A stretch of DNA of 64,000 bases, from the NCBI RefSeq assembly GCF_004010195.1, contig NC_057719.1, forward strand, positions 2,097,267-2,161,266, written 5' to 3'. The stretch is from Chiloscyllium plagiosum (taxonomy: Eukaryota). The position numbers and the translations under genes were made by a program. Shown one piece after another: positions 1 through 64,000 of the stretch; the stretch's first letter is position 1, and every line of letters starts with the position of its first letter. The notes beneath the pieces were generated by a model. That model saw only the letters and a list, made by a program, of their open reading frames with translations, was not told the DNA's origin and did not search any database.

Positions 1-410
1 TATCCCCCCTTGCCTGAGTTGCCTCCTGCTCACTGTTCTGACATTTACCCCCCCTGCCCCTCTCTCTCTCTGCTTTGCTGTGTGCAGGTTCACAGCTGCT
101 TTTTGGTGTTGCTTCTACAGAGTGATATCGTCTCACTGAGCTGTTTAAAATGATTAAAGGAGTTCCTGTTCAACCACACCAGCAAATATTTCCTCGGGTG
201 GTGGGTCACAGAGAAATCCCGAACAAGGGCACGTCGCCTTGGCGTGAGAGTTGGCTCATTCAGGGCAATGCCAGGCAGCACTTTGTCATGAAGGGGCCAT
301 GGAAATCTCTTCTTCCAAACACAAAAACTTCTTGTACTTGGGGATCAATTGAAAGTTACAAAGTTAAGGTGGATGAGCATTTATTTGGAAAAGGAAATGA
401 AGGCTTAATG

Positions 411-1645
411 AGGTAAGGAGAGCCAGTGGATGTGATCTGTTTGGATTTCCAGAAGGCTTTTGACAAGGGACCAGACTGGAGGCTGCTCAACAACATCGGA
501 ACTCATGGTGTTAGGGGTAAGGGTCTGGCACGGATAATAGATTGGTTGACCGATTGAAGGCAAAGATTGGGGATAAAGGTTTTTTTTTTCAGAATGATGG
601 ATTTCCGCAGGGTCGCAACTATTCACATTATACATTAACGATCTGGGTGAAGGAACTGAGGGCATTGTTGTGAAGTTTGTAGATGACACAAAGCTAGGTG
701 GAGGGGCAGGTAGTGTTCAGGATACGGGGAGTCTGCAGAAGGACTTGGACAGGCAAGGAGAGTGGGCAAAGAAGTGGCAGATGGAGTACAACGTGGGAAA
801 GGGTGGGGTCATGTACTTTGGTAGAAGAATAGAGACGTAGACTATTTTCTAAATGGAGAAAAGCTTCAGAAATCCGAAGCACAAAAGGACTTGGGAGTTC
901 TCGTTCAGGATTGTCTTCAAGTTAACATGGAGGTTCAGTTGGCAGTTAGGAAGGTAAATACAATGTTAGCATTCATCTCAAGAGAGTGAGAATACAAGAG
1001 CAGGGATGTACTGCTGAGGCTGGGTAAAGCTCTGGTCAGACTGCATTTGGAATATTGTGAGCAGTTTTAGGGCCCCATTATCTAAGGAAGGATGTGCTGG
1101 CCTTGGAGGGGGTCTAGGGGAGGTTTACCAGAATGATCCCAGGGATGAAGGGAATGTCAGATGAGGGGTGGTTGGGGACTCTGGATCTGTACTCGATAGA
1201 GTTTAGAAGGATGAGGGGAATCTGATTGAAACTTACAGAATACAGAGAGACCTGGATAGTGTGGATGTGGACAAGATGTTTCCATCAGTAGGAGAGACTA
1301 GGGCCCAAGGGCACAGCCTCCGAGTGAAGGGAGGACCCTTTAGAACGGAGAGGAGGAGGAATTTCTTAGGCCAGAGGGTGGGCAGTCTGGGGAACTGATT
1401 GCTGCAGAGGGCTGTGGAGACCAAGTCATTGAGTGTATTTAAGACAGGGATAGACTGGTTCCTCATCAGTGAGGGGCTCAAAGGCCACAGGGAGAAGGCA
1501 GGAGAATGGGGTTGAGAAACACGTCTATAATGAAGATTAATCTATAATGAAGATTAACTGCAGAGCCCACGTCACCCGTCATCAAATGGTGGGGCAGACT
1601 TGATGGGCCAAATGGCCTAAATCTGCTTCTATAACATATGGTCTA
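411..1645 (+). mobile_element. CR1-clade LINE (HER1-like), 5'-truncated: RT C-terminal half plus 3' tail
   Basis: Translates to DVICLDFQKAFD, KFVDDTKLGG, LVRLHLEYC motifs with frameshifts; ends in a gatgggccaaatggcct tail; 17-bp tandem duplication at 1524-1557. Confidence 0.9.
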
Positions 1646-2432
1646 GTGCAGTGTAAGGTGATCTTTGTTGGAGTGGAAAACACTCCCAGATTGAGGAGGG
1701 AAGGTAGATTGCCCTTTCTCTAATGCATTGGTGAAGATGTGTTTTTAAGACAGTTGTTTCCACCTTCTAGATTTTTTGACTGCTTGCCCTGATATCTCTT
1801 TGTGTCTCGGTGTCAAATTTACTTGCTTCAATGAAACAGGTTTTACAACATTTAAAGGTGCTATGTAAATGCAAGGAGTGAAAACAGTTCGTTCCCAGAT
1901 TTCAAAAATGCTGAATTCGGATCCTCCGGTTTTGATGATAGTGAAGTGTCCTACAGTACACAGTCGAGCAGATCTGTGATATACGATTGTTAATGTAAAG
2001 TTTATAATCTGTGAACGCCCAGGATCATTAGTGTTTGGTGTGTAATTACTGAACTGTGGGTTTGGTTTTTAATCTGTGTAGTGGGACGTAACCGTGGAAC
2101 CTGTGTGCTGTAGGCTTTAGGATGTGATTCACCGTGATCTGTGGTGGGTCTGATCTGAAGTGCAGACGTATACCTCTGTATGAACATCCAGTACCAGGAG
2201 GGTTTAACATGCAGCATTGCAGCTTTGGAACCCCAGTCATGGCGTGGGCTCTGCAGTTAATCTTCATTATAGATTTGCTTTCCATAGGCTTAAAATCTTC
2301 CAACAAACTGTCTGAAGTGTTAGAACGTGTAAAACCTCTTTATCTGTCTCTCATTTCTTTATTCCGTAACTAAGAATTGAGCCTGGATACTTTAGATGGC
2401 ACTGTAAGCGGTGACTTATAAACTTTTCACTG

Positions 2433-2645
2433 TACAAGTCGTTCTGCTATAACGTGCGTTTAGTCAGCACAAATTTGCTGTAACCCGGTTGGAGAGTTGG
2501 GGACTCAGTTCTAAAGCACAAACCTTTAAAACGTGTGTTGGCTGTAACACGATTATATTGCCAACACTTTAAGTGCTGCTTCTAAAGTGGAATTTTTCGA
2601 TAATCTGGGGTTGCACAAGAACGCAACCTTTGCGTTACTACCTAT
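2433..2645. mobile_element. Degenerate MITE-like element (Tc1/mariner-Tigger-like termini)
   Basis: Starts tacaagtcgttctgctataacgtgcg and ends gcgttactacct, a partial inverted terminus; internal gct(a/g)taac repeats. Confidence 0.45.
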
Positions 2646-3235
2646 TCTCATTTGACAAAAAAATCTAATTCAATTCAGTTCAAACCAGCTTCCCACGTTG
2701 GGTTTACCAGTGTAGTCCAATCAATCCTGTAGCCAGCCAATTAAGAGAGGAGACATGTGTTCTGTAGCGCCTTTCAGAACTTTTGGACATTGGTGTGGTT
2801 TCTGAGCCATGGTGTAATTTTTGAAACAGGAAAGCCGTGCTCTATCGTTGCTTGGAATCCCTCCAGCTGATGGGCTACCGTCGTGAGGGTTGTGAGCAGC
2901 CTGGGCTGGGAAAACCGAATTGCTGGCACATACATAACCACGTGTATGTAGCTCAGCACGCCTTAATTCCAGTTACCTCGTCCCAGAAAGCTCTGGCCAA
3001 ACATTCATTTACTCTCTTGCCCTCCAACTCATTCATCCTCAGCTGAGACTTTTCTTTGCTCAAGTTGGAGTTTTCCATCCTGCAACATTTTGGGATGATT
3101 TCCATTGCTGGAATAGATCGGATGGGAGAGAAATTAGCCATTTTATCTGAACAGAACCTTCCTATCTTGGTTTTTCTAAGATGTCACTATTAGTCAATAC
3201 TAAATCATAAGCTTTCAGACATTCAGTTGCTGTTT

Positions 3236-3548
3236 AGAACATAGAACATAGAAAAGTCCAGCACAGAACAGGCCCTCTGGCCCACAATGTTGTGCCAAGG
3301 TTTAATGCTAATGTAGAATATAATAACTTAACCTACGCACCCCTCAACTCACTGCTCTCCATGTGCATGTCCAGCAGTCGCTTAAATGTCCCCAATGACT
3401 CTGCTTCCACCACCACCGCTGGCAACACATTCCATGCATTCACAACTCTCAGTGTAAAGAACCTACCTCTGACATCTCCTTCATACCTGCCTCCTAATAT
3501 CTTCAAACTATGACTCCTCGTACCAGTCAATCCTGCCCTGGGGAAAAG
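3236..3548 (-). mobile_element. CR1 LINE 3' end fragment
   Basis: (tagaaca)n tail on the + strand; minus-strand ORF RFFTLRVVNAWNVLP. Confidence 0.9.
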
Positions 3549-3599
3549 GTTGAAATAATGTATTTTAAAGAAAAATAAAAATTAGACTCCTTTCCGCTC

Positions 3600-3722
3600 C
3601 AGTCCTGAGGAGGGACCGCTGCACCTGAAATGTTGACTCTGGCTTCTCTCCACAGGTGCTGAGATTTTCCACCAATTTGTCTTTGTTTCTGATTTCCAGC
3701 ATCCACAGTTTTTTCGATTTTA
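3600..3722 (+). mobile_element. Penelope-derived short element, family B (degenerate hammerhead)
   Basis: ctgaggag...gaaatgttgactc...ttctctccacag...tttccagcatccacag, homologous to the other family B copies. Confidence 0.6.
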
Positions 3723-4469
3723 AAAATGAGACTCCTGTTGTGGCCAATTCTATACTCTTTGGCTGGATAAAATATTTCAAACCAAACAAGAACGTTTGCA
3801 TGGGGCAAGAGCACATGCTGTACTTTTAGTCTTGGCTCAGACAGTGTACCCCACTGTACAATGTGCACTCCTGTGCTGATACATATTGTACATGGCCCAT
3901 AACAAAGACAAACTTACTGCTTTCTTAATTGGGTGAAATCTCTGTTGTTGTAACTGGCTTGCAGGTCAGCTTGGCTTTGTTTTTAACAGTGCTCGAGTCA
4001 GAATGCTTCAGCTATGTTCCTATGTTTGGAACTCAATGTGTAGATTAAACTTGACACTCCGTGCTTCAGTGAAATAGTAAAGGTCCCAAGGGGAGCGTTC
4101 TCCCCGAGGTCCTGGTATTCCTCCTTCAGCCAGCATTTTGGGGGGAAAGCATGCAGATTCGACTGGCGAGTTGTAAAATGATGGTTTGTCTACATGTTAG
4201 GTCAGGTGAATGACAAGGGTCTTTTCACTAGGCTGGGACTAGTTTAGTTTGGGAACGTGGTCAGCATGGACTGTTTGGACTGAAGGGTCTGTTTCCATGC
4301 TATATGACTTTACGTATTGGTGCTCTCTTTGGGAATGGCTTGGGGCTAATTAGTTGCCACTTGTTGTCTGTGTAGGTCACATACAATTCTTGTTGAAATG
4401 TAGTGGAGAAGCATTTGGGACATTTGTGATATGCAGTTCATGGTATCCGTTTACTTGTCCATTTTGTAC

Positions 4470-5090
4470 TGACACTGCAGGGGAGCAGGGTAGTGCTGTA
4501 CTGTTAGAGTTGCTGTTTCTCAGATGAGAGAGACTGTGATCCCAAGGACCTGGTTCTGGCTGTACTTCGAAGAACATAGGGTCTTTGCCTGATCTCCTGC
4601 AGTAGTTTATAGTTCAACCGGTGCCCAGTGGTTAGCACTGCTGCCTCACACCACCAGGGTCCCCAGGTTCAATTCCAGCCTCGGGCAACTGTCTGTGTGG
4701 AGTTTGCACGTTCTCCCCAAGTCTGTGTGGGTTTCCTCCAGGTGCTCCGGTTTCCTCCCACAGTCCAAAGATGCGTAGGTCAGGTGAATTGGCCATGCTC
4801 AACTGCCCGCAGTGTTAGGTGCATTAGTCAGAGGGGAATGGGTCTGGGTGGGATACTCTTCAGAGGGTTGGTGTGGACTTGTTGGGCCGAAGGGCCTGTT
4901 TCCATTCTGTCTGGAATCTAATCATCTAATCAAATCTAATAACCACCAGATCATCTACTCATTTTCTCATTGTTGCCTGTGGGATCCTGCTGTGTGCGTG
5001 TTGGCTACCACGGTTCTCACATTATAGCATTGTTTGTAAAACTTCCGGCATGTTCTGTGGCTGTGAAAGATGCCATACAAATGTAATTCC
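4470..5090 (+). mobile_element. Degenerate Deu-domain-like SINE split by a nested HE1 SINE
   Basis: The 3' part cattgttgcctgtgggatcctgctgtgtgcgtgttggct...gtgaaagatgccatacaaatgtaa resembles the copy at 58353-58615. Confidence 0.5.
4619..4940 (+). mobile_element. HE1-like V-SINE (tRNA-derived head, CR1-derived tail)
   Basis: A/B boxes cagtggttagcactg and ggttcaattcc; core gggtttcctccaggtgctccggtttcctcccacagtccaaaga; tail ggacttgttgggccgaagggcctgtttcc plus (taatc)n. Confidence 0.92.
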
Positions 5091-5735
5091 TTAAGAACCC
5101 ACCTTACTGTAGGGGAAATGGAAGCCAAATGGTTTGGAGTAGTAAATCACTTTATTGATATGTTTTAGGTTGAGATTTTTGTTTTTGCTGGGGCTGTGAT
5201 TATGTCGTTGAGCAGAACCACACCATTGCAACTACCTACAGCAGCAGTCCAGGTTCCTTTTTTTTTGTCAGGGTGAGCTTAAAACGTGTGCTGACATCCA
5301 TCAGAGCTGTTTAACAAAACAAAAGTGCCTTGGGCTTGTTTTTTTGATCTTTTTTTTTCAAAGCTTTGGCCTTTGCTCTGGCGGGTCACCTTTCCGATTG
5401 GTAAGTGCCCTGATACCAAGTCTAGACTTGTTCTTTCAAAACCTCGCTGTGCTGGTTGAGTGGCCAGCTGCTATGAGCAATTATTTCTGTGCCGGGGCGG
5501 GAGAAATGCACGAGAAAGGAATGAGGTGAAATGGAAAACGAAGCCGGTGAAAGACTATCTGAGGCGGGCAACAGATTGAACCCATCTGCATTTTGAATCT
5601 GCTACTTAGGAAATGGGTGAATGAGTGACTGCTTCTTCAAACTGGAGATGTGTTTACGTCAGCCCTGCATGTTTAACCTAGGAGCAGGAGGAGGCCATTC
5701 AGCCCAATGTTTCACTCCTATCTCAGAGCAATCTA

Positions 5736-5855
5736 CTGAAAACAAAAAATCCTGGAGATCACAGCCATGGAGAGAGAGAGAGCAAGCTAATGTTTTAAGT
5801 CTAAATAACTTCTTCAGCTCTGATCTCAAGCATTTTTTTGTTTTCAGTTCTGTTT
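5736..5855. mobile_element. Penelope-derived short element, family B, partial fold-back
   Basis: ctgaaaacaaaaaatcctggagatca ... tgatctcaagcattttttgttttcag inverted arms. Confidence 0.6.
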
Positions 5856-5884
5856 GTTTGAAAGAGCCCCCCCTATTAATCCCG

Positions 5885-6220
5885 CAGATACCTGGGAACC
5901 CCACCTCCTGCAAGGTCCCCTCCTGCACCACCTCACCATCCTGACTTGTAAATACATTTCCGTTCCTTCGGTGTCACTGGATCAAGATCCTGGAATTCCC
6001 ACCCTGAGAACTTTGCCCCCTCTCATGGTGATGAGAAGTTAGTGTGGAATGCAGAGATCCTAAAATCCTGGAATTCCCTCCCTCAGGGCATTGTGGGTCA
6101 ACCCACAGCACATGGACTGTAGTGGTTTAAGAAGGCAGCTCACCCCCACCTTCTCAAGGGGCAACTGGGGACGGGTATTAAATGCTGGGCCCAGCCAGTG
6201 AGACCCACAGGTGAATAAAA
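5885..6220 (+). mobile_element. 3' end of a second CR1/L2-group LINE family
   Basis: tcaccatcctgacttg...tcctggaattccctccc...aagaaggcagctcacccccaccttctcaaggg...aaatgctgg; same family as 48405-48710. Confidence 0.8.
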
Positions 6221-6881
6221 ACTCTTCTGTGTTCTTTCCCCTAAGTCCAGCAGAATCTCCTTTCTTGAACTATTTTTATCAGTTTCCATTTTGCAGTTTA
6301 CTTTTGAGTCTCTTTCTATTCATTTTTTTTTAAAACATAGTGCATTTCAGATTGTGACTTGCATAGAAACAAACCATCCCTTTATCTATTTCTCTCTCTC
6401 TCTTTTCCCTGATGATTGTTTTACTAATTATCTTAAATCAATGTCCTCTGTTTACTGGCCCTCCCTCAGATGGTCATTGGGTGAATAGGGAGATGCTATC
6501 AAAAAACTATCTTCACTTCTTGAAAATAAATCTTTTAAAGCCAGTTGTTAATTTGTAGGAAATTGGTGGATGTTCGTTGCAATCGATTTTTTTTGTTGGT
6601 GTTCTGAGAGTTTGAATCCCGCAGTTCTTTGGGGTATTCAATACCTTCAATATGTGAGCAGTATGTGTTTGAGCTGGAAGGGTTGTTCTGCATGTGTGGA
6701 TTTGAAGGGAGATGATAAGAAACCGTTTTGGTTCTAGTTTATTGACTAGCGGGACTGGCTGAGCTGTTGTATTTGTGGGACTGATCCTGTGACGTGGTGG
6801 AGCTGTAGGTGTAAGAGGATAAGCTCGTGTATCTGTTTCTGGTCAGCGGTAAAATCTCTCCTCGAGGAAGGCTTGGATGAC

Positions 6882-7052
6882 TGAGTACACCTGATCAGGT
6901 CCTGGGGATTTATCCACCTTTATGCGTTTCAAGACTTCCAGCACTTCCTCCTCTGTAATCTGGACATTTTGCAGGGTGTCACCATCTATTTTGCGACTTT
7001 TTATATCTTCCATATCTTTTTCCACAGTAAATACTGATGCAAAATACTCGTT
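6882..7052 (-). mobile_element. CR1 ORF2 internal fragment
   Basis: NEYFASVFT...DKSPGPDQVY. Confidence 0.85.
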
Positions 7053-7432
7053 TCCCTTTATAATATCGCGCACTTCAAAAGTCTTTTCTTGACTGTGAAT
7101 CACTTTGCGTTTTCTGAAGTGGTAAAGAGTACATTAGAAATGCAACTTTGTTTCGTTTTCATAGAATCCAGGCAACACTCTGTATCCTCCTTACTAACTC
7201 ACCCCGTGTACTATTTGTGTGTGCTGAGGTTTGGGAAAGAGTTCCTCTCTTTGAATTGCAGCCATTGGTGGATAAACCCTTACGTCTCCATGGTATTGGT
7301 GTCAGTGAAATGAGACGTGCAGATTTATGGAGCATAGATTGAAATGTATGCATGCCTTTTGAAACTTGGGCTGCCCACTAAAATCAAACATTTGGCTGTT
7401 CCACGTTATAAGATTACATTTCTCACTTAATG

Positions 7433-7735
7433 CAGAGGTGCCAGTCTTGGACTAGGGTGGACAAAATTAGAAGTCACAAAACACCAGGTTTATTTGAAAT
7501 CACAAGCTTCCAGAGCACTGATCCTAGATCATGATTTGGAGATGCCGGTGTTGGACTGGGGTGTACAGAGTTAAAAAATCACACAACACCAGGTTATAGT
7601 CCAATTGGAAGCACTAGCTTTCGGAGCGCTGCTGATGAAGGAGCATCGCTCTGAAAGCTAGGTGCTTCCAATTAAACCTGTCGGACTATAACCTGGTGTT
7701 GTGTGATTTTTAACTTTGTACATCCGAGATCAGGT
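7433..7735. mobile_element. Penelope-derived family C: palindromic copy (7532-7721) nested in an older family C copy
   Basis: Inverted arms aatcacacaacaccaggttatagtcc / ggactataacctggtgttgtgtgatt around ctgatgaaggagcatcgctctgaaagcta; TSD atcc[t/g]agatca at 7521-7531 and 7722-7732. Confidence 0.8.
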
Positions 7736-8224
7736 CACTTCCCCTGGCGAATACCTGACAATGGAGAGGGATGGGGGTGTGTTGGGGGGGGGGGGGGAGA
7801 GAGGGGGGGTGGAGGGAGGTATGCAGTGGGGTGCTGTCCGAAGGGTCAGCGCAGACTCAATGGGCTATATCGCCTTTTTGCACAGTATGCCTTTTATAAG
7901 TGCGAATAAGGATGAAAATGTGAGACGTTGAACTTTTTATTGCATGGTTATGGAATTGACAAAATTGACTAAAGTTCCTTGTGAAATCAAGCTAACCACT
8001 GAGTTTATTTTTAGACAAATCTAATTGAATACTTACAGTCAATCTGAATTGAATGTTGGTAAGATCACTTGGACCGTGACATACAGAAATGTTCACCATA
8101 TTATAGAAGGAATAGAGACATTGGAGAGAGTGCAGAAAGGATTGAGAGGGAAATAGTGTTTGTCTGTGACTGAGTAGACATGACAAAATTCTGCTGGAAG
8201 CAATCAGTAAAATCTACGATATTA

Positions 8225-8571
8225 AAAACAAAATACTGTGGGAATATGAAATAAAAACTAAGTGCTGGAGAAACTCAGCAGGTTCGGCAGGAGAGAGAAA
8301 TAGTTAATGTTTTGAGTTTGATATAACTCTCCTTCAAAATTGAATGGATTGGAAAATAAAAGCAGAAATTGCTGAAAAAGCTCAGCAGGTCTGGCAGCAT
8401 CTGTGGAGAGAAATCAGACCTTCCTCAGTCCCCTCACTCAACCCAAAACGTTAACTCTGATTTCCCTCCACACGTGCTGCCAGACCTGCTGAGCTTTTCC
8501 AGCAATTTCTGTTTTTGTTTCTGATTGACAGCATCCGCAGTCCTTTCAGTTTACATTTGGGATTGGAAAAT
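8225..8571. mobile_element. Penelope-derived family B: palindromic copy (8358-8559) adjoining or nested in another family B copy
   Basis: gctcagcaggtctggcagca / tgctgccagacctgctgagc arms; TSD ggattggaaaat at 8346-8357 and 8560-8571. Confidence 0.8.
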
Positions 8572-8960
8572 GTTGGCTTTTGTGTTGTTGATGGAAAGGG
8601 ACGGAGGAGTGAGTGGAACAGATTATGGGATGTCCAGTCCAGACACAAAAAGGTGGTGATGGTCACAAAAAAAGGTGATGGTGATAACGAAGAGGTGTCA
8701 CATAGGAGCCCATCAAGATGTGAAACGGGGCAAATCCGCTGTTGAGAGCAAAGTCAGCAGATTCAGATAAGACTTGGATGTTGGGTGTTTGGGGAGGTAG
8801 GTGGCAGAGGAGGAGGGAGAGAGAGAGAGAAGGGGTATGTCAATAAAATGGAGGACAGAAGTGTCAGGCTGTGTGGTTGATGATACACAGAAATACAGAT
8901 GTAGGCTAATCAGCCCTTTGGTCTTATTTTGCCACTCGGTATGATCATGGTTAATCATAA

Positions 8961-9455
8961 CATGCGCACAAAACAACCCCGCCGCTCTGTGGCCGAACAC
9001 TTGTAACTCCCCCTCCCACTCTGCCAAGGACATGCAGGTCCTGGGCCTCCTCCACCACCAAACCCTAACTACCCAACGCCTGGAGGAAAAACACCTTATT
9101 TTCCACCTTGGGCCCCTCCAAGCACAAGGGACCAATGTTTCCTCATTTCCCCTCCCCCACCTTATCCCAGATCCAGCCTTCCGAATCAGCACCACCCTCC
9201 TGATCTGTCCATCTTCCTTCCTGCCTGTCTGCTCCACCCTCCTTTCCGACCTATCACCGTTACCCCCAGCTTCATCTACCTGTCACATTCCCTGTCGCTC
9301 TCCCTCCAGTCCCACCCCCCTCTCATTTATCTCTCAGCCCCCTTGGACCACCCTCTCATCCCTGATGAAGGGCTTATGCTCGAAACGTTGACTCTCCTGC
9401 TCATCGGACGCTGCCTGACCGGCTGTACTTTTCCAGCACCACACTCTTCGACTGT
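8961..9455 (+). mobile_element. Penelope-like element 3' end: GIY-YIG endonuclease C-terminus, pyrimidine-rich UTR and family A hammerhead terminus
   Basis: SHSAKDMQVLGLLHHQTLTTQRLEEKHLIFHLGPLQAQGTN resembles the PLE GIY-YIG tail (RLEE..LIF.LG.LQP.G.N); then ctgatgaagggcttatgctcgaaacgttg. Confidence 0.85.
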
Positions 9456-9765
9456 CCAACTCCATAGCCTGTTCCTGCTTTTCCCCTACATCTTTTGATC
9501 TCTTAGTCCCAAATCCTTGGTCCAACCCATTCCCGAAATTGTACAATGTTTTGGCCTCAACTGGTTTTCTGTGGCAGAGATTCCCACTTTCTGGGTGAAG
9601 ACATTTCTCCTCAACTCAGTCCGAAATGGTTAACCCTATGACTCCTGGTTGTGGACTTCTTGCTATTAGGTACATTACTTTCGGCATCTGTCATGTCTAG
9701 TCCTGATGCAATGTTATAGCTTCTAATGTAATTCTTCCCTCAAGCTTCTGAACTTCAGAGAATAT
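9455..9765 (-). mobile_element. Degenerate CR1 3' region; its tail lies at 8880-8960, split off by the Penelope insertion
   Basis: ttttggcctcaac...tctgggtgaagacatttctcctca matches other minus-strand CR1 3' ends. Confidence 0.65.
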
Positions 9766-9892
9766 ATAATGAATTCCATTTTGAGTCCTCGCGGCAGAGC
9801 GTTTTATCGGAAAAGGGCGATGTTGTAACTCCAGCGTGTGCTGCTTTGTCAGAATGAGCAGGTGCAAGATGGAAATGTTAGCTTGAGCTTAT

Positions 9893-10150
9893 TATAGTGG
9901 CAGCACCTGGGAGCCAGGGTTATTCCTATGGACAGAGTAGAGGTGTTCGGCAAAGCAGTCATCCAGTGTGCGCTTGGTCTCCCCATTATAAAGCAGCAAA
10001 TACAATAGATTGGGTTTGAAGTGTGTTTGAAGCTTTGGAAAACGAGGAGTGAGAAACGTTAAAGGGAGAGTGATTAAATGGGAAGGTGACGTGTGGGGGT
10101 TAGCAGTGACAGAGCAGTCAGCCAGGGTGTCATGCAGGGAATGGTTCCTC
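9893..10150 (-). mobile_element. Penelope-like GIY-YIG endonuclease fragment
   Basis: LLYNGETKRTLDDCFAEHLYSV matches the YIGET.R.L..RF.EH motif. Confidence 0.7.
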
Positions 10151-10377
10151 AAACCATAAATCCAACTACCCTGGAGTGATGGTCGCAGACAGCCTGTCTC
10201 TTGACAAAGAGCTATGTGCACAGGTGTTAGAAAGGCAGTCACGAACATTGGCCAACTAGCCAAACTGAGCATGGAGAAACAACAAGCTGACCTGTAGGCT
10301 CTGTGTCTGACAGGCCTGCATCCTCAGCACATTATGTGCAATGAAACCTGGACTATTTGAAGCTAACCAGAAATGAA

Positions 10378-10510
10378 AGTTCCGAAGAAGGGTAATTGGA
10401 GCCCAAAATGTTCACTCCGCTTTCTCCCCACGCATGCTGCCAGATGTGCTGAGTTTTCCCAACAATCTGTTTGTTTCTGATTTCTAGCATCACCCCTTGT
10501 TCTTCGGTTT
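10378..10510 (+). mobile_element. Penelope-derived short element, family B
   Basis: ccgaagaagggt...cccaaaatgtt...tgctgccagatgtgctgagttttccc. Confidence 0.65.
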
Positions 10511-11145
10511 AAAGCTCCCAATTCAGGGAGAGATGCTTGACAAATTAAGTTGTCCTTTCTAAGGTCAAAATGTCAAACATGTCTACTTGATCAGTTTCAA
10601 CAAGGCTTTAGTGGTGTGGGAATGTGCACAGGGGATGGGAGTTGGTCCCCTGCCAAGGGGTGAGCAAGACATCTCAACTCCGACTCGAGGATGCTGTTGA
10701 GATCTCAAAGCCGTCAGCATCAGTCAGGTGGAGACTGTGCGCATCCACTTGATTGCAAGTGGTGCCACTGGCTGTGGGCTGGAATTCTGTACGATGGTGA
10801 CTTGTGAATTCGGAAGCTGCATTGCACCTCTGCAAACCAGGATTGTGTCGAGAGATCCGCCATCGGCCAGCACCAATGGCTGGTTTCTGCCTTTCACAGT
10901 CAGCTTGTTCGACCATCAGTGAAGTGCAACAGAAAATCTGAAAGACTGCTGACAGGAACTGCACTGCAGGCTTGTTGTTGTCTTCACTCTACCCGAACCA
11001 GGAGCTATCCACGGGGTCCAACTCACCAACACTGCGGAGATTACGGTCTTCTACTCTGATTATAGAATCATAAAATGATACTGTGTGGAAGGTGACCATT
11101 AGAGCCATTTCTTCCCCTCCTGTCCAGTCTATGATTTGGTACAGA

Positions 11146-11242
11146 GTCAAGAGTGTGACGCTGGAAAAGCACAGCAGGTCAGGCAGCATCCGAGGAGCAG
11201 CGAAATCTACGTTTCGGGCAAAAGCCCTTCATCAGGTATGCC
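11146..11242 (-). mobile_element. Penelope-derived short element, family A (hammerhead)
   Basis: Reverse complement ctgatgaagggcttttgcccgaaacgtag; TSD ctatgattyggyacaga at 11129-11145 and 11243-11259. Confidence 0.85.
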
Positions 11243-12289
11243 CTATGATTCGGCACAGATGATTACTCTCACCTGTCATCCACCAGAGGTGAGATGGAGG
11301 GAGAGAGAAATGGCTTTATTGGACTGTGTGAATAGTCCATTTTATTTCTAAAGTATGTTTTACTAACATGGGTCATACCCGTGTTAATGAGGGAAAACAA
11401 TTTGCTAGTGTTTCAGATTGCCAGTTGCGAGTGAAAGGACAAAAATTGCTTTGGATGTAGATTTCCTTGTTTCTTGCTCCTCATTCCCAATCTGAATCCT
11501 GAAAGTTTGGAGAATGACTTCTGGAATGTAAATCCCACAGATTTCTGGCAAGTGAAACCAACAGAAGAAAAATTTTCAAAGACCCAGTTTTACAGAGTAC
11601 ATTGTAAATTGAAAGTGCTTTGGCTTTTAAAGCACCACCCCTCCTTTTCCCATCATTGCTTACACGCATTGTGCAGCTGTCGAGTTTCCATTTCGGCAGC
11701 ACAGGCTGCCAACTTCAGCTCGGTGCTCATCTAATTTTGAACCTTGGGCGTTCAGAATAAACTGTTGAAAGGTACCAAAGTAGAACATCTTGTGGAGCTG
11801 CCTGTCACATTTACTATAGCGAGAACAGAGTGGTCACTCTGAGCTGGTTGTTCCTCGTATAGATTTACAATGTTGTTTTATTGCCAGAGTAATGCAGTGG
11901 GCAATCTTACGTAGGATTCGAATACTCTTGGCGTAGTGTTACTGAGTATTTACAGCACAGAAGTGGATCACTCAGCCCAACTGGTATACACCCGCGTTTA
12001 TGCTCTGCCTGAGTCTCTTCTCATCCCCATGTCATCTCACTCCATCAGCAAAACTCTTCCAAGCCCTTTTCCATCCTGCTCTTCTCCAGCTTCCTTTTAA
12101 GCACATGTCTCTGGTTACAAGATCCACGTCCATGAAGTGATTATGATGCAGGAGGAGGCCATTGGGTCTGGGCCAGCTCATCTGTAGAGCAGATGCCCGC
12201 TCTGTCCCTCTCGGCCTGCACCCCCTCCTACCCATCCAGCTTTCTTTCTCAAATAATTCTCCCCTCTCTGCCACCCTACCCTCATATGC

Positions 12290-12410
12290 AGGGAGTTCCA
12301 GGTCATTGCCGCCGAGGTTCGAGGAGTTAACACCCCACCTTTCCAAGGGCACTTTGGGATGGGCAAGAAATTCTGACCTTGCCAGTGATGTCCGGATCCT
12401 GTGAAGGAAT
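12290..12410 (-). mobile_element. Rearranged fragments of the second LINE 3' end (pieces in both orientations)
   Basis: gggagttccagg on the minus strand, then cccccacctttccaagggc...gggatgggcaa...gccagtgatg on the plus strand. Confidence 0.5.
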
Positions 12411-12553
12411 AACTAGCACCAGCCTCCTGAGTCTTTGCAAGGTTTCTGCTCAAACACTTTGTAGTCTTGTAGCCCTTCTTTGCTTTTTCCCTGGAGATGT
12501 GTATATTTAAAAAGTAAGTTATTGTTAATCTCCCTATGTCTTGCCCCAAATCT

Positions 12554-12642
12554 TTCCTGAAGAAGGGCGTGTGCCCGAAATGTCGAATCTTCTGTTCCCT
12601 AGATGCTGCCTGACCTGTGCTGTTCCAGCAATAAAGTTTCAG
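12554..12642 (+). mobile_element. Penelope-derived short element, family A (hammerhead)
   Basis: ttcctgaagaagggcgtgtgcccgaaatgtcgaa; perfect 14-bp TSD cttgccccaaatct at 12540-12553 and 12643-12656. Confidence 0.9.
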
Positions 12643-13314
12643 CTTGCCCCAAATCTGTCTCCCCCTATTCCTTGTACCATCAGCTAATAAGAACCATTTC
12701 CATCCTGTAAATCTCTATTAAGTATTGAGCATCTTCATTACACACTTTGTCTCTTTTTCATAAAATGAATGAGAAGTGAGAAATTCCTCTCTCGACAATT
12801 AGAATGTTAACCTGTTTGTGTTGGTGTGCTTTGGACACTGCTTCAGAGGGAACGGGATGAGGAGATGTTCATTGTCTTTGCAAACTATCATCGGGGGCGA
12901 GTTTGTTTTGGTGCCAACACTTCCTGGAGTACAGTTCACTAATTGCCAGAGACCTCTGAGGAACTGAGTTAATGATCTTGTGTCAGAACTGGTGGTACGG
13001 TGGTAATTTCACGGCCCTAGCAGTCCAGGGTAAAGATTCAGGTCGTACTGTAGCAGCTGTTGGAGTTTATATTCATATTAGGCATATTCACGGCTGAGAG
13101 AGACGTAATTGTAATTAGTAAGAGAGTCGAAGGTCATGGAGTAAAGGCAGGGATTTGGAGTTGAAGATTCTCAGATCACGTATAATCTCAGTGAACGGTG
13201 GAGCAGACTCAATGGGCTGAATGGCCTCCTCCTGCTTCTGTGTCTTACGGTGTCTGTAGGTGACACTTTCCAAGAAGTTTGAGCTTTGGCTGATAGGCTT
13301 TTTTTTTAGAAAAA

Positions 13315-13442
13315 GTAGACAGTGAGGCCTGCAGTTGCTGGAGATTAGAGTCGAGAGTGTGGTGCTGGAAAAGCACAGCAGGTCAGGCAACATCTGAGGA
13401 GCAGGAGAATCAGCGTTTCAGACATAAGCCCTTCATCAGGGA
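13315..13442 (-). mobile_element. Penelope-derived short element, family A
   Basis: gctggaaaagcacagcaggtcaggcaacatc...aagcccttcatcagg. Confidence 0.85.
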
Positions 13443-13749
13443 TTTTTAAAAAAAAGCTGTTTTCTCTCGTGAGAGCTAACAATGTGAGACTGCTTCTTAA
13501 TTGTTGAAAGGAGGTTGTCATCCTTCAGTCTGTATCACTGTAATCCTTGATACTATTCCACTGGGTTACAGGAGGGATTGCCTCGGCATAATATTGTCTG
13601 ATTTTATTGATATATAATAACATAATGTTATATCACATAAGGAGGTGCTTTGGCCCATCACATCTCTGCAGGCTTTATGAAACAGCTGAGGGATTGTTCG
13701 TTTATAAAAACCAAGTGTTCTACACAACTTACAAAACCCCCCCATGCTT

Positions 13750-13980
13750 ATTTACTCAGAGAGTGGTGAGCCTGTGAAATTCATTACTACAGAAAGTAGT
13801 TGATGCTAAAACATTGAACGTATTCAAGAGATGGTTAAATATAGCACTTGGGGTGAATGGGGTCAAAGGTTATGGGGTGAGACTGTTGAGTTGGATGATC
13901 AGCCATAATCATAATGAATGGCAGAGCAGGCTTGAAGGGCTGAATAGCCTCCTCCTGATCCTATCCCCTATGTTCCTATG
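13750..13980 (+). mobile_element. CR1 3' end fragment
   Basis: tttactcagagagtggtgagcctgtg...gaagggctgaatagcct tail. Confidence 0.8.
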
Positions 13981-14014
13981 AGAGCAAGATGGCCATTTCT
14001 GCTTTTTCGATCTT

Positions 14015-14200
14015 CATAGAGTCATACAGCACCGACACAGACTCTTTGGTCCAACCAGTCCATGCCGAACATAATCCCAAACCAAACTAGTCCGATCTGC
14101 CCATATCCCTCCAAACCTTTTAAACATTGTAGTTGTGCCCACATCCACCACTTCCTCAGGAAGTTCAATCCACACACGAACCACCCTCAGTGTAAAAAAA
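14015..14200 (-). mobile_element. CR1 3' tail fragment
   Basis: catagagtcatacagcac...ccatatccctccaaacc. Confidence 0.75.
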
Positions 14201-14599
14201 AAAAATTCCTCATCACTTCCACTTTATTTGCAAGCCAGAGGGACAGAGCAGAGCTCCTTAGTTTTCAATATTAACATGTTTCAAAGTGGGTAATGGTAGT
14301 GTCCGACAGCGTGGCGGAGTTGACTGCCTCGTCAAAGCCCAATTATCTTTCCCTTGTTCGCTCACTGACTGGTGGTGGAGATGACGATGAGGGCTGTGTT
14401 GTTTTGGTCAGCAGTTTCTTTTTGATACCGGTTCCTGTAGCTGTGACATGCTGGTTGCAGAGGAGCAGCTGAGTGCCGGAATGTGGAATCCGACTACAGT
14501 GCTCTCGCTGCCACTGGGACTGATCAGCCAACATGGCACTGCTGGCTCCAACTGCTCACTGCTTTCAATCCAGGGAGACCTGAGTTACAATCAACTAGG

Positions 14600-14808
14600 C
14601 AAAAATTAGGACTGCAGATGCTGGAAACCAGAGTTTAGATTAGAGTAGTGCTGGAAAAGCACAGCAGGTCAGGCAGCATCAGAGGAGCAGGAGAATCGAC
14701 GTTTCGGGCATAAGCATCATTCCTGATGAAGAGCTTATGCCTGAAACGTCGATTCTCCTGCCCCTCGGATGCTGCCTGACCTGCTGCGCTTTTCCAGCTC
14801 TGCTCTAA
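14600..14808. mobile_element. Penelope-derived family A palindrome (minus copy plus plus copy)
   Basis: ...ggagaatcgacgtttcgggcataagcatca|ttcctgatgaagagcttatgcctgaaacgtcgattctcc..., arms about 80 bp. Confidence 0.9.
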
Positions 14809-15159
14809 ACAAGAGCTGGCCTGCCTAGCTAGAACTCATCACCTGAGCCCTTTGTAAAGCACACCCAGGTAAGGGTCTGCTGAACTGCCTGTCCAAGGGT
14901 GGACCGAGCATGTGTACACTATGATTAGTGGCTGTGTTTTGGTGTTCAACAAGTATCCTACTGTCACCTTTTTAAATACGAATTCTAGCACCTTTCCCAT
15001 GATAGATATTAGGTTAACTGGCTCTTGGTTTCCTGCTTTCTGACAGTCTCCTTGCTGAAATTAAGGTCTGACATTTGTTAATTTCTGGCTCAAACTCTTC
15101 CAGAATCTAAGAAATTTAGGAAGATTATATATTATTGACTGGAGATACTATAGTTCAAG

Positions 15160-17662
15160 TAATTTAGATGGGACAGTTTTTGTCCAGTGTGTGCTGGAGG
15201 GTTTCCTGACACAGTATGTAGACAGGCCAACAAGGAGTGAGGCCACATTGGATTTGGTACTGGGTAATGAACCCGGCCAGCTGTTAGATTTGGAGGTAGG
15301 TGAGCACGTTGGTTATGTTTAGTGATGGAAAGGGATAGGTATATAACACAGGGCAAGAGCTACAACAGGGGGAAAGGTAATTATGATGCGATTAGGCAAA
15401 ATATCGACTGCATTGGATGGGGAAGGAAACTCTAGGGGATGGGCACAATTGAGATGTGGAGCTTATTCAAGATTCTGCGTGTCCTTGATAAGTATGTACC
15501 TGTCAGACAGGGAGGAAGTTGTAGAGCGCAGGAGCCTTAGTTTACTAAGGAAGTTGTATCTCTTGTCAAGAGGAAGAAGAAGGCATATGTTCAGATGAGA
15601 TGTGAAGGCTCAGTTAGGGCGCTTGGGAGTTACACGTTAGCCAGGAAAGACCTAAAGACAGAGCTAAGAAGAGCCAAGAGGGGACATGAGAGGTCTTTAG
15701 CAGGTAGGATCAGGGACAACGTTATTGCTTTCTGTCGGTATATCAGGAATAAAAGAATGACTAGAGAAAGATTAAAGCCAATCAAGGATAGCAGTGGGAA
15801 CTTGTACATGGAGTCCGAGGAGATAGGGGAAGTGCTAAATGAATATTTTTCGTCCGTATGCGTACTGAAAAAAGACAATGTGGTCGAGGAGAACACTGGG
15901 ATATAGGCTACTCGACTAGATGGGATTGAGGTTTACAAGGAGGAGGTGTTAACCATTTTCACACTTTCCAGAATTGCTAAGTCCCCTGGGCCGGATGGGA
16001 TTTATCCCAGGATTCTCGGGGAAGCCAGGGAAGAGATTGCAGAACCTTTGGCTTTGATCTTTATGTCGTCATTGTCTACAGGAATAGTACCAGAAGACTG
16101 GAGAATGGCTAATGATGTTCCCTTGTTCAAGAAGGGGAAGAGAGACAGCCCTGGTAATTATAGACCAATGAGCCTTACTTTAGCTGTAAGTAAAATGTTG
16201 GAAAAGGTTATAAGGGATAGGATCTATAATCATCTGGAAAGGAATAAGTTGATTAGGGATAGTCAGCATGGTTTTGTGAAGGGTAGGTCGTGCCTCAACA
16301 AATCTTATTGAGTTCATTTGAGAAGGTGACCAAACAGGTAGATGAGGGTAAAGTAATGGGGTGTATATGGATTTCAGTAAGGTGTTTGATAAGGTTCCCC
16401 ATGGTAGGCTATTGCAGAAAATATGGAGGCATGGGATTAAGGGTGATTTAGTGGTTTGGATCAGAAATTGGCTAGCTGAAAGAAGACAGAGAGGGTAGTG
16501 GTTGATGAGAAATGTTCATCCTGGAGTTGAGTTACTAGGATTGATGTACCGCAAGGATCTGTTCTCCACTGCTGTTTGTTATTTTTATAAAATGACCTAG
16601 ATGAGGGTGTAGAAGGATGGGTTAGTAAATTTGCGATGACACTAACGTCGGTGGAGTTGTGGATAGTGCTGAAGGATGTTGTAGGTTACAGAGGGACATA
16701 GATAAATTGCAGAGCTGGGCTGAGAGGTGGCAAATGGAGTTTGATCCTGAAAAGTGTGAGGTGATTCACTTAAAAGGAGTAACAGGAATGCAGACTACTG
16801 GGCTAATGGTAAAATTCTTGGTAGTGTAGATGAGCAGAGAGATCTCGGTGACCACGTACATAGATCCCTGAAAGTTGCCACCCAGGATGATAGGGCTGTT
16901 AAGAAGGTATACGGTGTGTTAGCTTTTATTGGTAGAGGGATTGAGTTTCGGAGCCATGAGTTCATGTTGCAGCCGTACAAAACTCTGGTGCGGCCGCACT
17001 TGGAGTATTGCATACAGTTCTGGTCACCGCATTATGGGAAGGATGTGGAGACTTTGGAAAGGGTTCAGAGGAGATTTACTAGGGTGTTGCCTGGTTTGGA
17101 GGGAAGGTCTTATGAGGAAAGGCTGGGGGACTTGAGGTTGTTTTTGTTAGAGAGAAGATTCAGAAGTGACTTAATTGAGATGTACAAGATAATTAGAGAG
17201 TCAGATAGGGTGGACAGTGAGAGCCTTTTTCCTCAGATGGTGATGGCTAGCACAAGGGGACATTGCTTTAAATTGAGGGGTGATAGATATAGGACAGGTG
17301 TCAGAGAGAGTTTCTTTACTCAGAGAGTAGTAGGGGTGTGGAACAACCTGCCTGCAACAGTAGTAGACTTGCCAACTTTAAGGGCTTTTAATTGATCATT
17401 GGATAAACATATGAACAAAAATGGAATAGTATAGGTTAGATGGGCTGCATTTCCTGAAGAAGGGCTTATGCCTGAAACGTCGATTCTCCTGCTCCTTGGA
17501 TGCTGCCTGACCTGCTGCGCTTTTCCAGCAACACATTATCAGCTCTGATCTCCAGCATCTGCAGTCCTCACTTTCTCCTAGATGGGCTGCACACTGGTTC
17601 CACAGATCAGTGCCACATCGAGGGTTGAAGGGCCTGTACTGCGCTGTAATGTCCTATGTTTT
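15160..17662 (+). mobile_element. Long 5'-truncated CR1 LINE (~2.5 kb): endonuclease C-terminus, RT and 3' tail, frameshifted
   Basis: ORFs with KSPGPDGIYPRIL, PGNYRPMSLT, QHGFVKGRSC, YKTLVRPHLEYC, FFTQRVV..WNNLP. Confidence 0.95.
17450..17578 (+). mobile_element. Penelope-derived family A element nested in the CR1 3' tail
   Basis: ttcctgaagaagggcttatgcctgaaacgtcgat; 13-bp TSD tagatgggctgca at 17437-17449 and 17579-17591. Confidence 0.9.
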
Positions 17663-19033
17663 ATTATAACCAATGTATCTATCTCCGCTTTCTCTTCTAA
17701 GACTAAGATGCACCTAGACCTGAAGGACTTGTCAGCCTATAGACCCAATAGTTTTTCTCGCACGTTTTTGTTCCATGTAGATGGTTTTAAATTTCGCTGT
17801 TCCAATCACCTTTGATTTTCAGGTATCTTCAGGAAATTTCCTGTCATGTACAGTGAAGACAGAGATGCACTATTTGCTCAAAGTGTCCATTGCTTCTTTG
17901 CTTTCCACTATCCGTTCCTCAGACCCACTCCCCAGAGGGCCAATACTATATCTTTATTTACTCTTCCTAATACTTGTAGGAAGTTTTTTTAACTGGTCCG
18001 CTCAATTGGTTGAGTTGACTGCCTTGGAAGTCCCCTATGATGAGACTGAGACCAAACTGGCGGTGATCATTTAGCCCCTTAAGCCCCTGCTGTCACTCGA
18101 TATGATCATGACCAATCTTTGTCACATGCCTGCCAATTTTCATAATGTCTTCAATGCTGTTAATGCTTGGATTGTGTGCACTGCTTCCTTGTTACCGAAT
18201 AATGGCACATTGCAAGGTGCAGGGATGGCTCTGGTAGTCACAATGTAGGCATTGAATGGCTAGTGCACAAAAGCATTGTTCTCGGAACAGAGATTGTATT
18301 TGGAAATCCCTGCTGTTGTTTGTTAATGAAGGGCCCAAGCTTGTGTGGTTGATGGACAGCGAATTAAATCTTTGAATTTGAAAGAGTTGGTAGTGGAGGC
18401 CAACAAGTAATGCGATGTGATACTTTTGTTCAAAGTTTGCTGAGACTAGATTCTTAAAAGATTCCTCAGGGAATCTGTACTGAGGGGTACCTTGAGGGGA
18501 AATGCCATTTTTCATTGGGATGAAGGTTTTGAAGACCAGCCTAGAGCGAGGTATCTAGTTTTGTGTCATTCACCGAAGGCCAAAAACATTCATCTCCTCC
18601 ACTCGGCATTAGCTTCTTTTGAAAATCTGACGTAGAGTGTTCAGTAACGAAACCTGTAGACTGACTTTGAATGTGGTGCGTTGTCAAGGATTGTTGACTG
18701 TTTGGAGGTCAAACTGTTCTGTAATTAGTTGCCACCCTCAATCACAACAATAAGACTTTGGAGGCTACAAAACAGTTTGGGGTCTGAGTGACTAGCTGGA
18801 ACTGGGAAGTTGATGAAAGACAGCAGATTTGTTTTGGTCTTGAGCAATTTAATCCCTATCATCATTCCGTTATCTCTCCATCACCGTGTCTGTATCTTCT
18901 CAACCAGGTGTTTCTTCCAATATATCTGTCTTTTCCTTTTGACTCTGCTTCTATTTATCAGCTCTAAATGCTTATTCAGTGAGCAAAAGCATTGATAGCC
19001 TTTTGGAACTCGTGGTTGATGTCATCTCTAGAG

Positions 19034-19249
19034 ACTAAAAAATGTGTTGCTGGAAAAGCACAGCCGGTCAGGCAGCATATCAGGAGCAGGAGAATCGATG
19101 TTTCGAGCAAAAGCTCTTCATCAGGAATAGCTTACGCTCGAAACGTCGACTGTGCTGCTCCTCGGATGCTGCCTGACCGGCTGTACTTTTCCAGCATCAC
19201 ACTTTGAGACTTTGATCTCCAGCATCTGCAGTTCTCACTTTCTCCTCGG
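19034..19249. mobile_element. Penelope-derived family A palindrome
   Basis: Inverted arms meet at ...cttcatcaggaatagcttacgctcgaaacgtcg...; TSD catctct[a/g]gag at 19023-19033 and 19250-19260. Confidence 0.88.
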
Positions 19250-19664
19250 CATCTCTGGAGAGGCCAAATTGAGACTGTAACATCGGCTCGTGTGTCTGCC
19301 AGGCTCCAGTCTAATGGCATCAAAATGGATCTTAGTGTTTAACGGAGTTTTATAGGTAAAAGAACCACTCTTTTTACTGCATAAAACTGTTAAATAAATT
19401 AATAGTGTGGCCAAATGTTTATTATATTTAAAAAATTTGTGAGGAGGCGGTGGGATATGGAATTTGTTACTTGTTCTTAGGAAAAGAACTTAGGAATTTT
19501 CTGCTGTCCATAGCTGAAGGGAATGGTGATAATTTGATGGGTAGTGTTCCAATGCATCCTTCTTTTTGTGCAGATCCCAGATGCAAGTTATTGATGGTGG
19601 AAGGATGATTACAGCATTATCCTGGTCTTCTTTCCAGCTAATGTTCAGAAATTATTAGCCAGAG

Positions 19665-20700
19665 ATCATAGAGTCATACAGCACAGAAACAGACCCTTCG
19701 GTCCAACTCGTCCATGACAATCCAGTTTCCCAAACTAAACTAGTCCCATTTGCCTGCATTTGGCCCATATCCCTGTAAACCTTTCCTATTCATGTGCCTG
19801 TCCAAATATCTTGTAAATGTTGTAACTGTACCTGCATCGAATACTTCCACTGTCAGTCCATTCCACATAAGACCCACCTTCTGTGTGAGAATGTTGCCCC
19901 TCAGGTCCCTTTTAAATCTTTCCTTTTTCACCTTAAGATCATGCCCTCCAGTTTTGCACCCCCTACTCCCAGGGAAAAGACTTTTACTATTCACTTTATC
20001 TATGCCCTTCATGATGTTATAAACTTTTATAAGGTCACACCTTAATTTCTTACGCTCCAGTAACGGAACTCCTAGCCTATCCCTCATCCTTCTATCTCAA
20101 ACCCTCCAGTCTCAGTAAAATCCTTGTAAATCTTTTATGTACCTTCTCCAGTTTAATAATATCCTTCTTATAAAAGCGTGACCAGAACTGAACACAGTCT
20201 CCAGAAGAGGTCTCACCAATGTCTTCTACAACCTCCACGTGACGTCCCAACTCCTATACTCAATGGTCTGAGTAATGAAGACAAGCCTGCGAAACACTAC
20301 CTTCACCACCCTGTCAACCTGTGACACAGCCTTCAGTCAATTAAGTACCTGATCCCCTTGGTATCTCTGTTTTACAATACTCCTCACGGCTCAACCATTA
20401 ATTGTGCAGGTCCTGCTCTTGTTAGTCTTACCAGGAATTGAGCTAAGACTCTCAAACGTAGGCCCACTGCATCTACCCAGCTGTTCAATGGGAGAAGACA
20501 TTCCTCCCCCTCTCTTTCTAACTGTATGACCCATTTTTCTGAAATTGTGCCCTCTGCTCCTGGGCTCTCCCACAAGGGGGAACAACATCTCCATGTCTCC
20601 CCTGTCAATTCCCATAAGAATCTTATATGTTTCAATAAGGTCATCCCTCATTCTTCTAACTCCAATAAGTACAGGCTCAAACTATTTGACCTCCCCTTAC
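19665..20700 (-). mobile_element. Two adjacent CR1 3' fragments
   Basis: Minus-strand ORFs LRCDLIKVYNIMKG...WNGL and MRDDLIETYKILMG; catagagtcatacagc tail. Confidence 0.88.
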
Positions 20701-20702
20701 CG

Positions 20703-21060
20703 AGGGGCAGCACAGTGGCTCAGTGGTTAGCACTGCTCCCTCATAGCGCCAGGGACCCGGGTTCGATTCCAGCCTCTGGCGACTGTCTGTGCGGAGTTTG
20801 CACATTCTCCCCTGTGCCTGCATGAGTTTCCTCCGGGTGCTCCGGTTTCCTCCCACAATCCAAAGATGTGCAGTTTAGATGAGTTGGCCATGCTAAATTG
20901 CCTATAGCATTCAGGGTTGTGTAGATTAGGTGCGTTAGTCACGGGAAATGTAGAGTGATAGGGTAGGGGAATGGGTCTGGGTGGGTTACTCTTTGGAGGG
21001 TCAGTGTGGACTTATTGGGCCAAATGATCTGTTTCCACACTGTAGGGATTCTATGATTAT
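20703..21060 (+). mobile_element. HE1-like V-SINE
   Basis: gggcagcacagtggctcagtggttagcactg...ggttcgattcc; CR1-like tail. Confidence 0.93.
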
Positions 21061-21160
21061 CTAGGATTCATTAGATAGTCCCTCCATCACCCAGGAACAG
21101 ATTTCGCCCTGACCTCGAGGATTTCCTTTTCAGAAATGAATAAACCCTGCTGATAAATTG

Positions 21161-21274
21161 GTGTAAACCAAAGGGCAGCGGACACTGGAGATCTGAAACG
21201 AAAACAAGAATCACTGGGGAAACTCAGCACCTCTGGCAATACTTGTTTGAGTCTGGTGACTCTTCCTCAGAAGA
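21161..21274 (-). mobile_element. Penelope-derived short element, family B
   Basis: ctgggaaactcagca...gactcttcctcaga; TSD tgataaattg at 21151-21160 and 21275-21284. Confidence 0.7.
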
Positions 21275-22254
21275 TGATAAATTGATAATGTCTCTCACCA
21301 ATCCCGTTTCACTTTGTCCCCCCTTCCCTGGATCCCCCAGCCAGCCTGAAGCTAGTATAATGACTTGGAGGAAGTATGTGTGACAGGAGTGTGAATGTGA
21401 TGTGTTCTGCGTTGTTTTGGGTGCTGTGATGATTAGTTTTGTATCAGTGGGCTTAATGTAGGATTTAGTTAAAAGCAATTGTTTTACACGTGCACAGCAA
21501 CCCTGTGAGCTGCTTGATTCTGCAGGAGCTTCTGAATTATACTGGTTAATGATTTGATGGCATAGTCAGTGTCAAAGGATGAGGCCTTCTTCTATACTAG
21601 TACTTAGTTTTCGCAAGGAAAGGGTTAGGGAGAAATTCAGTATCAAAATGGCCAGTATAAATTAGGCTAAAGAATGTACCTGTGTGCTTGGATGCAGATG
21701 TGATTAAAGGGATAGTTTAGGGTTTGTTGCTTTATGAGAAAATAATGTCCACTTTTTTTCTTAAATACCTTCCTAAACTTTCACTTGCCTACTTTATTTA
21801 GACACCTTACCCCATGCATCACTAGGTGGGGTAGCCTCTCTGAAACCGGGTATTTTGAGGTCTTGGACACAGAGCTGAGAATACCCTTTCTGTAATTTTC
21901 CATCTAGTTTCTGTGAAAAGGCTTCGCTGAGTTGGAGAGCCATGGAGTTAGCACAGTTCCCAAGCTGAGAAAACTACCAAAGTATTATCCATGGTTTTCA
22001 ACTGACTAAGGATCATTTAATCTAAACAGTACAGTAGACAATGATAATCTAAATGGATATGAACACTGACATAGATTCAACACCTTCAGTAAGGTGTCCC
22101 ATAATAGCCCAGTGAATAAGATCAGTGTCAAGATGATTTATCCTTTCACTCCATCTCCATCCAGCTAGCATTAAGGGAGGGAGCAGAGTGGGTGAATGAA
22201 GTGCATATACTCAGAACAGCAAAGGTGGGCAGTATTGTTCACACCAGTGTGAGA

Positions 22255-23385
22255 GTTAGGAGCAGGAGTAGGCTATTTGGCACCTTGATCACATTCTGCC
22301 ATTTAATAAGCTCAAGGCTGATCTGATTGTAACCTCTCCTCCTCGTTTCCACCTACTCTTTGACAGCATTTGATTTCCTTAATTACCGAGAATTAACCAG
22401 CGTAGTCTCAACAATACTCGGTATAACAGAAACATAATCTTGTACTTTTCTATTGAGTTAGCCTCATGATAAGTGACAGCATTCCATTAGCTTTCCTAAT
22501 TACTTGCTGTGTCTGCATATCAGCCTTTTGTGATTCATGCACAAGGACACTCAGATCCTTCTGCATCTCTCACCGTTGAGCTAATAGATTTTGGATACGT
22601 TAACATTTTCCAACATTATAGTCCTATTTGTTAGATCTTTGTCCACTCTCGTTTAACCTAATAGTGTCCTTTCTAGCCTCTGCCTGTCCTCTTCACAACT
22701 TACCACGTTTGCAGTTGACAGCAAATTTATAAACTACCTTTGGTCTCTTCACCCAAGTCATATAGAAAAATTGTTAAAAAGTTGAAACCCCCACACTGAT
22801 CCCTGTAGTGGCAACTGATTACATCTGGCTGACTGGAAAATAACCCATTTTCTGTTAGCTATCTAATTTACACGGTGAACCTTTATTTTCAACAATAACC
22901 TGGTGACACATGATCAAATCCCCCCTGGAAAGCTTAGGACAGTATATCTACTGTGTTCCAATTTGCCCACAGCACATGACCACTTTAAAACTCGAATAGC
23001 TTTGATCAAGTATGCTTTCTCTTTCACAAAACCATGTTGACTCTGCCTGGTTACCTTGAAATACATGACCTGCTATGGCTGTTTTTATTAATAGTGTCTA
23101 ACAATTTTCTTTGACAGATGTTAAGCCAACTGACCAATAGTTTCTTGTTTGAATAAGGGAGCTATATCTGCTATTTTCCAATCAAATGGGACCTTCCCCA
23201 GAATGAAGTCCACTAGTACTCCAGGACTTGTCAGAGAGTATTACTCTCACCACTTCCCTGAGTTCCTCCCTCCCTTCCATTTCCTAAATGTATAGCTATT
23301 TCTATGGTATTTCTTGTACCTGTATAGTGAAGGCATTTGTTCCATTCATCTGCCATCTCCTTATTTTCCATTATTAATCCCCAAC

Positions 23386-23416
<31 letters not shown>

Positions 23417-23520
23417 ATAGGTCTGGTGCTCACTCTGTTAACTTTCCTTTTCTGTAAATATCTGTAGAAACTTCTGTCTATATAGTTTTATATTTCTATC
23501 TAGATTTCTCTAGTACTCTG
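22255..23520 (-). mobile_element. Old, degenerate CR1 LINE
   Basis: Tail agcaggagtaggctatttgg; RT remnants ttcacaaaaccatgttgact and tgaccaatagtttc. Confidence 0.65.
23385..23416. repeat. (CA)n microsatellite
   Basis: cacacgcacacacacacacacacacacacaca. Confidence 0.95.
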
Positions 23521-23559
23521 GCCCATTGAGTCTGCATTGCTCAAATACAACCACCTAAC

Positions 23560-23872
23560 TAGATTAGATTAGGTTACTTAGTGTGGAAACAGGCCCGTCG
23601 GCCCAACAAGTCCACACCGACCCGCCGAAGCGCAACCCACCCAGACCCAGTCCCCTTCATTTACCCCTTCACCTAACATTACGGGCAATTTAGCATGGCC
23701 AATTCACCTGACCTGCACATCTTTGGACTGTGGGAGGAAACCGGAGCACCCGGAGGAAACCCACGCAGACACGGGGAGAATGTGCAAACTCCACACAGAC
23801 CGTCGCCTGAGGCAGGAATTGAACCCGGGTCTCTGGCGCTGTGAGGCAGCAGTGCTAACCACTGTGCCACCC
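23560..23872 (-). mobile_element. HE1-like V-SINE (young subfamily)
   Basis: Near-identical reverse complement of 27647-27972. Confidence 0.95.
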
Positions 23873-23934
23873 ACTAGACTGATCCCATTTTCCAGAATTT
23901 TCTAGCTAACTTCCTTATCGTTCCTGTTGCCTCT

Positions 23935-24235
23935 CAGCTCCACGGATGTGGTTTGATTCCATCCTCAGGCCACTGTCTGTGTGGAGTTTGCACGTTCTCC
24001 CCGTGTCTGTGTAGGTTTCCTCCCACAGTCCAAAGATGTGCAAGTCAGGTGGATTGACCATGGGAAATTGCCCATGGTGTTCAGGGATGTGCAGGCCAGT
24101 GGTGTTAGCCATGGGAAATGCAGGGTTACAAGGATCGGTTAGGGGGGTGGGTCCAGCAGGGCTGCTCTTCAGAGGGTTGGCGTGGACTTGATGTGCTGAA
24201 TAGCCTGTTTCCACACTGCAGGGATTATATGATCT
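23935..24235 (+). mobile_element. HE1-like V-SINE with a degenerate head
   Basis: tgtctgtgtggagtttgcacgttctcccc...cagtccaaagatgtgc...gcctgtttccacactgcagggatt. Confidence 0.88.
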
Positions 24236-24687
24236 GTGAATTTTTAGTCAATCTGCACTGTTCTATATATTCCGTCCACCTTTGTAAGTTGTATGTTTTT
24301 TCTTTAAATTTGAGATGATTTGGAATTTTGATGGTAAACTATGGATGGTGAGATGTCCCTTTGTATTTTTCTTGCTCTGGAAATGTTTCATGTGTGTGTG
24401 TAACAAAAGTAGACCCTTAAATGCCTGCCACAATATTTCTATTGACCTGTTCCTGAAGTTAATTTACCAGTTTAGTTCTGCTTTTGTGCCAGTATAATTG
24501 CCATCTTTTACATTTAATAAACTAGTCTCAGACCCTTTCTCCCCTCTGTCGAACTGAACATTAAAATTCAATTATTTTAATTGCTTCGATCTTGAGCCCT
24601 TTTTGTTGTAAAGTTCATTAACCTATCTCAGCACGATCCCACGTCTTGTTTAGTCTCTCATTGGCTCCTGAATGTATCATTCCAAGG

Positions 24688-24782
24688 TCTACATTAGAGT
24701 GGTGCTGGAAAAGCACAGCAGGTCAGGCAGCATCCGAGGAGCAGGAACATTGACATTTCAGGCAAAAGCCCCTCATCAGGCC
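24688..24782 (-). mobile_element. Penelope-derived family A element
   Basis: TSD cattccaagg at 24678-24687 and 24783-24792. Confidence 0.85.
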
Positions 24783-25019
24783 CATTCCAAGGGCCTATCC
24801 TGAAATTATTCCATGAACTCATACATGTTTCCTTTGTCCACCTGATTATTCCATATCATTGCCATATCTTTCTGACGGGTTCCTTTTATTCCTTCCTTTT
24901 ATAGTCCATTGACCCATGTGATTGCAGTTAGGCTTTGTACAGTATTCCCACAAGTGACTTCTTACCTATCTCAATTTCTCATCTTAACCCAAACTGCTCC
25001 TGCCACCTCCATCCTGATT

Positions 25020-26560
25020 CCACAATGATCAGTTGTGGGACCACTACTGTTTACTATTTACATTAATCATTTTTGACTTTGGAATCAAAAGCACAATTTC
25101 TAAATTTGTGGCTGAAACCAACTGGGGGGAGGGGGGTCAAATTGTTGCAATGCTGAAATCTGAGAACAACAGATCAGAGCGGGACAGGCAGCATCCATGG
25201 AGAGAGAACAAGCTAACCTTTTGAGTCTAGATGACCCTCCATCAGAGCAGATGCGAGGTGGGGAGGGGGCTGCATTTATGCAATAATGGTGGGGGTGGAG
25301 TGCTGGGGGGGAGCGGCTGCTGATTGTGCAGATTAAGTGATTGGAATGTGAGAATGGGAAAGCAATGGTATATCCAACTGCTAAATGGGAATGAATACCA
25401 ACTTGGGATAGTCAGTACTGAGAAGGCCTACCACAATTTACAGGGGGACATTAATTTACTTTCAGAGTTGACAAATACTTGACATATGAAGTAAGTGAGG
25501 GAGTGCATTTTGGCAAGAATAGTAAGATTTCTTATAGAGTCACAGAGACGTACAGCAGGGAAACAAACCCTTCGGTCCAACTCATCATGCTGAACAGATA
25601 TCCAAATTTAATCTAGTCTCACTTGCCCGCATTTGGCCCGTATCCCTCTAAACCTTTCCAATCCCAAGTACCTGCCCAAATATCTTTTAAATGTTGTAAC
25701 TATACTTGCATCGGCCACTTCCTCTGGAAGATGCAAATCTAGGTGATTTGGATGAACAAGAGGATGTGGAGTGCATGTCCATTAATTGCTAAAACTGCAC
25801 TAGAAAAGAGACCACAAAGCAAATCAAGTTAGAGGGTTTGTTTTTAGAGGGAGAGTTGATTTTAAAAAAGGGTGGTTATAGTAAACCTGTACCGAACATT
25901 AGTTAGATCACACTTGAAGTACATTGTTTGATTCTTATCTTGAAGCACTGGTGCAGAGAAGATTTAAAAGGATGATAGCAGAAGGTGCAGTTATACATAT
26001 CAGCAAAGGCTGGTTCTGTTCTCGAGAAGGAAGCAAGCTGAGGGCTGATCTTTAGTAAGTCTTGAGAGTTAGGATAGGTTTTGATAGATTTGGTACAAAC
26101 AGAATGTTTCCTCTTTCTTGAAGTTTTATTGAAAAAGGGAGCGGGAACAGGCCATTTGATCCCTCTACCTGCTGCACCACACATTACGATCACAACTAAT
26201 CATCCAACTCAGTCCCCTATTCTTGCTTTCTATACCTTTCAGTTGTGACCCCTGTTGAACTCTTGTGGGAAAGAGGCTGTCAATATAAGATGGTCATCAA
26301 GAAATCTAATGGGGAATGTAGGAGAAATGTGTCTCTCCAGAGAGTGGTGAGAATCTGGGACTTGCCGTTGCAGAGAGCACTTGAAGTGAATTGGATCGAT
26401 GCATTTACAGAGAAACCAGACAATCATTGGAGGCAGGAAGGATTAGAGAGTTGCAGTGCTCGATTTAAATGAGAAAAGATGAGAGAAGGTTTGAATGGAG
26501 CAGAATTACCAGCATGGGTTGGTTAAGCTGAATGATCCATTTTTTGTGCCGTACATCCAG
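25020..26560 (+). mobile_element. Old degenerate CR1 with nested inserts (family B PLE ~25150-25380 on minus; CR1 tails ~25535-25730 and ~26130-26240 on minus)
   Basis: ISKFVAET, LYRTLVRSHLKY and LQRVVRIWDLP remnants. Confidence 0.65.
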
Positions 26561-26679
26561 GATATTCCTAAGATTACAGCCCTGTGACATTTTTGGGGTA
26601 TTTTACTGTTAATGGTGTTCTAAGGCTGCAATTTGAATATTGCGTTTAGTTTGGCTACAACACTGTAAGAATACATTGC

Positions 26680-27480
26680 CCTGGAGCCTGCTGTGCCATT
26701 CAATAGACCATTTGGCCACCACTCATTACCCATTCCCCATGTTCCTAGAATCTGGGAATAGGCTAATGAAGAAATGCCTCCAATTCAGGCACATTCCTTA
26801 TGAAATAAGGAGGCCAAAACAACACAGACCTCTTGATGCAGACTCACTAATGCCCTGTATAGTTGTAATAGGACTCACCTAATAGTATAACGCTCCAACC
26901 TTGCATTAAAGGCCAATATTCAACTTGCTTCCCAATCACTTGCTGTACCTGCATGTTAACCTGTGTGCACATCCTTCAGTACTGCAACATTTTCATGTCC
27001 CTCTGTTAAATAATGTACTTTTCTATTCTTCAAAATGTACAGCTTTTGCCCACAGTACACTCAATCTGCCAGATTTTACCACACTCACTTTACCTAATTT
27101 TGCAGCCTTTGTATCATCCTCTCAAATTAGTCTCGTGGCCTTTTTTATCTCATTAGCAAATTTGTTTTTTTGAATGTTCTTCAAATTCCTTAAATTATTA
27201 TAAATAATTATTCGAAGTAGTTGAAACCCAGATATTAATCCCTGTGGCACTTCATTGCTTAGTGGCTAAAATGAGCCCTGAATCTGTTCCCAATTAGCAT
27301 CTCTCTACTAATATATTGCCTCTACATCATGGACTCTTGGCTTGTATAGCAACTTTTTTATTTGGCTTCTTATAGTGTGCCATTTGGAAATCCAAATGCA
27401 CTACGTCTACTGGTTTCAAACCCTGGTTATTACAACCTCAAATAACTTTTTAATAAATTTGTCGAACACTATTTCCCTTC
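26680..27480 (-). mobile_element. Old degenerate CR1
   Basis: ggaaatccaaatgcactacgtctactgg (reverse complement of a PVDVV.LDF-like motif) and other RT remnants. Confidence 0.55.
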
Positions 27481-27499
27481 CCTACAATAAAGCAGGTGA

Positions 27500-28285
27500 A
27501 TGTGGGTACATCACAGCTTGGTATAGCAGCCGTTCTGCCCAGGACCATAAGAAACTACAGAAAATCGTGAACACAGCCCAGACTATCAGACATGCCAACC
27601 ATTGGCTCCATCTACAGTTCTTGTTACCGTAGAAAGGCAATCAACATGGGCAGCACGGTGGCACAGTGGTTAGCACTGCTGCCTCACAGCGCCAGAGACC
27701 CGGGTTCAATTCCCGCCTCAGGCCACTGACTGTGTGGAGTTTGCACATTCTCCCCGTGTCTGCGTGGGTTTCCTCCGGGTGCTCCGGTTTCCTCCCACAG
27801 TCCAAAGATGTGCAGGTCAGGTGAATTGGCCATGCTAAATTGCCCGTAGTGTTAGGTAAGCGGTAAATGTAGGGGTATGGGTGGGTTGCGCTTCGGCGGG
27901 GCGGTGTGGACTTGTTGGGCCGAAGGGCCTGTTTCCACACTGTAAGTAATCTAATCTATCTAATCTAATCTAACATCATCAAAGATCCCTCGGTTATACA
28001 ACCTTCCAACCTCTCCTGTCAGGCAGAAGGTATAAAAGCTTAAACACACGAACCAACAGATTCAAGAACAGCTTCTTCCCTGCTGATATTAGACTCATGA
28101 ATGGACCTCTCAAATTTCAAATTTAATGTTGATTTTGCTCCTTTGTTCTCTGCAGCCATAACATTGAATTCCTCGCTCTGTTCCATTACCCTAATGCACT
28201 TTGGTGTGATTTGCCCATCCTGCATGCAAAACAAAGCTTTTCACTGTACCTAGGCCCATGAGACAATAAGCAATCAAATCAAATG
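27500..28285 (+). mobile_element. Rex1/Babar-like LINE 3' fragment, split by an HE1 SINE
   Basis: GYITAWYSSRSAQDHKKLQKIVNTAQ ... FQPLLSGRRYKSLNTRTNRFKNSFFP; tail caataagcaatcaaatcaaa. Confidence 0.8.
27647..27972 (+). mobile_element. HE1-like V-SINE, full length and young
   Basis: gggcagcacggtggcacagtggttagcactgctgcctcacagcgccagagacccgggttcaattccc...(taatc)n. Confidence 0.95.
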
Positions 28286-29372
28286 TGACAACAAAATTTT
28301 TGCAATTATGCAGAAATGATCCTATGTTAATTGGTGAAGAGCTAAAGGTTAGAGCGAAAGGCCTAAACAACTAAGACTGTTGTTGAAATGAGGAGAATCG
28401 GAGGAGCCTTTCTTTAGGTACAGAAGGAACCAGGTGGAATGGGAATGGTTAACCTGGAGAATGGTTTCAAGTCAGACCACAACTTGTAGGAAGGAGCGGT
28501 GTAGATACAAGCCTGTCTTTGTGTTTGGACTTGCACTGGTATGAATGGTACTGTGGTGTTTTAGCAATCCCTGTGAGGTATGCTGTTCTCAGTTACTTCG
28601 AGTGAAAAAGTGAGCCATTTCTCCATCTTTGGCTGTTTAAATTTTCGAGATTTCGTCAATCACACTTCAAATCTGAGTTTTTCTTTGCACTGGCACTCAA
28701 TCTCTTGTTTCGCTGGGAATTCTGAGTGGTGTCAGAATGAGTTTATTGGGGTTATCTTGTGAGAGTCTAGTGTTGATATAAAATGACTGGCCCAACTGAA
28801 GACCAGATAATTGATACAGGTAATTTGAAAAGGTTTAGAATGAACTGGGCTCTGAGTGCAAAGAGAATTGGTGGACAGAAAAGTTAAAACTGATTTCTTT
28901 GCTGAGGGAGAGGAATTTAACATTTGGTAAACCTGTACCGAACATTAGTTAGATCACACTTGAAGTCTCTATGGGTTAGAATAGATGAAGCTGGCATGTT
29001 CCCTTCACAGCTGAGCCACTTAGGTTTTTATGACCATTTTATTAATTTGTGGTCACTTTATGGAAAAGTAAATGTTGCTCCAACTCCCTATTTTTCTTTG
29101 AAATTCTTAACTTTCGCTGTTTCCCCTTAGTTTTGAACCCATATTCTTAAGCCTAAATCTTTCCAGATATCGATGATATCTAGCAATGCAATTCAAAGAA
29201 ATCCATGTAACTTGCTTCTCTAAATTCAGGAGGTAATTTTGATCCTCTTTCTGATATTCTGAAGAATGTTTTTTTTTGGTAATACTAAAGACAGTCTTAA
29301 AGGCAGTGCACTGGTTGAAACATTGCACGGGTCACTTACATCTTTAACATGATTATCTTTGGTATGGATTCA

Positions 29373-29720
29373 TAGAATCATAGATTCCCTACAGTGTGGA
29401 AAAAGGCCCCTCGGCCTAACAAGTCCAAACTGACATGCTGAAGAGTAACCTACCCAGACCCATTACCCTATTACATTTACCCCTGACTAATGCTCCTAAT
29501 CTACACATCCCTGAACACTACGGGCAATTTAGCATGGCCAGTCCACCTGACCTGCACATCTTTGGACTGTGGGAGGAAACCGGAGCACCCGGAGGAAACC
29601 CACGCTAACACGGGGAGAATGTGCAAACTCCACACAGACTGTCACCCGAGGCTGGAATCGAACCCGGGTCCTTAGTGCTGTGAAGCAGCAGTGCTAACCA
29701 CTGAGCCACCGTGCACCCCA
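29373..29720 (-). mobile_element. HE1-like V-SINE
   Basis: Reverse complement of the HE1 consensus seen elsewhere in the window. Confidence 0.93.
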
Positions 29721-29889
29721 TTAAGGCAGGATTATTAAATGTAACTAAAGTCTCTGCTCTCTGGAGTTTAATTATTTACTAGCATAGAAGAATAGGCAGC
29801 AACTAAAATTGGTGCTTCTACTGTAAAACATTCGGACAGAGTGCAGCGTACCTTCTGTTGCAATGCTGACTGAGTTTACTCATTGCTAA

Positions 29890-30185
29890 CTCATTCATGG
29901 GATGAGGGCATCTCTGTCCAGGCCAGCATTTATTGCCCATCCCTAATGGTTTAGAGGGCAGTTAGAAATCAGCCATGTTGCTGTTGATCTGGAGTCACAT
30001 GTAGGCCAGACCAGGTAAGGATGGCAGTTTCCTTCCCTAAAGGGCATTAGTGAACCGTTAGGTTTCAGGGTCATCATTAGAGTCTTCATTAGACCGTTAA
30101 TTCAAGATTGTTTTCTTAATATTGAATTCAAATTTCACCATTAGCTGAGTTTCTGGATTGATAGCCTAGCAATAATACCATTGTT
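29890..30185 (-). mobile_element. tRNA-derived SINE, second family (tail shared with the second LINE family)
   Basis: ggccagcatttattgcccatccctaat...ggagtcacatgtaggccagaccaggtaaggatggcag; homologous to 59627-59960. Confidence 0.75.
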
Positions 30186-31297
30186 TCCCTGTTCACATTC
30201 TGGAGTGGAAATACAGGAGAAAGCAACTGGAATGATTCAGTCAATGGAAGAATCGGATTAGTTTTTCTTCGTCTGTTGCCTGGATATGAATGTTGTTGAT
30301 GAGGCCGGCATTTATTGCGCATTCCAAATTGCCCTTCAGGTGGTGAGTCACCAGCTTGTTCACAACTGGAGCAGTTTTCTTGGCCATCTCAGAAGGTGCT
30401 TCAGAGTCAACTGCATTGCTATGGACCTGGAGTCATTTCCTTCACTGAAACTGACTTTTTAATGAAATTACTAAATTTAAATCTTCAGATGCTATATGAA
30501 TAAAAGTCCACAGATCATTTAGTCCAGGACTCTGTCCGGAGCAGTCACTGTCTACTGTGCCCCACATCGTCATGTATAAACTGAACATGTTCTCACTGGA
30601 ATGGATAATGATGTGAGGTGATATGTTTGCAGTTGCTGTTAAAATTCTGTTAGCTCTTGGTAATGTTGATCCTGACCACATTTTCCACACGAGAGAACAT
30701 GGTCTGTATAAGTTGAGAAGAAATCTGAATTATTCTTTGTATCAGTCAATATGGGGCCAATCTAATGGAGTAGAATACCTAGGGAGATGTTCAAAGCAGG
30801 TGCTATTGTGTCATTAACAGTACATTTAGTTCTAAATTTGTTTGTTAAAGAAACAGCATTTCTTGACACAGTATACGAGTAATTCTGTAATGAGTGAAGT
30901 TTGCTTGGACAGAACAGGTCTCTTTGAATTTTTCATCTTGGTCTGTGTTAAAATCATTACCTGCCTGGGTGAGCTATGAGGAAAACTCGTGTTTATACTT
31001 CACAGTCTCTATCTGTTTAACGGCTTGTTATACGTTTTTAGAAGTGTAGTAATTGCTATAATGTGTAAATCAGTGCATGGCGTGGTTCTGCGATGTGGTA
31101 AATGACCAAATCAATTGTTTGTTTTACATTGCCAATCTGGGGATAACTATTGCACTATCTCCCACTATAGCTGTGGGGAAAACGACATCAAGTTGTTTGT
31201 GAGATGTTGGGACTCCTTTTGTTAACACAGTTGCTGCCACAGTTTAAGCCTGTAACTAATTTCTAATGAAACATTATTTTCTTCCTTTCCTTTCCAG

Positions 31298-31349
31298 AGG
31301 TCATACACGTTAATAGTCGAAGCATGGGACCAAGATAATGCAACAGCTG
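31298..31349 (+). CDS. JAG1/JAG2: Internal 52-bp coding exon of a Jagged-family Notch ligand (exon 3 equivalent, MNNL/C2 domain); paralog unresolved
   Basis: Branch-like ctaat (31263), polypyrimidine tract ending tttccag, then AGG TCA TAC ACG TTA ATA GTC GAA GCA TGG GAC CAA GAT AAT GCA ACA GCT G|gtaagt. Translates RSYTLIVEAWDQDNATA; compare JAG1 RSYTLLVEAWDSSNDT and JAG2 RSFTLIVEAWDWDNDT. Phase 0 start, phase 1 end and 52-bp length match JAG1 exon 3 as I recall it. Confidence 0.92.
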
Positions 31350-31732
31350 GTAAGTACCCTAACCACCTTTTCCTGAGGTATTTTGCAAACGTGCCCAGGC
31401 ATAAACCCATTGAAAATCAGCCCTGGATTCACAGGTTTTTTTTGTGAAGGTGTGTCATGTTGCTATGTGTTCACCAGGGGTACGTTGGAATTTGGGTGGG
31501 CAGAGATGTTTTGAGGAGCCCAGACATGCTTTCAATAGGGAAATTCAAATAGCTGGAATTTTCTACAGTGACTCATTAGGTGTCGATTCCATATCCACAC
31601 GTGTCAATTAGGCTTCCAGTATTATTAAAAGAAAACAAATTAAGTAGTTCTCCCACCCCCACACTTTTTCTTTCCCAAATTTGAAACATCTGCCAGTTGC
31701 AGGGATTCCATTCAAGTCTTATTCACTCTGAC

Positions 31733-32635
31733 CTGGGAGTGTTTGATGGGGACAGTGTAGAGGGACCTTTACTCTGTATCTAACCCTGTGCTGTCCCTGT
31801 CCTGGGAGTGTTTGATAGGGGACAGTGTAGAGGGAGCTTTACTCTGTATCTAACTCTGTGCTGTCACTGTCCTGGGAGTGTTTGCTGGGGGACAGTGTGG
31901 AGGGACCTTTACTCTGTATCTAACCCCGTGCTGTCACTGTCCTGGGAGTGTTCGATGGGGACAGTGTAGAGGGACCTTTACTCTGTATCTAACCCCGTGC
32001 TGTCCCTGTCCTGGGAGTGTTTGATGGGGGACAGTATAGAGGGACCTTTACTCTGTATCTAACCCTGTGCTGTCCCTGTCCTGGGAGTGTTTGATGGGGG
32101 ACAGTGTAGAGGGACCTTTACTCTGTATCTAACCCTGTGCTGGCCCTATCCTGGGAGTGTTTGATCGGGGACAGTGTAGAGAGAGCTTTGCTCTGTAACT
32201 AATCCTGTGCGATCTCTATCCTGGAAGTGTTTGATGTGAACAGAGGGGATTTCACTCGGTATCTAACCCAAAGCTCTCCATGTCCTGGAAGTGTTTGATG
32301 TGAACAGAGGGGATTTCACTCGGTATCTAACCCAAAGCTCTCCATGTCCTGGAAGTGTTTGACAGGGACGATGCAGAGGGAGCTTCACTCTGTATCTAAC
32401 CTTGTGCTGTAACTGTCCTGGGAGTGTTCGATGGGGACAGTGTAGAGGAAGCTTTACTCTTTGTCTAACCCAATGCTGTCCCTACCCTGAGTTTTTGATG
32501 GGGACAGTCTGACCTGGGAGTGTTTGGAGGAAATGTTGAAGGAGCTTTACGCTGTATTTTAACTCTGCTGTTCCTATCATAGGGTTTTTCATGTGATGGT
32601 ATAGAGTGAGCTTTACTCTGTGTCTGACCCTGCCA
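31733..32635. repeat. Minisatellite, ~13 units of 64-70 bp
   Basis: Unit ctgggagtgtttgatggggacagtgtagagggacctttactctgtatctaaccctgtgctgtccctgtc starts at 31733, 31802, 31872, 31942, 32011, 32081, 32151, 32221, 32285, 32349 and 32418, then decays. Confidence 0.95.
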
Positions 32636-33094
32636 TATCAGGTACAGCACAATGGCTGGGGGGAGTGGGACAGGGCAGGTTGGTTTTTGTCCAGGGAAGA
32701 CTCTGTGTTGAAAGCCTGTCTTCTGAGCTACCTTATAGTTTTGAATCTAAGATGTTTTGAAAGGTTTCATAACCAAGTTGTGAATCCAGGCTTTTCCTTT
32801 TACTTTAGAACTCAGTTGTTCACATTGAGAAATGCTGAGAAAATGTTTGAAGTGAAATAACCTGAATTGTGTTCGAAACCTGGGGTTGGAGTGTGCTGTT
32901 TTTAGCTTGTCGTGCTCGTTTTTTAAGATTAGAATTACTGCAGTATGAAGGGTCGACAGGAGGGTCGAGATTGCTACAGTCTGATCAGCGATAATCGAAT
33001 TGAGCAATAGACTGAACATGATAGGCCGAATAGCATTCTCCTGCTGCAGATTTAATGATCTTAAAAAAGATTGGCACCAATTGATAGGCATGAG

Positions 33095-33380
33095 AGCTAG
33101 GAGCAGGAGGAGTCCATTCAACCCCTCGTGCCTGTTCCACCATTTGTTATGATCATGGCTGGTCTCATCTCAGCCTCAACTCCACTTTCCCGCCTGCTCT
33201 CCATAACCCTTTAACCCATTATTAGTTAAAAATCTGCCAATCTCCTTCTCAGATTTACTCCATGTCCAGCATCCTCCACACTCGGTGAATTCCACAGATT
33301 TGTGGCCTTTTGAGAGAAGTGATTACTCCTCATCTCAGTTTATTATCCCCTATCCTAAAATGATGCTGACTTGTTCCAGA
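33095..33380 (-). mobile_element. CR1 3' tail fragment
   Basis: taggagcaggaggagtccattcaacccctc...gaattccacagatt. Confidence 0.75.
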
Positions 33381-33954
33381 TTTCACCATATGAGACCAAG
33401 TGTTCTGTTTCCTGGGGTTGGAATGTGCTGTTTTTAGCTTTGGGTTTAAATTTGTACAAGAACATAATGTTCCCTGCCTTCTCCCATCCCTGAACCCCTG
33501 GCCCCCATTGTATCCAGTTCCAAGGAATGGACGCCTCGCTGGTTATTGCTTTCCATGTTCCCTCTCTGAAATGGTGATGGTTGTGATTGCTGGGATGTCC
33601 GTGTGGCATTCCAGAACAGGTTAGCAGTGAGCTCTGGTGACCCAGAAGGTGAAAAAAAGTACTTGCAACAGAGACTGCAGGAATTCTCCAGTTGGGCAAT
33701 TTTTATTTGTGGTCCAGGATTGAGAGGGCAAGTATCTCAATGGAAGAGGGAACCACTTTCAAACAGCTGAGGTTATTCGTACAAAACTGCAGTCATGGGA
33801 GAACCTCTCTAATTGCTGCTCAGGATGCTATTGAGTTTAACAGATCATAGAATGCCTGAGGCGAGTATACTCTGAATAATAGAGGCACATGAGTGCATTA
33901 TAAGGATATGGTTATGAAGATCTTTAAGGTGATGTTTGACTTGGTGATAAGTGC

Positions 33955-34495
33955 AACTTTTCTTTCAATCCAGGGTATTGCTGCTGCATTTTGAAAGTGT
34001 TTTAAGTAACTTTGCAGGAAATGGTCCTAAGTGGATGGTGGTGAAGCTGAGGCAGAGTGATCGTTTGCATCAATAATTTCTATAAAATGGATCTGGGATT
34101 TGTAGCTATAAGCCTAACCTGTGTTGGATCCAAATCTGCAGCATCTCAATTTTAAAATGCTTGTCCCTGTTAGCCAATCAATTTGAGTAACTTCCTTGAG
34201 CTTTACCCTTCTTCTCCCATCTCTCTCTCTCTCTCTACCCCTGCAAACCTGCAGCCTTCAGCATTCTTCATGCTATCGGGAGAATGTTGTGAAACATGAA
34301 ATGGTTTAGATTTGGATCCAACACAGGATAGGCACATGGCAGATCTACAAATCCCAGGTCCAATTTTATAGAAATTATTAATGCAAACGATCATTCTGCC
34401 TCAGCCTCACCACCATCCACTCAGGACCGCGACTGGAAAGTTACTTAAAACACTTTCAAAATGCAGCAGCAATGACCTGGATTGAAAGAAAAGTT
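33955..34495. repeat. Long inverted repeat: arms 33955-34137 and 34308-34495, spacer ~170 bp
   Basis: aacttttctttcaatccagg...tgtgttggatccaaatct versus agatttggatccaacaca...cctggattgaaagaaaagtt; roughly 85-90% identical by eye. Confidence 0.92.
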
Positions 34496-34953
34496 CAGAA
34501 AAGATTTGTAAGTATGTTGCCAGGGTTGGAGGGTTTGGGTTATAGGGAGAGGCTGAACAGGCTGGGGCTGTTTCCCTGGCGCGTCGGAGGCTGAGGGGTG
34601 ACCTTATAGAGGTTTATATAACCATGAGGGGCAAGGATAGGAAAAATAGACCAAGTTTTTTTCCCTGGGGTGAGGGAGATCAAAGCCAGGTGAGAGGGGA
34701 AAGATTAAAAGGGACCTAAGGGGGAAATTTTCACAGCGAGCATGGTGCATGTGTGGAATGAGCTGCCAGAGGAAGTGGTGGAGGCTGGTACAATTACAAC
34801 ATTTAAAAGGCATCTGGATAGGTATATGATTAGGAAGGGTTTAGAGGGATATAATGCTGGCAAATTGGACTAGATTAATTTAGGATATGTGGTCAGCATG
34901 GACAAGTTAGACTGAAGGGTCTTTTTCCGTTCTGTACAGCTCTATGACTCTAC
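34493..34953 (+). mobile_element. CR1 3' end fragment
   Basis: gttcagaaaagattt...atgttgccagggttggag...tggaatgagctgccagagg...ctctatgactcta. Confidence 0.9.
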
Positions 34954-35282
34954 TGCGGCTTCCTTGTGTTCAGCTATCTGGGCCCTAATGTCTGGAACTC
35001 CTTGTCTAAGCCCCTCTACCTATCTGTCTCTCTCCTCCTTTTATGATGCTGCTTAAAACCAAATTCTAAGGAAACTTTTTGTCATTGGTCCCAGTAGCTT
35101 CTCATGACTGTCAGGTTTTATAAATACTTCAGTGAATCGTCTCAGGATATTAAAGGTGCTTTTAAAAATGTAAGTTGTTGCTGAGTTTCAAACATTTTCA
35201 GAAGAATTGGCTCCCAAGAGGATTGGTTAGCCCTGTAATTTGGTTTAAATCCTAATCGTCATAGTGAGTGTGTTTTTAAAAA

Positions 35283-35592
35283 GAGCAGCACAGTGGCACA
35301 GTGGTTAGCACTGCTGCCTCACAGCACCAGAGACCTGGGTTCAATTCCCACCTCAGGCGACTGACTGTGTGGAGTTTGCACGTTCTCCCCGTGTCTGCGT
35401 TGGTTTCCTCCGGGTGCTCCGGTTTCCTCCGACAGTCCAAAGATGTGCAGGTCAGGTGAATTGGCCATGCTAAATTGTCCGTAGAATTAGGTAAGGGGTA
35501 AATGTAGGGGTATGGGTGGGTTGCGCTTCGGCGGGTCAGTGTGGACTTGTTGGGCCGAAGGGCCTGTTTCCACAGTGTAAAGTAATCTTAAA
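35283..35592 (+). mobile_element. HE1-like V-SINE
   Basis: Full head, core and tail, similar to 27647-27972. Confidence 0.95.
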
Positions 35593-36167
35593 TATCTATA
35601 AAAAAAAAGGAATGTGTTCCAACTCTAAACAAGGTGTGAAAGGCACTGGGTAGTCTAATTCTAGATCTTTGTCCTTTTCCGAAGTTGGCTGGTGCTGAGA
35701 GTGTTTTGAACTACATAACACCAGTGTGAGGTACGGGTTTAGTGGTGTGGCAGATGTTTTCGAGGGATGCTTTAAGATCCCATAGGAAGCAGCTCACACA
35801 ATGTTCAATGGGCTTTGATGTGATTTCCACCCCTGCTCCAATTCTTAAATCGGTGAAGATGGCAGAACACTTTGAAGGTTTTTATAGAGAGAAAAAAATA
35901 TCCTGACTTCAAAAATAGAGGCCAGAGAGTTGTACTCGATCTTTAGAAATAACGAGCCGGGCCTGAGCCGGACTATTGTCTGTTGTTCTGGGCGCCACGC
36001 TGTAGGAAGGATGTCAAGGACTTTGAGAGTGAGAGGCTCAGAGGAGATTTTATCAGCATTCTATTGGGGTGAGGCTGTTCCGTTAATATCAAGTCATAAC
36101 CAGGGCAGCTGAGATGATTCTCTGCTGAGCAAAGGTTTATGGGGAGTCTTAATGGAAGTATTCCAGT

Positions 36168-36450
36168 CGGAAAAAGCACAACAGGTCCGGCAACATCCAA
36201 GGAGCAAGTGAGTCGGCATTTCAGGCGTAACCCTACATCAGGACTAGGGAAAGAGGCTGAGAAATAGGATCCTTCTCCGTCCGCAAAGATCTGTTTCTCA
36301 GCCCCCTTTCCCCTCCCCAATCCTGATGAAGGGTTATGCCCGAAACATCAGCTCTCTTGCTCCTCGGATGCTGCCTGACCTGCTGTGCTTTTCCAGCGAC
36401 ACCCTTTATCGTCTCTGACTCTCCAACATCTGCATTCTTCACTATCTCCT
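36168..36450. mobile_element. Penelope-derived family A palindrome with arms extending into the UTR
   Basis: Arms meet around 36270-36287; TSD agtattcca[g/a]tcg at 36157-36169 and 36451-36463. Confidence 0.85.
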
Positions 36451-37805
36451 AGTATTCCAATCGTGCCCAGATAGCTGAATACAGTGGAGGAGCATGCTCT
36501 AGGTTGTAGAGTTGGAGAAGTGTAAAGCTCAAGCAAGCTATGGAAATAGCCTCACTCTCAATCCACGACGGGCTTTCCTAGAGTAGAAACTATCTCCGCC
36601 GCCTAGACTGTTTGATAACCAGAGGAGACTGATCAAAGAGAGTTGGGTAAAGCACACCAGAGGAAAGTTAGGAATGTTTTTTTTAACCCAGTGAGTTGTG
36701 ACCTGAACATTGTGTCTGAAGGAGGGGTGGAAGCAGATTGAATAACTATCGAGAGAGAATTGGGTAAATGATGGAGAGGAAGCATTCGCAGTGTTATGGA
36801 GAAAGCAGAATATTCAATGCTGAGTTGGGCTGAGAATTGTTTGAAAGGAAGTTGAGGGTTGTGGAGGAGGGCGGGTGCTGGACTATGGACTAAAGAACAG
36901 ATTGGCCAACATCTGTATTAATGACGGATTTAGAGGCTGAGCAGTCTCTCTCTGTTTATGTACCACTGTGAAGGATGGACAAGGCATTATTTGGATTGCT
37001 TTAAGACAGAGCCTGACACGATGGGTTGAATGGCAGCTTGTTATGTCAAGTGTATTTGTATCTTTGCATTGGGTTGGTAAGCCTTCATCTCCTGAAACAA
37101 CCCTGTGCACCCCCACAAACCATGGATGATGTGTCCTCTGTCCATCATGGATCTGTTTTCTGCTGAATCGTCCTATGTGGTTTTGTGAATGCCACTTTGT
37201 TAGTGATATTTTAGACCGTGCATGTGTGAGACAGTTACTTGGCAGGGTCTCTGACATGGACAGTGCCCTGTGCTGAGAATGAATGGAGAGAAACAGAGAG
37301 AACGTTTGAGTTTCTAACATTAGCCTTCCTCCTGTCGGGAAACAGTCATCGTTGTACCACATCTATTAATACAAACCCCGCATTCCCTCAGCTTCATCCA
37401 TCATCATACTTTCCTGTATCCCGATGTATATTGAGAGGTTTGGCTGACCATTAGAAGTGCCTTCATAGTAATAGAAGGGGCAAGGGAAGGAGACAGAGAA
37501 CAACATGAAATAATAGTGAGTTACAATGATTATGCTTCATCTCATCGCTGTCTCCTTAATCGCTGTTCTCCTGATTTGACGACGTGGTACTTTTAACACT
37601 GAGGAATGGAGCTTTTCACACTATTTGCCTTCTATTAAGTGGGAAGGAAAAATATCATTACAATGGATGGCTAATTCAGTATTTTCCATTTTATGCTTTC
37701 ATCCCGAACTGTGCCCCAGCATTAGTTTTCAATAGAGATTTTGACCTGTGCTTTTGCGATTTAGCTAGTTAATTTAGCTTTTGGTACCCCTGCGGAGTAC
37801 CAAAA

Positions 37806-37889
37806 GCCTTCCATTGCTTTTGGTACCCCGCAGACAAAACCTTACATTTGCCAAATGTGTATGTTTAAAGGTGGCAATCACTATAAGCT
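37806..37889 (+). repeat. Dispersed direct repeat, copy 1 (copy 2 at 39349-39432)
   Basis: 84 bp with 3 mismatches: gccttccattgcttttggtaccccgcagacaaaaccttaca... Confidence 0.92.
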
Positions 37890-39124
37890 CTGTCCTGTGT
37901 TGCCTCACTGACAGGCAGAAGGAAAATCTCACCTCCGGGAATGAGATTCAAAGTGGGTCACATGGAGGTAAGAGGAAAAAACAGCCTGTCTTCTGTTTTG
38001 TCCCATTTCTGAGGGACAGGCCCTATCCTGGCTCAATTCACATCATCCATCGGCCCCTGGACAGGCAACTCCTTTAAGAACAGTGACAAAGGAAATCACT
38101 GCTTTGTTTCCTGTCAACTAAGACTTTGTGTTGTGTTGATAAAGGAGGTTGAATTGCTTTACCCAACTCGAGGTGGCATTGGCAGTGGTATCAAATCAAT
38201 CTTTTGAGCGTTGTTTCAGAGCTTTTATGCAGAAGTTACTTTTTTGGGGCAGAAATTACGACAGACCCAGGAGCTGCTCCTGATCTGGGTATCCAGCCTC
38301 TCCTGTGGTATTGCCTCCCTGCAGGAGCTGAGAATAGATGGAGATCTGGAAAATATCCCCTAGGCCTTGCTGCCAATGAACAGTTGGATTGGCAGTGCTC
38401 TCCTGTTGGCCTCCCATGATTGTCTTTAATGATTGATGATGCAACAGGCTGGACTGCACCCAGTGTTAGTGAAATACAAGCAGCGAGCAGTCAGTGAGAG
38501 GGTGATGTGCTCAATAACTAGACTTGCATGGAGTCCTGGATGAATTAAGAGTCCACTTTTAAATACCTAAATAGCAAATGTTGGAGGGATGTAATCTGTA
38601 ACTAACGACCAATTGATCAGCAGAACTGACTCCTTTGACTTCCAGTCAGTGACAAAATGAAATGCATCTTCTTTGCTAGTCTTGTTAATCTCACGAAGTG
38701 TATATTTTTGAAGGCGATTTAGACTGTTTGTTCTTCATCTCCCTTCCCTCTGCTCCATCTGTTGCCTCTTCAATGAAATTACTTGGAGAGACTGAGGAGT
38801 ATAATCCGAGGTGTTTATCCACTCGGCAGTGCAGTCTTGGTAAATACCTCTGTACCTCTTTTATCAACAGCACAGACCCAACTGCAACATGTTGCTTTAC
38901 CCACATTATGCTTACACAATATAGTGGATTGTTACTGGATAACCTACACAGGAAGAATTTAAATCCCACCACCGCAGTTTGTGAGTTTCTATTTGACTGA
39001 AAAATCAGCAAAAAATAAAATTTGTCATTGTTGGTCTTGAATTTCTGTCTGTAGTTAATAACAGACGTGATTCACCTCAGTCTTTTAAAGCTGCATCTCG
39101 GTTGTTAAAGTCAGCACAATCCCA

Positions 39125-39285
39125 GGCTACTCTCACATTGACCTGAGGGTCACCACGTCTCAGGCAAGGGGAGAGGTTGAGAAGGAGAGTTGATCATGGT
39201 AACCTCAGTCAATGCAGGAACTGAACCCATGCTGTTGGTGTCGCTGTGCAACTCAAACTAGCTGTGCAGCCAAATGAGATCAAGC
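39125..39285 (-). mobile_element. Degenerate tRNA-derived SINE, third family (related copy at 57160-57265 on +)
   Basis: Reverse complement reads ctcatttggctg...agcatgggttcagttcc...ggtgaccctcagg; the other copy starts agctcagttggc. Confidence 0.5.
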
Positions 39286-39791
39286 TCCCCGCATTGCAAA
39301 TTTAAGAAAAAGGGTGAATTAGTGGGGAGGTATGAAGTTGCAGTCACTGCCTTCCATTGCTTTTGGTACCCCGCAGACAAAACCTTACACTTGCCAAATG
39401 TGTATGTTTAAAGGTGGCAATCGCTATAGGCTGGCCTGTGTCCCTTGGTTAGTTCGTTTTGTAGTTGGTGTCGGGTCCCTCGGGTTAAGCCTGACCTACA
39501 TCATCAGCTTATGTCTGTGTCCATGGAGAGGCACCTTAGAACCTCTCTCCACCTTCTGTCAGAATAGCGAACAGGTTGAACACCACTGTATAATGAAGGT
39601 GTTTACCTGCCTATTAAGGGAGTGTAAACTCAGAAGAAAAACTCTGCTGTTAGCTGTCAGAGACTTTTTACAGCTAATTGTCAATATGCATATACTGCTG
39701 AGAAAATTGGTATTTACCCCTCTTTCCTAGTCTCCCAAAGATGGTCCTGTTACTTGGGCCCTCTTTCTAAACCCCCCGACTTTGATACAGC

Positions 39792-39992
39792 TAGAACATA
39801 GAACATAGAAGAATACAGCGCAGTACAGGCCCTTTGGCCCTCGATGTTGCGCCGATCCAAGCCCACCTAACCTACACTAGCCCACTATCCTCCATATGCC
39901 TATCCAATGCCCGCTTAAATGCCCTTAAAGAGGGAGAGTCCACCACTGCTACTGGCAGCGCATTCCATGAACTCACGACTCGCTGAGTAAAC
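39792..39992 (-). mobile_element. Young CR1 subfamily 3' tail
   Basis: Near-identical to the copies starting at 51385 and 54497. Confidence 0.9.
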
Positions 39993-40334
39993 ACAGCGAG
40001 TTCTGGTTTGTTTCACCATATTTCCCACACTACCATGACTTCACCTTATTCACTATTGCTTTGGAATTTCCTGGGATCATGAAAGGTTTTACATAAATGC
40101 AATTTTTTTTTTATTGGGCACAATACAGCATGCATGTGTTAGCAATGGACTCATCTCACCTCCACAGCCAGGGTGTTTCGGCAGCATCATTCCAAGCCTG
40201 TAAATCACAAGATATCAATGTTTATTCTCAGTCAGGTTTGAACTTGAAGGAGAAAATCTGTTAGTTTATGGAGTCTTGACAACTTGGAAAGTTTATGGCT
40301 TCCAGACCAAAATGTAGATATTTTAAGCCAGTGT

Positions 40335-40618
40335 GATTAGATTAGATTCCCTACAGTGTGGAAACAGGCCCTTCAGCCCAACAAGTCCACACCAAATTTT
40401 CCAACCCACCCAGACCCATTCCCCTACTCCCTACGAATGCATCTATCACTATGGGCAATTTAGCATGGCCATTCACCTGACCTTTGGACTGTGGGAGGAA
40501 ACCCATGCAGACACAGGGAGAATGTGCAAACTCCACACAGACGGTCACCTGAAGCTGGAATCGAACCCGGGTCCCTGGCGCTGCGAGGCAGCAGTGGTAA
40601 TCACTGAGCCACCGTGCC
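40335..40618 (-). mobile_element. HE1-like V-SINE with internal deletions
   Basis: Reverse complement of HE1 head and tail. Confidence 0.9.
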
Positions 40619-40711
40619 ATAATAATAGCTCAATCCAATGTCGATTTTATTTTGGTGACTGAGAATCCTTCGATCACAGTGGTTTACAGTTTGATTGGCT
40701 GCTTATGAAAC

Positions 40712-40988
40712 CGAGGAGAAAGTGAGGGCTGCAGATGCTGGAGATCAGAGCTGAAAATGTATTGCTGGAAAAGCGCAGCAGGTCAGGCAGCATCCAAGGA
40801 ACAGGAGAATCGACGTTTCAGGCATAAGCCCTTCTTCAGGAATGAGGAAAGTGTGTCCAGCAGGCTAAGATAAAAGGTAGGGAGGAGGGACTTGGGGGAG
40901 GGGCGTTGGAAATGCGATAGGTGGAAGACAGGCCGCCTACTTGCGGAATGTTTCAGAGAACACCTCTGGGACACCCGGACCAACCAGG
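40712..40988. mobile_element. Penelope 3' end (minus, family A) joined to an inverted GIY-YIG fragment (plus, 40926-40988)
   Basis: Reverse complement attcctgaagaagggcttatgcctgaaacgtcgattc; the + strand then reads TGRLLAECFREHLWDTRTNQ. Confidence 0.8.
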
Positions 40989-41378
40989 TTATCCCTACTC
41001 CCCTTTTTGAACAAGGGAACCATTTGCTATCCTCCAGTCTTCTGGCACTACTCCTGTAGACAAGGAGGACATAAAAATCAAGGCCAATGGCTCTGCAATC
41101 TCCTCCCTTGCTTCCCAGAGAATCCTAGGATAAATGCCATCAGGCCCAGGGGACTTATCTATTTTCACCTTTTCCAGGATTTCCAACACCTCTTCTCTAC
41201 ATACCTCAAAGCCATCCATTCTACTTAATTGTGACTCAGTATTCACATCGGCAACAATGTCCTGTTCCTGAGTGAATACTGACGAAACGTATTCATTCAG
41301 TGTCTCCCCAATCTCTTCCGCCTCCACACGCAACTTCCCACTACTATCCTTGACTGGACCTATTCCTACCCTAGTCAG
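40986..41378 (-). mobile_element. CR1 ORF2 internal fragment
   Basis: LNEYVSSVFT...KSPGPDGIYPRILWEAREEIAEPL. Confidence 0.9.
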
Positions 41379-41624
41379 CTGTGTAGTTTACCAGGGTACA
41401 GTTAAAGATTAATCACATTGGTGAAGGACTAGAACCACATACAGGCCCAGATGAACTGTGGTAGGTTTCCTTCCCTTAAAGTGTGTGCTCTCTATATGTA
41501 ACCCCGCCTAAATCCAATTTTTAAATTATAAGCATCTTTATTGAAAAGCAGCGGATGTGCTGTTGTGGGGAGAGAGGGTCAGATCGGTTGGTGCCTCCAT
41601 TCCTTCTCTAACCCCAGCATGATG

Positions 41625-41726
41625 AAACAAGGACAAAAAGTGCTGGAGAAACTCAGCAGGCCTGCAGCATCTGTGAAGAGAGATACGGAGTTAGCGTTTC
41701 GGGTCCAGTGAGCCTTCCTCAGAACC
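41625..41726 (-). mobile_element. Penelope-derived family B element
   Basis: Reverse complement gttctgaggaaggctcactggacccgaaacgctaac. Confidence 0.8.
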
Positions 41727-41789
41727 AATGAACTTGCACATTGATGCTCAGGCCAATTGCTCTTCTGGTTAAGTATGGTTATCCAGTTT

Positions 41790-42515
41790 CCCAGCAAAAA
41801 CAGGAAGGCAGGTCATTACCTGAATGGTGACCGATTGGGGAAGGGGGAGCTGCAATAAGACCTGGGTTTCTTTGTACACCATTCACCGAAGGTAAGCATT
41901 GCGGGAGCAGCAGGCGGTGAAGAAGGTAAATGGTATATTGGCCTCCATAGTGAGAAGGTTCAAGTACAGGGGCAGGGATATCTTGCTGCAATTAGATAGG
42001 GACTTGGTGAGATCACACAGGGAGAAATGTTTACAGTTTGGGCTCCTTATCTGAAGAAGGATGTTCTGGCGATGGAGGAAGTGCTGTGAGGGTTTACCAG
42101 ATTGAGACCTGGAATGACAGGACTGATGTACGAAGCGAGACTGCTTCGGTTAGGACTATGTTCACTGGGGTTTAGAGGAATGATGTAGGATCTCATAGAA
42201 ACCTATAAAATTCTAACAGGACTAAACAGGGTAAAAACAAAATGACCCTGGAGTCCACAGCCAGGGGATCACACTCTTAAGCCATTTCAAATTCAGATGA
42301 GAATTTCCTTCTCCCAGAGAGTGGGGAGCCTGTGGAACTCTCTGCCACAGAATGTGGTTGAGGCAAAAACATTAACTCTTTCTTCAAAACATTTAGATTC
42401 ATTTCCTAGGCATCAAAAGGGTGAAAGACCAAACAGTGTGTGATCCAGCCACGGTCTTATTGAATGGCGGAGCAGGCTCAAGGGGCCGAATGGCCTACTG
42501 CTCCTGTTTTGTAAG
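41790..42515 (+). mobile_element. Degenerate CR1 3' region
   Basis: gatctcatagaaacctataaaattctaac...tcaaggggccgaatggcctactg tail. Confidence 0.85.
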
Positions 42516-43091
42516 TTTCTGTTACATTCAACACCCTGACTAAATCGACTCCAGGTTTGGGAATAGTCTTGCTGCCAGATGTGACCTTCCTCTTTGATGC
42601 CCAGTTTTTTGCCACATAAGGGTGTGGGAATTTGCAGACAATAGGTTGGAGGAAGTTTGAGGTTTTGTTCAGTCAAACCAGTCTTGAATCTGTGGCCAGC
42701 TTCTGTTTTTGTAATCTTGTTTGTGGATGTCGCTGTTTTCCTTTTCACCTGGTTAGTCTTTCACACCGTGTCTTACATAGGCTGACACCAGTTATGTTTT
42801 AAAACATTGATAAGTTTGTGTGAGTAACATGGTAACAACACAATACCTTGTTGGTCATGCATGAAGAGCTGGTTCCTGTTTTGAGTAGTAGAGTTTTTTG
42901 TTCCACATTTAAACTCTCTTGTTCCAATTCTGACCTGAGAGTGAGTGTGTGGTCAATCCCAGGATCAAATAGAAGGTGGGGGGGGTGGAGAGATTCTTCA
43001 TTTTTATTTGAATACAGTTAATGTGATCCAGAAAGAGGGAGAGCATGCATTTCTGTAACACATTTCTTAAAGACATAAGCCCTTTACAGTT

Positions 43092-43540
43092 AATCCTGAT
43101 GAAGGGCTTTTGCCCGAAACATTGATTTTCCTGCTTCTCAGAAATTGCTTGACCTGCTCTGCTTTCCCAGCACCACTCTAATCTTGACTCTAATTAGATT
43201 AAATTCCCTACATTGTGGAAACAGGCCCTTCGGCCCAACAAGTTCACACCGACCCTCTGAAGAGCAATCCACCCAGACCTATTCTCCTACATTTACCCCT
43301 GACTAATCCACCTAACACTACGGGCAACTTAGCACGGCCAATTCACCTGACCTGCACATCTTTGGACTGTGGGTGGAAACCGGAGCACCCGGAGGAAACC
43401 CACACAGACACGGGGAGAATGTGCAAACTCCACACAGCCAGTCACCTGAGGCGGGAATCGAACCTGGGTCTCTGGCACTGTGAGGGATCAGTGCTAACCA
43501 CTGAGCCACTCTCCAGCATCTGCAGTCCTGACTTTTGCCT
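43092..43540 (+). mobile_element. Family A Penelope-derived element interrupted by an HE1 SINE
   Basis: aatcctgatgaagggcttttgcccgaaacattgatt... resumes after the SINE as ctccagcatctgcagtcct at 43511. Confidence 0.82.
43191..43510 (-). mobile_element. HE1-like V-SINE
   Basis: Reverse complement of HE1. Confidence 0.93.
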
Positions 43541-43727
43541 ATAACTTGCATTATGTCATGCTTTTCATGTTTTATTGTCTTGGTGCTTTGTAAAGTGTCA
43601 CATAAGTGATACACATTTGGGTGCTAGTGATGGAAAAGTCATCAGCTGGGATTTTCTACTCTTCAGAGAGTGAATTGAGATCTTCCGTACACGACTATCA
43701 GGGTAGGTACTCTGTCCGAAGGATCGC

Positions 43728-44292
43728 AAGATATAAAAGCAGACATTAGGCCATTCAGCCCATCGAGTCAGACCTACCATTCCATCATACCTGACAGGTT
43801 TCTCAACTTGATTTTCCCGCTTTCTCCCAGTAACCCTTGATCCTCCTGATACTCAATAACCTTTCTACCTTAGTCTTAAATATACTCGATGACCTGGCCT
43901 CCACAGCCTTCTGTGGCAATGAATTCCATAGATTCCCCACTCTCTGGCTGAAGAAGTTTCTCCTTATCTCCGTTCTAAAAGGTCTCCCCTTTACTCTAAG
44001 GCTGTCCTTAGAGTCTAAGGCTGTCCTTAGGGTCCTAATCTCTCCTGCCAATGGAAACATCTTCCTAACATCTACTCTGTCCAGGCCATTCAGTATTCTG
44101 TATGTTTCAATTAAATCCCCCCTCATCCTTCTAAACTTCATTGAATACAGACCTAGAGCCCTCAAACGTTCCTCATATGTTAAGCTTTTAATTCCTGGAA
44201 CCATTCTCGTGAACCTCCTCTGAACACGCTCCAACGCTAGTATATCCTTCCTGAGATATAGGGCCCAAAACTGTGCACAATACTCCACATGT
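43728..44292 (-). mobile_element. CR1 3' fragment
   Basis: EYCAQFW...LERVQRRFTRM...FFSQRVGNLWNSLP; tandem duplication with 19-bp period at 43995-44030. Confidence 0.92.
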
Positions 44293-44719
44293 AGCAGCAG
44301 CAGCTCTGACAGTGCGGCACTCCCTCACTGCTACTTAGGAATTTGGTCTTTAAAAATATTGAGATAATGGGTGGGAATTAATTGAGTTCACATCCTGCTG
44401 ACTTGAGTACAAGTTTTTTTTAGTCAAATTGTTCAGACATATTATGACCCATACCTCCAGAACATATGGGACTTGAACTTGGACCTTCTAACTCAGTGGT
44501 AAGGACACTGCCACTGCACCACAAGGAGACTTTGGCTGTGGTACAAAACAAAATGTCCTAGTCAACTTGCTTAGAGATGTTATTAAGTACCTCTGGAGCA
44601 GTTGGGACTTGAACCTTCAGCTCCTGTCTCAGAGGCAGGGGCACTCCCACTGCACTATTCGGGCCTCTCTCTGACTTGGGTGCATGCTACTTGAAGACAT
44701 GGCTAATTCCTGGGGAAGC

Positions 44720-44881
44720 GCAGCAGGTCAGGCAGCATCAAAGGAGCAGGAGAATCGACGTTTCAGGCATAAGCCCTTCTTCAGGATTCTTCTGCTTCTT
44801 TGATGCTGCCTGACCTGCTGCGCTTTTCCAGCAACACATTTTTCAGCTCTGATCTCCAGCATCTGCAGTCCTCACTTTCTC
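44720..44881. mobile_element. Penelope-derived family A palindrome
   Basis: TSD ctaattcct[g/a]gggaagc at 44703-44719 and 44882-44898. Confidence 0.88.
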
Positions 44882-44994
44882 CTAATTCCTAGGGAAGCCA
44901 AATAATTTACGTCACTTTTGCTTTATAAATTTGCTAAAATAAAACAGGCTTGTGCTGAATGAGGAAACTTGTTGGACAACGTTGAGCTTTTATC

Positions 44995-45160
44995 CCTGGA
45001 GAAACTCAGTGGGTCTGGCAGCATCTGTGGAGAGAAACTGAGTAATGATCCAGATCCAGTGACTGTTCTTCAGAACTGATAGTAGCCCTTAAGAAGGGTC
45101 GCTGAACTCAACGTTAACTCTTGCTTTCTCCTTGTAGATGCTGCCAGACCGGCTGAGTTT
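44995..45160. mobile_element. Penelope-derived family B palindrome
   Basis: aaactcagtgggtctggcagcatct / agatgctgccagaccggctgagttt arms. Confidence 0.8.
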
Positions 45161-46026
45161 AAAACTTCCAGGAGGCCCCAGCTCATGGTTTTGCTTTGAT
45201 TGAGATTTCATTGTCTGAAGCTGGCAGTGTGATGCTAAGGATTGGAAGCTCCCGCTGTACTCCTGGAATGTGTTGTCCATTTCACTTGGAGATAGGGTTG
45301 TACTCAAGGCAGAGCCAAGACATTCTTAATGGTTTTCATTGTTTGTGGTTTATAAACTCACTCGCTCCTTGCATGAGCCAGTATATTAAGCTAAAAGGTC
45401 CAATGGGAGGGAACTTTGAAGATGCTGTGAAGTATTGTGCCTGATGGAAATGTCAATTTGAATTGGAAAATAAGAGGGTCAAACCTATCGTACTTATTAT
45501 CAAGGAGGCATGTGGGGAATGTTGTAAGTACTTCAGAATTGGTGTTTTTATCTTATTTGAATGTAATTTTCTCCATTTTGCATATTTCAAAATGAGTGTA
45601 AACTTTGAATGCATTTGACTTTGTAACACTCCCAAGTGTAATTCTGAATTTTTCCCTCTTCAGTGTAGATTTTTAGCACTTATAAGAACAGAACATGTTG
45701 TCTGAAGTGAAAGACCAATCCCACTGTATATTGCAGCTTAAGTCACGAGCGTAGTTTAGACGGACTGTGGAATGTTGAGTCAGCTCCCAAGGTGGTGGTT
45801 CCAGGTCGTTTTGCATTATCAGGAAGGCTCCTGGGTCTTCTGTCTCTTGAGGATGTGGTGGAATTCCAAAGTAATGTGCAAAGACAGGTGGGGATGCCTT
45901 GCACATTCCATGTACTGACGCTCAGCATGGACCGAAAGGGGCTTGCAACATCCCACTCAGCAGCTTTGTTCTTCTTTCAAGTGATTACAGTGACAGAAAA
46001 GTTGTGCTTGTCTGTAATAGCAACTT

Positions 46027-46372
46027 AGAGTCTTAGAGATGTACAGCATGGAAACAGACCCTTCGGTCCAACCCGTCCATGCCGGCCAGATATCCCAACC
46101 CAATCTAGTCCCACCTGCCAGCACCCGGCCCATATCCCTCCAAACCCTTCCTATTCATATACCCATCCAAATGTCTTTTAAATGTTGCCCTTGTACCAGC
46201 CTCCACCACATCCTTTGGCAGCTCACTCCATACACACACCACCCTCTGCGTGAAAAAGTTGCCCCTTAGGTCTCTCTTATATCTTTCCCCTCTCACCCTA
46301 AACCTATGTCCTCTAGTTCTGGACTCCCCAACCCCAGGGAAAAGACTTTGTTTATTTATCCTATCCATGCCT
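46027..46372 (-). mobile_element. CR1 3' end fragment
   Basis: RTRGHRFRVRGERYKRDLRGNFFTQRVV. Confidence 0.92.
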
Positions 46373-47329
46373 CTTGCTCAACATAAAAGTGCAAGTGTCA
46401 GTTGTTGCCTTATAGGGACCAGAGTTGCTTTGGGAACAACGTGGTTGGTTAGATTCTGTTGAGCTTTCACTGCTCGTAGGATCCAAATTACTTCTTCGAG
46501 TAAAAAGCACAGGCTTTCATTCATTTTCATAATTAGTCATTGTCTACTCACCGTAATCCCTATAGAGAAAGGGAAGCCAGGTGCAAAAAGGATTCAGATA
46601 TCCTCTGCAATGAAGTGTGACATGAACATTGTCCAGTAATTGCATAACATGCAAAGGCTGGCTTTGGGACCTATTAACTTCTTAAAACATTTATGCAGCA
46701 ATGCATTTTTGCCCTTTTGTTCCTTGGTTTTTTTGTGAGACTATTGAAAACTGATAGTTTGCCTCTGTGTTCCCCCCAACAGCCTGTGTCTCACCAGGCC
46801 ACGGGCCCTACGAGTTCTATTAATTAATTAATCCGAACCAGTCAATGCAAACTATCAGCCATTGTTCAATCTGTGTCTGTCCAACATTGCTCAATTCTGG
46901 CAAACTTGCTTTGCGGTGTAGAATTGCAGGTTTGAATATTTAATGTTCTGTGCAACATCATGTAGAAGAGGGAGCTGAGAGATGAGGCAGTGCTTCCTAA
47001 GTTATTTTTCAAGAGATCCCGTTTTAACATCTGAGAACAGTGTGATTCCAGATGCCAGCAAATTGAAAGCAGCATCATAATGTCTAATATATGGTGATTA
47101 AAGTTTGCATGACTGACTAAAATGGAAACATAACTAAGATGGTAAAGATGGTTTTAAACTAAGTGGCGGAGATGAGGAACATGTGTTAAGCTTAGAGAAA
47201 AGGACAAGACAATAGAGTGAGATAGCAAACAAAGAGTACTGATAATTGGAGCGCAGCAAGAAGGGACAGAGCATACATCTTAAGTATGCCAGCAGATAAG
47301 GCCAGCCTTATTGGCAAAAAATGGTCAAA

Positions 47330-48350
47330 AGACAGAACTAAAGCCTCTGTATCAAAGTGTCTGTAGCATTCACACCAAAGTGCTTACCTGAAGTAGAAAT
47401 AAACATGCATGACTTGATCGGAACAAATTACTGCAGATGCAGGAATCTGCACTGAAAACAACAAATGCTAGAGATCAGAGTGAGTCGCTCAGCATCCATG
47501 GAGAGAGAATCTATGTGACTCTTCAGAGCTCTGAGGAAGAGTCATCTGGACCCGAAATGTTAGCTTGCTCCCTCTCCATGGATGCTGTCTGACCTCTGTT
47601 GTTTTTAGTGTATGACTTGATGGTCTTTAGATACTTTGCTGCAAGTAGTACAACAAAGCTGGAATGTAAATCATCAAGAATACGACATTTCAGAATGACA
47701 AGAAGCTGAGAAAAGGTGGTGAAATAGCTCTGTTAATTAAGGAAAGCAGTACTTGGTATTGTATTGTGCTTAAACTGTAATACTGTACTTAATGAGAGAT
47801 TATCTTCTTTGTCTAGTTATATAATCAGTTTGAAAGAAGAAATGTCCAAGTTAAGACACTTGTGGGAGTTGTTTATAGATCTAACGGTAATTATGTTGTA
47901 GGACAGAGGACACAGGAGGACATAGTCGGACCTTGTAAATAAAATACAGCTATTATCATAGGTGACTTTAATTTGCGTAGATTGGAAAAATCTGATCAGC
48001 AAAGGGAACTTGATAGATGTGCTTAATGTTTTAAGTATAATTTCCTTAAAGCAACACATTGAGAGCCAACCAGCGAGCAGGCTATCCTCAACCTGGTAAT
48101 ATGCAGAATCAAGATTAATTCCTGATCTGTAGTTCAGGAGCCTCTTGGGGGTAGTGATTATAATATTGAATTTTGCATTCAGTTTGAGGGAGAAAGGAGT
48201 ATGTATAAGACTGGTATTTTAAACTTTAGGGCAATTACAAGGGCACCTGTATAAAGTTGGCTAAAGTGAACTGACCTTAGTAAAGGATGGATTCGTACAG
48301 CTCTAGTGATAGACATTTGAGATAATTTAAGTTAAAGGATACATTTACAT
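47330..48350 (+). mobile_element. Old degenerate CR1 endonuclease region
   Basis: IIGDFNL remnant (atcataggtgactttaat); gagccaaccagcgagcaggctatcctc. Confidence 0.6.
47419..47608. mobile_element. Penelope-derived family B palindrome with a near-intact hammerhead core
   Basis: agct-CTGAGGA-a-gagtc atctg gaccc-GAAA-t-GTT-agct at 47527-47565; TSD tg[c/t]atgacttgat at 47406-47418 and 47609-47621. Confidence 0.82.
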
Positions 48351-48404
48351 CTGAGAATCTTTGGTGAATTACCACACTGCAGAAAGTCACCAAAGATCTT
48401 CAGG

Positions 48405-48710
48405 CAGCACCTTCCAAACCCACATCCACTTCCATCTCGAAGATCAAGGGCAGCAAATACACCATCGCCTTCAAGTTCCCCTCCGAGCCACTCACCATCC
48501 TGACTTGGAAATATATCGCCGTTGCTTCACTGTCACTAGGTCAGAATCCTGGAATTCCCTCCCTAAGGGCATTGTGGGTCAACCCACAGCGCATGGACCG
48601 CAGCGGTTCAAGAAGGCAGCTCACCCCCACCTTCTCAAGGGGCAACTAGGGATGGGCAATAAATGCTGGTGTGGCCAGTGATGCCCATGCCCCATAAATG
48701 AACATTAAAA
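48405..48710 (+). mobile_element. 3' end of the second CR1/L2-group LINE family
   Basis: YRRCFTVTRSESWNSLPKGIVG...RFKKAAHPHLLKG; tail gggatgggcaataaatgctgg. Confidence 0.85.
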
Positions 48711-49274
48711 GCATTTCAATGAGAAAGGGCAAAAATCCCATCACCTGTTGCAGGGCTGTTGGACAGAGCAATGAGAATGAGACCAATTTGCATAGCTTTC
48801 AGGGAGATATCAGAGACATGATGGGCTGAATAGTCTCCTGAGTTGCAGTGTTCTGAAGCTTATGGGCATACGCTGAGTAAATATCCCAAAACTTATGAAA
48901 AGTTAGATATACAATTAGAGCTACATGACCCCTCCACCCGGTGCCCATCTTGCATGGTCTAGTTGTATTGAATGTATGTTGTAAGCATTATCTGTTAAAT
49001 CAATTGCATTGCACAATACTCCTATAGAAGAGAGTGGAAATTTATGCACAGTGCTTTAGCTCTGGATCTGGTTTCATTCCACTTTACTTTTTGCAGTACA
49101 ACAGCGAGGGCATTCTGAAAGATAAGGCACTTAGGGCAATTTGAGCGTTGCGAAAGGTGAAAAGAATGTTTTACTCGTGAGTTTTTATAACTTCTCAGTG
49201 GTGCTGATTCCTGGTGACGGTATGCTTGCAGCTTTCTGGTAAGGCACACAGGCGCAACCCTCTCACCTTGGTAT

Positions 49275-49470
49275 TTTGTCCAAAGTCACATGACACCAGG
49301 TTATAGTCCAACAGGTTTGTTTGAAATCACAAGCTTTCGGAGTGTTCCTGACCGAGGAGCAGCATTCCAAAAGCTTGTGATTTCAAATAAACCTGTTGGA
49401 CTGTAACCTGGTGACGTGTGACTTTTGAGCTTGTCCATCACAGTCCAACACCAGCACCTCCACATCATGA
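49275..49470. mobile_element. Penelope-derived family C palindrome
   Basis: caccaggttatagtccaacaggttt...aagctttcggag / ccaaaagcttgtgatttc...ggactgtaacctggtg. Confidence 0.85.
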
Positions 49471-49559
49471 CCTTGTTAAGATCTTAGTGCTACATCCAGT
49501 GACAGGAAGGCTCAGAGTTGACCACAACACTGCTCAACATAGACACATATGGTCTGTTA

Positions 49560-50680
49560 ACACCCAAACCCCACAAGTTGAGCTATTTGACATGGGGAGT
49601 GAGGAGGTATTGGTGGTTTCGGTGGGCTTAAAATTGGACAACCAAGTGGGTGAGTTGCATCCCAGGCTGCTGTGGGAAACAAGGGAGCAAATTACAGGGA
49701 CTCTGATCCAATTTTTAATTCCTGTCTGGCCACAAGAGGCGATATCAAAGGACTGGATAACCGCTAACCTGGTTCCCCTTTTCAAGAAGGAAGCTTGAGT
49801 TAAACCAGGGAATTACAGACAAATGAGTCTCACATCAGTGGTAGGGAAACTATTCGAGAAAACTCTGAAGCAGAGAATTAATCTCTGCTTAATTAGGGAT
49901 GATTAGTACGGCTTTGTCTGAGGGAGGCGAAAATGGGTACTGCAGATGCTGGAGATCAGAGTCAAGGTTAGAGTGGTGCTGGAAAAGCACAGCAGGTCAG
50001 GCAGCATCCGAGGAGCAGGAAAATCAACGTTTCGGGCAAAAGCCCTTCATCAGGTTTCCAGCAACACTCTAATCTTGACTTTGTCTGAGGGAGGCCATGC
50101 CTAATGAATTTGCTTGAATTTTTTGAGTGGGGAGGTGTGCTGGTGGTGATGATCCGGTGTGTAATTGAAGAAAGTGCGTTGATGTTTATATGGATTTCAG
50201 CAAAGCCTTTGTCAAGGTCCAACATAGAGATTGATAGAGAAGGTAAAAGCTGCTGGAATCCAGTGTAACCTTGCATACATAAACAATATAGAAGGTGTGG
50301 TGGGGATGGTAATACACATTGCGGATGACATTGAGAGTGGCCAGGTGGTTGATGGCGAGGCGGAAGGTGTTAGGTTACATGGGGGTATAGATGGATTGGT
50401 CAGATGGAATTTAATCCTGATAAATGTGAAGTGACAAGGAAGTACCCAATGAATAGCAGGATGCTAGGAAACTCTGAGGGATTTTAGGGAGCTTGTCCAC
50501 CAATCCCTGAAGGTGGCAGGACAGGCTAACCCTTTTTTCAAAAGAAAAATGAGCATCTGAAATGTCATAACATTTGTGGGTATGGCCCAAGTGCTGGAAA
50601 GTAGGACTAGTGTAGATTCAGCAATTTTGTTGGTGTCGACTCGATGGGCTGAAGGGCCTTTTCTATACTCTTCTGATTCT
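49560..50680 (+). mobile_element. Degenerate, internally deleted CR1
   Basis: DWITANLVPLFKK and ccagggaattacagac remnants; tail tcgatgggctgaagggcc. Confidence 0.8.
49929..50078 (-). mobile_element. Family A Penelope-derived element with a short inverted terminal copy, nested in CR1
   Basis: Perfect 17-bp TSD ctttgtctgagggaggc at 49912-49928 and 50079-50095. Confidence 0.92.
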
Positions 50681-51034
50681 AAATTCAGTTATAATGATGA
50701 CGTGTGTATGCTCCCTAAGCTCGTTACTGTACTGGGGCCAGTCCGTTAACCAAGAGGTTATAAAGTGTACTCACTACTGCAGCACAGGGTGTTCAGATAT
50801 AATTCCTCTCGAACTGTGTATAGGATATTCCGTCTCCACAATGCCAGTGCCAAAACCTGGCCAGAGACTAAAGCATGAGCTTTTCATTCAACACACCTGG
50901 GAGCAACTCTTGACATTCAGGAAGAAAACAGCAGAAACAGGTGAACATCGGAGAAGGGAGGAAACCTCCCAACCAAATTTGCTGGAACCACATGAGGCAT
51001 TGCTGCCCCAACACTCTGGACCTCTCTCTCTCCA

Positions 51035-51125
51035 AAACAGAAATATCATAGAGAAACTGAGTAGGGCTGGTAGCATCTGTGAAGAGGAAGCAGAGTTAAT
51101 GTTTCTGCTCCAGTGACCCTTCAGC
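51035..51125 (-). mobile_element. Degenerate family B Penelope-derived element
   Basis: gagaaactgagtagggctggtagcatctgtgaagag...gttaatgtttc...gacccttcagcag. Confidence 0.6.
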
Positions 51126-51384
51126 AGAGCCTCTCTGGAGCTCACACTTGCTGTATTACACAATACAACATGGCACAATGCTCCTGTGTGGGGTGGGACA
51201 TCTCTTTGATGTATCTTGTTCCGACACTCAGTGGAATACACCAATGTCCACCATGACTGGAACCATCTTCTCAACAGCTCTCCACTGGCTTCCTGACCCA
51301 GCAAGTAACACCCATCCCACACATCCTTGCTAATTGGGACTGGGAGGTGTACAGAATTCTGCATAGATGCTGAGAAGTTGTTTC

Positions 51385-51876
51385 ATAGAACATAGAAGAA
51401 TACAGCGCAGTATCGATGTTGCGCCGATCCAAGCCCACCTAACCTACACTAGCCCACTATCCTCCATATGCCTATACAATGCCCGTTAAATGCCCATAAA
51501 GAGGGAGAGTCCACCACTGCTACTGGCATGGCATTCCATGAACTCACGACTCGCTGAGTAAAGAACCTACCCCTAACATCTGTCCTATACCTACCCCCCC
51601 TTAATTTAAAGCTATGCCCCCTCGTAATAGCTGAGTCCATACGAGGAAAAGGTTCTCACAGTCAACCCTATCTAAACCCCTAATCATCTTGTACACCTCT
51701 ATCAAGTCACCCCTAAACCTTCTTTTCTCCAATGAAAACAACCCCAAGTGCCTCAGCCTTTCCTCATACGATCTTCCTACCATACCAGGCAACATCCTGG
51801 TAAACCTCCTCTGCACCCGTTCCAGTGCCTCCACATCCTTCCTATAGTATGGCGACCAAAACTGCACACAAAACTC
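51385..51876 (-). mobile_element. Young CR1 3' fragment
   Basis: EFCVQFWSPYYRKDVEALERVQRRFTRMLPG...; (atagaac)n tail. Confidence 0.93.
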
Positions 51877-51877
51877 C

Positions 51878-52205
51878 AGTTTCCTCTTGTGAGAAAGTCT
51901 AAGACGAGAGGATATCATCTCAGAGTAAGGGATCACCTGATTAAGACAGATAATGTTGAATTTCTTCTCTCTGAGGGGAGTAAATCTGTGGAATTCTTTT
52001 CCACAGAAGGCTGTAACGGCTGGGTTGTTAAGGATGATCAAGGTTGAGATGAACAAATTTTTAATCGGGAAGGAAATCTAGGTTTATGGGGAAAAAGGCA
52101 GGAAAGTGGAATTGAGGGTTAGCAGATCAGCCATGTTCTCATTGGATGACAGAGCAGGCTTGATGGGCTGAATGGCCTACTGCTGCTCCTACCTGTTATG
52201 GTCTT
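51878..52205 (+). mobile_element. Older CR1 3' end
   Basis: ctgtggaattctttt...ttgatgggctgaatggcctactg. Confidence 0.8.
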
Positions 52206-52207
52206 GT

Positions 52208-52625
52208 GATTTGGTTTGATTTGATTTATCGTAGTGACATTTACCCAAGTACAGTGAAAAGCTTTGTTCTGCGAGCAGTACAGGCCAATCATAGCAAGCA
52301 AGGACATATTGATCATAGGGTACTTAGAGTGAGTCATACAGGTTACAACTGCACAGGATTAACAAGATCAACATTATTTGAAATTAGAGAGGTACATTCA
52401 GCAGTCTAATAACATCAGGGAAGAAGCTGTTCCTGGAACTGTTGGTTTGTGTGTTTAAGCTTTTGTATCTCCTGCCTGTCTGAGGAGGTTGTGGTAGTGT
52501 AATACTGGGGTGGGGTTTGATGATGTTTGTAGCGTTTCCAAGGCAACGAGAAGTCTAAATGGAGTCCGTGGATGGGAGGCTGGGATCTGCGATTGTCTGG
52601 GCTGTGCACACCACCTTCTGTAGGT
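52208..52625 (-). mobile_element. Rex1/Babar-like LINE 3' fragment
   Basis: Homologous to 27500-28285 (gggaagaagctgttc...tgtgtgtttaagcttttgtatctcctgcctg). Confidence 0.78.
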
Positions 52626-54496
52626 GGGTGAAACCCATGCTGCATTTCATTTGGCTGCTCCTTGATGATCTGTTCAACCACCGACTGCCCACCTTTCATT
52701 TCGAGACCCTGTTTTGGAGCAATATTCCTGGGCACAATCTTTTTGGATCAAGGACTGGGAAACACAAAGTCACTGACAACTTCTTTGTGACAGACTCTCT
52801 ATGTCAAATGGGAGGCTTTGAGCTGTTATAGTGAGAGTGGGCCTTGCTGAATGGATTGAGGACAAGCCAGGACCCCTGTGCAGTGGCTCAGTCACATGGG
52901 TCTCTGTATAAGACCACCCGTGTACTTGTGTAGAGACACAGTGTTACACTGAGGTCTCACCCCTCCATAGACCCGAATGATGGACGAATCACTTTAAGGT
53001 CAATAAACGGGAAGGCTGTGTTGCCACCTACTTGAGAAAGTGTGCTGATTCTTGAGCTCCATGACTCCTGAGGTCTCTACAAAAGTTAATGATTCAATCA
53101 AAGTACACAGAGATCCCAATTTACCTAGTTCTTGGAATCAGGTTAACAGAAAACACTGACCAGATTCCCGAACTTGATATGAACAACAGTTCATTACAAG
53201 TAAATAAAACCTACCTGTAGGTAAACATAGAACAGTACAGCACAGTACAGGCCCTTCGGCCCTTGATGTTGTGCCGGCCTTTTATCCTACTGTAAGATCA
53301 GCCTAACCTACACACCCTTGATTGTACTAACTTCCACGTGCCGATCCAGAAGTCACTTAAATGTCCCTAATGTCTCTGACTCTACTACAGCTGCTGGCAG
53401 TGCATTCCACACACACACACCACTCTCTGTGTAAAGAACCTCCCTCTGACATCTCCCCAAAACCTTCCTCCAATCACCTTAAAATTATGCCGTCTCATGA
53501 TAGACATTTCTGCCCTGGGAAAAAGTCTCTGACTAGCCACTCTATGCTTCTCATCATCTTGTACACCTCTATCAAGTCACCTCTTATCCTCCTTCTCTCC
53601 AATGAAAAAAAGCCATAGCTCCTCAGCCTTTCTTCATAAGAGATGTCCTCCAGTCCAGGCAGCATCCTGGTAAATCTCCTCTGCACCCTCTCTAAAGCTC
53701 CCACATCCTTCCTATAATGAGGCGACCAGAACTGAACACAATATTCCAAGTGTGGTCTAACCAGGGTTTTATAGAGCTGCAGCATAACCTCGCGGTTCTT
53801 AAACTCAATCCCCCTGCTAATGAAAGCCAACATACCACATGTCTTCTTAACAACCCTGTCAACTTGGGTGGCTACTTTGAGGAATCCATGGACATGGACC
53901 CCAAAATCCCTCTTCCTCTTCACTGCCAAGAATCCTGGCTTTAACCCTGGGTAATCTGCATTCAAATTTGACCTTCCAAAGTGAATGGCATCACACTTTT
54001 CCAGCTTCAACTCCATCTGCCACTTACTGGCCCAACTCTGCATCCTGTCAATGTCCCATTGCAACCTACAACAGCCCTCCCACACTATCCACCACTCCAC
54101 CAACCTTCATGTCATCAGCAAACTTATTAACCCACCCGTCCTCTTCCTCATCCCAGTCATTTATAAAAATCATGAAGAGCAGAGGTCCCAGAACCAATCC
54201 CTATGGAACACCACTGGTCACCGAGCTCCAGGCTGAATACTTTCCATCTACCACCACCGTCTGCCTTCTATTGGCCAGCCAATTCTGTATCCAGACAGGT
54301 AGGTTCCCCTGTATCCCATGCCTCCTTATACTTTTGAATGAACCTACCATGGGGAACCTTACCAAAGGCCTTGCTAAAATCCATGTACGCAACATCCACT
54401 GCTCTACCTTCATCAATATGTTTTATCACATCCTCAAAGAATTCAGTAAGGTTTGTGAGGCATGACCTGTCCCTCTCAAAGCCATGCTGACTATCT

Positions 54497-54765
54497 ATAG
54501 AACATAGAACATAGAAGAATACAGCACAGTACAGGCCCTTCGGCCCTCGATGTTGCGCCGATCCAAGCCCACCTAACCTACACTAGCCCACTATCCTCCA
54601 TATGCCTATCCAAAGCCCGCTTAAATGCCCATAATGAGGGAGAGTCCAACACTGCCTATACCTATCCCCCTTAATTTAAAGCTATGCCCCCTTGTAATAG
54701 CTGACTCCATACGTGGAAAAAGATTCTCACTGTCGACCCTATCTAAACCCCTAATCATCTTGTAA
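54497..54765 (-). mobile_element. Young CR1 3' tail nested in the long CR1
   Basis: Interrupts host ccatgctgactatct|taatcaaact; near-identical to the 39792 and 51385 copies. Confidence 0.9.
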
Positions 54766-55042
54766 TCAAACTATGACTTTCCAGGTAATCAAAAATCCTG
54801 TCTCTCAGAATCCTCTCCAATACTTTACCCACCACCGATGTAAGACTGACTGGTCTGTATTTCCCAGGGTTATCCCTATTCCCTTTCTTGAACAAGGGAA
54901 TAACATTTGCCACCCTCCAATCATCTGGTAATACTCCAGTGGACAGTGAGGACACAGAGATCATCGCCAAAGGCACAGCAATCTCTTCCCTCATTTCCTG
55001 TAGTAACCTTGGGTACAGCCCCTCTGGTCCAGGGGCTTCCCC

Positions 55043-55076
55043 TTCCTGAAGAAGGGCCTGTGCCCGAAACGTCGAA
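55043..55076 (+). ncRNA. Minimal type I hammerhead ribozyme motif (best-preserved family A copy; element spans ~55040-55124)
   Basis: ttc-CTGAAGA-a-gggc(ctgt)gccc-GAAA-c-GTC-gaa: stem I ttc/gaa, intact core boxes, 4-bp stem II, palindromic ACGU stem III, GUC cleavage triplet. Confidence 0.72.
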
Positions 55077-56044
55077 TCTCCTGTTCCCTGGATGCTGCCT
55101 GACCTGCTGTGCTGTTCCAGCAATCTCTTGTTCCTCACATAAGTGTAGAATGCCTTAGAGTTTTCCTTAATCCTACCCGCTAAAGCTTTTTCCTGCCCCC
55201 TTCTCACTCTCCTCAGTCCATTCATCAGTTCCTTCCTGGCCACCTTGTAACCCACTAGACCCCTGTCTGATCCTTGCCTCCTCAACCTTAAGTAAGCTTC
55301 CTTCTTCCCCTTGATTAGATTTTCCACATCCCTTGTCACTCAAGGTTCCTTCATCTTGCCTCAGTGGGACAAACCTGTTCCAGCACAGTCAGCAAGTGCT
55401 TCCTCAACAACTTCCACATTTCTGTTGTGCATTTCCCTGAGAATATCTGTTCCCAATTTAGACGCCCCAGTTCCTGCCGAATAGCATTATACTTCCTCCT
55501 CCCCCAATTGAGTACAGTCTGCTCCTATCCCTCTCCATGAGTGTAGTAAAAGTCAGGGAGTTGTGATCACTATCACCAAAATGCTCTCCCACTGAGAGAT
55601 CTGACTGCTGCCATGGTTCATTGCCAAGCACCAAATCCAATATGGCCTCCCCTGTAGCTGGCCTATCTACATATTGAGTCAGGGACCCTTCCTGGACACA
55701 CCTGATAAAAACTGCTAAATCCAAACTATATGAACTAAGTAGGTTCCAATCAATATTAGGGAAGTTAAAGTCACCCATAACAACAACCCTGTTACTTCTG
55801 CACCTTTCCAAAATCTGCTCCTCTGTGCCTCTGTTGCTATTGCAGGGCCTGTATAAAACTCCCAATAAAGTGACTGCTCCTTTCCTGTTTCTGACTTCCA
55901 CCCATACTGACTCTGTCGACAAACCCTCCTCGATACACTCCCTTTCTGCAGCTGTGATACTATCCCTGGTTAGCAATGCCACTCCCCCACCTCTCTTACC
56001 TCCTTCCCAATTCCTTTTCAAACATCTAAACCCTGGAAATCTGG

Positions 56045-56697
56045 GGAAAAAAAAATACAGGATATAGATAAATGTGAGATTCAAGGGCAAATCAGGACGG
56101 GATTTACACACTTAATGGTTAGGTGCTGGGGAGTGTTGCTGAACCTTAGAATGCGGGTTCGTAGTTCCTTGAAAGTGGAGTCACAGGTAGGTCGGATAGT
56201 GAAGGAGACGTTTGGTGTGCTTTCCTTTATTGGTCAGGGTATTGATTATAGGAGTTGGGAGGTCATGTTGTGCTGTAAAGGGCATTGGTTAGACCATTTT
56301 TAGAATACTGCATTCAGTTCTAGCCTCCCTGCAATTGGAAGGATGTAGTGAAACTTGACAGGGTTCAGAAAAGGTTTACACAGATGTTGCCAGGGTTGGA
56401 GGGTTTGAGCTATAGGGAGAGGCTGGATCGGGTGAGGCTGTTTTCTCTGGAGCGTCGGAGGCTGAGGGATAACTTTGTAACGGTTTATTAAACCATGAGG
56501 GGCATGGATACGGAACAACGTTTTCACACACAGGGTGGTGCGTGTATGGAATGAATTGCCAGAGGACATGGTGCAATTACAACATTTAAAACAGGTCTGG
56601 ATGGGTATATGAATAGGAAGGGTGGGACTAGATTGGGTTGGGATATCTGGTCGGCATGGACGGGTTGGGTCTGTTTCCATGCTGTATATCTCTATGG
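56045..56697 (+). mobile_element. Internally deleted CR1 3' region
   Basis: agggttcagaaaaggtttac...tggaatgaattgccagagg...ctgtttccatgctgta. Confidence 0.85.
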
Positions 56698-56726
56698 AAA
56701 TGCTGAACCAGTTCTGATGAGAGGTC

Positions 56727-56953
56727 AGAGTCGAAAAGTATGGTGCTGGAATAGCACAGCTGGTCAGGCAGCATCCAAGGAGCAGGAGAGTCAATGTTTC
56801 AAGCATAAGCCCTTCATCAGGAATGCTCTTCATTAATTCCTGATGAAGATACTCAACTCTCCTGCTCGTTGGATGCTGCCTGACTGCCTGTGCTTTTCCA
56901 GCACCACACCTTTTGACTGATTTTCAGCATCTGCAGTCCTCACCTTCTCCTCC
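56727..56953. mobile_element. Penelope-derived family A palindrome
   Basis: ...cttcatcaggaatgctcttcattaattcctgatgaag...; TSD ctgatgag[a/c]ggtca at 56714-56726 and 56954-56966. Confidence 0.88.
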
Positions 56954-57284
56954 CTGATGAGCGGTCACTCTATCTAAAACACTCCTCCTGTTTTTCTCAG
57001 TAGATGTTGCCTGACCTCAGTTGTTTTTTCCAGCACTGTCTTCGTACTCCTTGAAACCTTCCACTTTGCTGTCACATGGGCCAACATGGTCACTTTCCTG
57101 TCTTGATTTTTCTCACAGCTCCCTATGAATTGCCTCAGTTCTCTACTCTGTTAAAACAGAGGGTCAGATAGCTCAGTTGGCAAGAAAGCTGGTTTGTGTT
57201 AACAGCTGTGGTCACCTTGAAGGGTTCTTCTTCTCCCCTTCAGGTTCAACCCCCCACCACCAGAATCCTCCCTCTTCCTGTGCC

Positions 57285-57339
57285 TTTCTCTGTCTCTGTC
57301 TCTCTCCCTCCTTCTGTGTCTCTTTCTCCCTCCCTCTCT

Positions 57340-57371
<32 letters not shown>
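57285..57371. repeat. (TC)n-rich microsatellite
   Basis: Direct reading of the sequence. Confidence 0.9.
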
Positions 57372-57374
<3 letters not shown>

Positions 57375-58069
57375 AGAGCAGCCTCTATTTTGTTAAAAGC
57401 TCTATGTTATTGTAAGCTGCAATTAATCAAATCTGAACTAACCTTTGAAGCATTCCTGAACCAGGTAGCTCAATGTATCATCTGCTTTACCTGGGTATAC
57501 ACGTGTACACACATATATACACACGCACGCACGCACACACTACACACTACACTCTCTCTCTCAGACAGACACACCTGTTGTCCACCTTGTACCATGCTTT
57601 CTCTTGGATACCTGCTTCAGCTTGACACCGTGATTACGCGCCCACCAAGCTAACAACACAATCAGAGCTTTCTGGGAGCCTTCAAGGTCGAGTAGCTTGC
57701 TTATACTTGACAGTTTGTTTATCTGGAAGCGTGCATGTGGATGGAACGTGCTAGCAGATGAGGTAGCAAGCAGAACTGGCTAGAGGACGATCTTAAACAA
57801 TTCCTGAATGGTTATGGTTTCCACTTTAAGGTTGTGGTTTTAAAACCTTCTGCTAACTGGAAGACAAACAAGTATTTTCTTCCTGTTTTTTTTATCCTCT
57901 TCCCCTCCCCCCGCCTCAAATGAGTTGAGCATCCTTGCCGGTAACAGTGGCTCAAACAATTGTATCTCCGAGAGGCTGAAATTTGGCAGTTTCTGTCTCA
58001 CTCCATAGAGCTGAGGAAATATTCTGAGGGAGGGAGTTCTGCATTGAGATTGATGCTGCCATCTTTTTT

Positions 58070-58352
58070 TTTAGATTAGATTCTCTACAGTGTGGAAACA
58101 GGCCCTTCGGCCCAACAAGTCCACACAGCCCCTCCGAAGAGAAAGCCACCCGAACTCATTTCCCTACCCTATATTAACCCCTGACTAACGCACCTAACAC
58201 TGTGGGCAATTTAGCATGACCAATTCACCTGACCTGCACATTTCACGCAGACACAGGGAGAATGTGCAAACTTGACATAGACAGGCGGGAATTGAACCCA
58301 GGACCCTGGTGCTGTGAGGCAGCAGTGTTAACCGCTGGGCCACCGTGCCGCC
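58070..58352 (-). mobile_element. HE1-like V-SINE with internal deletion
   Basis: Reverse complement of HE1 head and tail. Confidence 0.9.
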
Positions 58353-58615
58353 CTTTTGGATGAGACAGTAATCCAAGGCACCACCTCCCCCTTGGCTGGA
58401 TGGAAAGATCCTGCTCTTTGGGAGAACAGGGGGGTATTCTAATGTCCTGACCAATATTTATCTCTCAGCCAGCAAAACACATGTTCTGATCCTTATCACG
58501 TTGTTCTCTGTGCATTTCTGACATGGTAACAGTAACCTCCAGTACATAATCGGCTGTGGAGAGCATGAGGACGTTCTGAGGTTGTGCAAGCTGCAGTAGA
58601 AATAAGTCTTTCTTT
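58353..58615 (+). mobile_element. Deu-domain-like SINE remnant
   Basis: ggatgagacag...aaagatcc...tgtcctgaccaatatttatctctcagcc...ctgaggttgtg...aagtctttcttt. Confidence 0.6.
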
Positions 58616-59626
58616 GTTGAACTCTGTACTTCAATGAGTTGGTTGTCAGGAGATCTAATCCTAAACCACGGTTGAATCTGAATTGTGTTTATTCAGGTTG
58701 GGGGTTTGCCTTTTAGCATGAACTCTAGGTGTGGTAAGTCAGTCTTACAGAACAGGAAGATGCAAGGTTTGATGTCTGCCTGGCTCGTGCGTGGTTATCT
58801 GATTTGTTGCCAGGGAGTGAGTGCTGCAATTAGTCTCAATATCTCCAGGCTGGGGAGTGGCAATAATCCGCCATTAATTCAGCTTCTGTTGACTATCCAG
58901 GAACAGGTAGTTGAAAGTGTGTGCGTGCGTGTGTGTGTGTTCATGCACGCGCCAAGCCAACAGCGAGATCAGAATATTCTGTCATGTCTCAAGGTGAAGC
59001 AGCTTGCTCACACTTGAAGAATGTTTACCTGGGGGCGTGCATGTCGTTCCAGCGTCAGTACAGGGGAAGGAGCTGTCAGTGATGCTTAGAGGAGTGTGTT
59101 AAACACACTTCCCAATCGGTGATGGTCTCTGGCATTTGGAGACAACAGTTTTGGTTACCTGCTGTCAACTATGAAGAAAAACAGTTGTTTCTTTTCCTTT
59201 AAAAAGAAATGTTGGGTCCTGGCCAGTAACCAAGGGAATAGAAAGGAGTTCAAACCCCAAATAAGTGACATTTTGTGCACCACACAAATAAAATTCACAG
59301 CTAGGGTGGAGCTGACAAGCCTGTTAATTGCACTTGTCAGGGCAAGACCTTAATAGTTCTCCTGTGACTTGGCAGAACTGTTTTTTTAATCGAATAAACA
59401 GCACGTTAGGTGGAGATTAAACTGCACATTTTCACAGAGGGTGGCATCCAAGTGGTTGAATCCAAAAATGTGTTCCCTGGGAGTCCTGAACTAATCAGGA
59501 TAAATGATACCCCATTTATACTGAAACTGCTAGAGAAACTGCCGTGATATACACATAGTGTTGAGGCAGATCTCATGCAGTCTCTCGCCACAGAACGAGG
59601 CCATTCAGTCCATTTTTTTCCCATTC

Positions 59627-59960
59627 ATTCATGGCATATGAGTGTCTCTGGCTAGGCCAGCATTTATTGCCCACCCTTGATTGCCGAGAGGGCAGTTGAG
59701 AGTCAACCACATTGCTGTGGGTCTGGAGTCACATGTGGGACAGACCAGGTAAGGATGGCAGATTCCCCCCCCCCCCCCCCCCCCGAAGGACCTTAGTGAC
59801 TCAGACGGGTTTTTCCTGACAATCAACTGATTGCTATCACTAGAGTCTTAATTCAGATTTTATTTCAATTAAAGTTAAATTCCACCGTCTGCCATGGTGG
59901 GATTTGAACGCGCACATTATCTGGGTTTCTGAATTAACAGTCCAGTGATAATACCATCAC
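59627..59960 (-). mobile_element. tRNA-derived SINE, second family, near full length
   Basis: Reverse-complement head tggtattatcactgg...gttcaaatcccaccatggc (A/B boxes); tail ggcaataaatgctggcctagcc. Confidence 0.8.
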
Positions 59961-60379
59961 ATATGAGAGAAATTCCAATAGCCCCAACACCCTAATCTTT
60001 CTTACCCTGCAGCCCTGCAACCAATTTTTTTTTCCAATACTTGTTTCATTTCATTTTGAAAATGCTCCCAAAAATAGCAAATGTTTGTATTTAAATTGCG
60101 CATTTAATGCACTGAAGTCCCAAGGTGCTTCACAGGAATGTTATCACACAGTGTGAGAGTGTCACGAGTTGATATTTTCACTTTCAAGCAACACATTCTA
60201 AATCATCATCACTCGACATACTGTGGGCCCCATTATGCAGTGACCAACTCAGTTGCAAGGTAAAAGAACAGAACTGTTTAAAACCATCTTGTGATGTTTC
60301 AGATAAAAAGAAAACCTGCATTTCTGTAGTTCCCTCTAAATTGTCCTGTTGTTAAAATGTTCAGTGAAGCACTTGGAAT

Positions 60380-62360
60380 AGTAATGGAGCAGCAGGAAAT
60401 GGCAGAAGAGTTGAGCAGAACTTTTCACAGTAGAAGACACCAGTAACATTCCACAATGACCGAATAATCAAGGAGCAAAGGGAGAGAACAAAATAAATTC
60501 TCTTTCTTTACTCAGAGAGTAGTAGGGGTGGGGAACGCTCTGCCTGCAACAGTCGTAGAACTCACAAACTTTAAGGGCATTTAAATGGTCGTTGGATAGA
60601 CATAGGGACGTGAATGGAATAGTGTAGGTTAGATGGGCTCGAGATTGGTTTCACAGGTCGGTGCATCACCGAGGAATGAAGGGTCTGGACTGCGCTGTAA
60701 TGTTCTATGTTCTAACTATAAAACCTATCATTAAAGAAAATGTGCCAGGGATTGTAAAGGTTGATCTATTCCCTGGACGCGATGGGCTGCATCTTTAGAT
60801 GTTAAAAGAAGCAGCCACAGAGATAGTGGATGTAGTCATAGCAATCTTCCAGGATTTATGTGGGTTCTGAAAAACCGCTGATGTAGTACCTTTATTTTAA
60901 AAAGGAGGGACACAAAAAACAGGTAACTCTCGGCCAGTTATCAGGAAATATGTTATAAAGACTGTAAACATGAGCATTTAGAAATGCATAATATGATCAC
61001 ACAGAGACAATGTGGCTTCATGGAGGGGAAATCATGTCTGATAAATTTATCAGAATTCTTTGAGGAGTTAAGAAGTGGGATAGATCAAGATGAAATGGTA
61101 AATGTAATATATTGGATTTTCAGAAGACATTCAATAAGGTATCACACATTAGACTACTTAATAAAATACAAAGAGCCCATGGTGTTGGAGGTAGTATATT
61201 GGCATGGAGAGAGGATTGGCTAACTAATAGAAGACAGAGAGTTGGGATAAGGGAGGCATCTTCAGGAAGGCGACCTTAATTAGTGGAGTGCCTCAGTTAA
61301 TTGCCATATATATTAATGACTTAGATCAGGAAAGTGAATGTTATTGGAGCCACGTTTGCAATGGGAAGGCAAGTGGTCAGGATGACAAAAAAAATATCTG
61401 CACACTGGGTAAGTGAGTGGGCAAAAACTTGGCAATTGGAATCTACTGTGGACAAATGTGAGGTTCTGCACTTTGGCAGGAAGAATAGAGGAGCTGAATA
61501 TTATTTCAGTGCAGAAAACTACAGAACAGAGCAATTTGAAAGTCCAGATGCATAAATCTGATAAAGCTAGTGTATAAGTTCTGCCAGTAATAGGGAAGGT
61601 AAATAGAACATTGGCCTTCATTTCAAAGGGAATGGAGTATAAAATTAGGGAGGTCTTGCTAAAATTATACAAATCACTAGTCAGACCACAGACTGGAATA
61701 CTGTGAACAATTTTTGGGCCCTTCATCTAAGGAAAGACAGACCGACATTGAGGCAGTCCAGAGAAAGGTCTCTAGGCTGATCCTAGATATGGAGTGACTG
61801 ACTTAGGAGAAGAGGTTGAATTCTCAGAAGCCTGTACTCATTGTAATTTAGAAGAATTAGAGGTGACCTCTTTGAAACAGACAGTGATTCTTAGGGGACT
61901 TGACAGGGGGGATGTTAAGTTGTTTTCCCTTGTGAGAATGTCTGGGACCAGAGGGCGTCGCTTCAGAATAAGGGATTGCTTTTTTAAGACAGGTGAGGAG
62001 GAATTTCTTCCCAGGGTGGTCAGTTTGTTGAATTCTTCACCACAGAGCACTGTTGACACTGGCTCGTTCAGTATATCCAAGGCTGAGAGAGATGGATTTT
62101 TAAATCAGGAAGGGAATCCAGGGTTGTGGGGGAAAAGGCAAGAAAGTGAAGCTGAGGATTATTAAATCAGCCATTGAATACTGGAGCAGGCTTGATGGGC
62201 TGAATGTCATTGCGAGTGTGTTGCTGGAAAAGCACAGCAGGTCAGGTAGCATCCGAGGAGCAGGAGAATCGACGTTTTAGGCATAAGCCCTTCATCAGGA
62301 ATGAGGCTTGTCTTGATGGGCTGAATGGCCGACTTCTACTGCTGTGTATTATCGTGTTCT
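60380..62360 (+). mobile_element. Degenerate CR1 (~2 kb) with a nested CR1 tail (~60500-60715)
   Basis: QCGFMEGKSCLINLSEFFE, DKCEVLHFGRKN, LYKSLVRP, RVVSLLNSSP remnants. Confidence 0.88.
62207..62311 (-). mobile_element. Family A Penelope-derived element in the CR1 3' tail
   Basis: 16-bp TSD cttgatgggctgaatg at 62191-62206 and 62312-62327. Confidence 0.9.
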
Positions 62361-62769
62361 GAGGTATAGTCACTGTTGTAAGCAACATAATCACAACATT
62401 GGATTGGATTGGATACTCCTGCTGTTAAGGTTTTACTGATGCCTCATCCCAAAGAAGTATTGTTGCTCTTTATAAGTTAACAGGGGGAATGAAACAATAG
62501 AAAATATTCCCAGTTCAGTTTGGGAGCTGTACTGACTGGTTTTTTGAACAATGTGATACTAATGTTTTCAGATTCTTTCAACATGAAGATTCTGATAGAT
62601 GCAGTATAGCATGAGCTGTAGCTGATGTAATCTCTTCAATTTGAATTAAATTTTGGAAGGATTGATGGTGTTTTTTACTCAACTCCTTGATTTCGTTTTA
62701 GTCCTTATCTTCAATTGTTGTGTAATATGCTACTGTAGCTTGGTTACACTGTTGATACAATCTAGTATA

Positions 62770-63935
62770 TAGAACACAGAAGAGTATAGCACAGGAACAG
62801 GCCCTTTGGCCCATCATGTCTGTGCTGGCCATGATGTTATTGTAAACTAATCCTATCAGCCTGCACATGGCCCATATCCCTCTAATCCCTGTCTGTTCCT
62901 CTCTCTGTCTAAATGCCTCTTAAAGGTTGCAACAGTATTTGCTTCTACCACTCCCCTGGCAGTGTGTTCCAGGCACCTAACACCTTCTATGTAAAGTACC
63001 CTTTCACTTTCATATTTGACATTTACATCCTGGGGAAGAAAAAGACTCTAACTATCCACCCGATCCATGCCTCTCGTAATTTTATACACTTCTATCAGAA
63101 CATAGAACAATGCAGCGCAGAACAGGCTCTTCGGCCAGCAATGTTGTGCCGACCTGTGAACTATTCTCAGCTCGCCCCTCCTACACTATCCCAAAATCAT
63201 CCATGTGCTTATCTAAGGATTGTTTGAATCTCCCTATTGCGACTGAGTTGACCACATTAGCAGGTAGGGCATTCCACGCCCTTACCACTCTCTGCGTAAA
63301 GAACCTGCCTCTGACATCTGTCTTAAATCTATCACCCCTCAATTTGTAGTTCTGCCCTCTAATACAAGCTGACGTTATCATCCAGGTTGCCTCCTCAGCC
63401 TCCAACACTCTAGTGAAAACAATCCAAGTTTGTCTAACCCCTCCTTATAACTAATACACTCCAATCCAGGCAACATCCTGGTAAACTTCTTCTGCACCCT
63501 CTCCAAAGCCTCCACATCCTTCCTGTAGTATGATGATCAGAATTGCACAAGACACTCCAAATGTGGCCTAATCAAAGTCTTCTCCAGCTGCAACATCACT
63601 TTGCCAACTTATATACTCAGCACCCCAGCAGATGAAGGTAAACGTGCCGTATGTCTTTGTTACCACCTTATCCACTTGTGTTGCCACTTTGAGGGATTTA
63701 AGGATTTGCATCCCAAGATCCCACTGAATATCAGTACTCCCAAGAATCCTGCCACTTACTATATCTTTCCCAAAATGAGTCACCTCACACTTGTCCTGAT
63801 TAAGCTTCATTTGCCATTACTCCATCCAGCTTTCCATCTGATCTATATCCTGCTGTATCCTTACCAACTTTCCTCATTACCTACATCTCCTCCAATTTTC
63901 ATGTCGCCTGAAAACATAATAATCAGACTACCTAG
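62770..63935 (-). mobile_element. CR1 3' region with a nested younger CR1 tail (~63097-63385)
   Basis: DKCEVTHFG and RFFTQRVVRAWNALP; (agaacat)n tails. Confidence 0.88.
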
Positions 63936-64000
63936 ACTTTCATACAAATCACTATTTTCATTTTGCATTTTAAAATTTCAAAGATAAAACCCTTCAGGCC

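Follow-up and report, generated by a model that had tools for sequence, protein, structure and literature searches.

Integration of Penelope-like elements (PLEs) is so far poorly understood. Several described systems are close to the insertions analysed here. Pen2a_Av, in the parts of PMC3846280 and PMC8557442 that deal with it, is an EN+ PLE with an inverted 5'-truncated copy placed head to head, a one-sided tail of 30-40 bp, a short target duplication, and TATA- and Inr-like motifs in its pLTR. In Neptune and Nematis PLEs the linker between reverse transcriptase (RT) and endonuclease is given as CX2-5CxxC (PMC8557442, section on these clades). For Poseidon of Anolis (PAc), the relevant sections of PMC11167929 describe a hammerhead at the pLTR boundary followed by two tail-delimiting end points, with an ORF that starts at stem II and start sites inside that ORF; the PLE protein reported there cuts and extends both strands and starts at two internal sites in vitro, is a predicted dimer, and uses unprocessed RNA. 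Metazoan non-LTR retrozymes, which are non-coding, PLE-related and equipped with type I hammerheads, form head-to-tail tandem repeats of 150-450 bp units and circular RNA (PMC7229834; bioRxiv 10.64898/2026.07.22.740005).

Number and density of the insertions

Profile scans of the window (the whole 64,000-nt stretch of Chiloscyllium plagiosum DNA that was analysed) with four family profiles identified 40 hammerhead+tail arms, corresponding to 30 insertions from position 3600 to 62304, of which 10 are head-to-head palindromes and the rest mainly solos or longer copies (Table 1). Reversed-sequence controls of the window gave 0 matches for all four profiles. The estimate of about 30 short hammerhead insertions in an earlier note on this DNA stands; the motifs quoted there are present, with cores at 55046, 47531, 41722 (minus strand), 7632 and 9362. 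A strict hammerhead descriptor finds 2 sites in the window, compared with 0.017 per 64 kb in 60 Markov-3 simulations. In the window plus 98 genome stretches (1.03 Mb), a relaxed descriptor finds 46 sites, all 46 inside the four families, and 0 sites on the reversed sequence.

The 98 stretches contain 301 arms in 0.96 Mb. Arm density in the window is twice their mean (6.25 versus 3.07 per 10 kb), and 10 of the 98 carry at least 7 arms per 10 kb; high arm density is genome-wide. Extrapolation from the descriptor matches in 1.03 Mb gives of the order of 10^5 matches per genome. The roughly 45 descriptor matches per Mb can be set beside the ~4,000 and 9,000 motifs reported for coelacanth and Xenopus, which were obtained with another descriptor. 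As anticipated in the earlier note, a standard search does not flag the repeats as ribozymes: Rfam returned 13 matches at E<=5 in the window, all weak miRNA matches on palindromes and none a hammerhead. Pfam gave no match in the window's endonuclease remnants or in 9 candidate host frames, and no host gene was identified there.

Table 1. Hammerhead-bearing insertions of the window (positions as in the window; a point marks insertions with arms on both strands).
Insertion	Positions	Strand	Features
B2-type solo	3600..3714	+	core 3605, long tail, 16-bp target duplication
B1 solo	5730..5816	-	decayed core
C solo remnant	7430..7531	-	long tail, decayed core
C palindrome	7529..7728	.	long arm 7529-7633 (-), short arm 7632-7728 (+, core letters intact), 11-bp target duplication
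B2 remnant	8239..8317	-	without core
B2 palindrome	8354..8546	.	short arm -, long arm +, 12-bp target duplication
A copy	8960..9464	+	C-terminal GIY-YIG endonuclease piece, pLTR, hammerhead (core 9362), short tail
B2 solo	10378..10491	+	decayed core
A solo	11142..11240	-	short tail, 17-bp imperfect target duplication
A solo (GAAU subfamily)	12551..12630	+	core and stems intact, 14-bp target duplication, begins at -2
A solo	13314..13443	-	long tail
A palindrome	14597..14810	.	long arm -, short arm +; single long hairpin, -150 kcal/mol, z -18
A solo	17451..17579	+	long tail, core and stems intact, 13-bp target duplication, begins at -3
A palindrome	19038..19246	.	short -, long +, 12-bp target duplication
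B2 remnant	21170..21272	-	internal deletion
A solo	24696..24780	-	short tail
B1 solo	25138..25290	-	upstream pLTR piece with CATAAA at -35
A palindrome	36172..36450	.	pLTR pieces between arms, 13-bp target duplication
A copy	40714..40928	-	~85 nt pLTR, core and stems intact, long tail; inside CR1-type LINE remnant
B2 solo	41624..41725	-	core 41722
A solo	43094..43194	+	short tail
A palindrome	44710..44883	.	joined through stem I (-2 to +29), 15-bp target duplication; - arm core and stems intact
B2 palindrome	44996..45160	.	both tails short, decayed
B1 palindrome	47424..47604	.	long -, short + (core 47531), 13-bp target duplication
C palindrome	49282..49470	.	short -, long +, decayed core
A copy	49925..50083	-	long tail, ~29-bp inverted tail piece at 5' end, 17-bp target duplication
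B2 solo	51034..51128	-	decayed core
A solo (GAAU subfamily)	55043..55122	+	core and stems intact, inside CR1-type LINE remnant
A palindrome	56721..56951	.	short -, long +, 14-bp target duplication
A solo	62215..62316	-	short tail, 16-bp target duplication, begins at -12

Hammerhead families

All four families have the core letters and stems I-III of minimal type I hammerheads, with compensatory changes between families. The majority sequences of stems I and II are AUUC/GA(U/A)U and GGGC/GCCC in family A, AGCU/AGCU and GAGUC/GACUC in B1, AGUU/AACU and GGGUC/GACCC in B2, and CAC/GUG and GGAGC/GCUCC in C; stem III is ACGU or AGCU, depending on the family. The co-varying families proposed earlier are confirmed at the level of majority sequences and a position-anchored pair check, and the 'at least three' of the earlier note are four: the former family B, whose motifs are real, comprises B1 and B2, and its gagtc..gaccc mismatch is particular to the copy at 47531. 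Pairs were counted by position because a MAFFT alignment of 17 hammerheads placed family C out of register. Two further stems needed revision. In family A, ttc/gaa holds only for a minor subfamily (AUUC/GAAU), the dominant one being AUUC/GAUU with a U.U mismatch, and in the family C copy at 7632 the core is as described but the bases 5' of it belong to the inverted arm, stem I being CAC/GUG. Cleavage after NUH is putative for these hammerheads.

Published PLE hammerheads share with these the CUGANGA motif, one extra base before stem II, the G10.1-C11.1 pair and a palindromic minimal stem III. They likewise occur as many consensus families per genome, mostly as single motifs from truncated PLEs, with some opposite-strand pairs 100-700 bp apart. 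Stem II differs, being 4-5 bp here.

Coding parents

The family A unit reads hammerhead - tail - ATG (+163) - RT - CxxxxCxxC - GIY-YIG - pLTR - hammerhead - tail, and therefore has a hammerhead at both element ends, before the ATG and after the endonuclease. One family A locus (L201) retains a 754-aa frame with RVT_1 (E 9e-8) and GIY-YIG (E 2.5e-4), for which a PDB search found no relative at E<=1. The tail runs into the ATG in three family A loci (L023, L181 and L239). Of 24 loci with an ORF start, 8 show an upstream hammerhead, all in family A; four of these begin at -4, -4, -2 and +1, and the other four carry 29-166 nt of pLTR. A further locus, L212, was rejected as a full-length element, its 5' palindrome being a separate insertion. 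In B1 and B2, tblastn detects endonuclease remnants that abut the hammerhead on its upstream side (E 9e-14 and 2e-16), and in family C the hammerhead is 3' of the endonuclease in 8 of 11 loci; one family C locus (L191) gave no Pfam match.

A C-x4-C-x2-C linker separates RT and endonuclease in all four families. The single ORF with DKG, RT, this linker and, at its C terminus, GIY-YIG with CCHH residues, joined to the repeat, corresponds to that of Neptune/Nematis PLEs as characterised in PMC8557442; linker motif and domain order suggest that the parents are Neptune-like EN+ PLEs. Like other EN+ PLEs, they leave an inverted 5'-truncated copy with a one-sided tail and a target duplication. Families A, B1, B2 and C are the hammerhead-ribozyme ends of PLEs. 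The Penelope origin and the extreme 5' truncation suggested by the earlier note both hold: at other places in the genome a GIY-YIG ORF adjoins each of the families, each is continuous with long coding copies, and the window itself has a family A copy, 8960-9464, that still carries C-terminal sequence of a PLE endonuclease frame. The hammerhead/tail architecture is already published for PLEs; what is unusual about these insertions is their number, not their kind. Compared with PAc as described in PMC11167929, the boundary hammerhead and two tail end points are shared, whereas the family A ATG lies beyond the long tail.

Ends, palindromes and target duplications

Tail 3' ends cluster at about +75 to +100 and at +113 to +127; 5' ends accumulate between -10 and +1. 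Among 81 random A solos, 21 stop at -10..+1, 22 reach 41-300 nt upstream and 11 more than 300 nt; the -20..-6 bins are blurred because random flanks extend at least 10 nt by chance in 13 of 60 trials. Position -4 is the first ribozyme base, ~30 nt downstream of a TATA-like box found at -28 to -40 in 5/6 B1, 3/4 B2 and 11/15 C copies. Family A has only TTTAT (10/15 copies), not a canonical TATA box.

A third of the window insertions (10/30) are palindromes of a long-tailed and a short-tailed arm, flanked by a target duplication; they were overlooked in the earlier note and are the informative feature that it missed. Of 80 palindromes, 76 combine a long tail with a short one, where 40 would be expected (P 1e-18). 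Target duplications (median 13 bp) flank 55 of 79, as against 3 of 79 with shuffled flanks, and strong ones only 29 of 193 solos. In the published descriptions of Pen2a_Av that concern its structure, the arrangement is similar, but many insertions here measure no more than 150-280 bp in all, the duplications are ~13 bp rather than the 8-10 bp given for Adineta, and the tail asymmetry has been counted. Among openly accessible papers, we found none that counts tail asymmetry or describes these families in sharks.

Palindrome junctions are distinct in 73 of 75 cases (42/44 in A, 20/20 in C, 11/11 in B2). A MITE or other self-copying palindromic element was rejected because, with such junctions, the copies share no fixed internal structure. 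Among 44 A palindromes, 31 have a further arm that stops at -10..-1; in family C this arm passes -10 in 4 of 20 palindromes. Arm ends at +28..+31 (7/44 A palindromes) were rejected as cleavage-defined ends, since complementarity there of stem I to the -4..-1 bases explains them equally well.

Origin of the insertions

We consider it likely that the 30 insertions, as PLE hammerhead+tail ends, are dead by-products of priming inside the 5' leader of uncleaved RNA, with run-off at the predicted RNA start. The PLE protein would make a staggered cut in the target, and each target strand would prime its own cDNA within the first ~130 bases of uncleaved element RNA, one at the near and one at the far site. 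Both cDNAs would run off at the RNA start, predicted at -4, and be joined head to head, giving a palindrome that has a long tail at one end and a short tail at the other; loss or near-loss of one cDNA would leave a solo, and priming in the 3' copy of the tail would give long, variably truncated copies. We lean, by a narrower measure, towards the more specific proposal that the genome holds of the order of 10^5 records of twin priming, in which a PLE dimer makes one cDNA per strand of a ~13-nt stagger, always one per RNA start site, on uncleaved RNA starting at the hammerhead. With the first base of the RNA being that of the hammerhead, the ribozyme would on this twin-priming reading mark the transcript 5' end and not be used to cut the template.

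RNA reads were taken from one run (X19), linked to this DNA by species label only; being a single-cell polyA run, it is a weak test. In favour of run-off, reads that join opposite strands stop at -4 in 31 of 41 cases, and the most frequent loose ends are at -4, +81/+86 and +126/+127. Against an RNA start at -4, this run shows no position where many RNA molecules begin.

It is improbable, in our estimate, that the same PLE by-products arose instead by fold-back self-priming, as proposed in PMC3846280, or by stalling of the polymerase at a folded or protein-bound hammerhead, with -4 as the stall point and endonuclease resolution, the proposal of PMC8557442, as the source of the one-sided tail. 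Such an origin would fit the overlap of 2-5 bases that several junctions show within hammerhead stems, the +28..+31 ends, and the greater likeness of partner arms than of random family members (0.90 versus 0.81), but junctions vary widely and many carry filler bases. In the comparison of one with two templates, an arm's best match is its own partner in 8/35 A, 1/17 C and 0/11 B2 palindromes. Against a stall point, near-complete elements also begin at -4..+1 and the TATA-like box stands at core-promoter distance in three families, while the in vitro experiments of PMC11167929 found two internal start sites on both strands.

Slightly less probable again is a non-autonomous origin, in which the short forms would be SINE- or retrozyme-like elements with short masters of their own, mobilised in trans by PLE protein. 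Their very high copy number and sharp ends would suit this, the TATA-like box survives in truncated copies with at least 40 nt of pLTR, whose transcription is conceivable, and movement in trans of pLTR-flanked sequence is reported in PMC3846280, in the part that treats it. However, nearly all junctions are unique (73 of 75), solos starting at -4 lack the upstream box, subfamily variants are common to short and long coding copies, and X19 reads come from both strands without defined ends. In the window plus the 98 stretches, 0 of 26 tandem arrays with a period of at least 40 overlap an arm, and none of 11 tandem-repeat rows in the window is a hammerhead unit. Non-LTR retrozyme identity is therefore rejected within the sampled sequence; the copies have a minimal core and lie scattered, singly or as head-to-head pairs. 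Among the joints listed for X19, a library ill-suited to circles, none leads from the tail end back to the cleavage site. The description 'retrozyme-like' independent mini-elements is not supported, given these arrays and junctions, continuity with coding copies and neutral decay of G12.

The 12 core letters are kept in 17 of 40 window arms, and core plus stems in 5 of 40 (42 of 356 overall). Catalytic G12 is mutated in 21/95 A, 10/30 B2, 5/25 C and 4/9 B1 arms, at the rate of other CpG sites. Non-CpG core mismatch in family A is below that of the tail (3.8% versus 8.5%, rank test p 0.026), which probably reflects the abundance of A in the core letters and tail differences among subfamilies. 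Covariation of the stems between families suggests that the hammerhead was under selection in source elements; in the copies it decays. That the copies are functional genomic ribozymes selected to cut host transcripts is very improbable, for although non-CpG core mismatch is below tail mismatch and the sequences occur in RNA reads, G12 and the stems decay as above, none of 8 monomers exceeds z -1.5 in fold stability relative to its shuffles, the core of palindromes is predicted to lie buried in a long hairpin, and the single short-read run X19, a weak test, has no read-end pile-up at the cleavage site.

Implications

The elements themselves are ordinary decaying PLE debris. Under the priming of uncleaved RNA preferred here, the one-long/one-short rule (76/80), the duplication of ~13 bp and the wall at -4 convert the in vitro results on PAc into exact predictions, namely on the stagger of the cut, a single start site for each strand, the RNA start and an uncleaved template. 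Since arms make up about 3% of the sampled sequence, they matter for repeat annotation, and palindromes are a source of false microRNA-like hairpins. The shapes of the insertions would make the copying mechanism of PLEs testable.

Hammerhead-bearing arms in the window and the genome

Profiles seeded with natural copies and iterated once were used to search the window and 98 arbitrary 10-kb stretches of the same 3.56 Gb genome (962,384 non-N bases). Forty arms, i.e. hammerhead-plus-tail units, were found in the window (21 of family A, 4 of B1, 10 of B2 and 5 of C) and 301 in the stretches, grouping into 30 and 235 insertions, respectively; reversed sequence gave 0 arms with the same profiles. 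The earlier note had claimed about 30 short insertions in the window, in agreement with this count, and the hammerhead sites it named are all among the 25 of a loose CUGANGA..GAAA scan. Its single “family B” splits into B1 and B2. The between-family covariation it described is genuine: each of stems I, II and III differs in both of its strands, against a constant G10.1-C11.1 pair and a constant core. As it had supposed of standard repeat annotation, an Rfam search gave no hammerhead call for the copies.

A strict hammerhead descriptor matched twice in the window, against 0.017 expected, and a relaxed one 46 times in 1.03 Mb, all 46 within the four families (null, 0). Arm density in the window, whose repeats have a shark-like appearance and which is rich in CR1-type LINE remnants, is 6.25 per 10 kb, ~2x the genome mean of 3.07. 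Arms make up 3.0% of sampled bases, and the genome-wide total, roughly extrapolated, is ~10^6 arms.

Parent elements

Searching the genome with the frame at window 8945-9136 returned 63,160 first-look candidates. By frames and Pfam, long family A copies carry DKG, RT, a CxxxxCxxC linker and a GIY-YIG domain, followed by the terminal repeat (pLTR), hammerhead and tail, and some are 97-99% identical. Judged by the linker motif described in PMC8557442, these Penelope-like elements (PLEs) would be Neptune/Nematis-like. Family C is a coding family of its own (88-95% pairwise identity), with its hammerhead downstream of the coding part in 8 of 11 loci, and endonuclease remnants lie directly 5' of the hammerhead in B1 (locus L099) and B2 (L127, L065).

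With core C3 numbered +1, the family A cut site lies between +28 and +29. Because the long tail of family A continues into the ORF start (L023, L181; the ATG is +163 in L239), its hammerhead and tail serve alike as 5' leader and 3' end. An upstream hammerhead is present in 8 of 24 loci that hold the ORF start, four of these starting at -4, -4, -2 and +1 and four bearing 29-166 nt of pLTR; in the other 16 a truncation, inversion or gap intervenes. The L181 unit (Table) is a short element with an internal deletion, its two hammerheads lying on the same strand at a spacing of ~260 nt; of the forms seen, it comes nearest to being dimer-competent. No splice joint matching the acceptor-like site of L239 was found among the reads.

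An AT-rich box at -28 to -40 has the form CATAAA/TATAAA in 5/6 B1, 3/4 B2 and 11/15 C copies, and only TTTAT in family A (10/15). The TCATTC or TCAGTT at -4 is Inr-like. A rotifer pLTR is reported to carry TATA and Inr (PMC3846280), and Drosophila Penelope is described as having a TATA-less internal promoter (PMC2377424).

Features of the window and of neighbouring or related loci
Location	Strand	Feature
Window 9892-10323	-	Decayed frame containing LLYNGETKRTL..FAEHL, which resembles GIY-YIG; the B2 arm at 10378 is on the other strand
Window 23600-24100		Two repeat copies, inverted relative to each other with 124 bp between them; the pair makes a long hairpin
Window 20750, 40500, 43300		Units similar to the copies at 23600-24100
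Window 31728-32632		Tandem array without hammerhead, unit ~70 bp, 11+ copies
Window 33955-34495		Palindrome of ~540 bp, arms ~200 bp and 86% alike; not related to any hammerhead family
L181:3826-4180 (10 kb left of window)		Family A unit from -4 through the tail and ~150 nt beyond into the ORF start, then jumping to a second hammerhead and short tail; target duplication present
L239:1445-1459		Pyrimidine tract and AG closing the family A long tail just 5' of the ATG; splice-acceptor-like

The decayed frame at 9892-10323 has no Pfam match and a long B2 copy shares only 21 bp with it; it is probably an old PLE remnant or an inverted arm. The inverted copies at 23600-24100 are SINE-like. The 33955-34495 palindrome has no further copy in the window and 98 stretches.

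Anatomy of the short copies

The 3' ends are bimodal in every family. Among 80 head-to-head palindromes from the window, random and neighbouring stretches, 76 have one long and one short tail, two have two long and two have none (40 expected if tails were independent, P 1.4e-18; long means reaching at least +108, and a cut-off of 105 gives 75/80). Target duplications (score at least 8) flank 55/79 palindromes versus 3/79 with swapped flanks, measuring 8-23 bp (median 13), and at a score of at least 11 they flank 29/193 single-arm insertions (solos) versus 1/193 in the control. Junctions are distinct in 42/44 A, 20/20 C and 11/11 B2 palindromes, and therefore each palindrome arose separately.

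The further-reaching arm stops at -10 to -1 in 31/44 A palindromes and is the long-tailed arm in only 15/40 cases. Of 81 random A solos, 21 have 5' ends at -10 to +1, 15 at +2 to +60 and 33 more than 40 nt upstream. Three palindromes (L062, L064, L131) have arms called as different families (A/B2, B2/B1 and B1/B2), which may reflect wrong family calls where arms are short and decayed, or else insertions genuinely made from mixed templates.

Ribozyme integrity and RNA reads

The 12 core letters are kept in 17/40 window arms, and the stems too in 5/40; over 356 arms the numbers are 105 and 42. G12 belongs to a CpG; its frequency of change, 22% in A, 33% in B2 and 20% in C arms, resembles that of neighbouring CpG sites. 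Counting against a reading of ribozyme decay, the tail in A has 8.5% mismatch and non-CpG core positions 3.8% (p 0.026; 0.08-0.2 in the other families); judging from the per-position table, base composition and subfamily differences may account for it. Predicted folds of eight hammerhead monomers do not surpass those of shuffles (z from +1.05 down to -1.52), as expected of minimal hammerheads, and the one palindrome folded is predicted to be a single hairpin with the core buried.

Of 12,955,460 reads in X19, a short-read RNA run, 2,774 map to an A copy, both orientations being represented. Depth is 500-875 on hammerhead and tail versus 0-11 on the ORF. No site was seen where many molecules start or stop, single-cell polyA reads being a weak test of this. 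The pattern is consistent with numerous genomic copies being passively read through. The top loose ends (-4, +81/+86, +126/+127) are those of genomic copies, and 5/8 opposite-strand joints (31/41 reads) end at -4, also repeating genomic end points.

Proposed integration by the PLE protein

According to PMC11167929, a PLE protein, predicted to be a dimer, cleaves the two strands and extends each, uses two internal start sites delimiting the tail and inserts unprocessed RNA, and cleavage by its hammerhead requires it. Structure, end points, duplications, unique junctions and coding parents are the observed part of our account. At a staggered cut of ~13 nt, each target strand would prime a single cDNA, the two strands using different start sites. 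Synthesis begun within the 5' leader would run off at a putative RNA start near -4, yielding 90-130-nt products, and joining of the two cDNAs would make a palindrome. Ends at -4, not +29, argue that the template RNA was uncleaved. Fold-back or stalling is an unlikely alternative, as is self-amplification by short masters, and selection on genomic ribozymes is a very unlikely one.

Retrozymes are tandem units (PMC7229834 and bioRxiv 10.64898/2026.07.22.740005), whereas no tandem array overlaps an arm in the window and 98 stretches, and the retrozyme-like reading first proposed is thus not upheld. Earlier papers already describe how PLE repeats carry minimal hammerheads that have been dispersed in great numbers (PMC4209133), and the inverted copy, one-sided tail and target duplication of PLEs (PMC3846280, PMC8557442). 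The families are new, their kind is already known and as elements they are ordinary; the usefulness of the copies lies in the extensive record that nature has left in them of how PLEs integrate.
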